A program made the translations under genes and the position numbers. The notes beneath the pieces are model-generated. The model made no database searches. It worked only from the letters and a program-made list of their open reading frames with translations, and was not told the DNA's origin. From positions 62,001-126,000 of the forward strand of contig JAYWIR010000104.1 in assembly GCA_036172245.1 (NCBI GenBank): a DNA stretch of 64,000 nt, read 5' to 3'. Each line of letters begins with the position of its first letter. Positions within the stretch are counted from its first letter, which is position 1. Positions 1 through 64,000 of the stretch are shown in pieces. The stretch comes from Raillietiella orientalis. Lineage: Eukaryota.

Positions 1-840
1 CCACTCCACATTGCTGCTCAGCAATATCACCAAGAAGTTGTTGAGGTTCTCTTGAAATTTGGTGCCAGCATTGACTCTAAAGATGGATATGGTAGAACAG
101 CTCTTCACATTGCCACTAAAGAAGGATTTATACAAGTTGTTAAAACTCTCCTACAAAATGGCTCCGATATTAACATCGCTAGTAAAAATAATTGTACACC
201 GCTTGATTTTGCTAAGGATGCTATCAGACAATTGAGACACACATGCTTCAGTGATGATTCTGATGATGATTCCTCTTATGATAGTGGTAGTTTTTTGTGG
301 CATGAAATTGCTCAAATTCTTAGACACCACATAATTATCATGAAAACTGCAAATTTATATGTAAGCGAGAAAAATTTATTATCAGTTGATGATATAGATG
401 AAATCGATTTCGAGAAGCTATGTATGGAAGAAATTGAAATCATGAAAAATGAGAAGATTGGTAATTCTAAATTCACATTTCATCATACCTTGACCAAAAA
501 TATAAACCAATTAGTAATCCTCTCGAGAAATAAAGATGTAGCACAAGTCCTAAGATCGTTTGATTATGAAAAAAAATTCCCAATATACGGCAGTATGATA
601 AATAATAGTCTTCAGAAAGGGAAAAGAAGAAAGAAATTGCTTGAGCAACTCTATAAAAATGGCCACATCTTCCCTGTGTTATCGCGTGACTGTACTGAAA
701 ACGTACTTAGTTACTTAAGCAATAATGACTTAAGAATTCTAATGGCTGCTTATAAGCCCACTAATGCTAGTAAACTTGGTGCTAATATTGAGAATCTGGC
801 AATTACTTCAAGTATGTCCAAAGCATCATGCTTAGTGTAA
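1..840 (+). CDS. Ankyrin-repeat protein with C-terminal PRANC/F-box-like domain, 5'-partial (runs off the window edge)
   Basis: Frame 1 is open from base 1 (PLHIAAQQYHQEVVEVLLKFGASIDSKDGYGRTALHIATKEG...), giving ankyrin repeats. The C-terminal FPVLSRDCTENVLSYLSNNDLRIL fits the LP..C.E.IL.YLSN.DL PRANC/F-box signature. Stop TAA at 838-840. AT-rich, no intron visible. Confidence 0.88.
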   Translation, partial: PLHIAAQQYHQEVVEVLLKFGASIDSKDGYGRTALHIATKEGFIQVVKTLLQNGSDINIASKNNCTPLDFAKDAIRQLRHTCFSDDSDDDSSYDSGSFLWHEIAQILRHHIIIMKTANLYVSEKNLLSVDDIDEIDFEKLCMEEIEIMKNEKIGNSKFTFHHTLTKNINQLVILSRNKDVAQVLRSFDYEKKFPIYGSMINNSLQKGKRRKKLLEQLYKNGHIFPVLSRDCTENVLSYLSNNDLRILMAAYKPTNASKLGANIENLAITSSMSKASCLV

Positions 841-2076
841 AGGTAAATAGGGCAGTGAGGCAAGTTATAGGTAGTAAATGCAGAATAAACAGGATTTCTT
901 TTGAAGTTACTTTATTTGCAAATTTTACTTTGAATTTATGATTTTTTCAATATACTGTTTTATGTTTATTTCAAAATTGGGTGAATGGTAATCGACCGTT
1001 CCACATCTTCCACCTTTTAAGAAGAATTTAGGAACTTTAAAAAATGAAGTTTAGGACGAAACACCAGGTATATAAGATGTATAGTTAGGTCTTGCGCTGG
1101 TGTGGTACATCCCCACATCCTTTTTTTTTTCAACTAAGCGTTCCATATGCTTTGGACAGTCCTTTTTCGATTTTGATTTAGGAGAAATAGTAGGGAGTAA
1201 CACCATTGAATATTGTGAGTCACATTGTGGGTTTGGGTGCATGGGCACCGACACAGTTTTCGAAATTCCTTATGACATTGGCACCGAGGTGTTTCTCCCT
1301 CGCATTACCATCCACCCATGCACACTGCCGTCATGGAAGCGTTTCTAGCAGTTTCGCCACACCATATCTTCTGAAGGCCAGTATGCAGACAGTCCTGAAT
1401 GCCCACAGATATTCGGTGCCTCTCCTGAGCTTAGCAGACCAAGAGGTGAACAAAGGTGGTTTGATGAGATACCGGGATTGCATACTGCAGAAGAGAAGCT
1501 CACGGAAATCCATGCCCAAAATGCTAAGGATAGTTCGCCGTGGATGTGATACCGAAATGTGTATAATTGATTGCCCTATATTCAGTTCTTTACAAAGACA
1601 AAAACATTCATGGATGTCCATGCGGACGCGCACGAGGTCTCCGAAAAGGAGACCAAAGATATTGTTAATGCTGCAGCCCTAAGATTTGCTGAGGATTTCC
1701 GGCCAGCACACTCTCGTATGTATGTCCGACTGCGTGTTCAGGTGAGTGTGAAGTGACATATTTTAGAAATGCGGAAAAGCTGCCCGATCGCAGGAATTTG
1801 GAATTATGTCGCGACGTGTTCTCTTCCAATTCAATTGTATTCTGACGCATTCTCTTGATTCCAAGGAGCACATTCTAGCATCACAGGTTGCCTGTTTATC
1901 CACATCTGTAAATTTCGGATGAAATTCCTGCAGGTGGATCATGATCCTAGAATCGGAGGCTTGTTGGTTGGTGAGTGGCATGAAGAACACAAGGTACTTG
2001 CGCAAAATTGAAAAATCGGGCACCAAAAGCTGTACAGAACAGATTGATCTTTCCATCTAGTTGGTTAGTAAGCAAG
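784..2076 (+). repeat. Duplicated block A1 (ANK 3' end + ~1.2 kb unknown downstream sequence); paralog of 23112-24402
   Basis: Long collinear identical stretches, e.g. ttcgaaattccttatgacattggcaccgaggtgtttctccctcgcattaccatccaccca at ~1259 and ~23581, and ctgcagaagagaagctcacggaaatccatgccc at ~1485 and ~23808. Confidence 0.93.
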
Positions 2077-2544
2077 AGTTTGTAGGCCGAGCTGTGTTGA
2101 CGCATTTTTCCACATGTCGAGCAGTGCTGTCTCTCAGAAAGGCATCTCTTTTTTTTTCTCACTTCGCACCGTATAGGAGTGGATCTGCACCCAATGCACC
2201 CACTTTTGGTCGCGATCCTCGTGCACATTTGCTCACCTTCACCAAGAGTCCCCTTGTTTCAGTCCCTGGTTTCAAGTCACCAGATGAATGCAAGTTCGGC
2301 CTTTCACCCCGCCATAATCCCAGGCAGGGTGCAACATTTCAAGAGAACTCAGAGCACTCTGAACTGAAGGACCTCGGAGATGCCCTTTGCAGTCACGGAA
2401 TGTTCCGCGTGGTTGAATGCAGCGGCAATCTATCGAGATTCGTAGTTTAGGCGATTGCGTGTATGTGTCCTTTTGCACGTTTGCTTTCAGTTTTTGATTT
2501 CATAGCCTGCCTCCTTACTACTCAGAATGTCATAACCAATGGCC

Positions 2545-2761
2545 GGGAGTGCACTTTCTTCGCCTATCAAATGAACAAAACGTGGCCTCCTGTTTCAAGC
2601 ATCTCACCGACAATAGTAAACGCCATAACATGTGGACGCTGTACCCTGATCTCCTCTTCAATGACGTGAAGGAGCTGTCGGAAGGAGGAGTCAATTTGGA
2701 AAGCCTCGTGCAGATGTGTCTGATGCAGCCAATGGAACGTGTCGGGGTCCACCTTTCCCCT
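2545..2761 (+). repeat. Duplicated block A2; paralog of 24434-24654
   Basis: Both copies translate to WTLYPDLLFN(D/E)(V/M)KELSEGGV(N/H)LE.L.QM.LM...ERV.VHLSPL. The gap between the two blocks is ~470 bp in copy A and ~30 bp in copy B. Confidence 0.9.
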
Positions 2762-3799
2762 TTATGAGCACCCTAAGGAAAGCTATGCGCACCTCACCGA
2801 CGACTCGGTCAGACGCTTTTGCACGTTGGACAGATTTCCGCTTGCAATGTCGAAACGATTCCTCATGTGCAGAAGGCCCGAGTCATTCGATTGAGACAAG
2901 ATTTACAAGATAAAGTCCCCATTTCGATGTGAGGACACGCTTCTCAATTACTTCCTAAAGCACGCTGAGAGCAACATTTCAGGCAAGGAGGGGCTGAAGC
3001 AACAACCCTTTGTACGCTATGAAAGCTGTGAAATCTGAGTGTGGGGTTTTATTTTGGAAAAGAAAAATTCCGGCCTTATTGAAATATGCGTTTAGTAAAG
3101 GAAATTTTCGCATAAACGAATTTGTTGATGGGGATCGCGGGATGCGAAAGCGACAGATGGACGTTATTAGGAAATGATGATGAGAACGCAGAAGACAATT
3201 CGTATGATATTTGCGTTATAGGTGAAGACAACATCGAAAACTTTTGAGTTGATCTCATTTCTGAAGAAGGGTCTGGGGATTCGGAACGGGGAATCGATGG
3301 ACCCAGAAGTGGTCCTACGTTCAAAGGAGAAAATGAAGGTTTAGGAGTAACTGATGAATTCATAAGTGTTTACCTTCTCTCTTCCAAAGAAGAAAGTTCG
3401 AAACGATAGCACAGATCCAACGATCGTTTTGTTGATTATCTTCGGGCAAGAAAAACCCAGATTTTTCTGTCGGCCGTTTAGGTTATATTAACCTGTAATT
3501 TCCTTGGTTTCTATTCACATCGTTGCAGCGTTTGTACTGGAGCAGTTTGTGATTTTTTGTAATTTCGTGTTTGCATCGAGAAGCAGCAAGCAGAACTGAT
3601 GATCAATGCGGAAGCAGAAGTTCTTTAAAAAAAAGATAGCGTCAATGAAAACATTTTCAGAATACAATTTTAACCTTGTTAATTGGCTGCAGCAAGTAAA
3701 CAGTCTGAAGATTACACGCACAGATATGCCGTGAATGCTTTTCATCCTTGTCCTTGGATTGACAAACATAGGAAACATTATTCATTACGGGAAGCCTTT

Positions 3800-3997
3800 G
3801 GCCTCCTTTTGCTTGGGAGACGCGATCTTCCCGGCTCCCTCACCTAAAACTGCGGCGTTCACAGGCAGGCATTTCTGCCTGTCAACGGCCGTGAACCACA
3901 CAAAAAACAATAGCAAAAACTCCTATACACGGAGCGCACAACAAATACGTCCGACGCCAGCCGGTATCTATCACCAGGATATGCCAAGGCATTTATT
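3800..3997 (-). mobile_element. Decayed Tx1-like 3'-end motif followed by the 5' UTR/ORF1 start of the next copy
   Basis: The minus strand reads AATAAATGCCTTGGCATAT (3997-3979), a transition-decayed form of AATAAACGCCCCGGCGTGA. CGGACGTA follows at 3953-3946, then caggcagaaATGCCT (ATG 3872), paralleling caggcagcgATGCCT at 7175. Confidence 0.55.
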
Positions 3998-4069
3998 ATC
4001 CTAATTTTCTACAAAATTAGATAACAAAGTCTTTGAAAATAGTTTTTTATGGCGGACTTGTCGTGAGCC

Positions 4070-5596
4070 GGTGCTAAGACCGGCGAGGTCCTCTCCCTAG
4101 GCGCAGGGCCGCGGTATGGAACGCGTTTGCGGCTCTCATCCTCCACTCCCTGCTTTTTGTTTGCCCCGTCCCCCTCCTCTTGAAAAAGAAAACAAGGAAC
4201 CTCCTAAGCATCGTCCATTGGGGCAAGGGGAGGCCCCGAGTGCCTCTGATGGACTTATGCTCTCCGCGTTGGGACGGAGGTCTTGGTCTCTTGACGCTGG
4301 AGCGCATGGAAATTCAGCTGCGATGCCGCAGCATGGCTATCGCAGCGCAGTTGTGGAACACCCCTTGGTGCGTTACGGCCCGCCTTCTTGCCAGCCGTGT
4401 CTCCAGGACGCAAGGACTCCTGTCGTTTCTGCTGTGCTCCGGCCGGAAGATACGAAGCTGTGGCCTGCTCCTTGGTCGCATGGCCACCCTGGCAAAGGAG
4501 AACGGCTGGATGGTCTGCAGCTCCGCCAACTCCTCCGCATGGCTGTAGGAGACAGTTGGCACGTGGGAGAAGTTAAACCAGCAAAGAGGAGAATCATGGA
4601 ACCGCCTGAGTCCCGGCATCTACACCCGCTGCACGCTGCGGAAGATGATCGAGTGTCCCGCCAGAAGCACGTGGGCGGAGACGACCCCACTGACCACGGC
4701 GTTGCCCTACCTGAGGATGGCGCTTTATAACAGCCGGAAGCCGAGGTGGCAAGTCTTCTGCCGGATAGCGGGAAGGGAGAAGGAGTTAAGTGGATTGACC
4801 ATGAGGGAACTGGCTGACGCCGCGACCCCAAGCGTTCTGCCGCGAGGAATCCAGAGATGGGGCGAGCTGCTTGGCATCCCGTTGGATGACCTAAAGTGGC
4901 CCCCGTTATTCAGAGAACTATCCACCCTCCCCCTTAAGTGGCAGGAAACGACGCTGCTGTTGTTGCATTGGGGTCTTTTCTGCAACACGCTCCACCACCA
5001 CTGGACGTTGGGGAACGTGGGACAGAACTATGCAGTGTGTGGGGAGAAGGAATCCGTCCCCCACCTGTTAGTGGACTGTGCTGCCCTCCGGCAATTGTGG
5101 GAACGTTTTGCTACGACCCTCCGAATGCCGGTCAGAAGTACCCACAGAGACGTTGTGAGACTCTTCGTGCGAGACGCCCTGCCACCAGCCTCAACCCTGG
5201 CAGCGCTATGCTGCCTCCGAGGGATTGTGACTGCGCGGAGAGCAGCCAGCAGAGAAAGCAGCGATAGGGACCCCATCGTACACGCGGGTCACTACCTGCC
5301 AATCGCGATCGGCTGGTCCCATCTGGGAGATATGACGAGGGACCTCGAGGGCATCCTGGAAAGGATGGTCTCATCCTCCAGCGGGCTGTGATCCCTTCCC
5401 GACCCTCCAAATAGTTTCTTTTTGTGTGTGTGTTCCATTTATTATTCTTTTTGTTTTACCCCCTATCCCCCTCCGCTGCAGAGGAGAGTCAAGCCGGTCT
5501 AACAACCGGCTTCCTGGCTGGTCCCATGAACTATTGGCCGTAGCGAAGCCTGGTACCGTGGATGTACAGTATCTATTAATAAACGCCCCGACGTGA
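4070..5596 (+). mobile_element. Tx1/L1-clade non-LTR retrotransposon, 5'-truncated ORF2 C-terminal half + 3' UTR
   Basis: Post-RT motif L(C)SPRWDGGLGLLTLE, LHWG and a degenerate zf-RVT (YAVCGEKESVPHLLVDC). Stop at 5391, then a T-rich UTR and terminal AATAAACGCCCCGACGTGA at 5578-5596. Confidence 0.88.
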
Positions 5597-5708
5597 GAAC
5601 TCCCCAACGTCTAGTGATGCCTGCATGCGTTGCAGGGGAGACTCCAGCCAGCAGACTCGACTGCTGCCATTTCTGGGGAAGGGTAGTCGTGTATCGTAGC
5701 ACTGGGGG

Positions 5709-7085
5709 CTACTCGAGTTTTTCTTTTGGAATGCGCAGTAGCTCGCCCCAGCGTTGGAGTCTTTGAGGCAGGACACTTGGTGTCGTGGCATCCGCCATCT
5801 GACCCATGGTCCAGCCGCTCATTATTCTTTCTTTGACTTCAATCCTGCAGGTGACCTGCCACCTCGGCGTTATGCTGCTGTTCAGTTCCCTTCCCAGAAA
5901 AAGCAACGCCATTGCGACGGGAGACGCTTCAGCCCACGCGGTCCTCGCAGGACACTCCAGCACCTTCTGGAGCGAGTAGTGGGAATAAGGGCAGTGCCGC
6001 AGGCAGTTCCAGTTTTGATTTGCAGGTTGATGCATCCTTGCCCACGTGCCAACAGTTTCATCTAGCCAAGTGCTAGAGATCACGGGGCTGCAAATCATCC
6101 ATGCGTTCTCCTTGGCCAGAATGGCCATGCGCCCTAGGAGGAGGCCGCATTTCCTTCTCTTCCTGCCGCGGCAATGAAGATGGGACGCGAGCCCATCCGT
6201 TCCGGATAAAAGTCGAGCAAGGAGGCGGGTGGGCACTCACCAAAGGGTGCTCCAGAACTTGACTGCTATGGCCAGGGCTCGCCATCGCAGCTGTGTCTCT
6301 ATGCACTGCAGCGTCAAAAATTCGAGACCTCAATTGCGACGCGGGGCGCACAAGTCGTTTAAAGGGACTCGGGTCTTCCTCTTTCCCCACAGGGCAATTC
6401 GAAGGAGGTCGTTGATCCTTTTCTTGATATAAGCGTCGACGGGGCAAACAAAAAGTAAAGGACGCAGAATGGGGCCCGCGAAAGCGGTCCAAACAGCAAG
6501 CGAAACTTGCCTTCCGGCAACAGGCCGATCGCCAACTCCACTTTTTGGAGGCGATCTGACCAGAATTTGGATAAACCAAACTCCCTCAACGGAACACCAA
6601 GGTATCTCAAGTACCTTTCCGTAGAGATCCCCAGAAGGATCCAGTCAGATCGTCCAGCTCACGTCGCACCAACTGGCAAAACCGACGACTTGGTCCACCT
6701 AGAGTCCTGTTTCACGGCTCAACAGCTCGAAACAATATTCTGGAGCTGTGACCTAAGCGGACATAGGTAACAGGAGCAGGAGATCATCGGCGTAAGCCGA
6801 CACGGCAGGCGTACCGGGGCACGAGCTCGGCAGGGTAGCCAAAGTAACCCTGTAGGCTCTCAGCACCAATTCAAAGTAGGTGCTAAAGAGCAGGAAACTG
6901 AGGCTATCTCCCTGCCTGATTTTGCGCCGCACCGTTTCGCAGTACACGTGTTGTCCCCCCAAAAAATGTTCGTTATCGCAGCACCCCAGCAGGAGGGCAG
7001 GTAAACCGTTAAGGAGGGGGGAATCCCATGCACTCCAGGAACTCCAGAAGTTCCCGGTCCAAGCAGTCGAAAGCTTTACGCGCGT
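5709..7085 (-). mobile_element. Tx1/L1-clade ORF2 internal fragment (RT core to post-RT), degraded
   Basis: The minus strand gives KAFDC, IRQGDSLS.LLFS, AYADDLLLLL and RYLGV, plus CGLLLGRMAILAKENAWMICS, which closely matches the 4070-5596 copy. Confidence 0.9.
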
Positions 7086-7087
7086 TA

Positions 7088-10000
7088 AGACGGACGTGCT
7101 TCCTCGGTGCTCTTCGTGCCAGGAACCGTCCCTAGGTGCGAGCTTCGTGTGCTTCGGTGGTCGATCAGGCAGCGATGCCTGACAAGACCACCAGTGAGTG
7201 TCAGGGGGCGGCGGCAACGTCGCCTCCTGAGAAGATGGTGTGTCAGGGGGCGGCGACAACGTCGCCTCCTGAGAGAATGGAGTGCCAAGGGGCGGCAGAA
7301 ACGTCGCCCCCAGTGGCGATGGAGGTGGAGGCATCCGCCCCCAAAGAATGGTCCCCACTGCAGCGCGGGCGTGGAGCGCCGTCGTAGCGGCGCCATCGCC
7401 TGCAGCCGCGGCGGAATTGTCTGCCTATGTGGAGGAGGGGTATAACCCCTCACTGTTCTACAAGGTAGGCAGTCCATATTGTTCTGAGAGCGCACGCCAA
7501 TTCTCTAAAGGGATGCGCGCTCTCAATGTACAGAAGGAGGAGCTCTGCGCTATGAGCATCCGTAGCGGGGGGCAGTACGTTGAGGTGATCTGCAAACAGG
7601 CAGATCTGGCCCAGCGTGTGCTCAAAACCCCCGTGGTGATGGGGACACGCAGGCTCCTTCCCATTACGGTGGACCGCAGTATGGTAGTCAATCTGTTAAG
7701 AGTTACGGCGCGGATGCGGAAAGTACTTGCCGCGTTGGGAGAACACGGGACGGTCATGCAATGTGGACCAAGCCTAGCCCTTTTGAGGACTATACTAGGC
7801 TGCAATGAGGCTTCACGGCTGCACGTGTAACCGTCCGCGAGGGCTCTTCCCTACAAACTGGTGGTCGACGGCGAAACTGTCGACCTCTGGTATGTAAGGA
7901 AGCCCAAATACTGTGGATTCTGCAACACGTCGGGCCACCTCAAAAGGAGGTGCCCCAACGTACAGTGCCAAGTATGCGGTACAATAAGCCACACGATGAA
8001 GATGTGCCCGCAAGCCGCTGTGCGCGTGGCTTTCGCGAGGAACCTAGAAAAACGAACCCGGCTACTACAAAAAAGGCTTAAAAAAGGCAAATTCTCCCGA
8101 TGTCCGGACGTCCGGTACCATGCGGAGTACAAGGCCAAGGTTGAGCGCCAGGTCTGGCAGTCAGGAGCGGCTTGTCTGCTCGACGACCAGGGCCTGGAGT
8201 ACTCGGGCGCTACCGATGTTCGCCGCCTCCTAAAGCGCTACTACTCCTCGTTGTATGCTAGGGAGCCGACGGAACTTAGTCTCTCGGAGCTCCTCTTGCC
8301 AGCGGATGCCCCTGCGGTCGACGAGGAGGAACGCGCCACTCTAGACTGGCCCTTCACGGCGGAAGAAGTGTCTTCCGCCATTGCGGACCACAAGAAGCGT
8401 AAGGCGCCAGGTGAGGATGGTCTGCCTGCGGAATTCTTCCAGTGCTTCGCGGCGGAACTCATCCCCCTGGTGCTGAGGCTTTCTACGCTGATGTGAGACA
8501 CGGGCAATGTACCGGCCTCGTTTCGCTCAGCAAGGGTGCGTCTCTTGCCGAAAGGCTAAGAGATGCGCCAATTAAGCAACTGGCGTCCGATCACCTTGGT
8601 GAATGCGGACGTGAAGTCGTTCTCCAGGCTCTGGGTCGCGGGCTCAGTCAGAATCGCTGGATCCGTGGTAAGTCCGGAGCAGTCTTACGCTGTTCCCGGG
8701 CGGTCCATGGAGGCGAACCTGTTCTTCGCGCGCACGTGGCTCGAGCTGCAACGCTGCATGGCGCATGACAGCCAGGTAACCGCATCTGCGGCTGCCGCTG
8801 CTAGACGTCGCTGCTTTCGGCCTGAGGAAGCGCCGGGTGCCTTGGCGGTCGCGGTCGATCTCTGCAAGGCGTTCGACTGCGTAAATTAGGATCTCCTCCT
8901 GGAGCTCCTGGAACGCCTCAGTCTCCCGGTGCACCTCGTGGCCTATTTGCGCGCTTGCTGGCGCCACGCTCTCATTTCTATCTCTTTTAGCGGCTGCCAC
9001 GTGTACGGCTTGCCGGTGCGGCGGGGCATCAGACAGGGCGACAGCTTAAGCCCGTTGCTCTTCAGCATCTTCTTTGAGTTGGTGCTGAGGGCGTACAGGC
9101 TGACGCTGGTCAACCTGCCGAGCTCTTGTCCAGCAACTCCGTCCGTGGCGGCCTATGCTGACGACCTGCTTCTCCTTTTACCCATGACCAGCCCGGCGTC
9201 CAGTCTCGAAGATTTCTTCGAGCTGATTCGCCGGGAAGCGGGCATGAGCGTAAACCGGAGCCAGAGCGTGGTCGTTCCTATTGGTGCGAGGTGGGAGGGA
9301 CAGTCCGACTGGATCCGCCTGAAGATCCCGACCGCTTCGTCCTTCCAATACTTGGGCGTTCTGCTGGAGAACATCAGCCCAGTGGAAGTGTGGTCGGACT
9401 GCCTTCGGGAGGCTACGAGTGCTCTGAGCCCTTTCCACCTTGGCAGGTTTCTCCTGGAGGAGCGGGCCACAGCGTGGAACACGTTCGTTTCCCCCCCTCT
9501 TGCGCCCCCTGCTTTTTGTTTGTCCGCCTCCCTACTAGGCCAAGCTCCAGACGCACAGCCTGTTGAAAAACACACTGTGGGGACCTGCGAGGTTTAGGAT
9601 CCTCCTGAAAGACTTGGCGGCTCCGCGTCGGGATGCCAGCTTAGGCATCCTGACGCTGGAGAGAATCGAGCTGCAGGTGCAGCTTCGAATGTTGGCCCTG
9701 TGCGCCAACTTTTGGTCCACTCCGTGGTGCCCTCTTGCGCGCCTGCTCCTGCAGCGCTGCACCGGCAGCGATGGACTTCTGTCGCTTCGGCGGCATACCG
9801 AGCGCGCCACGAGAAGCTTCGGTTTCCCCTTGAAACCGCTTTACCGGCTCCTGGCAGCCCAGGAATGGATCTCCCGCCGTCCAACGAACTTTCAAGCCTG
9901 GCGGCAGGAACCGTTGCATGCTTAGGCAAAGCAACAGGATGTTTCGCTTCTGGAACTCCGTTGCGCTCACCTCTCCCCGTACTGCACGGTGGATGAGGTG

Positions 10001-10580
10001 TGCAACAGCCAGGAGAAGTGGACTCGCCTGGCCGTCACGCCCCTTGCCGACGCGCTGTCAGCCCTCTGGGCAAGAGATGACAGCTGTGAACCGGCAAGGT
10101 GGGAGGTCGCCCGCACCATCGCAGGAGCAACACGACCCATAGGCGGCTGGAGGACTAGCGAGCTGGCAGACACCGCCACGCCTCGCAACATCGCGAAGGG
10201 ACTCCGTCGGTGGAGTGAACTTTTGAGTGTGCCCCCGAAGAACTTGTGGTCCCTTCCTCCTGCTTAAACACTTCTGTGTTCCCCCTTTCTTAGAAGCAGG
10301 ACGTCTTCATGCTGGTGCATTGGGGTTTTCACTCCAACCAGCGGACGAACCTTGTTCCCGGGGGAGTTATCTCCCCGAACTGTAAGCGGTGCGGGGAAAT
10401 GGAAACGCTCCCGCACCTGCTCCCGGACTGCGGTGTCCTCCTAGGACTTTGGCGGAGGCTGGCCTCAGCTCTCCTGCACCAGGGGGACACCGGGAGGGAC
10501 TTGATGCGCCGCTTCTTCACGCCAGGCGGCCTGTCTTTAGGTGCTGTCGTTGCAACGGTCTGTTGCAACGACAGCACCTA
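7088..10580 (+). mobile_element. Near full-length Tx1-like element: 5' UTR, Gag-like ORF1 (RRM-like + 2 CCHC knuckles) joined in frame to RT and zf-RVT; no APE endonuclease; several stops and frameshifts
   Basis: CGGACGTG at 7091-7098 and ATG at 7175. Knuckles CGFCNTSGHLKRRC and CQVCGTISHTMKMC. Then YYSSLY, KAPGEDGLPAEFF, NWRPITLVNADVK, QSYAVPGR (Tx1-type), DLCKAFD, GIRQGDSLSPLLF, YADD, QYLGV and CKRCGEMETLPHLLPDC. ORFs 7282, 7861, 8563 and 8929 share one frame. Confidence 0.92.
7196..7312 (+). repeat. 42-bp coding tandem repeat (~2.8 copies) in the ORF1 N-terminus
   Basis: ECQGAAATSPPEKM / VCQGAATTSPPERM / ECQGAAETSPP. Confidence 0.9.
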
Positions 10581-10797
10581 AAGACAGGCAAAACTCCTCG
10601 CTGGAGGCGAGGGAAGAGCAGTAGAGGCTCCATTCACCTCGGAGTAGGGTCCTGCAGGGCAGAGGGATTCCTCGACATCCATTTTCACAGGCGTCGGCTT
10701 CATTTTCTAATGAAAATTACACCACACCCGAAAAAGTCACCAACCGCAAGAAGAGCACTAGAACCGGAGAGCAAGAATGCACGTCCGAACAATGGAA
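10580..10797 (-). mobile_element. 5' end (UTR + ORF1 start) of a Tx1-like copy
   Basis: Minus-strand CGGACGTG at 10787-10780 and ATG at 10703, the same 83-nt spacing as 7092->7175. It translates MKPTPVKMDVEES...PARSFA, like MEVEAS/KMEVSVEE and ARAWSAVV/SYADVA in other ORF1 copies. Confidence 0.7.
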
Positions 10798-10799
10798 GG

Positions 10800-12117
10800 G
10801 GGTCGGCTGCCTTCTTCTTCGGCGTTGCATCAGCAGCGAAGGACTGCTTTCGTTCCCGGCGCATTTTCGGCACACCAGAAAAGGATTTGGTTTTCAGCTG
10901 AGGCAAGCTGCCCGCTGCTGAAAGCCCAACGTAGAATCTCCTGCAGCCCTATGCATGGCGGCAGGAGTCTGTTGAGTCATGATCTGCTAATGTAAGAATA
11001 TTTCCGGAAGATCTTCGAGGCCTGCGACTTCTTCTGAGTCACTCTCTGGAAGAGGTCATGCAGGATCATAAGGGGAATCCCCTAGCCGCCATCACCCTTG
11101 CTGCACCGCTTTCTGCCCTTAGGACAAGCAAGGACAGTTGCCTACCGGCAGGGTGGGAGTTCTTCTCCACCATCGCAGGAGGGACCGAGCTCCTTGGTGC
11201 CTAAAAGACAAAGGAGCTTGTGCACGCCGCCACTCTTCCTAATCGAGCTAAGGGACTTCTCCGGTGGAGCGAGCTTTCCAATGTGCCTCCTCGAGGAACG
11301 AGTAGTCCCTCCCGCTTGTTTAGACAGCTCGGTGTTCCTTAGAGGATAGAAACAGTACGTGCTGCTATTTTTGCACTGGAGATTCTAGTGTAGTCAGCGC
11401 CGAAGCCTCGTTTCCGGGGGAGCTGTCTCCCCAAACTAGTCGAGATGCGGGGCCTTCATATCGTTCCCGCACCTTTGACTCTTCCTTTGCAAAGTGAAAC
11501 GGAGGCTCACTATGGCTGTCCCGCTCCACGGAGAAACTGCGAAGGACCTGCTGCGCCGTATCGTCATGAGCAAGAGGCTTTCATGCGGCGCAGTAGTCGC
11601 AACAGTCCGTTGCATTCGCGTAATTCTTACTGCCGACCACGGAATGGAGATGGCATCGCTGCGAAGGGAGGTCCACCGTTTGGCAGCTGCCTACATGAGG
11701 ACGGCTGCAAGGTGGCCACACCCGGAAGAGAAAAGCAGGAGATAGCCGTCATCCACCGCCGGTTAATGGACAGTAAAGAACGGCGGACCACGGTGAACCT
11801 TGCCCTCTCCAACCCTTATTTTATTTTATTTTATTTATGTGTTTGTTTATTTATTTATTTTGTTTCTTTTTCCATCTCCGTCCGCACCGCAGCTTCTCCA
11901 GTGTTTTGATCCTTATCCCAGTGCCTCCCGGAGCGAACCCAAAGACCCCTGCTCAAACCCACCGCATTTAACTTTCTTTTTGTTGCCCTCGATCTCCCGC
12001 CCCGTTCCGAACTTCCGTTATCCAGGCCTGTGCCGGTGGACTTCCCCCTTTGCTTGTTTGGTCTCGATTGAAAACCAAGTTCTCTACTGGTTGATTTTAA
12101 GAAACGCCCCGGCGTGA
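10800..12117 (+). mobile_element. Tx1-like 5'-truncated ORF2 C-terminal fragment + 3' UTR
   Basis: AWRQESVES, KQYVLLFLHW, VSGGAVSPN*SRCG...FPHL and GAVVATVRCIR are homologous to the 38030-39566 copy. T-rich UTR; terminal AAGAAACGCCCCGGCGTGA at 12099-12117. Confidence 0.85.
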
Positions 12118-13400
12118 AGAGGTGAGAAATCTCGGTAGCCTCCAGTGCGGACGTGTTTTTCGGTCGCTCCGCGCCTGCAATTCCGAGCATCCTTTTGCCA
12201 GCGCTTCCGCTGGCGCTTGGGAGTTCCCGTGTGTGGTATCCATGCAGTTCTCTGCTCGAACCATGGATAGGATTAAATGGAATTCGAAGTTATCGCATCC
12301 GCTGCATCTGTGCAGCAACTGACTGCCAGTCGTCCCCGGGATAAGTTGCCTCGCCAGCAGTGATGTCATACGCTGACGTTGCTGCCGCCGCGTCGTCCCC
12401 AAGATCAGCTCCCAGCGATGCAAGGTTACAGGCTTTTGTCGCTCAAGGCTACAGGCCTGCACTTTGCCATAAGGTGAATGGGACACTCACTGGGACAACG
12501 GGACGAAAGCTGAACGTTGAGCTAGTCCGGGTAGGCGTGAGGGAGCAGGACCTTCTCGCCATCGTGCGCGCTGGTGGCATGGAATACGTGAAGGTACGCA
12601 GCACTTGTGCAGCACGTGCTCCGTACCCCGCTGTCCATCGGTGGGAAGGAGGAATGGCTCGCTCGTTGTCCAGCTCTTCGACATCGAGCCGGAGATTGGC
12701 AACCGCGAGGTCCTCAACGCGTTGGCGAAATTCGCCACGGTTTATGCAGTGTGGAGAGAGGGCAAATCCTTTAAAGGATTTGCCCTCTGTCCACATTGGA
12801 CTCGCCACTTCACGGAATACGGCGCCGAATTGTCGGTCACTGCCTGCGCAGCTGCAGGTGCACGGCACGGTCATTCACCTGTGGCTCGCAGGAAAGCCTT
12901 GCGTGTGCGGGCAGTGCGGCAAGGAGGCGCATCGACCGAAGAAATGACCCTCCCCGAAATGCCGCTACTGCAAGGAGGCCGGACAAGATCTCAAAAAGTG
13001 AGCGGAACTTGCAAAGAAAAAACAAAAAAGGAGGCAAGGAGACTTTGCCGAAAAAAAGAAAAGAAAGGCACGCGGCAGGAGTTCCGCAAAAAAGCAAAAC
13101 GGAACGCGTGCAAACCGCGGGCACCCACGCTCGCAAAGTCCAGCGCAGACGATCTCGCTGCAGGGCAGCCGCAAAACAAAGGGCGTGGGAGCTGGGCGCG
13201 TGCCGCCACTGCGCCCGCCACCGAACGCGGAAACAACATGCCGCGGATGGGCTCAGCGGAGTCCGAAAAACAGAGGGCACAGCGGAAGTGCAAGAAGGGG
13301 ATCGCAATAAGGCCAAAACCACTTCTACTCCGCCGGCCCATCCTGTGGCTTCCCAGCCAAACAAAAAGGAATGAGACTTCCGGTGCGGCACCAAAAGATG
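12118..13400 (+). mobile_element. Tx1-like 5' UTR + degraded ORF1 (Gag-like), head-to-tail after the previous copy
   Basis: CGGACGTGTTTTT at 12148-12160. SYADVAAA, FVAQGYRPAL and AGGMEYVKV match YVEEGYNPSL/SGGQYVEV at ~7.4-7.6 kb. Also EVLNALAKFATV, knuckle remnants CGQCGKEAH and CRYCKEAG, and a basic tail. Confidence 0.82.
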
Positions 13401-13889
13401 GAAAATGAGGCGGCGCTGCGAGAGCGATTGCGCCACAGGCGGCCAGATGTCTGCCGAAGCAGCAGTTTTCCCCATTCCCACCAGCGGTGGGGTGAATTTA
13501 TTGAACAGCTTGGGATCACAAAATTCATATCATTGGACAGTACGACAGTCCGATGCTCACTTTCACTTTCATAAGCGTTTTTCAATGTCACTCATTGTCA
13601 CTTGCGTGTCACGTTCAAATGTACTCTGCAGGAATGGGGTCACTCAGTTTTAGTGGGGATACCTGCGCAGCTCCTGATCCTAATTTCCTTTTTTAATAAG
13701 CCTTGCAGGATATCCAATGCCTGAGTATTGTTCATTCGGGTCCGCATTTTTGCCCTTCTTATCACGATGCTCCTGATGAATAGGGCATTGTTTGTTTGTT
13801 TTTTTGGTACGCTAAGTACCTCAAGAGCCGGTCTCGTGCCTCGCGGCGCATGTGGCTCTTGAACACTGTTTCACGCCATCCGCGGAGGG

Positions 13890-14450
13890 TGCGTGTTCTC
13901 CAAGATTGGGGGGCACCCCGGAAGGGTCCGCCCTATGAATCCAGGAAGACTCGGAGTCCGTTCCTCTCACGCTTGGGGAGGAGGGATCGCACCTCCCACC
14001 CTGGTTGTCTCCTTCTCATTCTCTCCAGAAGGACCCCCCGGAAAGGGGATGGTCCTCTCCATTTCATATTCTCCGAAGGGAACCCGGAAAGGATTCGCTA
14101 GTAGGAATTTCTTCTCAGGAGGGAGCCCGCAAGGGAACGGCTCCTGTTCACTCCTCTGAAGAGAACCCCGAAGGGACGCTTCCGAAACTCAGAAGGGGCG
14201 CTGCAGCTTCACGCAGGGAATCGCTCTCGCTTGCTTCCTTGCACTCTGTGAAGAGGCGACGACTCGGAGGGTCTCCCCGAAACAGGGGGGTCCGCTCCTC
14301 TGAACAACTGGAGAGGTACCTGTGAAGGCTCCTGCTCCATCTTGAAACCGGAGGGGTCCCTCCGGTGTGGGTGGTCCGCTCTCCGTTGTACGACTGGAGG
14401 GGAAACTCCCTACTCCTTTATTCCTGGGAGGACCCGAAGGTCGAATTTCA
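13890..14450 (+). repeat. Unclassified module of degenerate ~40-50 bp units rich in CCC-NNAA-GGG mini-hairpins; homologous to 30050-30360 (-)
   Basis: Shares collinear words with the reverse complement of 30050-30350: ttctccgaaggga, gctagta..aatttct, tctgaagagaaccccg, cagaag..gcgctgc. Confidence 0.75.
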
Positions 14451-14462
14451 TTGTTCTGGCCT

Positions 14463-17420
14463 TCATCGGGGGGCTCCGGCTGAAACGACCACCGGTGCCA
14501 CACCCGAATGTCTCGGCCAACCAGAGCCATTGCATCGAGGAACGTTACAGTTTTCTTCAAACAACCCCGCCGGCACCTCCATCTTCTTCATCGTTTGCAA
14601 GCTTGTCACCTGCTTCAGCTTGTCCCGGTAGCCGCGCAGCGTCGGGCACGTCAGTATATGGAGTTGGGCTTCCCTGTCTCCGCAGGCCCTGCACATGTCA
14701 TCCCGAACGTTGCCTGCCCAGTGCTTCGTCGTCGTGCCGCTCAGGATGCCTCCGTGATAAAACATCAGGAGGTCATCGTGAGTGTCGATTGGTAAGTCGC
14801 TCGTCCAGACCGTGGTTCCAACCGCCAGCAGGTTCACCTGGCGGCATCCATAACGGCTGGCGGCCGCGCTGGGAGCGTCGTGCTCGTCCAGGTTCTTGGT
14901 TACCGCTTCTTGGATGTTTGCTCTGGTGATCAGCCGCCAGCAGTTGGATTCCTGATTTTTCCAGGTATCCTGTCCCACTATCTTCGTAATGAGGAGAAAG
15001 GGTCGCATCTCCTGGAGGTAGACGCTTCTGGTCAACTGCTCGCAGTCCCCGATGTTCACCCTTGGTCTCTGCAATATCCACTTGCTGGTGTCCCGAGAAA
15101 TGCACAGGAAGTATGGGACGAACAGGGCCAGTTGGACTACCCAGATTTCCTTACTTGGCACAATTTCAAGTTGGTGCTTGTTCAGCAGTGCCTGCTTTCT
15201 CTTCCAAGTCGCGTTGATGTCTTCCCACTTTCCGTGTTTGCCTATAAGGACAGACAACAGGGTTCACGAGTTGTTTGGCAAATGCAGGAACAACTCGGGA
15301 GGCCAGAGAAGGCTCTGTGCGCCGCATAAGGTCACTGATTCCATTTGACGGCGAGATCCAGGATTTGTCGCACGTCCAGAAGATTCACGGATGGCTATAG
15401 CGACTTCATCCCTGCCCTGCCTTTCTCTCGCGGTCGGCACAAGAGTTTTAGCCTGATCCGCGGCTTGCAACGTTTCCAAAGTACTTACCGCTGTAGCTGT
15501 TCAGTTTCCTTACTCTTCCGTTCGTCCAATAGGCAGAAGGCCGCTCCAAAGAGCACCTTGGGAAGGACTCCTCTTTGCAGTTTAACCTTCTGCTTCAGGC
15601 AGGAGTCGAGCAGGGCGTATTCCGCATCCTCTTCTCTCGATGTGCTAAGGCCTTCTTTCCATATCTGTTGCGAAGCCGAGGCGTTGCGGATGTGGATTCC
15701 CAGGCACTTGATCTCGTACACGACTCGGAATCCTTCCTTCGTTAAGGCGGCGGAGAAATCCAGTATTCCGATGGGCAATAGCTGGGATGATTACTAAGCG
15801 TCCATCCGCAAGCCCGAGCCTCTTTCCAGGGACACGACGACACCGAGGAACTCATGCTGATCCCTCTCGTCTTTCAGGAAAAAGAGTACATCGTCCGCAT
15901 ACCTTAGGTGCGTCAGTCTGTATCGTCGTGAAGGCGTATTCCTTGGTCTTCCTTAGGCGGTTGGCGTTGATCTTGGCCAACCATTTGGTGTCCGTGTTCA
16001 AGATAAAGATGAGCCGCTATTGAGTGACCTTATCCAAACCTCCTCTCATTGATAGCAGCCTCATCCTGCTCCCGTGGAACGACTCAGGGGGCCTTCGTTC
16101 TTCTTGGATGCAAAGCGTTAGCTCGTGAAACAACCGCAGGTACGTGTGCTCGTAATGCTGCGAATAAGAGATGAGCACGCGATCAGGGACTGCAGCCACA
16201 TTCTTGCGGATTTCGCTGCATGCCTACTTCACTTCTTCCATGCAGATTTCCTCTTCTAGACCTTCCTGCTGTTGCCTGCTGAGTCGATCCAGCAAGCATC
16301 GCAAAAGAACATCCTGCTCGCTTCTTGGGAGTTTTCCACGTGAAAAGTGGGAGGTGTCATGTCGGTGGAACGCCTCCACTATTTCTTCCGACGTCTGACG
16401 CAGCTGGCCCTGCTGCTTGGTGCAGAAGATATCCATCACCAGATTCTTCTTCTCCTGCACGCCGACTTCCCCTTTAACGTTGCTTGAGAGGTACCGCCTC
16501 ACGCACTGATCCCAGCAGTTGGAGAGGGAATGATGTTGGATGCTGTACTCTTGGTAAGCTTCCTGCCACATCGTCCTGTTTCCAAATTCCGCGTTTCAAA
16601 ATACGTGGATGGTGTGCTCCAATCTGTCCCGTCCTCGACCCTTGTGGTGTCCCGCAGGATTGATTCTATCATTTCCTGGTGACAGGAAAGCGTTTCGAGC
16701 CAGGCAGACACGCAGATGAATGCTGTCATGGTGCTTGTCTGTTTCCGGGGTTCTCCCTTTTCAGTGTGAACCGCAGCAAGGGGCGGGCCGAGAGCAGTGT
16801 CTGCATGTTTAGGAATCTCTGCACGCTGTTGCCTGCACGATGCCTTGACTGTAGAGCACGTGGTGGATGGACTAGTGGCTGATCGTCAAGACGTAGCAGT
16901 TCGAACTCTTCAGAAAACTGCCGATGCCCCAAGTTTACCCCGATATTTCTGGACTTGATCGTGATGCCCAGGGTATTCAGGTCGCCCACGACGACGACGG
17001 TGTCCATAGGTGCGGCCCAGCTGCGCAGGAGATCTCGCACAGCTTCAGCACACCGGTGCTGAAGCTGTGCGCTAGGGGTCCGTTCACGATTACCAGGAAT
17101 AGGTGAACTGCTCCAGAACATGGACATATCCGAACATGGACCATACCACGGGACCAAGAAGAAAAGGATTCCACGACGATGTGCGTGATTATGTTCTTGA
17201 CGAGGATGTGAACGCCCTTCATCTGCCTGTCCTCTGGGCTCAAGAACAGCATGGAGTCGCGACGGCGCATCCAGATTTGTTCCCACTCAGATTTCTGCTG
17301 ATGAATCCAGGATTTTCTCCGAGAAACCCACCGCACTTCCTGTGCCTCCCTGACAAACGTTCCCGCCGAACGAGACCCGAGCCTAGCAACTCCCCTCGCT
17401 CCAGCAGCCGCATGCAAAAT
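14463..17420 (-). mobile_element. Second, divergent L1/Tx1-clade family: degraded ORF2 with APE endonuclease, partial RT and zf-RVT
   Basis: APE-like KGVHILVKN, LVIVNGP and VVVVGDLN. RT-like *RLIFILNTDTKWLAKINANRL and IKCLGIHI. C-terminal CRACGDREAQLHILTC. The central RT appears deleted. Confidence 0.78.
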
Positions 17421-18684
17421 CCAATACGGCCCCGTCCCTTTTTCTTAGAAAGCGAGCAGGTGCTGCGGACCGCTTCCTGGGATACTGAAGGCTGCACAGA
17501 ACAGCAAAATGCGAAAAAAAAAGAGAGAAATCGCGTGCGCGAGGAGGGCAACCACGAAAATGTGAAAGGATAGGGATCGATAATTGAGCAAATGGGGACG
17601 GCGGAACCTCAGGGACGGGATAACGCGCTTTCGACAAGGCACAGGAGCTCCCCTGTCGACCGGTTCATGCCAGGGACCAAGAATCCGTATGTATGGGGGC
17701 AAGTGGACACAAGTGACCGCAGAATAGGGAGGAACTTGCTTAAGGGGTCGCTCGGCTCGCACATACCGATGCAAAGATTTCGGACGAACGGATCAAAGAA
17801 TGGACGAAGCAAAAGCTCCGTTCCTCCTCCGCTGCGGATCGGTAAACCAATTGTTCATCTGATCCGCAGTCTTAGAGGAGCAGGTGATGCCTCACTGAAC
17901 CTCTGAGCACCCTTAAAGCAAAACCACATTTGCCACCTATTGAATTTCCAATTCCTCTGAAACTTTGCGAAACAAAACGACAATGGAAGTGTACAAAGTG
18001 CATCAGCACTCACCGGTATATGTACTATTTAGATGGCACTTCTGGAGACTGCGTACACTTTGAAAAAAAACCTTATGGATAGCAATTTATAATATGATCA
18101 ATTTTTTGCTCTATTTAACTACATAGCAATGTTCTGAACATGAGGAGTGGCTCAGAATTCGAGATGAGGAAAATTTTGGCGTGTGCTATGAAACATGAAA
18201 AAAAAAAAAGCGTGCAGGAATTCCAAGGTTCATGTGAATGAAGGAATGTTATTTCTTTAGCGGATGTGGATTGAGAAGTCATTTCTCGCAAGGATTGAGC
18301 TTTCGCTGGCTGCAGTTTTGATATTTATCGGTGGCGCAGGGGTAGTAATCATGCAAATGGATTGTGGTATTTACTCGGAATGTAAAATACGTTTCATCCG
18401 TTTCGTGTATTTTCCACAGTAAATGCAATCGACACGCCTTTGCATGAGTCAGCATCTCAGTTCAACGGCATGAGATGCCATCGCCCGGAATACAAAATGG
18501 GGAAGCAAAGAAAACCTCACGTTGTGAAAATCATTCACACATCTGTGGCTGATCGTTGTGATGGCTTTGTGCAAGATCAGTCTAAGAGATGAGTTTTCTC
18601 AAACATTGAATTTTCTCCAAACAGATGTGCGATTTTCTGGTATTCGACAAATGGAAATACCCACTGTGGAAATGGTGTGAAAAC

Positions 18685-21196
18685 TCAAAAATCCTCCCAA
18701 GGGATCACTTTTGAAAAATACACATCAAGTCCTTGTCTGTGTGATTTAGCACATCGACAATACATTGATAAAATCAGAAATGCCAAGTAGAATTTCATAA
18801 ATGAGATAACTTCCTTAAAATACCCGAAATTACGAAGCAAGCCTGATGTTTTGGACATACTTGAATTGATTGCCACATTCTCAATAGTACCATCAAGCCT
18901 ACCAGCATAAGTAGGCTGATAAGCATCTACTAAAATTCTTAAATCTTCGTTGCTTAGATAGCAAAGTACCTTTTCAGCACAGTCATGAGATAACACAGGG
19001 AAGATGTGCCGATTTTTGTAGAGTTGCTCTAGCAATTTCCTCCTTTTTGCACCCTTCCTGAAACCGTTATTTATCATACTGGCGTAAATTCGGAATTTCA
19101 TTTCACAATCATAGGATCTTAAGAGTTGGAGTATATCTTCACTTCCCAAGAGGATTGGTTTACATTTTTTGTCAAGATGTCATAAAATGAGGCGTTAGAA
19201 TTACCAAGCTTCTCACTCTTCAGGCACTTCATTTCTTCCTTACATAAACTCTCAAAATGGCTTATTTCAGGTTTAGAGTCACGATGCAGTAATTGCAAAT
19301 TTCTTTCATGTACATACAAATTTGCAGTTTTCATCTCAACTATGTGGCACTTAAGAATTCGAACAATTTCATACCACGCATAAGAATTACGATAAAACCA
19401 ATGGTTATCTGGGTCATAATTGGGGTAAATGTTCTGAAGTGGCTTGTCATTCCAAACAAAATCAAGTGCTGTGTAATTATTTTTACAGGTGATCTTAATA
19501 TCAGAGCCATGATCTAGAAGAAGGGCAACGATCTTGTCATGTCCTTGTTTAGAAGCCATGTGAAGTGCTGTCCTACCACTTTCATCTTTCAAATCAATTA
19601 TGGCACCAAATTCCAAGAGAACCTCAACAACTGCTAGCTGACCATTTCGAGCAGCTTCATGAAGGGGTGTCGTACCCTCATTAGTTTTAGCATTTATATT
19701 AGCTCCTCTATTCAAAAGCAATTTGGCAATTGCTTCCTTTGGGTGAAAGTATGCAGCACAATTTTCATCAAGAAATTTCCTGCCTGCAGCAGTAAAATGC
19801 AATGCCGTTTTGCCATGTTCATCAATAGCATTAACATAAGCACCATGATGTAAAAGTGCTTTCACAATTTCTCTCCATCCCTCCTGAGCAGCAATATACA
19901 GTAGTTCAAGGTTATCTTTTACATTAGTCTTCTTAGTTAGAAGTAGCTTGGTAATTTCCACATCCGCATTTTGAACAGCTAAAAATACAGGCGTTAAACC
20001 ATCTTTGCTTTTAGCATTTACATCAGCTCCATAGCTAATCAACAGTTTGGCAAGCTCCTCCTGTTTATTATGAGCTGCAACATGTAAAGGCGTATAACCC
20101 CATTTTGAGTTGTTTGGCATGTTAGCATCAGTACCGTACCTTAAGAGTTGTTCAACAATTTTCGAATATCCTTTCTTAACTGCAGCATGCAGAAATTCAC
20201 AATTATTTACATCTTCTGGATGAACAGTAAAACCATACTGAAGCAGAGTTTCAAGAATCTGGCCATACTCTTTCCGACAGCCACAGACTGCAATCTTGAG
20301 AGCACTCCTATTACTTCTGTTATTCAAATCAGGACAATGCTTTAAAACATGCTTAATAATTGATAAAAGTGTGCTTTCCACAGCAAAACACAGGGCAGTT
20401 TTCCCATCCTTATCCTGAGCATCAATGTTAGCTCTGCTCTCTAAAAGTAACTTGACCAGTTCTTCATGTCCTCTTTGAACAGCAAAGTGTAGTGCAGTTT
20501 TACCATCTGTATCTTGAGCATCAACGTTAGCTCTGCTCTCTAAAAGTAGCTTAACCACTTCCTCATGTGCTGCTACAACAGCAAGGTGCACTGGGTTTCG
20601 AAAGAAACGAGTACACATAGAATTTACGATAGCTCCATGTTTCAAAAGACACTCAACACTCTGTAAATGCCCTTTTTTTTTTGCTGCCATATGAAGAGAA
20701 GTTCTACCATCCCTTTGTTGGGCATTGACATCAGCACCTCTACTTAAAAGGAATTCCATAACTCCCATGCAATCATCCTTTTCTTTATTACCGAAGTATG
20801 AATAAGTTATACTGTGGCTGCTACTAGGACAAGAAGCCCCTCCTTGATACAACCCTGTAACCCATTGCCATAACACACCCACAACTGCACTGGGAAGTGG
20901 AGTTCCACCATACTGATTTCTAGCATCAATCAAAGCACCTCTATTCTCGGCAATCTCTGTCACCATTCCTGGAACCCAGCTCTAGCATCTACCCAGTTAA
21001 CTTTGCAATGACTTGTTAAAAGTAGTTCAGCAACCTCTGTATGTTTGTGCTGCACAGCATCACAAAGTAAAACATATCCTTGTGACCATACTCGCGAGTA
21101 GGACAAACCATAAGAATGAATTAAGCTCCTCACTCTTTCTGTTCTTCCTTCTCGAACAGCACAAATCAGCTCCCGGATGATATCCTTCTTCCTCAT
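18685..21196 (-). pseudogene. Ankyrin-repeat + PRANC/F-box-like gene, frameshifted (ORFs 21196-20960, 20966-19119, 19149-18685)
   Basis: About 14 ankyrin repeats (GYTPLHVAA, GKTALHFA, GTTPLHEAA, GRTALHMAS). The C-terminus HIFPVLSHDCAEKVLCYLSNEDLRIL is paralogous to 1-840. A 7-bp deletion near 19152 relative to copy 1 shifts the frame. Confidence 0.88.
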
Positions 21197-23111
21197 GACT
21201 ATTCACTCCTAAATTGGAATATTTCCTTTACATAAATGCAGCCAAAATTTGTCCAGTTATTTCGATTAATTCATAAGAAGTTTCACTGATAAGTGGTTCC
21301 TTAAATCTAACAACTTGCCATTTTAATAATGACACTTTAATAAAACAAATTGCGATGTACATTACGTACGCTTCACTTTTACCAACTGCAATAGCAAAAC
21401 TCGTTGGGGTTACGAACACTGCATTCCAGATCAAATTCCACTTCCTTCTTCACAAAAACAAACAGGAAAAATGGTCCCTTGAAGTGCTAAACCTTGCCTG
21501 GACGGATTTCCGGTCGCTTCCCGTACACAATCACCAAAATACTTTTCCTTATTATTACAAATTGAGGAAATTTAGTGTACAAAGACGTCCACATTGGAAA
21601 GGCCCGCGCTTATCCAACGATCTGCAGTTGGTCGGTCTCCTTCATTCAGATGGTTATTGCACAGCATCCAAAGGAAACATTTTCTTCACGAAGAAGGAAG
21701 AAAACAAATGCCCCACACCGGAAGCATTCCCGTGAATTCCTCATTCAGAGGCAAATTCAATGGGCATTTGCTGCAGAAAAGAAACACATATTGGGAAGAG
21801 TGAATGAATTGCAGAAAAGTAAAGTGTCCGATTCCACCGTCCTCGGAGGTTTGAACTTTATTGCTTCTTAAAATCTAAGCATTTATGACAAACAGAACTT
21901 TATTCATAAATACGAAGAAAAATAGAATGAACGTGCACACCGAGCCGAGCCTGCAAGCAAAATGAAGGCAAAGCAATTGATGCGAAGTGCAGGAGTTTCA
22001 GCCACTGATGCACCTATTAAATCGACTATTTGTTTTCATTGAAGGGCACTTTGTAGCATACGACCATGAAATCCGCCACTCTTTTTTCCTTGGTTTCATG
22101 TCTTTGAGATTCATGAAGAGCATCTTCATTATCCATCCGGTCGATCACTTCAATAGTCCGCTTTCTATTACTGTTGTGAGATTTTCAGCTTATAAAGCAT
22201 TCTTTCATGCACGATCGCTATTACAAGTTTTGCAAGGAGCACCATTTATGGAAGGAGACGATTGCTATCTGGGGAACTGAAACTCAGCGATCTTCGTGGT
22301 AATTCTTCAGAGAGCAGCACCTGCCTCCGGAAAAGATCTCACCTAAATGTTAGAAGCACCTTAAAAAAATGCTACGACATCAGAAGTGCATCGACAAACT
22401 GCGACTCGCGTCCATTGCCAACTGCCAATAAATTCTATGCTCAGTGCTCATCCGGAAGATTTCCTAACTCGAAGCAGAAAAATGGATGCCATAAAAACCC
22501 TTTCTTTTCCGCATTTGTTGTATCCAGAGATCAGCGATTTGGGGCGCACAATAAAGACAGTATTATTAACTAGAGAATTCAGAAGTGATGGTGAGCCATC
22601 CTTGTCTCCCACTTCCCAACGAAGACGAATAGGATGGACGAGCCAAAGGACGTCTCGTCCGTGTGAACCTTATGAAGAAACAAAATTCGTTTTTGGCAGA
22701 TAGCCGCCTCAGACCGTTCACCTCTCTTGACCTACTGCTTCCGAGCTCTCTCGAGAGACTCTACTCATGGTAGTGAAGAATTGAATAGTGAAAAACTCCG
22801 ACACACTCTAGTGGTGAGAACACTCACCAGGGAACGAAGAGAGACATGATGATGCCTGATCGAGAACCACCCTTATCAAGGCAAAGTCATATCATGCATT
22901 CGATTGCATTGTGGTCGAGAGACACTTTTCATACGAGCGTGGTCGCCTACTCGTCGCCAACTAATTCATCCACCTATACAACAGGCAGGGATGCAGGTTG
23001 GAGATCAATCTTGCAGTCAGAGCAAACGTCGGTCTAAAACGGCAGCTGCATCTCATCATGTCAGATCATTGCTTGACGAACTTTGTTCTCCACATCAGGA
23101 GATGAAATGAC

Positions 23112-24402
23112 AATATTGACAATGTGGCAATCACTACAAGTATGTCCAATACATCAATCATGCTGAGGTTCATAGAGTAGCAAGGCAAGTTATAGGTAAT
23201 GATTGCTTCATAATTTCATGTTATTTCAAGGAAGTCATTTCATTTCTAAAACTGTACTTGGCATTTCTGATTTTTTCAATAGATTATTTGTTGTTTATTT
23301 CAAAAAGGGGTAAATGGTAATCTACTGTTCCATTGTCGTAGAGGAATTTGAACATTGGAAAAAAATGAACGTTAGGACGAAGCACCATGCATAACGGACG
23401 TATAATTGGGTGTTGCGCAGCTGTGGTACATTCCGACATTTTTTTTCCCTTTGAACTAAGCATTCTGTACGTTTTGGGCAGTCCTATTTCCATTTTGCTT
23501 TAGGAGAAATCGTAAGCAGTAACACCATTGAGTGTTGTGAGTCGCATTCTGGGCTTCGGTGCATCGTAACCGACACGGTTTTCGAAATTCCTTATGACAT
23601 TGGCACCGAGGTGTTTCTCCCTCGCATTACCATCCACCCATACACTCTGTCGTCATCCAAACGTTGCTAGCAGTTTTTGCCGCACCATATGTTATCAAGC
23701 TGGGTATACAGATAGTCCTGAATGCCCATAGATGTTGGATGTCTCACCTGAGCTCAGCAGACGAAGAGGTGACCAAAAGTGATTTGACGAGTTACCGCAA
23801 TTGCATACTGCAGAAGAGAAGCTCACGGAAATCCATGCCCCAAAACGCGAAGGATAGTTCGCCGTGGATGTGATACCGAAATGTGCAGTGTATAATTGAT
23901 TGCCCTATATTCAGTTCTTTACAAAGACAAAAACATTCATGGATGTCCATGCGGACGCTCACGAGGACTCGGAAACGGAGACTCGTGATTTTAATGCTAC
24001 AGCCCAAAGACTTGCTGAGGCTATGCGGGTAGCACATTCTCGTATGCATGTGTGATTGGGTGTTCAAGTGAATGTGAAGTAACTTGTTTTGGAAATGCGG
24101 AAAGGCTGCCGACGGTCGGATTCTGGAAATCTGTCCCGACGTCTTCTTCACCAATTCCAATGTCTTCTGATGCATTTTCTTGATTCCGAGGAGCACATTC
24201 TTGTGTCACAGATTGCCAGTTGATCCACACTTGTAAATTTGGGATGAAATTCTTGCAGGTGGGTCGGATCAAAGAATGGAGGCGTTTTGGTTTCTGAGTG
24301 GCATGAAGAACACACAGGACTTACGCCATATTGAAGAGGCGGAGGACACGAAAACCTGTCCAGAACAAGTTGATGTTTCCATCCAGTTGGTTAGTAAGCA
24401 AG
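23112..24402 (+). repeat. Duplicated block B1 beginning with a remnant of the ANK-PRANC 3' end (NIDNVAITTSMSNTS)
   Basis: Collinear with 784-2076. The first ~170 bp also match the 3' end and flank of the minus-strand ANK copy (cttggcatttctgatttt). Confidence 0.92.
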
Positions 24403-24433
24403 CGTACCACTCAGATTATGAGAATCGATGGAA

Positions 24434-24654
24434 GGGAGCGGGGTTTCTTCGTGTATTAAATGAACACGAACGTGTCCTCCTGTTCCAAGCTTCGTCCTGG
24501 CAAAATGAAACGCCATGACGTCGTGTGGACGCTGTACCCCGATCTCCTGTTCAACGAGATGAAGGAGCTGTCTGAAGGAGGAGTGCATTTGGAGCACCTC
24601 CTGCAGATGCGTCTGATGCGAGCTGTGGAACGTGTCAAGGTCCACCTTTCGCCT
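24434..24654 (+). repeat. Duplicated block B2; paralog of 2545-2761
   Basis: Direct sequence match (gtggacgctgtaccc.gatctcct.ttcaa...gaaggagctgtc.gaaggaggagt). Confidence 0.9.
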
Positions 24655-27600
24655 CTCATCTGTAACTTTCCATTACTTCCAACTAGTCTTTAATATACTC
24701 GGAATGTACCGTTGGCAAATTTACCTTTAAAGGATGGGTGGAAGCGTTCAATCTTATTTTGTTGCTTACAAAACTTTCCTAGAGAATGCGTCCAAATGAA
24801 GACGTCAAGACAGACAGACATCATTGCATCTTGTATGTAATCAAAGCGTTTGCCTCTTTCCTTCTTCTTCTTTTTTGAGCAGAAGTGATGGAACATGAGA
24901 TTCTTTGTAAGGTGTGAGAGTACAGGAGAATGATTTCTCCTGCCCGGATACCCTGGAAACCGTTACTATGGCTTCTTCCACAACGCGTAGGTTTCCCTTC
25001 TGATTCGTGTCATCTGCTGATATGATACAAAGGGGATCTCAAAAATGGAAACTAAGTCTCGCCTGATGAAAGCGTGCTTTTGAAACGTGCCCGAGTCCAA
25101 GATCGAGTCAGCATCTGTCATCGCAAGCACGAAGGAAACGCGCGGTTATTTTCGAGACTCCTTTGCACTCGAAGAGATTTTCAACATGAATTCACATGAA
25201 GAAAGAGATTTTTGTGGCGAGCAGCAAAACTATTTGTGCACTCCGATATCAGCCATCTTATGCTATTTCATGATTTACAGCTTTGCCTGTGAAGCGGGAA
25301 ATCTGAGTAAGAGCAAACACGCCGAACTTCGACTGCTAAATGAAGTGGCGGGAGGTGGACGAAAAAAAAAAACATATTCGAAGCTGAAGAGAGTTTCGTT
25401 TTTTTTTTTTTTTTACACCGTGTTGTGTTTTGTTTCTTCCTCGCTGTTACGTAATCTATCGAGTAGGTCATCATGGAGGGCCCTGCCACTATACCCCACT
25501 GGCCATTCAGCTCTACCAGCATTGGACTTTCGAAAGAAAAAGAATCGAACGGACACCCCATCAGCGTTAAGAAATGGCTTCGTCAGTGTTCATCCTTATG
25601 GAGTGCTCGTTAAAAAAAATCACCGCCTGTAGGCAAAATCCATCGGAAGCACGTTCCCGCATAAGAGATGGCGAAGATGGAGTGTCACGGAATGCTGAGA
25701 ATATCGATGCTGCTCTCTCATTGCAACCCTTTGTAATCATGCGCAGTCATCCATAGTCCCTCAGGAATGGAACGGGCACTCCAGATCAGGTTCCTCAACC
25801 CTTTTACAACATGCAGATTACGTGCCTGTCGACGATCCTTTGCGTTGCGGTTGTTTCATTCTCTTTCGGTGAATGGCAGGGCGCCTGGGTCGACCCGAAG
25901 GGCAAACTCGGTCAGGAGACAACAGGGTCGCCGTTACAAACGGAGCGCTTTTTCGGTCGTCTCGAAGCAGAGTTCATTTTCCGCTTTCAGCATTCTGTGG
26001 TCGATTTGTTGTCGTCTGGAGGAACAAAAAAAATCGACGTACCAAAAATGAGTGGTTGGATCCGCACACTCCTTCCTCGGAGACTTTCGCAGAAACTCTG
26101 CAGTTTTCATTGTCTCATGTGAAGGGATCCGACGGGTACAGTTCTATGTACGATCCACGAGGCTTCAAGAACTTCATCCATTCTTCTGTTAGTTTGAAGA
26201 GAAAGGGGTTGAAATCTTGAGGATTATGAAAGAAAAGTGGTTTTCGCGTGGACTCCAATGCATAGCTCGAAACAGTGCGTTAAAGAAAGTATCGCCCTGA
26301 AGAAGAAACGAGCTGGCAGATGACAAGATTCAATTTGTCATTCTTCCTCCGGCTATGACTAGATACAGATACTTCTTGTACTCAGTATAAATACAATCGA
26401 AATGATTTTCGTTGGAAAAATAAACCAGAAGAACATGCAAGTGATGACTTCATTGTATCTTCCCTCCAGTCATTATTAATTCAGCTGACTTCATCCGTAA
26501 ACATCTATCTGAAAAGAGGGAAAAGAGGTGAAAGAAAGGGTCAGTTCCAGCCGAATTTTTCCAACCGTTCATGTTAGTGTAGAATGGGCTTCACGGATTT
26601 CCGCGAAAGTCCATCCAAGCATTTCTGAAGAAATAATTATTGCGCTGAATTACCAGTAGGATACTATTGAATTCATGTGAGCCAAAAAGGGCTTTGGCAT
26701 CTACTTGGCATATTAGGCAAAATGTTCACCGTGTCCCGCAAACAAACGCCTTTATAACAGTGAGCAAAACTGCAACCATGGAATTTTCCAAGAAACTGAA
26801 AAATTCGTTTCATGGGCGCTTCTTTTCGAAAGAACCCACTCCATCCTGTCTTTGACGTCACTTCCAGGAAGAACGCGCTGCTAGCTGTCCTCTATCCTCC
26901 CCTCGGAAACTGTGCGAAAGAATATTGTGGGAAGCATGAGACTTTCCCGGCATAACAGTCCTTGTTCTGATGTGGATGATGCGCAGGGAATTTCTCCCAA
27001 ACATCCGGAAAACATTACACCTGGATGGCAAGTCGTCTGCTGCCAAGCCCGCTGCTTTTGAATTTCCTCAATTTCTTCCTTCCAAATGACCTGCATTCCT
27101 ATACATAAGCGAACAAACATGGCTGCATACTCAGGAAGCGGGAACTTGGGTTTCGTTTGCCGAATCGAGACTTCAGATCCATCGTCGCCTCACTGTCTCT
27201 TCGAAAATTGCTCTGAAATCTGAAGACTGGATTTTTTGTTTTTTAAAAAAAAATGCTGTTCTTTACGGATGCATTTCAAGTAGGACGTCTTGGAACGTCC
27301 TACATTTGGGACGTCCATTGTCGTTTCTGATACCTCTGACACACATTTGTGAAAGTTTCCATAATCTCATAGAATTGTGGTGAGAATAGAATTGCTTTTT
27401 CTGAAAAACACACCCAGACACAAACCATAAAGTGACGCACGCTTTTTTCACACCATCGATGCATGCAGACACCGGGATTTCCTTCGCTTCCCTCCGCCGT
27501 TTTCGACTCTTCCACCAGAATGCCTACAACGGAGACCTTCCTTCCACTGTCCGAACAAGACGGGACGTATGTGCAGCAAACACGCCAGCGTTTCCATCTA

Positions 27601-29092
27601 CACTTCGCGCGAACACCTGGAGACTCCGTTTTCCTCACGTGGATTCCAGATCACAACACTGTAGTGGATGGCGACTTTCGCCACGTGCACTCGGCGCTCT
27701 GGACGTGAGGAACACTCCAGAAGAACGTGGTCAGGTCGTAGATGGCATCACCCGTCTTGACAGGTCTTCAATGAACTCTAGCCGTGTTGATGCATTACTA
27801 TTCGTCAGCATCATCATCTTCCTCATATGTTATTGCTCCTTTTCACGGGATTGCTCGTTTTTCCCTTTTTTGCCTTTATATTCGTGTCGTACGTATGACG
27901 CATACCGTTGTGTGAGGAGCAAAAAATACATGATCACATACATGTGGAGATTTTTTTCCCCTCTGTGTATAGCCATACCTAATAATCGCGTGCCGTCCCT
28001 ATGACGTCACAGCTGTGCTGATAGGCTTTACAGCGCGGAAGGGAAAGCTCTTCTATCGCCATCCGCGCAAATGAATCTTTCGAAGTCGCTGGAGAAGATT
28101 CTCATTCTGAAGAGAAGGAAAAGCCGAAACCCGTGGTTTCGTGCTGCTGCTGCGTACCCGTGTCGCTCCTGAGGGGTGCACTACGCACTGTACGGGCTCA
28201 GAAGGCGCACGCGCTTTCCCTCTTTCGCGAGTCCCCGCTTCCAGGTCTCTCCAGAGAAAAAGCGAGATTTTTTCTCTCCTCCTCGGTCAAGTGCGGAACG
28301 CGACGTACACGTACCATCCTCGCGCACGATTCGGAAGCTCCGTCGCTTCGAATTTCCGCGCTGCAAAGAACGCGGTAGCTGGATGATTGTTCTTCCTTTT
28401 TTCTGGAGACGAGGCCTGTCCGTCTACAAGCACGCCGCACTGCGCAGGCTCCTGGACACGATTGGGATCGATCTCCATGGAGAGGGCCTTCCTTTCGCGA
28501 GTGGCATGTGGGTCCTGCGAAATTGTCCGATCGTCGGGCCCCAAACCAATTGTGCGGGAACCATCCGACCCCCAAATCTGAGCCGAGTGTGAAGTGAGGA
28601 GCCACTCTTGAAAGTCTCGGACGCGACTTCTTACCGCCATGCCACCGGGTGACTCGTAATCTCGACGCGTTGAACGTCTTTTCTCTCCCACTCCCTCCCG
28701 ATCCTCCACCCTTCTTCCCACCTTTAGCTTTTTCTTGTTTTCCCGATCCGCGAAAAAAGGTTATGGTGCCACCCTCCTTCAGCCACCACCTCGCGTCCGG
28801 CTTCGGCGACTGGCTCGCAACTGGAGAGACGACCGACTGCTCTTTGTTACGGTCCCCACCCCACTAGACCCCCACCCCCGCCCCCGATATGCACCTCGTT
28901 GGAAGTGACAAGAACAGGAAGCTGCTGCTATACCTCATCTTCGGAGCGATCTACCTGATCGGGCTGCTAGTCACTGTCGAGAGACTCGCGTCGCAGAACG
29001 CGAGCTGAAGTCGGCTTCGGAGAGGCCTGAGGTCCCTGCGCCTGATCCAGTCGGGAGCGCGCTTCGGTGCAGGATTGGTAAACACCCTGTCC

Positions 29093-30040
29093 TCACGCCG
29101 GATAGTTTATTTATGATAAAATTCAGATACACGTCTATGACGGGACATTGGGTTCTGCAACGTAACGTGTAACCACGAGGGGGAACCGGCCGGAAGCTGA
29201 TGCGCAGGTCGGCGGGCTTCGCCTCGGCAGCACAGGGGAAGGGGAGACAAACCAAAGGAAGAATAAAACAGAAAGCATACAGTGAGAAAAATGAAGAAGG
29301 GATTCGGAAAGCGATCACTGTGTTCTGGAGGGTGTCCTCTGCATCCTCGTACGGATGCCTGCAAGTTCCTGTTTCGGGACTCCCAGGAGCGATCAGTTTG
29401 ACGCTGTCCTCATCCAGAGTGCAGTTGAATAGATGGCGTCCCTGTTGTCCTGGCCACCTCAGGCGTTGCTCTGTGATCCCGCGTAGGCAGCAAAGTGCTT
29501 CTGGGGATGCGGCCGGTGTGAGAGCGGCGGTCAGGAAGAGGCCCTCTACAGCGTCTCTAGCGTTGCCGCCGGGAGATCCTTGGGTGAAGCGAAGCGCCTC
29601 CAAAGGGGCCGCAGGGCAACTCTTCCTATAGGAGCTGGGGAAAGGATTCCCTCTCCTCGCACCTTTTACAGTGTGGGTCCACACACAACTGTGTCCGATG
29701 ATGTCGGCGGGCGTTGCCCGGGAGACCTAAGTGCAGCAGCAGCCGCGCCGAATGATGACACTTTAGTGCGGGAATTCATGAGCGCCGGGGGCCACTACAG
29801 GTCTACCTCCGGAATACCTAGTAGCACGCCCCGGTGCAAGAGTCCGAGGTCCTTTCGAGCGACCGCGGACCCAGCGTTTGTGAGCAGTTCCGTTATCCAT
29901 TCGCCCCGCCCTTTCCTTGTTCCGGTGGTTTGCACAGTAACTTAGCTAGACGTGAGGCTGCTGTCTATATTCTTCCTAACAGAGAGCGGCTTGCGACGAG
30001 AAAGGCTCTGCTAGTCAAAGCATTCTTCGCGAGGTCATCT
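29093..30040 (-). mobile_element. Tx1-like ORF2 C-terminal fragment + 3' UTR
   Basis: The minus strand gives GVLLGIPEVDL*WPP, LLLHLGL, HCKRCERRESFPQLL and ALCCLRGI. Terminal AATAAACTATCCGGCGTGA at 29111-29093. Confidence 0.82.
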
Positions 30041-30049
30041 AGGTTCTCT

Positions 30050-30360
30050 CTGAATTAGGATTCGCCACTTCTCCAGAGAGTCCAGAGAAGTGACTGGATC
30101 CCTTCCGGGAAGCAGCGCTCTTCTGGATAAGTGCATAAGCGCTCAAGCGGGGTTCTCTTCAGATAAGGAGGAAACGGGACCAGTTCCTTTGTGGGTCTGC
30201 TACGGAGGAGAAATTTACTAGCTGATCTTCCCCCGTTTCCCTTCGGAGAAGACAAAAGGGGTGCGGACCCCTCGGAGGTCCCTCCAGAGAGAATTAGGGA
30301 GTGGATTCCCTTGAGGGTTCATTTCAGAGTCAACCAGGGAGGAGGCGATTTCCATTCCCC
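30050..30360 (-). repeat. Second copy of the unclassified hairpin-rich module, directly upstream of the Tx1-like 3' fragment
   Basis: The reverse complement aligns by eye with ~13990-14260. Confidence 0.72.
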
Positions 30361-30659
30361 GGTTATCCCCGTTAAAGTGTGACAGGTACGGACAAAGAAC
30401 CTTCACCGGATTCATCTGGCGGACACCCTTTATGAATGTTGAATGTTAATGTGTAAGGACTCCGTGGTGTAAAACTTTATCGTGCAAAGGAAGCTACGAC
30501 CCGTGTCAACTTGCAAACTCGGAGGAGGTCAATGTTTTTCATTTCGGAGGAATTTTCGAGTAATAGAACTAGAGAAGTCTTCCAGCATCTTGGAAATTGA
30601 CACTAAACCAACTCAATGATGATCTGTAAAATGTGCAGGTAAAAAAAAAAGAAAAAAAG

Positions 30660-31050
30660 ATGCACAGCGTAGGAAGAGCTCCGCAGGCAGGCCGTCTTCC
30701 TTGGGCGCTCAGCGCCTCTTGGGCTTCCCTATCGCGGTGATGATCTCACCGGCCGAGAATGGCTCGTCCAGGCTTCTCCTACGCTCCTCACGATCTTCGA
30801 AGCACCATTCGGGAGAGAAATACCGCTCGGAAGGTGTTCTCGCGTACAGAGTGGAGAAGAACTTGCGTAGCATAACTTTTACCTGCGCGAGAACCGAGTG
30901 TACTCGGCCCTCGTCTCGCAGCAAGCTAGCAGAGTGCCTGTCTTGCTTCTCGGTTCCTGCTTTGTACTCCGCCAGTTCTCGGATGTCGGATGCTTCGCTG
31001 TGACCGCGGGTCCGCAGGTGCGTTCTCTCGTTACGGACACCTTCTCCATA
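30660..31050 (-). mobile_element. Tx1-like ORF2 linker/RT-0 fragment
   Basis: SDIRELAEYKAGTEKQ...FFSTLYAR...LDEPFSAGEIITAIGKPKRR*APKEDGLPAELF, homologous to 8100-8445. Confidence 0.85.
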
Positions 31051-32000
31051 CCTGGCGTCGAGTGTATGTGTTTTTGTCGCTCTCCGTCGGCGATCGTCGG
31101 GTGACTCCCTTTCGTGCGTGTTTTGCTGTGGTGCATCGTCGGAGTTTTATCGCAGCCATGCCTGAGGATACCAAGATGGAGGTAAGCGTGGAAGAGGCAG
31201 GTTTCTCTCCCCAACCTACGGAGTTGAGGCAATTGCTCGCACGGAAACATCCGCGCCAACGACAAGGACTTGCATCGTCGAGACAGCTGAACCCACTGCA
31301 GCAGCCATACCAGAACAGAATGCGCAAAAGGTCAGTGGCTATAAGTCTTCCTCAATATGTAAGATAAGTTGCCTTCCGGGGGTAACACTGCACGTTCCTG
31401 ATCGAAGGTGCTTCAGAGGCTCAAGATTCGTGAGGAAGAGCTTGAAGATTCTTCCATCGTGAGCGGAGGGCAGAGCGTGGAGCTGACTTGCAAGGACGCA
31501 AGTCTAGCCCGGAGACGGCAAAATACCCCCCTTACTGTGGAAGGACGCAGGAGCTGTCCTGCGACGGAGGACCGCTCGTATGTGGATCACCGCACAGAAA
31601 TTACAGTCCTCACGCAGAAAACTGCAGTGCATGCGGAGCTGCATGAGAAATATTGCAGTGTACACGCGCTATGATCCAATCCCATTATATTTGAGTGTTG
31701 CGGAAAGCTTTTCAGTGGGATGGTCGCAGCGCGTGTCGAGTGCACGAGTCTGTGCAAGAGTGCACGAGAACGGTGGGTTTCCCCACAAACGTTAGATCCG
31801 CAACGATGTTTAGTGCACGGGGAAGTGCAATGACTGTGGTCGCTGTGATGTCGCGGGGCACCTGAAAAAGCGGTGCCCCAGTGTTTAGTGTTAATTGTGT
31901 TGTGAGAACTGGCATTCCGGAAGAGCATGCCTGGATGCGCCACTTCGTCTCCGCCTGCAGCGCAGAAAGCTCTCGGGAATTGTGCAGGAAAAGAAAAACT
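31050..32000 (+). mobile_element. Tx1-like 5' UTR + degraded ORF1
   Basis: Decayed DPE-like gtatgtgttttt at 31064 and ATG at 31158 (MPEDTKMEVSVEE). IREEELEDSSIVSGGQSVELTCKDASLARR matches VQKEELCAMSIRSGGQYVEVICKQADLAQR. Knuckle CGRCDVAGHLKKRC at ~31833-31877. Confidence 0.8.
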
Positions 32001-34849
32001 GAAGAGAGAGAAAAAAGAAGGGTGAAACCTGAAGCCACAACCCCAACCAACCCAGCAAATGTCGGATGAAGATCGGGACGATGATCTAAACGTTCTCGGT
32101 CTGCCTGTCTCCCTGGCTCAAAAACAGCTCGGACTCCAGCTGCCCACTTCGACTTCGCAAAAGCTCTGTTCTCCCGTCTCCTGGGTCTCTTGCGGACACA
32201 CGTTGTCCTCACTCTCGATGGTGACCATTCTTTCGCGTTTCGTTCCAATTTCCGAGCTTTCGATCGCAACAGTTGCTTTTTTATGAACCCACCCTCCCTG
32301 CTATGCCCACTTTCAGCAGAGTGCTCGTTCACTGCATGGGAACGGAGCTTCTGGTTAAATGGACAACATTTGCCTTCTTTTTGAATCTCGACCATTCATG
32401 AAGACATCCAGTGGAATAGCTATAAAGCAGAGAATGGCTTCGTTATTGTGAAAAAAAAATCCAATTCTTCTTGCTCCTCTTGTCCCACCTTCAGGTTGTC
32501 ATTAGGAATGCACTCATCCAGGTAGTTATTTTTCATTCCAGTTGAACTTTTCATAACCTCACTTCGCATCCCTTCCTTTCGAAAGGCTATTCACCTATCT
32601 TCTCCTTTTCAGAACAAGCATTTCTTTCTGCCTTCTGCTTCGAACAAATCTCTGCGAGGATGCATTTCTTTTCGAGAGGGCCTCTCAAACGATACACTTT
32701 CTTGGCATCTCTGAACTGGTCATCGAATTTCAACTCCCTTTTACGGGAAATCAGTGCCCACCTTTGCAATGTGTTCTCTTCAAAAGTGCAGACCAATAAC
32801 ATGTAAAGGAATATGCAAGCTGGGAAGAGATGGCGATAAACGTAACTGGACTGATCCAGAGGGAAATGTTTCCATACTCCGCAAAAATCCTGCAGTACTC
32901 GCCTTGCTGCCATCTGCTTCCGCTCCTAATCAGCCGCATTATCACCAATTAGGAGTGATGCAGCAAGCTGGAAAAAAGACCAGTGAAAACTTCCCTGGAA
33001 GCTCGAGACGGACAACGAAAACTTTTCTGCACGAGTGATTGAATAAAACAGGAGTTTCATTCGCTGTTCTTTAAGATATCTCTTTCTCTTGCTTTTATAA
33101 TGTTAAACATGGAAGCTGAAAAATAAAACAAATGGAGCAAAACAGCATAAATAAGAGCTTGCCAACTGAAGCTCACGAGGCTAGTCAGAACCTGGGTCTG
33201 TAGAAAGGCTATGACTACCAAGGATGAAGTGAGTGTGCTGCTGAAGCTTTCGAAAACCTCGGATTCTCCATCATAGTGAATGGTGCCCTTCCTATGAGAA
33301 GGAAGCCACGAGACGACGTAATTCTGCCATGAAGCAAAGGCTTCCTTGAAATTTTTAATAGGCACGGAGACGAGAACAGAAAGAAACAGGAGCATTGGGG
33401 AAGTTGTTGGTAACCCTCAGCGTAGTCCTTGCCAATCCTTGCTGGTGATTTTTGAAGAAGCAAATATGGCTACCACGGACATTGAGAATTGTTTCAAAAG
33501 GAAAGGTCACACGGAAGCTTTGTCCACAACAGGAAAAGTGCATCCATTCAGTAATTCTAGGATTTTTAATTCACAACATGGAATCACATACTGTGATTAC
33601 ATTTTCCGCTTCGTGAGCAACTGACCATGAAAGATGCCATGTGGAAGATTAATTACTCTTCATCTGAGAGAGCATTGAAGATTATTGTGGAGTTTCCATT
33701 CAAAGAAATTGAAGAACGAGTGCTTCCCTTGTGAAATCTTGCTAGGAAATGAAGCTTGATGAAGACGTGTTCTCACAGGAGTTCTGCTTCTTCATCGGTT
33801 GCTCGCATTGCCGTCACTGAACATATGAAGCAGACGCCTTATAGCACATTTTTCTCTACACAGCAACAGCTTGAATTCAACTCCTAATGTCAATTTGAGT
33901 TCATACCGCCTTTCGAGTTCTTAGAGGTTCTTCCAGTCAGTTTGGATAATTTTCCCAAAAGTTTTGCTGTCGCTTCAGTTTCGCTTTTGCTTTCTTTCCA
34001 GAAATGGGCAGAACATCACTCACTTTTTATGGAACAGTTGAAATCACGATGAGGAAGACAACCAATTCTAGGAAACATTGAAAATCGAAACTGTATCTTC
34101 ATTCTTATAGAATGAGAGACAGAGATGCGTTTGAGAAGGGAAGGATGGCATGTGGTTCTTCATCGATTAGCTGGACTTACATCACACCTCCCTGCTGTGA
34201 TCGATGTCACTCAAACATCAGCTGAACCCACGGGCGTGCAGAAGCAGTGGGCACATGGACTCCACCAAAGTTGCGTACACAAGAAAAACAGCAGACGCTT
34301 TCGGTGAGGATGCTGCTGTTGCGGGAAGCGAATGGAATCCTCGAGTTGTCAAACTGCCCAATTCTCATATCCGCAAATCGCACTATTCACCCGTCGAAGA
34401 TTTGGGACGAGGTCACTTTGTGAGAACGACTGGTGGTCAGAGAGATGCGTCCAGGTGGACAGCGCAAAAGCCTTTCAATGAAAAACCTTTCCGATGTTTC
34501 CGAATCCAAAACAAAGGATGAAATCCGCGGCAGATGTGTATGTAAAGTCTTCACGCTGTTTCCTCGCTCCACCCAAATAACGAGATGAAAATTGTGTCTA
34601 GAAAATGCTCTCATCGACACATTTTTTTCAGAATAAAAAATTGCTTTTTGAATCCATTCTGACGGTTGCTGGCCGATGGAAACACGGAACGACACAAACT
34701 CACATACCGATCCAGGATCAAAGTTGGGGAGGGAGGGTACCGACTTTACACACCGCTCCCCTTGGCACGCAGAGGGCAACTCGGTATTTCGGGGGTGGAA
34801 GGAAGGGCAACACTGTTCTGCATCCAGGAGCGCCCTCGGGGCGAAGGGT

Positions 34850-35270
34850 GGCTCCCGGGGCGATCCCCGTTTGCGCCGGTATAGGGCGGAGACGATGTTC
34901 CTGTCCAGGTTAGCTGGCCTCCCGCGAAAACGGATCTCTGTCGTTAGGCAACGGAATTCGTTGCGGAGCAGATACGCTGCTGCCGACGTGACGTCACTCA
35001 AGCTCCCTAGTGCAGTGAGGAGAGTCTCAAGCCGTGCATGGGTCAAGTTCCTGCCTGTGCTCGGCAAAGTGATACACAAAAAGACGTGCGGACTATCGGA
35101 AACATTCTTCTCTCCAATCAGGATGCTGCATTTCTTGTGTTCCTTCGAAGTCACCCGAAATGATTTGGAATCCCGTTTGTTTTGGAATTGCTTCTTCCTT
35201 GCTCCGTAAATGCGCAGCTTGGTCGTCAGGGAAAACGCTAAGCGCTGGGAACGCAGCTCGTCGGACGCCA
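34850..35270 (-). mobile_element. Possible ORF1 (RRM-like) remnant of another non-LTR family
   Basis: ITLPSTGRNLTHARLETLLTALGSLSDVT resembles the ORF1 RRM helix pattern (..L.AL..xG.V..V) seen in other ORF1s here. Weak. Confidence 0.35.
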
Positions 35271-35275
35271 CATCC

Positions 35276-35440
35276 CCTAAGGGAGGAGACCTTAGGAGCA
35301 CGAACAACTGGCGTCCCATCACAATAGTGAATGCGGAAGCCAAGTTGATAGCTAAGGTTTGGGCAGAGCACCTGGGACGGGTTGCAAATGCTTTCATCAG
35401 CCCGGAACAGACATATGCTTTTCCCGGGCGAAGACCCTGC
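35276..35440 (+). mobile_element. Short Tx1-like RT fragment
   Basis: PKGGDLRSTNNWRPITIVNAEAKLIAKVWAEHL...ISPEQTYAFPGR. Confidence 0.85.
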
Positions 35441-38029
35441 GCACTATCCAAGTGGTTTTTGCTGTTCTCAGAAATGTTTCTTTACGTGAACTTCGTCGTA
35501 GACGTCGTGTATTGCATTGTCGTGATGATTACCGTGAGGGAAATTCTATGAGGAGGCGTTAATGATGGTGGTAATTTGGGACGTGCTTCCTCTTGGATTG
35601 GGAAGGTGTTGTGTTCTGGTGCGCCTATTAGGTGTAGCGATTTTGCCTTTACGGAGGGTGCTGATACTGTTAGTCAAGAGTTGTGGCTTGTCGGCTGTGA
35701 AGGTTGGTTGCTTTGTGTATGATACCGATTTGCATTAGCGCACGGTGAGTACGTTGCTTGGATTGCGGAAACAAACTGCAATTTCGAGTATGTTTGAGTA
35801 TGTAAAGTTGTACGGTGTGAGGATATGTTGCTGCGACAAATCCCGGAGTAGAGGAAGACTTTGGGAATATGAAAAATGGGGATTCCGAAGGAATGTGGAA
35901 TCAGCTTACTAGGCAGCAAAAAAACTGATCACCTGTGTTTTGTAAATGAAAGAACAGGACGTTATGTGTGTATGTGATCCACGCATTCAGCACGAGATGC
36001 TGCATCTGACTGGTTCTACAGCGACACCCGGTATATATGCCGCAGTAGACGTAATTGACTGTACTGTTCATCATTTAGCCAACATCCGAACGGTGGCACA
36101 AATTACAAACGAGGTGGGAATGAAGAAATGGGTTGTGTACGCGGCTTACTATTTTGAGTGTACGATGGAATTCATAGTCGAGGATTCTTACTGTGACTTA
36201 GTATAAGCCTCGCCATGACTTCGTCACGCAGGCTTTAGAAAAAAAAAGGCATTTCGGATCTCGTATTGTGAAGCATCCTTTCGTAGGATGTGGTCTCTGG
36301 ACCTTGGTTTCGAGATGCCGATCACGCCCGAGTGCTGCAGAGTGTTGCTCGGTCGTTGCACAAAGGCTGACAGCTGCAATGGTCCCAAACCTCATTGCTG
36401 GGAAGCGTAGTATTTAGGTTTAGACTGGCAAACTACTAAAGTGTATTTGAGGGCGGTTCTTCTAGTGTTTTCGTCACTAAAACTCGGTGAACTTTACGTC
36501 CTCCACTCTTCCATGTAGTAAGGAATGGGCAGTGCCTGTTCAATGCAGAGGGCTTCATCAGACGCACGCGCAGAGTGGGACAGCCCAGTGCTGCGAAAGA
36601 GATGAGCCAGCCAAAGCCTCATACCATATGGTTGGGCCTGGAAACAGGCCTGCAGCAGCAGGACGCAGCGTTCTACGCGACGGTGGCCGTAGCTGCGCCA
36701 AATGCGGTCAACGGTCGCGTTCTGAGGACAAAAACACGTCACCTAGCAATTGAGAACGTGAATGAAAGAAATTGGAAACGAGCCTCGGTTAAAAGCCCGA
36801 AGTTATCCCGAATGGGGCGCGAAAGCACTGCAGTGCGAGACGTGTACGTGTATCATTATGAAGAAACTGTGTGTTTGGAGGGGGTTGGGAAGGATATTCC
36901 CGCTTGCACGTACACTCACCATTTACGCAGACTGTGATCATACCAGAATGCTCGATGGTCCTGTCGTTGACGGTAACTCCCTAAGCGGTTGCCTGCTGAA
37001 GAAAATGAATGAAAGATCTGCGACGACGGCCCGCTTTTTCGCTTCAGCTGTCAGATGGACCAAAACACCGTCCGAGAAACCCTCTGCGTGCGTGGAAATC
37101 GAAGCAAAAGGGATACTTGCTCGGGAACACCTCGGGTGAGGCGCTTGTCAAAATCAAACCATACGCCACTACCCATCACGCCACTGGAGACCTACTCGCA
37201 CGACTTTCCAGTCATGCGTAGGAAGCAGTCCTCACTTTTGTCTTCTACGCAGCAATCTCAGACAGACAGTGGATGCATGTCCAACTGCACTCTGCAACAA
37301 ATGCAGCCATCCACGGAATGTCTGCACAATTCCGGGGTATTTAAAGCTCGAGCGTGAAAACCACCTGCAGTGGTCCGAATGAGCAAACAACCGACGAGAT
37401 GCAGCATCCAATCTTGAAAACGCCAGCAGTTCTGAGGAGATAACTGGAAACCAAGATGAGGGTCGCCGGATGCGGAAAACTTATCAATGAGAGAATCAAG
37501 ACGTCATTCGACAAGCTGAAGATAAGAAAATGAGAAAGAAAGAGGTAGGGCAAGGAAAACCTTACCAAAAAAAAAAAAAAAGAAGATTAAGCAAGCAGGA
37601 AAAGGTTCGACGAAGAGCAAAAACACAATTCAGCTCGCATACACGGAACACAACAGCCATCTTTAGAATAAGTACAAATTGAAGTAAGAATTGGCTACGC
37701 TGCATTGCATGTTTGGTGTCCTTACCATGTGCGATACCACTTCAGAAATGTCATACATCGCCCATCACTCGCCGACGCATTCAAATATGACAGTTTGAAA
37801 GGATAACACTGAAAACGACATACAAGCCATTTTGTTCCAGCTACCTGCACCTCTCATTGAAAACAAAGAATCTCCTTCGCTCCAATGGCTGTACTGTCCT
37901 TCTCATGAGGCATGCATTTGTCATAGAGAATACCTTAACGTCCGTTGCTGCTTTCTTCCATCAGTGAAAGCAGAAGATTTTCGTGACTCTTTACGAAAAA
38001 GTCGCTCCTGCATGCATTGGAAAAGTGCG

Positions 38030-39566
38030 TAAACGCGCACTTCCCGCTCATGTGAACGCCCACTACTTCCATCCTCTGAGAAACGCTCTTTGGGATCCGG
38101 CGCGATCCAGGATCCGCCTGAAAGACCTCGCTGCTCCACGTCGCGATGCCCGTCTTGGCATCCTGACGATGAAGCGGATCGGAATGCAAGTGCAGTTCCG
38201 GATGCTGGCACTGTGTGCCGAGCTATGGACTTCACCCCTGTGTGCGCCCGCGCGCAACCTCCTACGGAGGTGTGCCGGCAGCGAAGCACTTCTTTCCCAG
38301 GCATGCGTCACAGGAGACAGGGATTTGGGTATCCCTTGAGGAAGCTCACCACCTTGTTGGAAGCAAATACATGGATTTCCTACCGCCCAATGAACTACAA
38401 TGCATGGCGGCAGGAATCCATTGATTCCCTGGCTGCACTCTTAGGAATGAGCCACAAAAATCTTCGCCCCCTGCGTCAATTTCAACCTTGGTCACTCCAA
38501 GATGTGATGCAGGACCAGGTGAAGTTTTATTCCCTGGCCGCCACGCCCCTTGCCGAAGCATTGTCCGCCCTCGAGGTTCGAGAAGACAGTAGCCATCCGG
38601 CAAGGTGGGAGTTCTCCTGCACCATTGCAGGAAGCACGAAACCACTTGGCCCATGGGCCACGAGCGAGCTTGCGGATGCCGCCACTCCTCGTGCTACACC
38701 AAAGGGCTTACTTCGGTGGGGAGAAACTCTTGGTGTTTCCCCCGAGGAACTTATTATCCCTCCCTGGTTTTTGGACGGCTCGGTGTTTCCCTTGCATGGA
38801 AGCAAGACGTCTTGCTCTTCTTGCACTGGGGCTTGCGCTACAACGAACGGCGCAACCGAGTTTCCGGTGGGGTGGCTTCACCCTACTGTGCCCGGTGCGG
38901 TGCGACGGAGTCGTTTCCGCACCTTGTTTCCGACTGCGGTGCCCTCCAGGAACTTTGGCGGAAGTTGGCAGCAGCACTCCTGCTACCGAAGGACACCGCC
39001 CAAGAAGTGCTGCGACGTTTCTTCCAAGCCCAAGGACTTTCGACGGCTGCGATGATTTCCACAGCTGGTTGCATCCGCGCCATCGTCACGGTCCGAGACG
39101 TGCTGGAGAATACTGGTCAGCGATGCTATGTCGCCAGGAAGGCAGCCGACTTCGTCAGAGCGGCAGCTGGGTGGCGACACCTGGACGAATACGCCACGGA
39201 GGAGCTCGCTGGCATTTATCGCCGTATGATACACGGTTTGGAACGAAGAACCCGGTGATCCTCCTCCATTCCCCTGTTTACTTTATTTTTGTTCTTGCGT
39301 CCCACTTCCCACTTGCTCCGTAGTGCCTTTGGTGCTTTTCCTTTTTATCTTTTACGGTGACTTCGGAGCGTCACCAAAGTTCCCTGGCCCATTCCTCCCA
39401 TTTAGACTTTTCCTTTTGGTTTGTAGTCCCCTCCTCCCGATTCGTTCAGGTCCTTACGTTTTCGTGGCCTGCGTGCCAGAGGTGTATCTCTGTTGTTGGT
39501 TTTTGTAGTCGTTGGATGGAAACAACCGTTTCCAGCTAGTTTATAACAATAAACGTCCCGGCGTGA
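38030..39566 (+). mobile_element. Tx1-like 5'-truncated ORF2 C-terminal half + 3' UTR
   Basis: LWDPARSRIRLKDLAAPRRDARLGILT, LHWG and CARCGATESFPHLVSDC. Stop at 39258; terminal AATAAACGTCCCGGCGTGA at 39548-39566. Confidence 0.9.
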
Positions 39567-42099
39567 CCGGGTAACAAACTTCCATCCTGTGCAATCGAAA
39601 CGTCTGTCGTCAGAGATATGCAGTTGAAATGAAGGCTCCCTTAGCCCAGGTCTTTGAACCTCCAGCGCAACGACAAGGACTCTACAGGGAATAGTCCGCA
39701 GCTTCCTTGGAAGAATCGCGAGCAGCCTTTCGTTTGGTCGGAGGGGCCTTGAAGGAATAAAAGCTTGCCCGATGCTGATGAAGCTGCACACAACGGTCAG
39801 CGCCTCAGGCTTGGATTCATGACGGATTTCGAGGCAGGAAGCTCCCTTCAACATTCCGGTTTTCCCTGCGCCAAATTCAAAAGACAAACCGCAGGCTCCT
39901 ATCGATTTCGAGAGCTGTTCGATCGGAACGAAGACGTCAACGCTGGGTTGTCGAGCTGCATGCACTTGGATTTCTTCTCATGGAGGCAGTGAAATCTACC
40001 CGTCTGTCAACTGTTTCCGCTGGTACGTGAGCTTATGGGGTTCAATCGGTTTTGGCATCCCAGCGAACAGTGTATCCGTTTCCGAATTCGACTGGGACTG
40101 GTTGCGAAATTGCAGGAATCGCGAAGCGCTCTTTCTTCCACGATCTCGTGTTCCCAAATGCTGCAAAGGGGAAGACACCTTCCACGCTGTCCTTGATGAA
40201 CGCGCAGGCAATTTTCTTACTGCGCATCATACACTGAATAGTTCCTTGGATCGGAATTTCTAATTTCGCCTTGAAGCGTTATTAATCATCTGGAAATCAA
40301 AGAGCAGTTCAACTTGAGCGCCCAGAGACTGCACACAGAAGCACGGAAGCTATTTTCGAACGTACCACTTTGTTGTTCCCGGTTACCCCCGGAACTGCAT
40401 CCCCTATTCAGAAAGACGGACACTGATTATTCAATCCACTTACAATACGAAATGGATCACCGCCATTGCTTTTCTTCTCGTACCACTTCCCAGCACGAAT
40501 CGCATGGTCAATGCGTCGAAAGACGTATTGCACTAACGAGCTAGCCCCTTCCTTGGAATCCAGATCGATGCCCTGTCTGTGGATCCGACAATCTACCACC
40601 TTAGCTAGACGAGGAATTCTATTTCGAAAATGCTCTGCGGCATGCGGCACAGATTTGTGCTCACTCACCTCGATCCTAGTGAAACCTTTGACTTCAACAA
40701 CCTAAATGACTACCATGAACAGACGACTGCTAAGAAACAAACCTTGTCGAGTGGGAACACCGACACTTTGACAATCAAGTAACTGATTCTATTCCACACA
40801 TAGTACCCACATGTTGGCTTTAGGTCCTTCTCTTTTCCAGACTTGCCATCTGCCATCTAATCATGCATCCCGTTTTGGACATACTTCTCTGCCTCCACAC
40901 CGGACCACGAAACAGAAAACTCATGGTAAACAACACCTCCTCTTCGCTGTCCATGTTCCATCCCTCCACCCTCCACCAGATATTACATCTTACTGCATCC
41001 GTTATTATCCGTCCATGAAAACTTTAGCTCCCAAAACTTGCTTTCCCTACACAAATTTCCTCTGTGCAGACTCGTAACCAGAATCAAATCACTATCGAAA
41101 CCATTGGCATTATCTAAGTCGACTTCTCCAATGACCTTTCAATCCTTGCCTTAGCTTTCATCATAACCTAAAATCAATCCAAATCTGCCGTTATGCATTC
41201 CCATAATCCGCTCTTCGTTTTTGCATCCCAGCATTGTCACTTTCAAAGCAAACTTGCTGAAGCATTCAACATTGATCTCCCTTACCATTCCACATACCTA
41301 TAAAAGGAAAACACTGACCTCATGTCTCTCCGTTTACTTTTCGAAACCTGAACATCCATCATTCACCGGGTATCCCTATGAGATTCAGTGGCATGTGACC
41401 ACATTACCTGGCATACGTGTCCAAATTCTTGCACCCTCAAATAGCCAAAGTAAGCTCATCTCCATCCTTCCCAAGCAAAACTTTTAAATTAGCCGTAGTC
41501 CTTGTCCAAACTTCAACTGCGTACAACTTCACTGACAGAACCTGTATGTACGTGAAGATATCAATGCAATACGAATCCACCAACCATGTCTCCTTCACCA
41601 TTGCACATCCATGATTCATCCTTCATTCTCCATAACCGCCATCCATACCCCTCTCCTTGACCTGTTACGCATGCAAGACACACACCTGTCTTGCACTCTT
41701 CAGGGTATCTGCGTTGGTGAGTTGCCTGGAAAAGAAAGAATTGTAAAGAGAGTATCGATTTCCAAGAACCCTTTTCACAAGAATACGAAAAATTTCCCAT
41801 TCACTGCATTTCCCTTCCCGGAAGGCTTCTAACTCCCTTTCATCTTCTGTTCATATTTCACCCCGTGCCGGGCTCACCCACGATTCGGCTTTCACTCAAG
41901 CTCTGTTCAGAAAACCGCACTACACGTCATAGCGGCACCCCGTCTCAACGCAATTGGTTTCTTAGGGACGAATGCTGGAAAGAAATCACAAAAGTCAACA
42001 AAAATCACAAAATGAAGAGGTCCACCCTCTGAAAGGTGACGCCTTTCAGGGGACTGGTTGAGTTGTTCAGGAGCAGCGGAACATCGCGCGCTTCAGCGA

Positions 42100-44900
42100 G
42101 AATTCCAACTTCGGAATCTCTCTGACTGGGACGAAATGAAGAGCTCAGTCCGAGAGTTCCCGCCCAGTTCCCTATGAATCGTCTCGCTCCGGCATTTTGC
42201 GAGGGATTGAGGAAGCAGAGGGCCTACCTCTGCTTACTCAATCCCTCACAAACAGGTCCGTCTCTACTCCAGCAATGGACGTCCGACGACTTGCATAACC
42301 AAGAGCTGGGGCCGAAAGATAGACCTAGCAATCCGGGTCGACTAGGTTTCAGGACGCCGATGGCTGGGAATGCTTAGTCCCAGCGCAGGCAAATCGCATC
42401 TTGCGTGTTTTTTTAATCCTCACTTTACACGAGAGCAAGAGCCGAGCGCGCCTTTGCGCAGCGATTTCTGCCAGATGGCGCCTCAGCGTTGAGGGATGAG
42501 ATTAGGAACCACCTCCAGGAGCCTTCCTCGATGGCGAAGATCATCTCCGCCATCGGAAAGCTGGAAACACGAAAGACACCAGAGATAGACGGTCTGCCCG
42601 CGGAGTTTCACCAGTGCTTCGCGGCAGAGCTGGTCCCACTGGTGCTCAAACTAGCCATGCTGATCCGCGAACGAGGGGACGTTCCCAACTCGTCCCTGTA
42701 GGGTAGAGTACGTCTCCTTCCGAAAGGAGGAGACTTGCGCAACGTAGGCAAATGGCGGCTCATCACTCTTCTGAATGCGGACGGGAAGTTGCATGCCAAT
42801 TTGTGGGATGAGCGACAAGGACGGGTGGCGGAATCTGTGTTCAGTCCGGACCCCAATTACGCGGTTCCCTCACGAACTATGGTGGCAGATGCTATAGCGC
42901 GAAGGTCAGACAGGTCAAGAGGATCCCGAGTTTCCTTTGACCAAGGAGGGGAAGGCCAAGGAGGAGGAGCCCTTGCAGCCGCGGGCGCTTTGCGTAAAGC
43001 ATTCCCCTGCTTCGACCAGGAACTTCCTCTGTAACTCCTGAAACGCATGGGATTTCCGGCTGTCATTCGCGCCAATCTGCGATTTTGCTGGCGCAACGCG
43101 CTCATGAATATTCGTTTCAGCAGCCAACACGTGTGCGCCGCGTCGGTTCGGCATGGCATAAGGCAGGGTTGCAGGCTGAGCCGCCTGCTCTTCAGCGTCT
43201 ACTTTCAGTTGGCGCTGAGAGCACACAGGGAGACTCTGGTAACTCTGTAGAGCTCGCGTCCCGGCACGCTTGCCCTGTCGGCCTATGCCGACGACCTCCT
43301 GCTCCTGCTCCCCGGATGCACCTCGGCAAGACTTCCTGGAGCTGCTACGCAGCTGGACGGGCTTCGAGGTGAACAGGGAGAAGTCGTCCATCGTAGCAGT
43401 CGGTGCGGCGTTGGCAGGATGGCCGGACTGGATCCGCTCGAGAAGCTTCATGGGCAGGTATCTGAAGTAACTTGGCGTTCCGCCGGGGGACTTGTGCGTA
43501 ACAGAAGCCTGGTCCGACTGTCTTCGAAAGGTGGAGTTGGCGATTGGTCCGTTCGCGACGGCACGTTTCACTTGCAGGAACAAGACGCGGTGTGGAACAC
43601 GGTAGCAAACTCCCTCCTTCGCTCATCACTTTTGTTTGCCCGCCCCACCCTTAACGAAAATGCAAATCGAGGATCTCCTGAGGAAAGCCCTGTGGCGCAC
43701 AGCGAGGACAGGTATCCGGTTCAAAGACTTGTGCCTTTTATGCAGGGACGAAGGATTGAGCCTCCTAACTCTGTGGTACATGCAACGACACCTATAGTTT
43801 CAAAAACTCGCCTTTACGGGGGAGTTGCGGACTACGCCACGGTGCGAACCAGCAAGACCCCTCGCGAGCGAAAGGCAGCCAAGGATTGCCTTCGATCGAC
43901 CTTGCATACGAGAGCAGCCTTAGATATTGCAACCATCAGCTGCAAAACACGGTTGCTCCCATGAAAAACAACACGTGAATCTACTGCCTCCACGCGAACT
44001 GTACCGTCTGGCTTCAGGAGGTCAGGTTGCGCATGGAGAAAAATCGACGGCTCGGGTGAGGCGGAATCCGCCTGCATCCGACAAGGATCCTCACACTGGA
44101 TAGCCCCTGCGATGGATGGTAAACAACCCACGCAAATTGCCTTGGCCCCCCTTCATCCCCCCAGATCCTCTCAAACGCTGGAGACAGAAACGAACGAGCA
44201 TCGTGGGAAGTGTCCTGCCTCATTGGAGACAGGAAAAAACGAATGGAGGCGTGGAAAACCTGGAAGACAATGGACGCTATGACCACGAGTGTCGCCCCTA
44301 AAGAGCTCATCACCTGGGTCGAGCAGCTCTCAACACAACCGGAGGAGGCGGAGCGACCCCGGCATATTGCAACAGCGGGAAACTTTCAATGGAGTGGCAA
44401 GAGACGGCGTTTCTATTCTCCCTGCATTGGGGAATGCTATGCAGAGCGCGCCTCCCCCACAGGACAGTAGGTAGTTTGGTTGCAAGTTGTGCCAGTTGTG
44501 CCGAGAGCGGTGAAAGGGAAGCCTTCCCGCATCTCATATACCACTGCGTCGCCTTCCGTGAACTTTTCTATCGACTCTTGTCCATTCTGAAACTTCCGGC
44601 AGGCGACCCTAAAACCATTAGAAGGCACCTCTGCTGACGTGTGCCCTGACCCCGCCGCGTCTCTGGCAATTCTCTGCAGTGTTCGCGCAAAAGTGACGCG
44701 GTGCAACGCCAAAGGAAGAAACAAAAACAGCAGGGATGCCAAGCACTGAACAACGATCTTTTTCGAGAGTGTATCAAAATGACCGAACCGGAGACACTCC
44801 AATGCAAAACTTGTGAGCATCGTGAAGAGGATGCAGGGGTCAGAACAGGAAGAACTGAGGTTCATTACGATCCATCTCTATCCCCATAAACAGCGCTTTC
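42100..44900 (+). mobile_element. Tx1-like ORF2 (post-APE linker, RT, zf-RVT), degraded
   Basis: DWDEMKSSVREF linker, KTPEIDGLPAEF, WRLITLLNADGK, NYAVPSR, LRKAF, GIRQGCRLSRLLFS, AYADDLLLLL, LHWG and CAESGEREAFPHLIYHC. Confidence 0.88.
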
Positions 44901-45333
44901 TCCCCAATTCCGAATTTCTAACGTTAATTTTTGTTTCGTTTTACCCTCCGAATCGGTGTTGGAGAGAAACTCGCGGGTTTCTCCAACGATGAACAGCAGG
45001 TTATAACCAAAAGAGGTACCACAAAGAGAGCAATAACAAAAACAATATCAAGAGATTAATGCAAAGTCTTTCTACATTTTTAACTTTCAAAAAAACAGTC
45101 CCGGAAAATCCGAATGATCAACGTAGCCGTTGCCACAGCAATCACTCTACAAAGAAACTGAAATTTCAATATAACAATTACAACACCAAACGGAGAATCA
45201 TGCGCAATACAAAACTCAAATCAAAAGAAAAACCATAGAAACCAAATATCCCACAATCAGATTCTTTCTCATTAGCGACAGACAAAATTTACAGAGTGGA
45301 ATGCAAGTGTGCTGCAAAAAAAAACAAAGTGGT

Positions 45334-48300
45334 AGAAAAAAAAAAGAGGACACGAAAAATAAAAACGTCCATCCTCCAATGGAAGCAGCACAGGCAGAGT
45401 GCATCCATCCCTGCTGAGAGGAAAAGGACAGCTTCCCGGTCGACTAGGTAGGCGCCTGCCTTGATTTCGAACGCTTGTGTGTCTGCTGTAACCATCCCTT
45501 TATCCACCAAAACCACCGGTTTCCGCACACGTCTCTCCCACGGAACAAACCATCCCCCACGAAATGTTCGGTAACGAACATCCCTCATCTACTCCCCGTG
45601 TTCCCGAATCCTCCTTGAACATCGCATCATTTTAACGGTCGCTATCCCCCAAAAGTAGTATCATAGCGCTAAGGGCAGCAACGGCCATGTGGACCATGCA
45701 ACTTCGTTACTCATAAAGTTTCCAGGTAGCGGAGAGAAACAAAGAAAAACGAAAGAGGAGAAAAAAAAAAGGGAACACGAAAAAAAAAAACGTCCATCCT
45801 CCAATGGAAGCAGCACAGGCAGAGTGCATCCATCCCTGCTGAGGGGAAAAGGACAGCTTCCCGGTCGACTAGGTAGGCGCCTGCCTTGATTTGAAACGCT
45901 TGTGTGTCTGCTGTAACCATCCCCTCATCCACCAAAACCACCGGTTTCCTCAATCGTCTCTCCCGCGGAACCATCCATCCCCCACGAAATGTTCGGTAAC
46001 GAACATCCCTCATCTACTCCCCGTCTTCCCGAATCCTCCTTGTACATCGCATCATTTTCACGGTCGCTATCCCCCAAAAGTAGAATCATAGCGCTAAGGG
46101 CAGCAACGACCATGTGGACCATGCAACTTCGTTACTCATAAAGTTTCCAGGTAGCGGAGAGAAACAAAGAAAAAGGAAGAGGAGAAAAAAAAAAAGAGGA
46201 CACGAAAAAAAAAAACGTCCATCCTCCAATGGAAGCAGCACAGGCAGAGTGCATCCATCCCTGCTGAGGGGAAAAGGACAGCTTCCCGGTCGACTAGGTA
46301 GGCGCTTGCCTTGATTTGGAACGCTTGTGTGTCTGCTGTAACCATCCCCTCATCCACCAAAACCACTGGTTTCCTCAATCGTCTCTCCCGCGGAACAATC
46401 CATCCCCCACGAAATGTTCGGTAACGAACATCCCTCATCTACTCCCCGTGTTCCCGAATCTTCCTTGAACATCGCATCATTTTAACGGTCGCTATCCCCC
46501 AAAAGTAGAATCATAGCGCTAAGGGCAGCAACGGCCATGTGGTCCATGCAACTTCGTTACTCATAAAGTTTCCAGGTAGCGGAGAGAAACAAAGAAAAAG
46601 GAAGAGGAGAAAAAAAAAAAGAGGACACGAAAAAAAAAAACGTCCATCCTCCAATGGAAGCAGCACAGGCAGAGTGCATCCATCCCTGCTGAAGGGAAAA
46701 GGACAGCTTCCCGGTCGACTAGGTAGCCGCCTGCCTTGAATTGGAACGCTTGTGTGTCTGCTGTAACCATCCCCTCATCCACCAAAACCACCGGTTTCCT
46801 CAATCGTCTCTCCCGCGGAACACTATATCCCCCACGAAATGTTCGGTAACGAACATCCCTCATCTATTCCCCGTGTTCCCGAATCCATCTTGAACATCGC
46901 ATCACTTTAACGGTCGCTATCCCCCAAAAGAGGTATCCTTGCGCTAAGGGCACCCACGGCCATGTTCCCCATGCAACTTCGTTACTCATGAAGTTTCCAG
47001 GTAGCGGAGAAAAACAAAGAAAAAGGAAGAGGAGAAAAAAAAAAGAGGACACGAAAAAAAAAAACGTCCATCCTCCAATGGAACCAGCACAGACTGAGTG
47101 CATTCATCCTTGCTAAGAGGAAAGGACAGCTTGCCGGTCGACTAGGTAGGCGCTTGCCTTGATTTGGAACGCTTGTGTGTCTGCTGTAACCATCCCCTCA
47201 TCCACCAAAACCACCGGTTTCCTCAATCGTCTCTCCCGCGGAACAATCCATCCCCCACGAATTGTTCGGTAACGAACATCTCTCATCTACTCCCCGTGTT
47301 CCCGATTCCACCTTGAACATCGCATCATTTTAACGGTCGCTATCCCCCAAAAGAGGCATCCTTACGCTAAGGGCACGCACGGCCATGTTCCCCATGCAAC
47401 TTCGTTACTCATGAAGTTTCCCGGTAGCGGAGAAAAACAAAGAAAAAGGAAGAGGAGAAAAAAACAAGAGGAAACGAAAAAAAAAAACGTCCATTCTCCA
47501 ATGGAAGCAGCACAGGCAGAGTGCATCCATCACTGCTGAGGGGAAAAGGACAGCTTCCCGGTCGACTAGGTAGGCGCCTGCCTTGATTTGAAACGCTTGT
47601 GTGTCTGCTGTAACCATCCCCTCATCCACCAAAACCACCGGTTTCCTCAATCGTCTCTCCCGCGGAACCATCCATCCCCCACGAAATGTTCGGTAACGAA
47701 CATCCCTCATCTACTCCCCGTCTTCCCGAATCCTCCTTGTACATCGCATCATTTTAACGGTCGCTATCCCCCAAAAGTAGAATCATAGCGCTAAGGGCAG
47801 CAACGGCCATGTGGACCATGCAACTTCGTTACTCATAAAGTTTCCAGGTAGCGGAGATAAACAAAGAAAAACGAAAGAGGAGAAAAAAAAAAGGGAACAC
47901 GAAAAAAAAAAACGTCCATCCTCCAATGGAAGCAGCACAGGCAGAGTGCATCCATCCCTGCTGAGGGGAAAAGGACAGCTTCCCGGTCGACTAGGTAGGC
48001 GCTTGCCTTGATTTCGAACGCTTGTGTGTCTGCTGTAACCATCCCCTCATCCACCAAAACCACCGGTTTCCTCAATCGTCTCTCCCGCGGAACAATCCAT
48101 CCCCCACGAATTGTTCGGTAACGAACATCCCTCATCTATTCCCCGTGTTCCCGAATCCATCTTGAACATCGCATCATTTTAACGGTCGCTATCCCCCCAA
48201 AAGACGTATCCTTGCGCTAAGGGCACCCACGGCCATGTGGACCATGCAACTTCGTTACTCATGAAGTTTCCAGGTAGCGGAGAAAAACAAACAAAAAGGA

Positions 48301-51300
48301 AGAGGAGAAAAAAAAAAGAGGAAACGAAAAAAAAAAACGTCCATGCTCCAATGGAAGCAGCACAGGCAGAGTGCATCCATCCCTGCTGAGGGGAAAAGGA
48401 CAGCTTCCCGGTCGACTAGCTAGGCGCCTGCCTTGATTTGAAACGCTTGTGTGTCTTCTGTAACCATCCCCTCATCCACCAAATTCACCGGTTTCCTCAA
48501 TCGTCTCTCCCGCGGAACAATCCATCCCCCACGAAATGTTCGGTAACGAACATCCCTCATCTACTCCCCGTGTTCCCGAATCCTCCTTGAACATCGCATC
48601 ACTTTAACGGTCGCTATCCCCCAAAAGAGGTATCCTTGCGCTAAGGGCACCCACGGCCATGTGGACCATGCAACTTCGTTACTCATGAAGTTTCCAGGTA
48701 GCGGAGAGAAACAAAGAAAAAGGAAGAGGAGAAAAAAAAAAAGAGGACACGAAAAAAAAAAACGTCCATCCTCCAATGGAAGCAGCACAGGCAGAGTGCA
48801 TCCATCCCTGCTGAGGGGAAAAGGACAGCTTCCCGGTCGACTAGGTAGGCGCCTGCCTTGATTTGGAACGCTTGTGTGTCTGCTGTAACCATCCCCTCAT
48901 CCACCAAAACCACCGGTTTCCTCAATCGTCTCTCCCGCGGAACAATATATCCCCCACGAAATGTTCGGTAACGAACATCCCTCATCTATTCCCCGTGTTC
49001 CCGAATCCATCTTGAACATCGCATCACTTTAACGGTCGCTATCCCCCAAAAGAGGTATCCTTGCGCTAAGGGCACCCACGGCCATGTTCCCCATGCAACT
49101 TCGTTACTCATGAAGTTTCCAGGTAGCGGAGAAAAACAAAGAAAAAGGAAGAGGAGAAAAAAAAAAGAGGACACGAAAAAAAAAAACGTCCATCCTCCAA
49201 TGGAAGCAGCACAGGCAGAGTGCATCCATCACTGCTGAGGGGAAAAGGACAGCTTCCCGGTCGACTAGGTAGGCGCCTGCCTTGATTTTTAACGCTTGTG
49301 TGTCTGCTTTAACCATCCCCTCGTCCACCAAAACCACTGGTTTCCTCAATCGTCTCTCCCGCGGAACAATCCATCCCCCACGAAATGTTCGGTAACCAAC
49401 ATCCCTCATCTACTCCCCGTGTTCCCGAATCCACCTTGAACATCGCATCATTTTAACGGTCCCTATTTCCCAAAAGTAGTATCCTTGCGCTAAGGGCAAC
49501 AACGGCCATGTTGTCCATGCAACTTCGTTACTCATGAAGTTTCCAGGTAGCGGAGAAAAACAAAGAAAAAGGAAGAGGAGAAAAAAAAAAGAGGACACGA
49601 AAAAAAAAAACGTCCATCCTCCAATGGAACCAGCACAGACAGAGTGCATTCATCCTTGCTAAGAGGAAAGGACAGCTTGCCGGTCGACTAGGTAGGCGCC
49701 TGCCTTGATTTGGAACGCTTGTGTGTCTGCTATAACCATCCCCTCGTCCACCAAAACCACCGGTTTCCTCAATCGTCTCTCCCGCGGAACAATCCATCCC
49801 CTACGAAATGTTCGGTAACCAACATCCCTCATCTACTCCCCGTGTTCCCGAATCCACCTTGAACATCGCATCATTTATACGGTCGCTAATCCCCCAAAAG
49901 TAGTATCATAGCGCTAAGGGCAGCAACGGCCATGTGGTCCATGCAACTTCGTTACTCATAAAGTTTCCAGGTAGCGGAGAAAAACCAAGCAAAACGAAAG
50001 AGGAGAAAGAAAAAAGTGGACACGAAAAAAAAAAACGTCCATCCTCCAATGGAAGCAGCACAGGCAGTGTGCATCCATCCTTGCTAAGAGGAAAAGGACA
50101 GCTTCCCGGTCGACTAGGTAGGCGCTTGCCTTGATTTGGAACGCTTGTGTGTCTGCTGTAACCATCCCCTCATCCACCAAAACCACCGGTTTCCTCAATC
50201 GTCTCTCCCGCGGAACAATCCATCCCCCACGAATTGTTCGGTAACGAACATCCCTCATCTATTCCCCGCGTTCCCGAATCCATCTTGAACATCGCATCAC
50301 TTTAACGGTCGCTATCCCCCAAAAGAGGTATCCTTGCGCTAAGGGCACCCACGGCCATGTTCCCCATGCAACTTCGTTACTCATGAAGTTTCCAGGTAGC
50401 GGAGAAAAACAAAGAAAAAGGAAGAGGAGAAAAAAAAAAAGAGGACACGAAAAAAAAAAACGACCATCCTCCAATGGAAGCAGCACAGGCAGAGTGCATC
50501 CATCCCTGCTGAGGGGAAAAGGACAGCTTCCCGGTCGACTAGGTAGGCGCCTGCCTTGATTTGGAACGCTTGTGTGTCTGCTGTAACCATCCCCTCATCC
50601 ACCAAAACCACCGGTTTCCTCAATCGTCTCTCCCGCGGAACAATCCATCCCCCACGAATTGTTCGGTAACGAACATCTCTCATCTACTCCCCGTGTTCCC
50701 GATTCCACCTTGAACATCGCATCATTTTAACGGTCGCTATCCCCCAAAAGAGGTATCCTTACGCTAAGGGCACGCACGGCCATGTTCCCCATGCAACTTC
50801 GTTACTCATGAAGTTTCCCGGTAGCGGAGAAAAACAAAGAAAAAGGAAGAGGAGAAAAAAAAAAAGAGGACACGAAAAAAAAAACGTCCATCCTCCAATG
50901 GAAGCAGCACAGGCAGAGTGCATCCATCCCTGCTGAGGGGAAAAGGACAGCTTCCCGGTCGACTAGGTAGGCGCTTGCCTTGATTTGGAACGCTTGTGTG
51001 TCTGCTGTAACCATCCGCTCATCCACCAAAACCACCGGTTTCCTCAATCGTCTCTCCCGCGAAACAATCCATCCCCCACGAATTGTTCGGTAACGAACAT
51101 CCCTCATCTACTCACCGTGCTCCGAATCCACCTTGAACATCGCATCATTTTAACGGTCGCTATCCCCCAAAAGTAGTATCATAGCGCTAAGGGCAGCAAC
51201 GGCCATGTGGACCATGCAACATCGTTACTCATAAAGTTTCCAGGTAGCGGAGAAAAACCGAGCAAAACGAAACAGGAGAAAAAAAAAAAGTGGACACGAA

Positions 51301-54300
51301 AAAAAAAAACGTCCATCTTCCAATGGAAGCAGCACAGGCAGAGTGCATCCATCCTTGCTAAGAGGAAAAGGACAGCTTCCCGGTCGACTAGGTAGGCGCC
51401 TGCCTTGATTTGGAACGCTTGTGTGTCTGCTTTAACCATCCCCTCGTCCACCAAAACCACTGGTTTCCTCAATCGTCTCTCCCGCGGAACAATCCATCCC
51501 CCACGAAATGTTCGGTAACCAACATCCCTCATCTACTCCCCGTGTTCCCGAATCCACCTTGAACATCGCATCATTTTAACGGTCCCTATTTCCCAAAAGT
51601 AGTATCCTTGCGCTAAGGGCAACAACGGCCATGTTGTCCATGCAACTTCGTTACTCATGAAGTTTCCAGGTAGCGGAGAAAAACAAAGAAAAAGGAAGAG
51701 GAGAAAAAAAAAAGAGGACACGAAAAAAAAAAACGTCCATTCTCCAATGGAAGCAGCACAGGCAGAGTGCATCCATCCCTGCTAAGAGGAAAGGACAGCT
51801 TGCCGGTCGACTAGGTAGGCGCTTGCCTTGATTTCGAACGCTTGTGTGTCTGCTGTAACCATCCCCTCATCCACCAAAACCACCGGTTTCCTCAATCGTC
51901 TCTCCCGCGGAACAATCCATCCCCCACGAATTGTTCGGTAACGAACATCCCTCATCTATTCCCCGTGTTCCCGAATCCATCTTGAACATCGCATCATTTT
52001 AACGGTCGCTATCCCCCCAAAAGACGTATCCTTGCGCTAAGGGCACCCACGGCCATGTGGACCATGCAACTTCGTTACTCATGAAGTTTCCAGGTAGCGG
52101 AGAAAAACAAACAAAAAGGAAGAGGAGAAAAAAAAAAGAGGAAACGAAAAAAAAAAACGTCCATGCTCCAATGGAAGCAGCACAGGCAGAGTGCATCCAT
52201 CCCTGCTGAGGGGAAAAGGACAGCTTCCCGGTCGACTAGCTAGGCGCCTGCCTTGATTTGAAACGCTTGTGTGTCTTCTGTAACCATCCCCTCATCCACC
52301 AAATTCACCGGTTTCCTCAATCGTCTCTCCCGCGGAACAATCCATCCCCCACGAAATGTTCGGTAACGAACATCCCTCATCTACTCCCCGTGTTCCCGAA
52401 TCCTCCTTGAACATCGCATCATTTTAACGGTCGCTATCCCCCAAAAGTAGAATCATAGCGCTAAGGGCAGCAACGGCCATGTGGTCCATGCAACTTCGTT
52501 ACTCATAAAGTTTCCAGGTAGCGGAGAGAAACAAAGAAAAAGGAAGAGGAGAAAAAAAAAAAGAGGACACGAAAAAAAAAAACGTCCATCCTCCAATGGA
52601 AGCAGCACAGGCAGAGTGCATCCATCCCTGCTGAGGGGAAAAGGACAGCTTCCCGGTCGACTAGGTAGGCGCCTGCCTTGATTTGGAACGCTTGTGTGTC
52701 TGCTGTAACCATCCCCTCATCCACCAAAACCACTGGTTTCCTCAATCGTCTCTCCCGCGGAACAATCCATCCCCCACGAAATGTTCGGTGACGAACATCC
52801 CTCATCTACTCCCCGTGTTCCCGAATCTTCCTTGAACATCGCATCATTTTAACGGTCGCTATCCCCCAAAAGTAGAATCATAGCGCTAAGGGCAGCAACG
52901 GCCATGTGGTCCATGCAACTTCGTTACTCATAAAGTTTCCAGGTAGCGGAGAGAAACAAAGAAAAAGGAAGAGGAGAAAAAAAAAAGAGGACACGAAAAA
53001 AAAAAACGTCCATCCTCCAATGGAAGCAGCACAGGCAGAGTGCATCCATCCCTGCTGAGGGGAAAAGGACAGCTTCCCGGTCGACTAGGTAGGCGCCTGC
53101 CTTGATTTGGAACGCTTGTGTGTCTGCTGTAACCATCCCCTCATCCACCAAAACCACCGGTTTCCTCAATCGTCTCTCCCGCGGAACAATATATCCCCCA
53201 CGAAATGTTCGGTAACGAACATCCCTCATCTATTCCCCGTGTTCCCGAATCCATCTTGAACTTCGCATCACTTTAACGGTCGCTATCCCCCAAAAGAGGT
53301 ATCCTTGCGCTAAGGGCACCCACGGCCATGTTCCCCATGCAACTTCGTTACTCATGAAGTTTCCAGGTAGCGGAGAAAAACAAAGAAAAAGGAAGAGGAG
53401 AAAAAAAAAAGAGGACACGAAAAAAAAAAACGTCCATCCTCCAATGGAAGCAGCACAGGCAGAGTGCATCCATCCCTGCTGAGGGGAAAAGGACAGCTTC
53501 CCGGTCGACTAGGTAGGCGCCTGCCTTGATTTTTAACGCTTGTGTGTCTGCTTTAACCATCCCCTCGTCCACCAAAACCACTGGTTTCCTCAATCGTCTC
53601 TCCCGCGGAACAATCCATCCCCCACGAAATGTTAGGTAACCAACATCCCTCATCTACTCCCCGTGTTCCCGAATCCACCTTGAACATCGCATCATTTTAA
53701 CGGTCCCTATTTCCCAAAAGTAGTATCCTTGCGCTAAGGGCAACAACGGCCATGTTGTCCATGCAACTTCGTTACTCATGAAGTTTCCAGGTAGCGGAGA
53801 AAAACAAAGAAAAAGGAAGAGGAGAAAAAAAAAAGAGGACACGAAAAAAAAAAACGTCCATTCTCCAATGGAAGCAGCACAGGCAGAGTGCATCCATCCC
53901 TGCTAAGAGGAAAGGACAGCTTGCCGGTCGACTAGGTAGGCGCTTGCCTTGATTTCGAACGCTTGTGTGTCTGCTGTAACCATCCCCTCATCCACCAAAA
54001 CCACCGGTTTCCTCAATCGTCTCTCCCGCGGAACAATCCATCCCCTACGAATTGTTCGGTAACGAACATCCCTCATCTATTCCCCGTGTTCCCGAATCCA
54101 TCTTGAACATCGCATCATTTTAACGGTCGCTATCCCCCCAAAAGACGTATCCTTGCGCTAAGGGCACCCACGGCCATGTGGACCATGCAACTTCGTTACT
54201 CATGAAGTTTCCAGGTAGCGGAGAAAAACAAAGAAAAAGGAAGAGGAGAAAAAAACAAGAGGAAACGAAAAAAAAAAACGTCCATCCTCCAATGGAAGCA

Positions 54301-57300
54301 GCACAGGCAGAGTGCATCCATCCCTGCTGAGGGGAAAAGGACAGCTTGCCGGTCGACTAGGTAGGCGCTTGCCTTGATTTTTAACGCTTGTGTGTCTGCT
54401 TTAACCATCCCCTCGTCCACCAAAACCACTGGTTTCCTCAATCGTCTCTCCCGCGGAACAATCCATCCCCCACGAAATGTTCGGTAACCAACATCCCTCA
54501 TCTACTCCCCGTGTTCCCGAATCCACCTTCAACATCGCATCATTTTAACGGTCCCTATTTCCCAAAAGTAGTATCCTTGCGCTAAGGGCAACAACGGCCA
54601 TGTTGTCCATGCAACTTCGTTACTCATGAAGTTTCCAGGTAGCGGAGAAAAACAAAGAAAAAGGAAGAGGAGAAAAAAAAAAGAGGACACGAAAAAAAAA
54701 AACGTCCATTCTCCAATGGAAGCAGCACAGGCAGAGTGCATCCATCCCTGCTAAGAGGAAAGGACAGCTTGCCGGTCGACTAGGTAGGCGCTTGCCTTGA
54801 TTTCGAACGCTTGTGTGTCTGCTGTAACCATCCCCTCATCCACCAAAACCACCGGTTTCCTCAATCGTCTCTCCCGCGGAACAATCCATCCCCCACGAAT
54901 TGTTCGGTAACGAACATCCCTCATCTACTCCCCGTGTTCCCGAATCCACCTTGAACATCGCATCATTTTAACGGTCCCTATTTCCCAAAAGTAGTATCCT
55001 TGCGCTAAGGGCAACAACGGCCATGTTGTCCATGCAACTTCGTTACTCATGAAGTTTCCAGGTAGCGGAGAAAAACAAAGAAAAAGGAAGAGGAGAAAAA
55101 AAAAAGAGGACACGAAAAAAAAAAACGTCCATTCTCCAATGGAAGCAGCACAGGCAGAGTGCATCCATCCCTGCTAAGAGGAAAGGACAGCTTGCCGGTC
55201 GACTAGGTAGGCGCTTGCCTTGATTTCGAACGCTTGTGTGTCTGCTGTAACCATCCCCTCATCCACCAAAACCACCGGTTTCCTCAATCGTCTCTCCCGC
55301 GGAACAATCCATCCCCCACGAATTGTTCGGTAACGAACATCCCTCATCTATTCCCCGTGTTCCCGAATCCATCTTGAACATCGCATCATTTTAACGGTCG
55401 CTATCCCCCCAAAAGACGTATCCTTGCGCTAAGGGCACCCACGGCCATGTGGACCATGCAACTTCGTTACTCATGAAGTTTCCAGGTAGCGGAGAAAAAC
55501 AAACAAAAAGGAAGAGGAGAAAAAAAAAAGAGGAAACGAAAAAAAAAAACGTCCATGCTCCAATGGAAGCAGCACAGGCAGAGTGCATCCATCCCTGCTG
55601 AGGGGAAAAGGACAGCTTCCCGGTCGACTAGCTAGGCGCCTGCCTTGATTTGAAACGCTTGTGTGTCTGCTGTAACCATCCCCTCATCCACCAAAACCAC
55701 CGGTTTCCTCAATCGTCTCTCCCGCGGAACAATCCATCCCCCACGAAATGTTCGGTGACGAACATCCCTCATCTACTCCCCGTGCTCCCGAATCCACCTT
55801 GAACATCGCATCATTTTAACGGTCGCTATCCCCCAAAAGAGGTATCCTTGCGCTAAGGGCACGCACGGCCATGTTCCCCATGCAACTTCGTTACTCATGA
55901 AGTTTCCAGGTAGCGGAGAAAAACTAAGAAAAAGGAAGAGGAGAAAAAAAAAAAGAGAACACGAAAAAAAAAAACGTCCATCCTCCAATGGAAGCAGCAC
56001 AGGCAGAGTGCATCCATCCCTGCTGAGGGGAAAAGGACAGCTTCCCGGTCGACTAGGTAGGCGCCTGCCTTGATTTGGAACGCTTGTGTGTCTGCTGTAA
56101 CCATCCCCTCATCCACCAAAACCACTGGTTTCCTCAATCGTCTCTCCCGCGGAACAATCCATCCCCCACGAAATGTTCGGTGACGAACATCCCTCATCTA
56201 CTCCCCGTGTTCCCGAATCTTCCTTGAACATCGCATCATTTTAACGGTCGCTATCCCCCAAAAGTAGAATCATAGCGCTAAGGGCAGCAACGGCCATGTG
56301 GTCCATGCAACTTCGTTACTCATAAAGTTTCCAGGTAGCGGAGAGAAACAAAGAAAAAGGAAGAGGAGAAAAAAAAAAAGAGGACACGAAAAAAAAACCA
56401 TCCTCCAATGGAAGCAGCACAGGCAGAGTGCATCCATCCCTGCTGAGGGGAAAAGGACAGCTTCCCGGTCGACTAGGTAGGCGCCTGCCTTGATTTGGAA
56501 CGCTTGTGTGTCTGCTGTAACCATCCCCTCATCCACCAAAACCACCGGTTTCCTCAATCGTCTCTCCCGCGGAACAATATATCCCCCACGAAATGTTCGG
56601 TAACGAACATCCCTCATCTATTCCCCGTGTTCCCGAATCCATCTTGAACATCGCATCACTTTAACGGTCGCTATCCCCCAAAAGAGGTATCCTTGCGCTA
56701 AGGGCACCCACGGCCATGTTCCCCATGCAACTTCGTTACTCATGAAGTTTCCAGGTAGCGGAGAAAAACAAAGAAAAAGGAAGAGGAGAAAAAAAAAAGA
56801 GGACACGAAAAAAAAAAACGTCCATCCTCCAATGGAAGCAGCACAGGCAGAGTGCATCCATCCCTGCTGAGGGGAAAAGGACAGCTTCCCGGTCGACTAG
56901 GTAGGCGCCTGCCTTGATTTTTAACGCTTGTGTGTCTGCTTTAACCATCCCCTCGTCCACCAAAACCACTGGTTTCCTCAATCGTCTCTCCCGCGGAACA
57001 ATCCATCCCCCACGAAATGTTCGGTAACCAACATCCCTCATCTACTCCCCGTGTTCCCGAATCCACCTTGAACATCGCATCATTTTTACGGTCGCTAATC
57101 CCCCAAAAGTAGTATCATAGCGCTAAGGGCAGCAACGGCCATGTGGTCCATGCAACTTCGTTACTCATAAAGTTTCCAGGTAGCGGAGAAAAACCAAGCA
57201 AAACGAAAGAGGAGAAAGAAAAAAGTGGACACGAAAAAAAAAAACGTCCATCCTCCAATGGAAGCAGCACAGGCAGAGTGCATCCATCCCTGCTGAGGGG

Positions 57301-60300
57301 AAAAGGACAGCTTCCCGGTCGACTAGGTAGGCGCCTGCCTTGATTTGGAACGCTTGTGTGTCTGCTGTAACCATCCCCTCATCCACCAAAACCACCGGTT
57401 TCCTCAATCGTCTCTCCCGCGGAACAATCCATCCCCCACGAATTGTTCGGTAACGAACATCCCTCATCTATTCCCCGTGTTCCCGAATCCATCTTGAACA
57501 TCGCATCATTTTAACGGTCGCTATCCCCCCAAAAGACGTATCCTTGCGCTAAGGGCACCCACGGCCATGTTCACCATGCAACTTCGTTACTCATGAAGTT
57601 TCCAGGTAGCGGAGAAAAACAAAGAAAAAGGAAGAGGAAAAAAACAAAAAGAGGACACAAAAAAAAAAAACGTCCATCCTCCAATGGAAGCAGCACAGGC
57701 AGAGTGCATCCATCCCTGCTGAGGGGAAAAGGACAGCTTCCCGGTCGACTAGGTAGGCGCTTGCCTTGATTTGGAACGCTTGTGTGTCTGCTGTAACCAT
57801 CCGCTCATCCACCAAAACCACCGGTTTCCTCAATCGTCTCTCCCGCGAAACAATCCATCCCCCACGAATTGTTCGGTAACGAACATCCCTCATCTACTCA
57901 CCGTGTTCCGAATCCACCTTGAACATCGCATCATTTTAACGGTCGCTATCCCCCAAAAGTAGTATCATAGCGCTAAGGGCAGCAACGGCCATGTGGACCA
58001 TGCAACATCGTTACTCATAAAGTTTCCAGGTAGCGGAGAAAAACCGAGCAAAACGAAACAGGAGAAAAAAAAAAGTGGACACGAAAAAAAAAAACGTCCA
58101 TCCTCCAATGGAAGCAGCACAGGCAGAGTGCATCCATCCTTGCTAAGAGGAAAAGGACAGCTTCCCGGTCGACTAGGTAGGCGCCTGCCTTGATTTGGAA
58201 CGCTTGTGTGTCTGCTGTAACCATCCCCTCATCCACCAAAACCTCCGGTTTCCTCAATCGTCTCTCCCGCGGAACAATCCATCCCCCACGAAATGTTCGG
58301 TAACCAACATCCCTCATCTACTCCCCGTGTTCCCGAATCCACCTTGAACATCGCATCATTTTAACGGTCCCTATTTCCCAAAAGTAGTATCCTTGCGCTA
58401 AGGGCAACAACGGCCATGTTGTCCATGCAACTTCGTTACTCATGAAGTTTCCAGGTAGCGGAGAGAAACAAAGAAAAACGAAAGAGGAGAAAAAAAAAAG
58501 GGAACACGAAAAAAAAAAACGTCCATCCTCCAATGGAAGCAGCACAGGCAGAGTGCATCCATCCCTGCTGAGGGGAAAAGGACAGCTTCCCGGTCGACTA
58601 GGTAGGCGCTTGCCTTGATTTGGAACGCTTGTGTGTCTGCTGTAACCATCCCCTCATCCACCCCAACCACCGGTTTCCTCAATCGTCTCTCCCGCGGAAC
58701 AATATATCCCCCACGAAATGTTCGGTAACGAACATCCCTCATCTACTCCCCGTGTTCCCGAATCCACCTTGAACATCGCATCACTTTAACGGTCCCTATC
58801 CCCCAAAAGTAGTATCCTTGCGCTAAGGGCAACAACGGCCATGTGGTCCATGCAACTTCGTTACTCATAAAGTTTCCAGCTAGCGGAGAGAAACAAAGAA
58901 AAAGGAAGAGGAGAAAAAAAAAAAGAGAACACGAAAAAAAAAAACGTCCATCCTCCAATGGAAGCAGCACAGGCAGAGTGCATCCATCCCTGCTGAGGGG
59001 AAAAGGACAGCTTCCCGGTCGACTAGGTAGGCGCCTGCCTTGATTTGGAACGCTTGTGTGTCTGCTGTAACCATCCCCTCATCCACCCCAACCACCGGTT
59101 TCCTCAATCGTCTCTCCCGCGGAACAATCCATCCCCCACGAAATGTTCGGTAACGAACATCCCTCATCTACTCCCCGTGTTCCCGAATCCACCTTGAACA
59201 TCGCATCACTTTAACGGTCCCTATCCCCCAAAAGTAGTATCCTTGCGCTAAGGGCAACAACGGCCATGTTCCCCATGCAACTTCGTTACTCATGAAGTTT
59301 CCCGGTAGCGGAGAAAAACAAAGAAAAAGGAAGAGGAGAAAAAAAAAAGAGGAAACGAAAAAAAAAAACGTCCATCCTCCAATGGAAGCAGCACAGGCAG
59401 AGTGCATCCATCCCTGCTGAGGGGAAAAGGACAGCTTTCCGGTCGACTAGGTAGGCGCCTGCCTTGATTTTTAACGCTTGTGTGTCTGCTTTAACCATCC
59501 CCTCGTCCACCAAAACCACTGGTTTCCTCAATCGTCTCTCCCGCGGAACAATCCATCCCCCACGAAATGTTCGGTAACCAACATCCCTCATCTACTCCCC
59601 GTGTTCCCGAATCCACCTTGAACATCGCATCATTTTAACGGTCCCTATCCCCCAAAAGTAGTATCCTTGCGCTAAGGGCAACAACGGCCATGTTGTCCAT
59701 GCAACTTCGTTACTCATGAAGTTTCCAGGTAGCGGAGAGAAACAAAGAAAAACGAAAGAGGAGAAAAAAAAAAGGGAACACGAAAAAAAAAAACGTCCAT
59801 TCTCCAATGGAAGCAGCACAGGCAGAGTGCATCCATCCCTGCTGAGGGGAAAAGGACAGCTTCCCGGTCGACTAGGTAGGCGCCTGCCTTGATTTGGAAC
59901 GCTTGTGTGTCTGCTGTAACCATCCCCTCATCCACCCCAACCACCGGTTTCCTCAATCGTCTCTCCCGCGGAACAATCCATCCCCCACGAAATGTTCGGT
60001 AACGAACATCCCTCATCTACTCCCCGTGTTCCCGAATCCACCTTGAACATCGCATCACTTTAACGGTCCCTATCCCCCAAAAGTAGTATCCTTGCGCTAA
60101 GGGCAACAACGGCCATGTTCCCCATGCAACTTCGTTACTCATGAAGTTTCCCGGTAGCGGAGAAAAACAAAGAAAAAGGAAGAGGAGAAAAAAAAAAGAG
60201 GAAACGAAAAAAAAAAACGTCCATCCTCCAATGGAAGCAGCACAGGCAGAGTGCATCCATCCCTGCTGAGGGGAAAAGGACAGCTTTCCGGTCGACTAGG

Positions 60301-62436
60301 TAGGCGCCTGCCTTGATTTTTAACGCTTGTGTGTCTGCTTTAACCATCCCCTCGTCCACCAAAACCACTGGTTTCCTCAATCGTCTCTCCCGCGGAACAA
60401 TCCATCCCCCACGAAATGTTCGGTAACCAACATCCCTCATCTACTCCCCGTGTTCCCGAATCCACCTTGAACATCGCATCATTTTAACGGTCCCTATCCC
60501 CCAAAAGTAGTATCCTTGCGCTAAGGGCAACAACGGCCATGTTGTCCATGCAACTTCGTTACTCATGAAGTTTCCAGGTAGCGGAGAGAAACAAAGAAAA
60601 ACGAAAGAGGAGAAAAAAAAAAGGGAACACGAAAAAAAAAAACGTCCATTCTCCAATGGAAGCAGCACAGGCAGAGTGCATCCATCCCTGCTGAGGGGAA
60701 AAGGACAGCTTCCCGGTCGACTAGGTAGGGGCTTGCCTTGATTTGGAACGCTTGTTTGTGTGCTGTAACCATCCCCTTATCCACCAAAACCACCGGTTTC
60801 CTCAATCGTCTCTCCCGCGGAACAATCCATCCCCCACGAATTGTTCGGTAACGAACATCTCTCATCTACTCCCCGTGTTCCCGATTCCACCTTGAACATC
60901 GCATCATTTTAACGGTCGCTATCCCCCAAAAGAGGTATCCTTACGCTAAGGGTACGCACGGCCATGTTCCCCATGCAACTTCGTTACTCATGAAGTTTCC
61001 CGGTAGCGGAGAAAAACAAAGAAAAAGGAAGAGGAGAAAAAAAAAAAGAGGACACGAAAAAAAAAAACGTCCATCCTCCAATGGAAGCAGCACAGGCAGA
61101 GTGCATCCATCCCTGCTGAGGGGAAAAGGACAGCTTCCCGGTAGACTAGGTAGGCGCCTGCCTTGATTTTTAACGCTTGTGTGTCTGCTATAACCATCCC
61201 CTCGTCCACCAAAACCACTGGTTTCCTCAATCGTCTCTCCCGCGGAACAATCCATCCCCCACGAAATGTTCGGTAACGAACATCCCCCATCTACTCCCCG
61301 TGTTCCCGAATCCTCCTTGAACATCGCATCATTTTAACGGTCGCTATCCCCCAAAAGTAGAATCATAGCGCTAAGGGCAGCAACGGCCATGTCGTCCATG
61401 CAACTTCGTTACTCATAAAGTTTCCCGGTAGCGGAGAGAAACAAAGAAAAAGGAAGAGGAGAAAAAAAAAAAGAGGACACGAAAAAAAAAAACGTCCATC
61501 CTCCAATGGAAGCAGCACAGGCAGAGTGCATCCATCCCTGCTGAGGGGAAAAGGACAGCTTCCCGGTAGACTAGGTAGGCGCCTGCCTTGATTTTTAACG
61601 CTTGTGTGTCTGCTATAACCATCCCCTCGTCCACCAAAACCACTGGTTTCCTCAATCGTCTCTCCCGCGGAACAATCCATCCCCCACGAAATGTTCGGTA
61701 ACGAACATCCCCCATCTACTCCCCGTGTTCCCGAATCCTCCTTGAACATCGCATCATTTTAACGGTCGCTATCCCCCAAAAGTAGAATCATAGCGCTAAG
61801 GGCAGCAACGGCCATGTCGTCCATGCAACTTCGTTACTCATAAAGTTTCCCGGTAGCGGAGAGAAACAAAGAAAAAGGAAGAGGAGAAAAAAAAAAGAGG
61901 ACACGAAAAAAAAAAACGTCCATCCTCCAATGGAAGCAGCACAGGCAGAGTGCATCCATCCCTGCTGAGGGGAAAAGGACAGCTTCCCGGTCGACTAGGT
62001 AGGCGCCTGCCTTGATTTGGAACGCTTGTGTGTCTGCTGTAACCATCCCCTCATCCACCCCAACCACCGGTTTCCTCAATCGTCTCTCCCGCGGAACAAT
62101 CCATCCCCCACGAATTGTTCGGTAACGAACATCCCTCATCTACTCCCCGTGTTCCCGAATCCACCTTGAACATCGCATCATTTTAACGGTCGCTATCCCC
62201 CAAAAGTAGTATCATAGCGCTAAGGGCACCAACGGCCATGTTGTCTATGAAATTTCCGTACTCATAAAGTTTCCAGGTAGCGGAGAAAAACAAAGAAAAA
62301 GGAAGAGGAGAAAAAAAAAAGCGGACACGAAAAAAATAAACGTCCATCCTCCAATGGAAGCAGCACAGGCAGTGTGCATCCATCCCTGCTGAGAGGAAAA
62401 GGACAGCTCCCGGTCGACTAGGTAGGCGGTTGCCTT
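45334..62436. repeat. Satellite tandem array, ~424-425 bp unit, ~40 copies
   Basis: The marker gctaaggg recurs every ~424 bp from ~45668 to ~62219 (40 occurrences counted). Each unit has two A-tracts of ~9-11 nt, one GTCGAC site in most units and an ATGTTCG-GTAA-CGAACAT hairpin. Confidence 0.98.
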
Positions 62437-64000
62437 CAGTTGAAGTTTACGTATCACTCCTCGGTGCATCCAGCGAATCCATCCATCGAGCCACCTTTCC
62501 AACGTCTTTCTATCCTTTCGCTCTCTCCAGGAGTAATCGTTCCCCTGCAACGCGTTCGAAAATGTATATCCTCCATGTTCTCCCCATCTTCCTTCGTCCT
62601 GATTGAAGTAGAAAAATTCTTTCCGGTTGATATCCAAAGGAATCTGTGTTCGTGTGGATTTGTGATTGGTTACCGAGACATCGACGTCCCTGTTGGTTGC
62701 AAATCCCCATTTTTGTCTTTTTTTTTTCAATAGGGGATTGAAAGTCCCGAAAGTTATTCCAACCTCCGGTCGGCGACGTGATTTTTGTGTTTTCTGTAGG
62801 CTGGGAATCATGCTTTGTAAGAATCGCATTTTGTTTTATAGTTGAGTCTGCAACTCTTTTCTGAAGCTCTTTTCTGAAAGGGAAAGATAAAACCGCAAAT
62901 AGATGCGAAAATGAAAAGTAGGTAGATGGATATCCTAGTATTTTTTTGAAGTGTTCGTTTCCTGGGGAATGAGCCCCGAATTTTGGACTTCCATTCGTTT
63001 CCTTTGGCGGAAGCAGTGCTCTCGCTCCCACCAAACTCGCAATTGGAATGCGCAGACACGAAACTGACAGCAGGACATCATCGCTCTTTTCGCTTCCCTC
63101 TAGTAGAAAAACGCTGCTCTCCTTCTGCTGGGCCAAACGATAGTTTGGGAACAATCCGCTCTTCTTCTTGGCACCCCACAACGATCTATACTCCCCGTTC
63201 ACTGGCAACGATCTTCGGATTGAAATTTATAGGTTTCCTCTACCATGAATTTTCCCATGAAAATTCGCCTCAGTTCGCCAACAACCTTTCTCAGATACAT
63301 GGCGACGAATCCAACTCCACGCAGCACCATCAGGTCGGGAGCCACCCTACCCCCCGAGGATGCTTCTTGGCGTTGCACCGTCACGCTCATTTCGCCCCTA
63401 TCCCTCCCAGAGAGTTGCACTTGGCGACGTGCCAAGTGATCTGATTACTAACGCCAGTACTTTCGACTACCCAACAGTGAGATCGACAGTTTCCGAATGC
63501 GCCTTGTGATCATTGGTCTTCTCTCGCCACATTTGACCTCCAGATTGGCTATCCCCTTCACGGTTGAGGCTCAAAACACCAGGACAGCCCTCTCCCTGCT
63601 TTCCGTAGTGCTCAGCGCCCGTTACCGCCGAGCGGGCCTGCTGCTCTATGGAGAAATGTTGGTTCCTACTTCTTGCTCCCGAAAACGTGGAGACTTCTTC
63701 ACCTTACATGGACTCACTTTCCGTTTCCCCCATTCCTCTGTTCGTTCCCCGAAGCGTGGATGTGCAAGCGATCTGGAGCGTGTGGATGTAGTTCCTGTCT
63801 GTCGAGTTACCCCGGCGATTCCCCCCGTCGTCAGTGGGCAGGCTTGACCTGCGGTCTCTCCGCGTGCGATGCTTCGCTTTGTGTTGTTACACGTTTCCCT
63901 TGAAGATTTGCTTCTGCAGGCCAACGAAATTTGATTGCAGCATCGTCACCATTCTGTATTTCAACACACCAACTGAGTCCGGGAGCCCCCCTACCCCCCG

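Follow-up and report, generated by a model that had tools for sequence, protein, structure and literature searches.

The gene copies and the DNA around them

The window analysed here, 64,000 nucleotides in length, carries three copies of a gene for an ankyrin-repeat (ANK) protein with a C-terminal PRANC/F-box-like tail (Table 1); as the initial annotation had described them, one is open, one frameshifted and one a remnant. The frame of copy 1 is cut by the start of the window, so that no more than the 3' third of the gene is visible; it runs for 279 codons without stop or frameshift to a TAA at 838-840, with an AATAAA at 884-889, 44 nt past the stop. It encodes two ankyrin repeats (Pfam Ank, 59.9 bits), then an acidic/helical linker with the segment MKTANLYV, and finally the PRANC/F-box-like tail. 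Copy 2, with an ATG at 21196-21194 of the minus strand, has at least two frame breaks: its three frames cover 21196-20963 (or 21202-20978), 20966-19155 and 19155-18835, the first ends at a TGA (20962-20960), short deletions lie at both frame changes, and the ancestral stop is gone. The stretch homologous to the 279 open codons of copy 1 itself contains a frame break. The 615-aa middle piece of copy 2 holds at least 10 repeats and scores 280 bits against Pfam Ank_2. Between copies 1 and 2 the identity is 74.5% over 834 nt and 51-65% in protein; copy 3 retains only its last ~19 codons.

Table 1. Position of the gene copies, their flanks and the neighbouring retroelement fragments in the window
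Feature	Position	Strand	Basis
Copy 1, 3' part of ANK-PRANC gene	1..840	+	Open frame, Pfam, WO/Wolbachia homology
3' flank of copy 1	841..2761	+	Second version after copy 3 stub
GC-rich (56%) block with decayed non-LTR retrotransposon fragments	4000..18000	both	Composition, self-matches, RVT_1
Related LINE fragments	4111-5014/6497-5601, 6626-6950/9327-8998, 9564-10518	both	Self-matches
RVT_1 (39 bits)	8890-9594	+	Pfam
Copy 2, full-length ANK-PRANC pseudogene	18835..21196	-	Three reading frames, Wolbachia homology
Ankyrin repeat pair in copy 2 (99-bp tandem, 84% identical)	20395..20588	-	Repeat analysis
Conserved upstream region of copy 2	21197..21335	-	Common to 14 metagenome relatives
Copy 3, stub (last ~19 codons, body lost)	23112..23170	+	Match to copies 1 and 2
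3' flank of copy 3, paralogous to copy 1 flank	23171..24654	+	Self-comparison of window
Further LINE fragment copies	38077-39024, 42966-43575		Self-matches

Copies 1 and 3 have more than 1.5 kb of 3' flank in common at 78-81% identity (784-2079 and 23112-24405 are 80.6% identical, 2516-2761 and 24405-24654 78%), and about 100 nt past the coding region is common to all three. The flanks found no match in 60 fetched related loci, and a comparison of the copy 1 flank (841-2761) with five Wolbachia genomes gave only two marginal short matches. Copies 1 and 2 are further joined by two derived states, a serine at position P2 of the F-box-like motif and a deletion of four residues just ahead of it. 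Since the three copies share 3' flanking DNA, they were duplicated within this genome; that host-specific flank, together with their position as sisters in the tree described below, places the duplications after integration. The diversification within the host genome proposed in the initial annotation is thereby borne out, and its term "amplified" stands here for three copies in the window, of which two are dead.

The copies sit in nuclear, eukaryote-type DNA. Their GC content is 34% (copy 1) and 39% (copy 2), against 56% at 4001-18000 and 44% in the nearer flanks; the observed/expected CpG ratio is 0.34-0.49 in the copies and 0.48 in the WO gene, against 0.86-0.92 in the surrounding DNA. The flanks are ORF-poor, and among 109 frames of at least 90 aa outside the copies Pfam recognised a single domain, RVT_1. 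Fragments of one LINE-like element, 66-70% identical, are scattered over the window, and a 425-bp satellite occupies 17 kb in 40 copies; an Rfam search gave no family match. Five Wolbachia genomes had no match in 4200-17000 or 27000-46000, the ANK gene found by the same search serving as positive control, and at 1-46000 there is no other WO or Wolbachia DNA outside the gene copies, so the locus is placed in neither a WO prophage nor a Wolbachia chromosome. The embedding in eukaryotic, retroelement-bearing DNA was thus read correctly beforehand, as in substance were the GC-rich LINEs, although the elements are badly decayed.

Relatives in phage WO, Wolbachia and arthropods

Among 50,697 phage records the only matches are three of phage WO, which cover 81% of the non-ankyrin tail with 51.7% amino acid identity (E 6e-38). 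The matching gene is gwv_1092 of WOVitA1 (KX522565), annotated "ankyrin repeat with PRANC domain protein"; it belongs to the eukaryotic association module of phage WO and was described, with its insect homologs, by Bordenstein & Bordenstein 2016 (PMC5062602). Collinearity of copy 2 with this gene extends from residue ~11 to ~942 (tblastx, tblastn). With gwv_1092 and its Wolbachia chromosomal orthologs the window gene shares its whole architecture: an N-terminal module of ~60 aa (..AVREGR..GLSYS..WS.GYVLL), a long ankyrin array containing the segment CPD.N..SNRS.LKIAV, the MKTANLYV linker, the PRANC tail and even the final residues (..ITSS.S). The likeness to a phage WO ANK-PRANC protein, which the initial annotation had proposed together with three motifs, is therefore real, the motifs occurring both in the window and in gwv_1092. 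Our verified comparator is gwv_1092; as to the annotation's putative label "WD0633-like", none of the papers searched contains both WD0633 and PRANC, and PMC5062602 makes no mention of WD0633. The window copies differ from gwv_1092 in being shorter by ~160 residues of ankyrin repeats and partly broken, in lying in eukaryote-type DNA with no adjoining WO genes, and in falling in another subclade of the tree.

At the nucleotide level the copies are 66-80% identical to two genomes of the genus Wolbachia; copy 1 is 69-70% identical to Wolbachia chromosomes over 1-822, and copy 2 66-80% across 18908-21166. A profile of the linker and PRANC tail is matched in 25 of 60 Wolbachia-genus genomes, while the close gwv_1092 type is present in only three of the 60; the divergent matches fall beyond the midpoint root of the tree. 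Ahead of the copy 2 start codon, at a distance of 9 nt, lies an AGGAG (21210-21206) that looks like the relic of a Shine-Dalgarno element. A purine-rich element occupies the same position in all eight aligned upstream regions, that of WO included, although the upstream region of copy 2 has only weak similarity to that of WO (22 of 34 columns by manual count). No intron-like interruption was seen in the alignment of copy 2 with the bacterial gene gwv_1092.

Relatives are present in many arthropod genomes, and arthropod rows outnumber named bacterial ones in the trees. A phylogeny, suggested as a check in the initial annotation, pairs copies 1 and 2 with support of 100/99 and then joins them to nuclear genes of Lasius platythorax (100/98); in this unrooted tree the window copies group with the Lasius genes and with metagenome proteins, and not directly with named Wolbachia sequences. 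The Lasius proteins, called "PRANC domain-containing" (P0010, P0011 and P0170, on contigs of 12-17 Mb), form the sister group to the window copies and have the same full architecture and the highest identity of any named relative (52-55% in the tail), though still only ~55%. They and the window copies may be orthologs, by shared ancestry in ants, or parallel acquisitions. No donor can be named, since even the nearest relatives reach no more than 50-55% identity in the tail.

The literature already describes ANK-PRANC genes that passed between Wolbachia/WO and insects and were then amplified, and the window copies are one more case of a well-described kind of gene transfer that opens no new kind of biology. 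Pers & Lynch 2018 (PMC6161386) report one ancient transfer, in Chalcidoidea, besides at least four that are recent, in Pseudomyrmex, Bemisia, Ceratina and Microplitis. As reported there, these families, the CLANKs of Nasonia and other chalcids among them, are nuclear and combine ankyrin repeats with a PRANC-like C-terminus, their nearest non-insect relatives are in Wolbachia, and duplication in the host amplified them. The CLANKs differ in being mostly intron-bearing, with documented developmental expression and function, whereas no intron is seen here. None of the named insect families is close to the window copies (42-47% identity), which group instead with L. platythorax, and two of the three window copies are dead.

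The C-terminal tail and constraint on copy 1

The initial annotation had assigned both Ank and PRANC domains to the copies. The ankyrin repeats score well, but PRANC (PF09372) stays under the curated cut-off of 25.8 bits: copy 1 reaches 23.0 bits as a whole piece and 24.1 as tail alone, and the last piece of copy 2 reaches 19.1. In the tail alignment, all eight members match Pfam PRANC at E<=0.01 (best 7.4e-12), and a precomputed PF09372 match exists for most relatives; the putative PRANC membership of the window copies thus rests on homology to proteins that pass the cut-off.

Copy 1 reads LSRDCTENVLSYLSNNDL in the F-box-like motif, where the consensus printed in PMC11895443 is LPxExxxxILxxLxxxDL. 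L1, L10, L13, D17 and L18 are kept, E4 is replaced by D and I9 by V. The serine at P2 of both longer copies contrasts with the proline of 199 of 230 relatives (12 have serine); it sets them apart from gwv_1092, from the Lasius proteins, which keep the proline, and from the ANK/F-box (PRANC) proteins of poxviruses and Orientia tsutsugamushi, whose domain order of ankyrin repeats and C-terminal PRANC is otherwise the same. According to PMC11895443, Orientia Anks bind Cul1 less well or not at all once five residues, P2 among them, are replaced together. The poxvirus and Orientia proteins are SCF adaptors, in which the ankyrin repeats bind targets and the PRANC domain with its truncated F-box binds Skp1/Cul1 (PMC9414399, PMC11895443). 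By analogy, the ankyrin array of an intact member of the present family would bind a target and the tail would dock on Skp1-Cul1. The predicted fold of copy 1 is confident (pLDDT 90.3 over all 279 aa and 87.1 when the tail is modelled by itself). The tail has no sequence-level match among solved structures, and fold searches with its predicted model retrieved no F-box protein (best Z 5.4), which speaks neither for nor against Skp1/Cul1 binding.

Since the duplication, copy 1 has undergone 21.5 synonymous and 42.5 nonsynonymous changes (pN/pS 0.50, one-sided binomial p 0.006) and copy 2 21.2 and 54.8 (pN/pS 0.65, p 0.07), as given by a custom parsimony count in which one of the 12 outgroup rows was mis-chosen (the longest ORF of L001 being that of a neighbouring gene). 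Compared directly, the two copies give a dS of 0.62 and, in the PRANC part, a pN/pS of 0.31. That copy 1 is still a working gene seems to us possible, if somewhat doubtful.

Origin and fate of the copies

These observations make it probable that a gwv_1092-type gene passed from a Wolbachia-like bacterium to the nuclear genome, where it was duplicated locally and has mostly been decaying. Genes of this type lie in the eukaryotic association module of phage WO and in Wolbachia chromosomes; the recipient would have been the nucleus of a presumably arthropod-like host. A single gene would have moved, with its N-terminal helical module, long ankyrin array, helical linker and C-terminal PRANC/F-box-like tail, carrying ~135 nt of its upstream region along. 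At least two local duplications, which included host-specific 3' flanking DNA, followed, LINE-like elements would then have built up around the copies, and decay has left copy 2 a pseudogene, copy 3 a stub and copy 1 with its 3' 279 codons intact under moderate constraint. The data show the homology and collinearity, the genomic context, the duplication in this genome and the breaks directly, while the direction of the transfer, its age, the type of host and any present function are inferred from them. As such the locus offers a clean, datable example of what can become of a symbiont or phage gene in an animal genome: duplication with host flanks, retroelement invasion, piecemeal decay and perhaps the retention of one copy.

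The unrooted tree, with the copies beside Lasius and metagenome proteins, does not prove the direction. The transfer may have run the other way, the family having arisen in arthropods and been captured by WO/Wolbachia, so that the window copies would be vertical descendants of a host gene. PMC5062602 notes that the PRANC domain of WO is closer to invertebrate than to other bacterial homologs and gives animal-to-phage transfer as one route. The preponderance of arthropod rows and the rarity of the close gwv_1092 type in Wolbachia could be read in the same sense. We nevertheless consider this direction improbable: the window gene is without introns, its GC and CpG are WO-like and unlike those of its surroundings, its Shine-Dalgarno-like element is conserved with WO, and the genus Wolbachia also holds divergent PRANC-profile matches beyond the midpoint root. 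Moreover, in arthropods the genes occur here and there among the orders, in species-specific clusters, which fits repeated acquisition. The retained upstream region, with its element resembling a ribosome-binding site, is relevant to the dispute over which way ANK-PRANC genes moved between animals and WO. Insertion of Wolbachia DNA can recur, and the age of the copies suggested by their pairwise dS, together with their differing orientations, would suit three independent insertions; these are very improbable in view of the common 3' flank, which none of the bacterial or metagenome relatives has, and of the well-supported clade in which the two longer copies share the serine and the deletion. 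The junctions between ANK genes and flanks are those of the assembly, so that a chimera or contamination by Wolbachia in the sample has to be weighed, but the chance of this is negligible: the copies reach just 66-80% identity with Wolbachia DNA, two of them are broken, no other Wolbachia gene occurs in 46 kb, and all three alternate with LINE fragments and host-type flanks in one contig.

A different question is whether copy 1 lives on as a domesticated host gene comparable to the Nasonia CLANKs, an ankyrin adaptor acting through SCF or independently of it, with copies 2 and 3 as its dead duplicates. Its open codons, where the same stretch of copy 2 is broken, a branch pN/pS significantly below 1 and lower still in the pairwise PRANC part, the confident predicted fold, the five conserved F-box residues and the AATAAA behind the stop speak for it. 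However, just a third of the gene is visible, a pN/pS of 0.5 denotes weak constraint and is approached by that of the certainly dead copy 2, and the F-box has lost its proline and the four residues ahead of it; we regard domestication as doubtful, though by no means far-fetched.

The link with Lasius hints that such genes may go further back among aculeate Hymenoptera, and be found there more widely, than the published cases imply. Behind copy 1 and its Lasius relatives there could, though this is rather unlikely, stand an old ANK-PRANC lineage, passed on vertically in ants or other aculeates; it would be a second CLANK-like domestication, separate from that in chalcids. The F-box proline would then have been replaced before the local duplications, and the surviving copy would be a pure ankyrin binder without canonical Skp1 docking.

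A phage WO-type ANK-PRANC gene in three copies

To exclude generic ankyrin similarity, the query was limited to residues 70-279 of copy 1, its non-ankyrin tail. This query matches 3 of 50,697 phage records, all of them Wolbachia phage WO, with 51.7% identity over 81% of its length (E 6e-38). The gene at the match is gwv_1092 of WOVitA1 (KX522565), annotated as 'ankyrin repeat with PRANC domain protein'; it belongs to the eukaryotic association module of that phage and has the ankyrin/TPR gene gwv_1093 as its neighbor. Its 946-residue product and the window copies alike have an N-terminal module, the mid-array motif CPD.N..SNRS.LKIAV, an MKTANLYV linker and a PRANC tail, and are also similar at the extreme C-terminus; copy 2 is collinear with gwv_1092 from about residue 11 to 942. 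The three motifs which the initial annotation had ascribed to a large WO ANK-PRANC protein are real, being present both in the gwv_1092 product and in the window copies; the name WD0633, by which it had called that protein, was not found paired with PRANC in the literature searched, and is absent from PMC5062602. In DNA sequence, the copies share 66-80% identity with their ortholog in two Wolbachia-genus genomes. An ordinary eukaryotic ankyrin gene is rejected, since outside the ankyrin array both terminal modules match WO.

The open copy 1, frameshifted copy 2 and remnant copy 3 were all found as first described; a fourth copy, looked for across the window, was not. Copy 2 is split over three frames (21202-20978, 20966-19155 and 19155-18835), the first closed by a TGA at 20962-20960, with short deletions at both frame changes. 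Over 834 nt, copies 1 and 2 share 74.5% identity. Their ankyrin repeats are recognized by Pfam as Ank in copy 1 (59.9 bits) and Ank_2 in copy 2 (280 bits), while a C-terminal match to PRANC falls just short of the curated cut-off of 25.8 bits, with 23.0 and 24.1 bits in copy 1 and 19.1 in copy 2. In copy 2, two neighboring ankyrin repeats (20395-20588) show 84% mutual identity; this 99-bp tandem is a recent internal duplication, of the type that alters repeat number in the ANK-PRANC family.

Features of the window, with examples of the shared upstream region in metagenome loci L007 and L037
Feature	Position	Strand	Description
Copy 1	1-840	+	279-codon open frame, truncated by window start, TAA stop
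Copy 2	21196-18835	-	ATG 21196-21194; homology extends to 18835
Copy 3	23112-23170	+	stub, ~19 codons
Repeated LINE fragments	4111-5014/6497-5601	both	66-70% identity
Repeated LINE fragments	6626-6950/9327-8998	both	66-70% identity
Repeated LINE fragments	9564-10518/38077-39024		66-70% identity
Repeated LINE fragments	8836-9176/42966-43306		66-70% identity
Satellite	45315-62436		425-bp unit, 40.3 copies, 94% matches
Upstream region, metagenome	L007:1593-1921		
Upstream region, metagenome	L037:3566-3894		

Host surroundings, duplication and direction of transfer

Outside the copies there are 180 stop-to-stop frames of 90 aa or more, of which 109 were tested with Pfam (those dropped were mostly shorter and overlapped tested ones), and a single one, at 8890-9594, gave a match, to reverse transcriptase. 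The LINE fragments in the table, repeated on both strands, derive from this element. The block 4001-18000 has a GC content of 56%, vs. 34% in copy 1 and 39% in copy 2. More than a quarter of the window is occupied by the satellite, the strands of which are strongly purine/pyrimidine-skewed, and Rfam finds no family at gathering score in the window. Segments 4200-17000 and 27000-46000 have no match in five Wolbachia-genus genomes; as a positive control, the same search recovers the ANK gene in the two remaining segments. Likewise, the ANK-PRANC gene is the sole tblastx match to 12.5 kb of WO, and the non-ANK DNA of the window has none among 60 related loci. No homologs of the reverse transcriptase piece were found among 8000 scored candidates; its look-alikes in the Atlas are eukaryotic reverse transcriptases, with Arthropoda the commonest, a weak pointer to the host. 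The observed/expected CpG ratio of the non-ANK DNA, 0.86-0.92, fits an arthropod host, and this value of about 0.9 argues against a vertebrate one, which was rejected.

The final 57 nt of copy 1 and its 3' flank (784-2079) are 80.6% identical to 23112-24405, and farther along the same flank 2516-2761 is 78% identical to 24405-24654; about 100 nt beyond the coding region are common to all three copies. The copy flanks matched none of the 60 related loci, bacterial or metagenomic. A maximum-likelihood tree of the linker and PRANC domain makes copies 1 and 2 sisters with support of 100/99. This tree has 86 rows, with 10 ORFs from Wolbachia-genus genomes added and the long-branched sequences of Microplitis, Cotesia, Nasonia, Cyamophila, Ceratina, Eupeodes, Episyrphus and Leptopilina boulardi left out, along with three Leptopilina heterotoma rows. 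Two derived states are also common to both copies: the F-box proline has become serine, and a 4-residue deletion precedes that site. The copies, with their host flanks, were clearly duplicated in this genome.

About 135 nt upstream of the ATG of copy 2 (21197-21335) are common to it and 14 metagenome loci, at 67-75% identity, and the coding DNA of the members sharing this stretch is not more alike than that; a leader or regulatory region conserved in the ANK-PRANC family is suggested. An AGGAG lies 9 nt before the copy 2 ATG, at a position that is purine-rich in all eight aligned upstream regions, WO included. Transfer from bacterium to host is favoured for the window gene because of this AGGAG at its conserved position, the absence of introns, a GC and CpG content like that of WO and unlike that of the surroundings, and the decay of two of the three copies. 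This direction is probable rather than proven, as the tree is unrooted and the WO paper (PMC5062602) also allows for the reverse route, from host to WO.

The PRANC tail and constraint on the copies

In poxvirus ANK/F-box proteins, the ankyrin repeats hold the substrate while a truncated F-box in the PRANC domain binds Skp1-Cul1 (PMC9414399); the Anks of Orientia act likewise, and joint alanine replacement of L1, P2, E4, I9 and D17 of the consensus LPxExxxxILxxLxxxDL abolishes or weakens their Cul1 binding (PMC11895443). The window tail is predicted to be an all-helical domain, with a pLDDT of 90.3 when modeled with the last two ankyrin repeats and 87.1 alone. Fold searches with the 279-aa model gave ankyrin/DARPin chains only. 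The tail-only model had no Foldseek match at E<=0.001, VIA-align reached at most Z 5.4 with it, on a pair of helices of 43 residues, and listed no F-box proteins, and a profile search of PDB sequences gave nothing below E 0.47. The F-box-like motif of copy 1, LSRDCTENVLSYLSNNDL, retains most of the consensus positions. P2 is serine in both copies; among 230 relatives, this position holds proline in 199 and serine in 12. Because of this replacement, canonical SCF docking by copy 1, if the gene is alive, must be considered uncertain.

Pairwise comparison of copies 1 and 2 by the Nei-Gojobori method gives a dN of 0.30 and a dS of 0.62, for a ratio of 0.49 (0.31 in the PRANC domain and 0.59 in the ankyrin/linker part). 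Changes were polarized by parsimony with 12 outgroup genes, one of them ill-chosen (the longest ORF of metagenome locus L001 is a neighboring gene). This assigns 21.5 synonymous and 42.5 nonsynonymous changes to the copy 1 branch (pN/pS 0.50) and 21.2 and 54.8, respectively, to that of copy 2 (pN/pS 0.65), the synonymous excess being significant on the former branch (p 0.006) but only marginally so on the latter (p 0.07). From the pN/pS values, copy 2 was thus partly constrained for some time before breaking, and copy 1, of which one third of the gene is visible, may still be under constraint.

Relatives in arthropods, Wolbachia and metagenomes

Among 1.84 billion cluster representatives, searched exhaustively with HMMER, 702 clusters matched at E<=1e-3, of which 190 reached E<=1e-10; identity was 54% at best, so no close relative of the window copies is on record. 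The named arthropod relatives are located on megabase contigs, and belong to Hymenoptera (Lasius, Temnothorax, Pseudomyrmex, Halictus, Lasioglossum, Andrena, Osmia, Ceratina, Leptopilina, Microplitis, Cotesia and Nasonia), Diptera (Eurosta, Eupeodes and Episyrphus), Coleoptera (Ceutorhynchus and Photinus), Neuroptera (Chrysoperla), Hemiptera (Cyamophila) and Crustacea (Artemia), with Wolbachia representing the Bacteria. Profile matches occur in 25 of 60 species-representative Wolbachia-genus genomes, the close gwv_1092 type in three of these 60, and a pattern scan of GTDB genomes gave 2 loci only. Copies 1 and 2 fall together with three proteins of Lasius platythorax (100/98 in the 86-row tree; 97-98 SH-aLRT in other trees), nested within a looser group of metagenome proteins.

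The movement of ANK-PRANC genes between Wolbachia/WO and insects, and their amplification in the host genome, is on record for Nasonia and other Chalcidoidea (CLANKs) as well as Pseudomyrmex, Ceratina, Microplitis and Bemisia (PMC6161386), and has been discussed for gwv_1092 (PMC5062602). Wolbachia inserts with ankyrin genes have been reported from the ant Formica exsecta (PMC6469114). The window is one further such case, mostly at the stage of decay. Noteworthy in it are an upstream region that has stayed bacterial in type, the clear duplication of the gene within this genome along with host flanks, an affinity to the Lasius genes and the loss of the F-box proline common to both copies.

The metagenome relatives comprise 57 loci, with DNA identity to copy 2 of up to 78%. 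Flanks are ORF-poor in the 20 loci of at least 5 kb, where 50 of 81 ORFs of at least 110 aa were scanned (main ANK-PRANC frames and duplicate contigs being left out); the scan recognized an IS1595-type transposase at two loci, a reverse transcriptase at one, further ankyrin/PRANC pieces and nothing else. The transposase (Zn-ribbon plus DDE_Tnp_IS1595) lies directly 3' of the ANK-PRANC gene in L016:6629-7602 and L023:2789-4014, and is a possible vehicle for movement of the gene. The flanks of another locus, L012, are 69-81% identical to multi-copy Wolbachia DNA, though ORF-poor, and an intact 1247-aa ANK-PRANC frame lies within them (L012:1-9801); this looks like either a Wolbachia insert that has decayed except for a still open ANK-PRANC gene or a very divergent Wolbachia. 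In L011:255-2012, the longest frame begins with unrelated residues at a point within the conserved N-terminal module; its 5' end too seems to be frameshifted, so that relatives elsewhere would be decaying as well.

Follow-up and report, generated by a model that had tools for sequence, protein, structure and literature searches.

Target-specific LINEs are known in rDNA, snRNA genes, microsatellites and other transposons. Within the Tx1 clade, passages of PMC4494074 place Tx1L in Tx1D, Tx1-Mar in Mariner-N4_AMi, Tx1-8_Crp and Tx1-4_AMi in LTR elements and Tx1-9_AMi in Harbinger, and treat a family as target-specific when one sequence type occurs in >20% of its flanks with a defined target alteration. 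The green-algal L1 elements Zepp and ZeppL are said to target their own copies, with one cluster per chromosome (PMC8226300, PMC3446292). Melanogaster-type R1A has full-length off-target copies carrying 7-28 bp of upstream target sequence, a leader for which annealing during 5' joining has been proposed (PMC2718515). Jockey, Doc, F, G and I possess DPE-type internal promoters, in which the motif RGWCGTGY begins at about +28/+29, within the element (PMC1636488, PMC4748587).

The locus considered here comes from Raillietiella orientalis (GCA_036172245.1, contig JAYWIR010000104.1, positions 62,001-126,000 of the forward strand); this whole 64,000-nt stretch is termed the window. An earlier note had described one Tx1-like family whose five 5' ends, marked by a DPE-like motif, all abut other members. 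The five ends and their motifs are present (degenerate at 31064), but they belong to five different subfamilies, and the supposed family is a radiation of L1/Tx1-like subfamilies with one common 3' motif (1,176 exact copies in the genome). The 3' end common to the subfamilies reads AATAAA..CCCGG-N5-CCGGGT plus 5 nt; with the stem arms fixed by the pattern, the stability of the 3' stem-loop showed no excess over shuffles in five sequences (z -0.03 to -1.46). The hallmarks of an APE LINE of the L1/Tx1 group are all present: ORF2 encodes, in order, an APE endonuclease, an RT and a C-terminal CCHC, and a separate ORF1 carries CCHC knuckles. Pfam Exo_endo_phos and RVT_1 were found in three of the four scanned ORF2s and RVT_1 alone in the fourth, and zf-CCHC in all three scanned ORF1s (E<=0.0025; above the curated cut-off in two). 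The C-terminal C-x2-C..H..C of ORF2 is seen, with zf-RVT scoring below the cut-off in 2/4. Human L1 ORF2p is the best PDB match of ORF2 (E 4.6e-45), and the endonuclease model, which aligns to L1 EN with Z 24.5 (rmsd 2.5, 208 aligned), seems to be without the beta-B5/B6 hairpin usually implicated in specificity. The radiation is supported by an SH-aLRT of 100 in a quick tree built without named Tx1 references, and its placement is left at L1/Tx1; its relatives, almost all of them unnamed, do not exceed ~26-32% identity, and ORF2 identity between subfamilies is about 50-75%.

The radiation shares with the families of PMC4494074 the APE-RT architecture, a transposon target and tandems sandwiching a TSD (there SINEU-3). 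Unlike those families, as the cited passages describe them, it occupies coding motifs of sibling LINEs, at a different site for each subfamily, in a directed network. As in Zepp and ZeppL, L1-type LINEs are nested in LINE copies with tandem arrays of truncated copies, whereas the copies here are dispersed and the targets are mostly siblings, entered at fixed codons and mostly antisense (compare parts of PMC8226300 and PMC3446292); rather than forming one cluster per chromosome, the 3' motifs are spread along contigs C1-C3, with 58 matches along C1. The reading we favour, with a probability of about 0.85, is that this is a monophyletic L1/Tx1-type radiation in which several subfamilies each have their own short target inside conserved coding regions of their siblings, inserting by target-primed reverse transcription of target-started RNA with leaky targeting. 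Landing at fixed sites in the enzyme genes of relatives would place the front ends against family members. Such sibling-targeting subfamilies are a new form of target-specific LINE; literature searches on targeting and promoters returned no description of this network, though the supplements of PMC4494074 may list LINE-targeting Tx1 families. Close subfamilies whose 9-17 bp targets in sibling enzyme motifs all differ offer a natural series for change of APE endonuclease specificity. This bears on site-specific gene insertion, and the apparent absence of the usual specificity loop adds to the interest. The radiation also offers testable cases of mutual parasitism among transposons and of a promoter that only correct insertion would complete.

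The arrangement reported for the five ends holds (Table 1): two lie head-to-tail behind a 3' motif, with 3' ends at ~3969 and 12128, and the remaining three (7092, 10786, 31064) adjoin opposite-strand ORF2 pieces. Rfam gave no match within the window. Because family sequence makes up about 36% of window bases 1-45,300, five adjacencies out of five are weak evidence alone.

Table 1. Features of the window (codons refer to ORF2; L numbers denote loci)
Feature	Positions	Strand	Evidence or remark
Subfamily Q 5' end (5' UTR, ORF1 start)	3790..3962	-	82-86% to other Q 5' ends; DPE-like GGACG 3952-3948
Q 3' UTR fragment, degenerate 3' motif, head-to-tail before Q 5' end	3969..4110	-	aligns to L182 Q 3' UTR
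5'-truncated G-type copy: codons 779-1203, 3' UTR, shortened 3' motif	4102..5599	+	HMM; BLAST 83% to L084; 3' flank CTCCCCAAC, as at L067 (with TSD)
Older sibling ORF2, codons ~577-1075	5600..7080	-	HMM 5649-6962 = codons 621-1062, BLAST extends to 7077; antisense insertions, G at one end and M at the other
M target/TSD TCGAAAGCTTTACG	7065..7080 (TSD 7067-7080)	+	antisense of R-K-A-F-D codons
Subfamily M 5' end and ORF1 (CCHC region)	7081..8095	+	GGACG at 7092
A-type ORF2, codons 317-1150, joined to M ORF1, ends in foldback	8095..10556	+	91% to A over 2,400 nt; junction alignment
Perfect 28-bp inverted repeat, 5-nt loop (foldback)	10529..10589	.	sequence
Subfamily A 5' ~210 nt and target-like leader GCCGACCCCC (10807-10798)	10590..10807	-	GGACG 10786-10782; leader also at off-target L107
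C-type ORF2, codon ~880 to 3' end	10808..12128	+	HMM 10953+ = codons 924 onward, BLAST extends to 10809
TSD-like spacer ATCTCGGTAGC between two C-type copies	12129..12139	+	compare L027, L028, L031, L032; C target begins ATCTC
Second C-type copy, 5' end and ORF1	12140..13400	+	71% to C; GGACG at 12149
5'-truncated K-type copy	29040..30048	-	3' end at K target, ACCARTGC..CACC-like sequence
Older sibling ORF2, codons ~304-440, host of 31064 element	30664..31050	-	HMM 30664-31071 = codons 299-440
Fifth subfamily 5' end and ORF1, antisense insertion at codon ~304	31051..32050	+	degenerate GTATGTG at 31064; same codon at L155, L016
5'-truncated B-related copy, off-target example	38070..39575	+	87% to L112; no family ORF match in 3' flank

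Across the genome, 24/88 unselected 3' ends abut family ORFs against 4/80 controls (Fisher p=1.2e-4), the latter being evenly spaced point-directions on the same contigs and not a local-density control. Antisense orientation was found in 21 of these 24 (p=2.8e-4), and 12 have their site in common with another of the set (same strand, within 3 codons; null mean 1.9, p~5e-5); this positional test is independent of density. The view that adjacency reflects targeting and not chance is sustained, as nesting among related LINEs. Random nesting in TE-dense regions, its antisense bias stemming from selection or chromatin, would accord with the family coverage of the first 45 kb and with most unselected 3' ends being off-site. 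However, density cannot give 50/50 M 5' ends at one target or half of the junctions at shared codons, which makes this explanation highly improbable; it is refuted for M, A, B, Q and N, and the off-target fraction may still be explicable by it. The other 64 of the 88 ends do not abut family ORFs, many being without a match among the loci compared, so that target specificity is leaky; many copies, mostly truncated, are found off-target where just the first 4-6 nt agree with the target.

Judged from sequence, the targets differ by subfamily. Antisense sites in sibling ORF2 are seen for A (endonuclease codon 75; TSD 12-13 bp), C (codon 60-66; 2-5 loci), M (RT KAFD, codon 577; TSD 14 bp), N (codon 494-499), Q (codon 364-366; a 3-nt truncation and no TSD, besides Q's own 5' end) and the 31064 type (codon ~302-304; 2-5 loci). 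B enters the GDFN catalytic codons in sense (TSD 9 bp), P codon 456 (2-5 loci), D a sibling ORF1 (2-5 loci) and K a repeat that carries a B-box-like motif and is attached to the tail of a second LINE family. ARAGORN found no tRNA gene in nine loci with the K target, so the label 'SINE' rests on the B-box-like motif seen by eye. One sequence type occupies more than the 20% of flanks named in PMC4494074 for M (50/50), Q (15/29 5' ends at codon 366, from the best 30 of 40 scored matches), A (5/19 unselected 3' ends; six by eye) and K (7/7 sharing the flank start, six by BLAST match). The 50 M 5' ends, 41 nested and nine in tandem, comprise sets of 30/30 (best 30 of 40 scored matches) and 20/20. 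Four of ten unselected Q-type 3' ends lie at codon 364, as does the chosen L206, and 8/9 near-intact A copies are on target on at least one side. With 5' ends sampled by score and near-intact copies picked by ORF length, both samples are biased towards young full-length copies. For the 12149 and 31064 subfamilies there are two and five matches, one of each being a segmental duplicate. An exact degenerate pattern of the M target gave 38 matches, 27 of them overlapping the 84 M 5' ends (hand count); it is fitted to one M variant, undercounts and was not used as a test.

TSDs and empty sites, which the earlier note had proposed to look for, were both found. TSDs with the host ORF contiguous on both sides occur for A, B, C, N and F, which identifies the newcomer in the head-to-head cases as the owner of the 5' end; in 10/28 cases, mostly truncated or rearranged copies, the search yielded matches of no more than 6-7 nt or no match. 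One full-length M copy has its TSD at both ends (L140/L253); retrieval of both ends for eight M copies reached the 3' motif in one, the rest being interrupted or having the 3' end beyond the stretch examined. M hosts differ in sequence, and the commonest best-matching one is a sister of Q and not Q itself, for which reason a closed M-Q-D cycle was dropped. That a few ancestral composite loci, amplified by segmental duplication, mimic repeated insertion is the least probable explanation of all. Two window regions do have paralogs on contig C5 at 94-98%, and the flanks of a few M loci are nearly identical (by script L136/L138 and L147/L148; by eye L266/L269 and L272/L274). Yet clustering at 97% identity yields 27 groups for the 29 measurable M flanks and 26 for 27 Q flanks, and the hosts best match different subfamilies.

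The proposal of a single family that enters existing copies at or close to their 5' start draws on tandems, which exist for M (9/50), B and C, and on Q, in which 5/29 5' ends with flank come straight after a Q 3' end, with no TSD spacer between them, and the 5' sequence ACGGCGG resembles the ORF2 target core ACnTCGG. In the M, B and C tandems, however, the spacer is the target TSD, and the 12117/12149 pair is likewise a tandem with a TSD-like spacer, i.e. a re-insertion at a retained target. In head-to-head cases the host ORF2 resumes, and a TSD is present, on the far side of the element, and at L157 a C-type ORF2 is intact where the window holds an A 5' end. Insertion at the start of existing copies is therefore improbable as the general rule and largely refuted; it holds only for Q, the 3952 subfamily. 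In the head-to-head cases the newcomer sits antisense at a fixed codon of an older sibling ORF2, as at 7085 (KAFD) and 31050. In the Q-Q tandem at 3969 the spacer is ~10 nt longer than in four other such tandems (L159, L176, L182, L187). A separate subfamily 'R' targeting the Q 5' end was considered and rejected; the 3' end assigned to it belongs to Q itself and lies 5.56 kb downstream from the Q 5' end at L183. Self-insertions include those at the Q 5' end and one into an M host that is 94% M (L137), most hosts being siblings.

Foldback, inversion or twin-priming, raised earlier as another origin of the head-to-head joins, is very unlikely for the set as a whole, but has a visible counterpart near 10800, where a perfect foldback precedes an A 5' end whose body is absent. 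This A piece is joined off-target to a C-type ORF2 that is uninterrupted in the paralog L157, an empty site, and the junction is rearranged. Targeting of post-RT ORF2 by A, suggested by this junction, was rejected, the recurrent A site being endonuclease codon 75. The join at 8095 is a deletion or a truncated insertion. At 7085 and 31050, in contrast, each junction joins two different subfamilies and is met again at the same codon in other, independent hosts. Rearrangement is refuted for 7085 and is a plausible contributor only at 10575-10800.

Under sibling targeting, a subfamily-specific nick would be followed by target-primed reverse transcription. Full-length RNA would start about 27 nt upstream of the DPE, within the target, and would thereby carry a target-derived leader that could anneal while the 5' junction forms, a role already proposed for the leader of melanogaster-type R1; a second insertion at the retained target would yield a head-to-tail tandem with the TSD between copies. 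The DPE motif RGWCGTGY matches GGACGTGT, and unlike in jockey, Doc, F, G and I, as far as described in PMC1636488 and PMC4748587, its distance from the end of the element is only about 2-11 nt, so that +1 would fall in the target. Together with target-like leaders, this position suggests that transcription probably starts there. A further, tentative proposal, which we consider possible but doubtful, is that these LINEs hold only the DPE half of a core promoter and the sibling target supplies the initiator. Full-length copies would then be transcribed mainly on target, each transcript with a 15-20 nt target-derived leader that may help a hairpin-less endonuclease to choose its site, and target switching would diverge the subfamilies into a network disabling each other's endonuclease and RT motifs.

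Nine off-target Q copies have target-like leaders reaching 22-28 nt upstream of GGACG; they match the on-target flank at 96% over positions 9-22 upstream of GGACG, 58% over 23-27 and 31% over 28-58. The A leader is found at two off-target junctions. A leader in off-target copies and, for Q, a small target deletion in place of a TSD recall R1A; the target is here a sibling LINE and not 28S rDNA, and the leader length fits a DPE-fixed start within it (compare passages of PMC2718515). The M target contains an initiator-like GC-A-GTC, its A at 7065 lying exactly 27 nt upstream of GGACG. Among 11 subfamily representatives, CA at -1/+1 for +28 is absent in B, C and Q (C has CG); it is present in five (background 6.7%, p=4.5e-4), and two more have it at +27.

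The target-site duplications (TSDs) sought at the junctions are present for subfamilies A, B, C, N and F, and the host ORF resumes on both sides of these elements, which shows that the newcomer is the element bearing the 5' end. The B target lies at the 5' side in 8/8 near-intact B copies. Hosts are mainly other subfamilies (A in N, Hb or H2; B in Hb; C in M-like elements; D in M-like ORF1; Q in D, A, B or C), with occasional self-hits. Subfamily letters are labels made in the present analysis, and codons are numbered on ORF2 of the genomic copy L020.

Targets and coordinates of features (window positions unless a locus or contig is named)
Feature	Position	Strand or sense	Detail
A target	endonuclease codon 75		TSD 12-13 bp
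B target	TSD ATTTCAATC in GDFN codons	sense	
C target	codon 60-66		TSD about 12 bp
N target	codon 494-499		TSD 12-17 bp
F target	codon ~1060		TSD about 13 bp
K target	L069:5050-5600, L081:1800-1950, L090:2280-2420		repeat with B-box-like motif joined to X-family tail
M 3' end, L084	G000:C1:11505301-11512301	sense	beside DLHKALDC codons
M ORF1 start	7196-7308		tandem repeat, 42-bp unit, 2.7 copies
Foldback	10529-10589		28 bp
Segmental duplication	10808-13736 and 29556-32730		vs G000:C5:3,464,000-3,488,000, 94-98% identity; serves empty-site comparison
LINE family X	13800-17500	-	
LINE family X	30100-30420	+	
Ankyrin-repeat ORFs	13-833; 18839-21100 (-)		diverged duplicates (74%)
Unit beside ankyrin ORFs	784-2079 and 23112-24405		1.3 kb, repeated at 80%
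Old degraded clade-2 copy	42010-44840	+	ORF2 codons ~243-1164
Tandem satellite	45315-62436		425-bp unit, ~40 copies, 94% matches

Adjacency was compared with control placement in an unselected sample, namely the first 92 listed 3' ends minus two in locus L012 (90), reduced to 88 by removing two duplicates. A family ORF begins within 60 nt of 24/88 ends versus 4/80 control point-directions (p=1.2e-4); 21 of these 24 are antisense, and 12 coincide in site to within three codons, against a null mean of 1.9 (p~5e-5). Among the remaining 64, seven are K-type, at the repeat joined to the tail of a second LINE family (X); a few fall within the 3' UTR of family X or within UTRs of siblings; and many are without a match among the loci compared, sharing no more than the initial 4-6 nt of their subfamily's target. 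With 24/88 on family ORFs and 64/88 elsewhere, target specificity is, on these counts, leaky yet real.

All five 5' motifs and family neighbours reported in the earlier note were confirmed at their positions. The 7085 junction is a subfamily M 5' end. In a first set of M 5' ends, 24/30 are antisense at codon 577-579 and 6/30 are tandems with the spacer TCGAAAGCTTTACG, a 14-mer found at both ends of a full-length M copy; a second set of 20 loci, drawn by coordinate order out of 84 pattern matches after passing over three known to be on site, comprises 17 nested copies and 3 tandems. The M 3' end in L084 starts at a TCGA core resembling M's antisense target. At 31050, the 5' end lies at codon 304 of the host ORF2. 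Because a segmental duplicate at 98% accounts for one of the matches and independent loci are few (L155 and L016, both at 302, and one tandem), a site-specific reading has thinner independent support here than at 7085. The 12117/12149 junction is read as two C-type copies in tandem, separated by ATCTCGGTAGC; the sole match to this junction is a segmental duplicate, and the tandem reading rests on likeness to loci L027 and L028.

At 10800, the junction is between an A 5' end, carrying the leader GCCGACCCCC, and codon ~880 of a C-type ORF2. The empty site sought was found in paralog L157, where the same ORF2 runs uninterrupted (codons 821-1047) without the A end, so that the A end is the later arrival. 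No body accompanies this A end; a foldback is present. The 3979/3952 junction belongs to subfamily Q, for which 15 of 29 flanked 5' ends lie at codon 366, nine sit off target and carry a short leader resembling the target, and five, including 3952, come directly after a Q 3' end. On-target Q 3' flanks start with ACnTCG at codon 364, giving a 3-nt truncation of the target, and Q's own 5' end is ACGGCGG. Given this pair, the proposal that the family inserts at or near the start of existing copies, building nested arrays, holds at 3979/3952, but not for the TSD-flanked A, B, C, N and F elements, which lie inside host ORFs.

GGACGTGT fits the non-LTR DPE consensus. Such an element usually lies near +28/+29 (PMC1636488, PMC4748587); the family's motif is only ~2-11 nt inside the elements, so +1 would fall in the target, and we infer that transcription starts there. 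For M, the initiator score is maximal exactly at the DPE-predicted offset (4.0 of 6, top of 30 offsets; 49 loci). CA occupies -1/+1 in 5/11 subfamily representatives (p=4.5e-4) and is one base off in two more; B and Q depart from this pattern, and C carries CG. In the nine off-target Q copies, similarity to the target reaches 22-28 nt upstream of GGACG and is at background level beyond that point; A has a similar leader at two loci. Off-target copies of melanogaster-type R1 bear such leaders (PMC2718515). Some leaders could instead be mimicry produced by deletions beside on-target copies.

The window (G000:C104:62001-126000) lies in a 210-Mb genome that yielded 5,929 first-look RT-region candidates. 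Near-intact copies encode an ORF1 bearing CCHC knuckles, and an ORF2 of ~1,200 aa (APE endonuclease, RT, C-terminal CCHC), for which human L1 ORF2p is the nearest solved structure. As database relatives are only ~26% identical and nearly all unnamed, 'Tx1-like' is a fair label that does not decide between Tx1 and L1. The 3' motif ATAAAYRYCCCGGCGNNNCCGGGT has 1,176 exact genomic matches (reversed control, 0); across 90 ends, the five bases that follow end in AA in 79, no long poly(A) follows, and 3' UTR clustering gives many subfamilies, 19 representatives of which form one clade in a quick tree. All five aligned clade endonucleases are without ~16 residues found in six outside relatives, a gap mapping to L1 residues ~179-204, within which lies the beta-B5/B6 hairpin implicated in target selection (PMC1950540). 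In the endonuclease model (pLDDT 85.7 overall and 66-82 for residues 161-210) the fold is retained, at Z 24.5 against L1 EN, and a short helix occupies the gap region.

The family works like target-specific Tx1 elements using other transposons (PMC4494074) and nests similarly to Zepp (PMC8226300, PMC3446292), but unlike either it forms a many-subfamily network directed at siblings' coding motifs. A published description of such a network was not found in the literature searched, which excluded most subscription papers and Repbase.

X is a second, distant APE-RT LINE family with an internally repetitive 3' UTR, and its tail holds 3' ends of several clade subfamilies (L077, L090, L114, L071). 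The K-target repeat, in which ARAGORN found no tRNA, is possibly a SINE partnered with X. The satellite has no Rfam match, and the clade-2 copy has no recognisable 3' motif. A 620-aa frame among the ankyrin ORFs bears several Ank domains.
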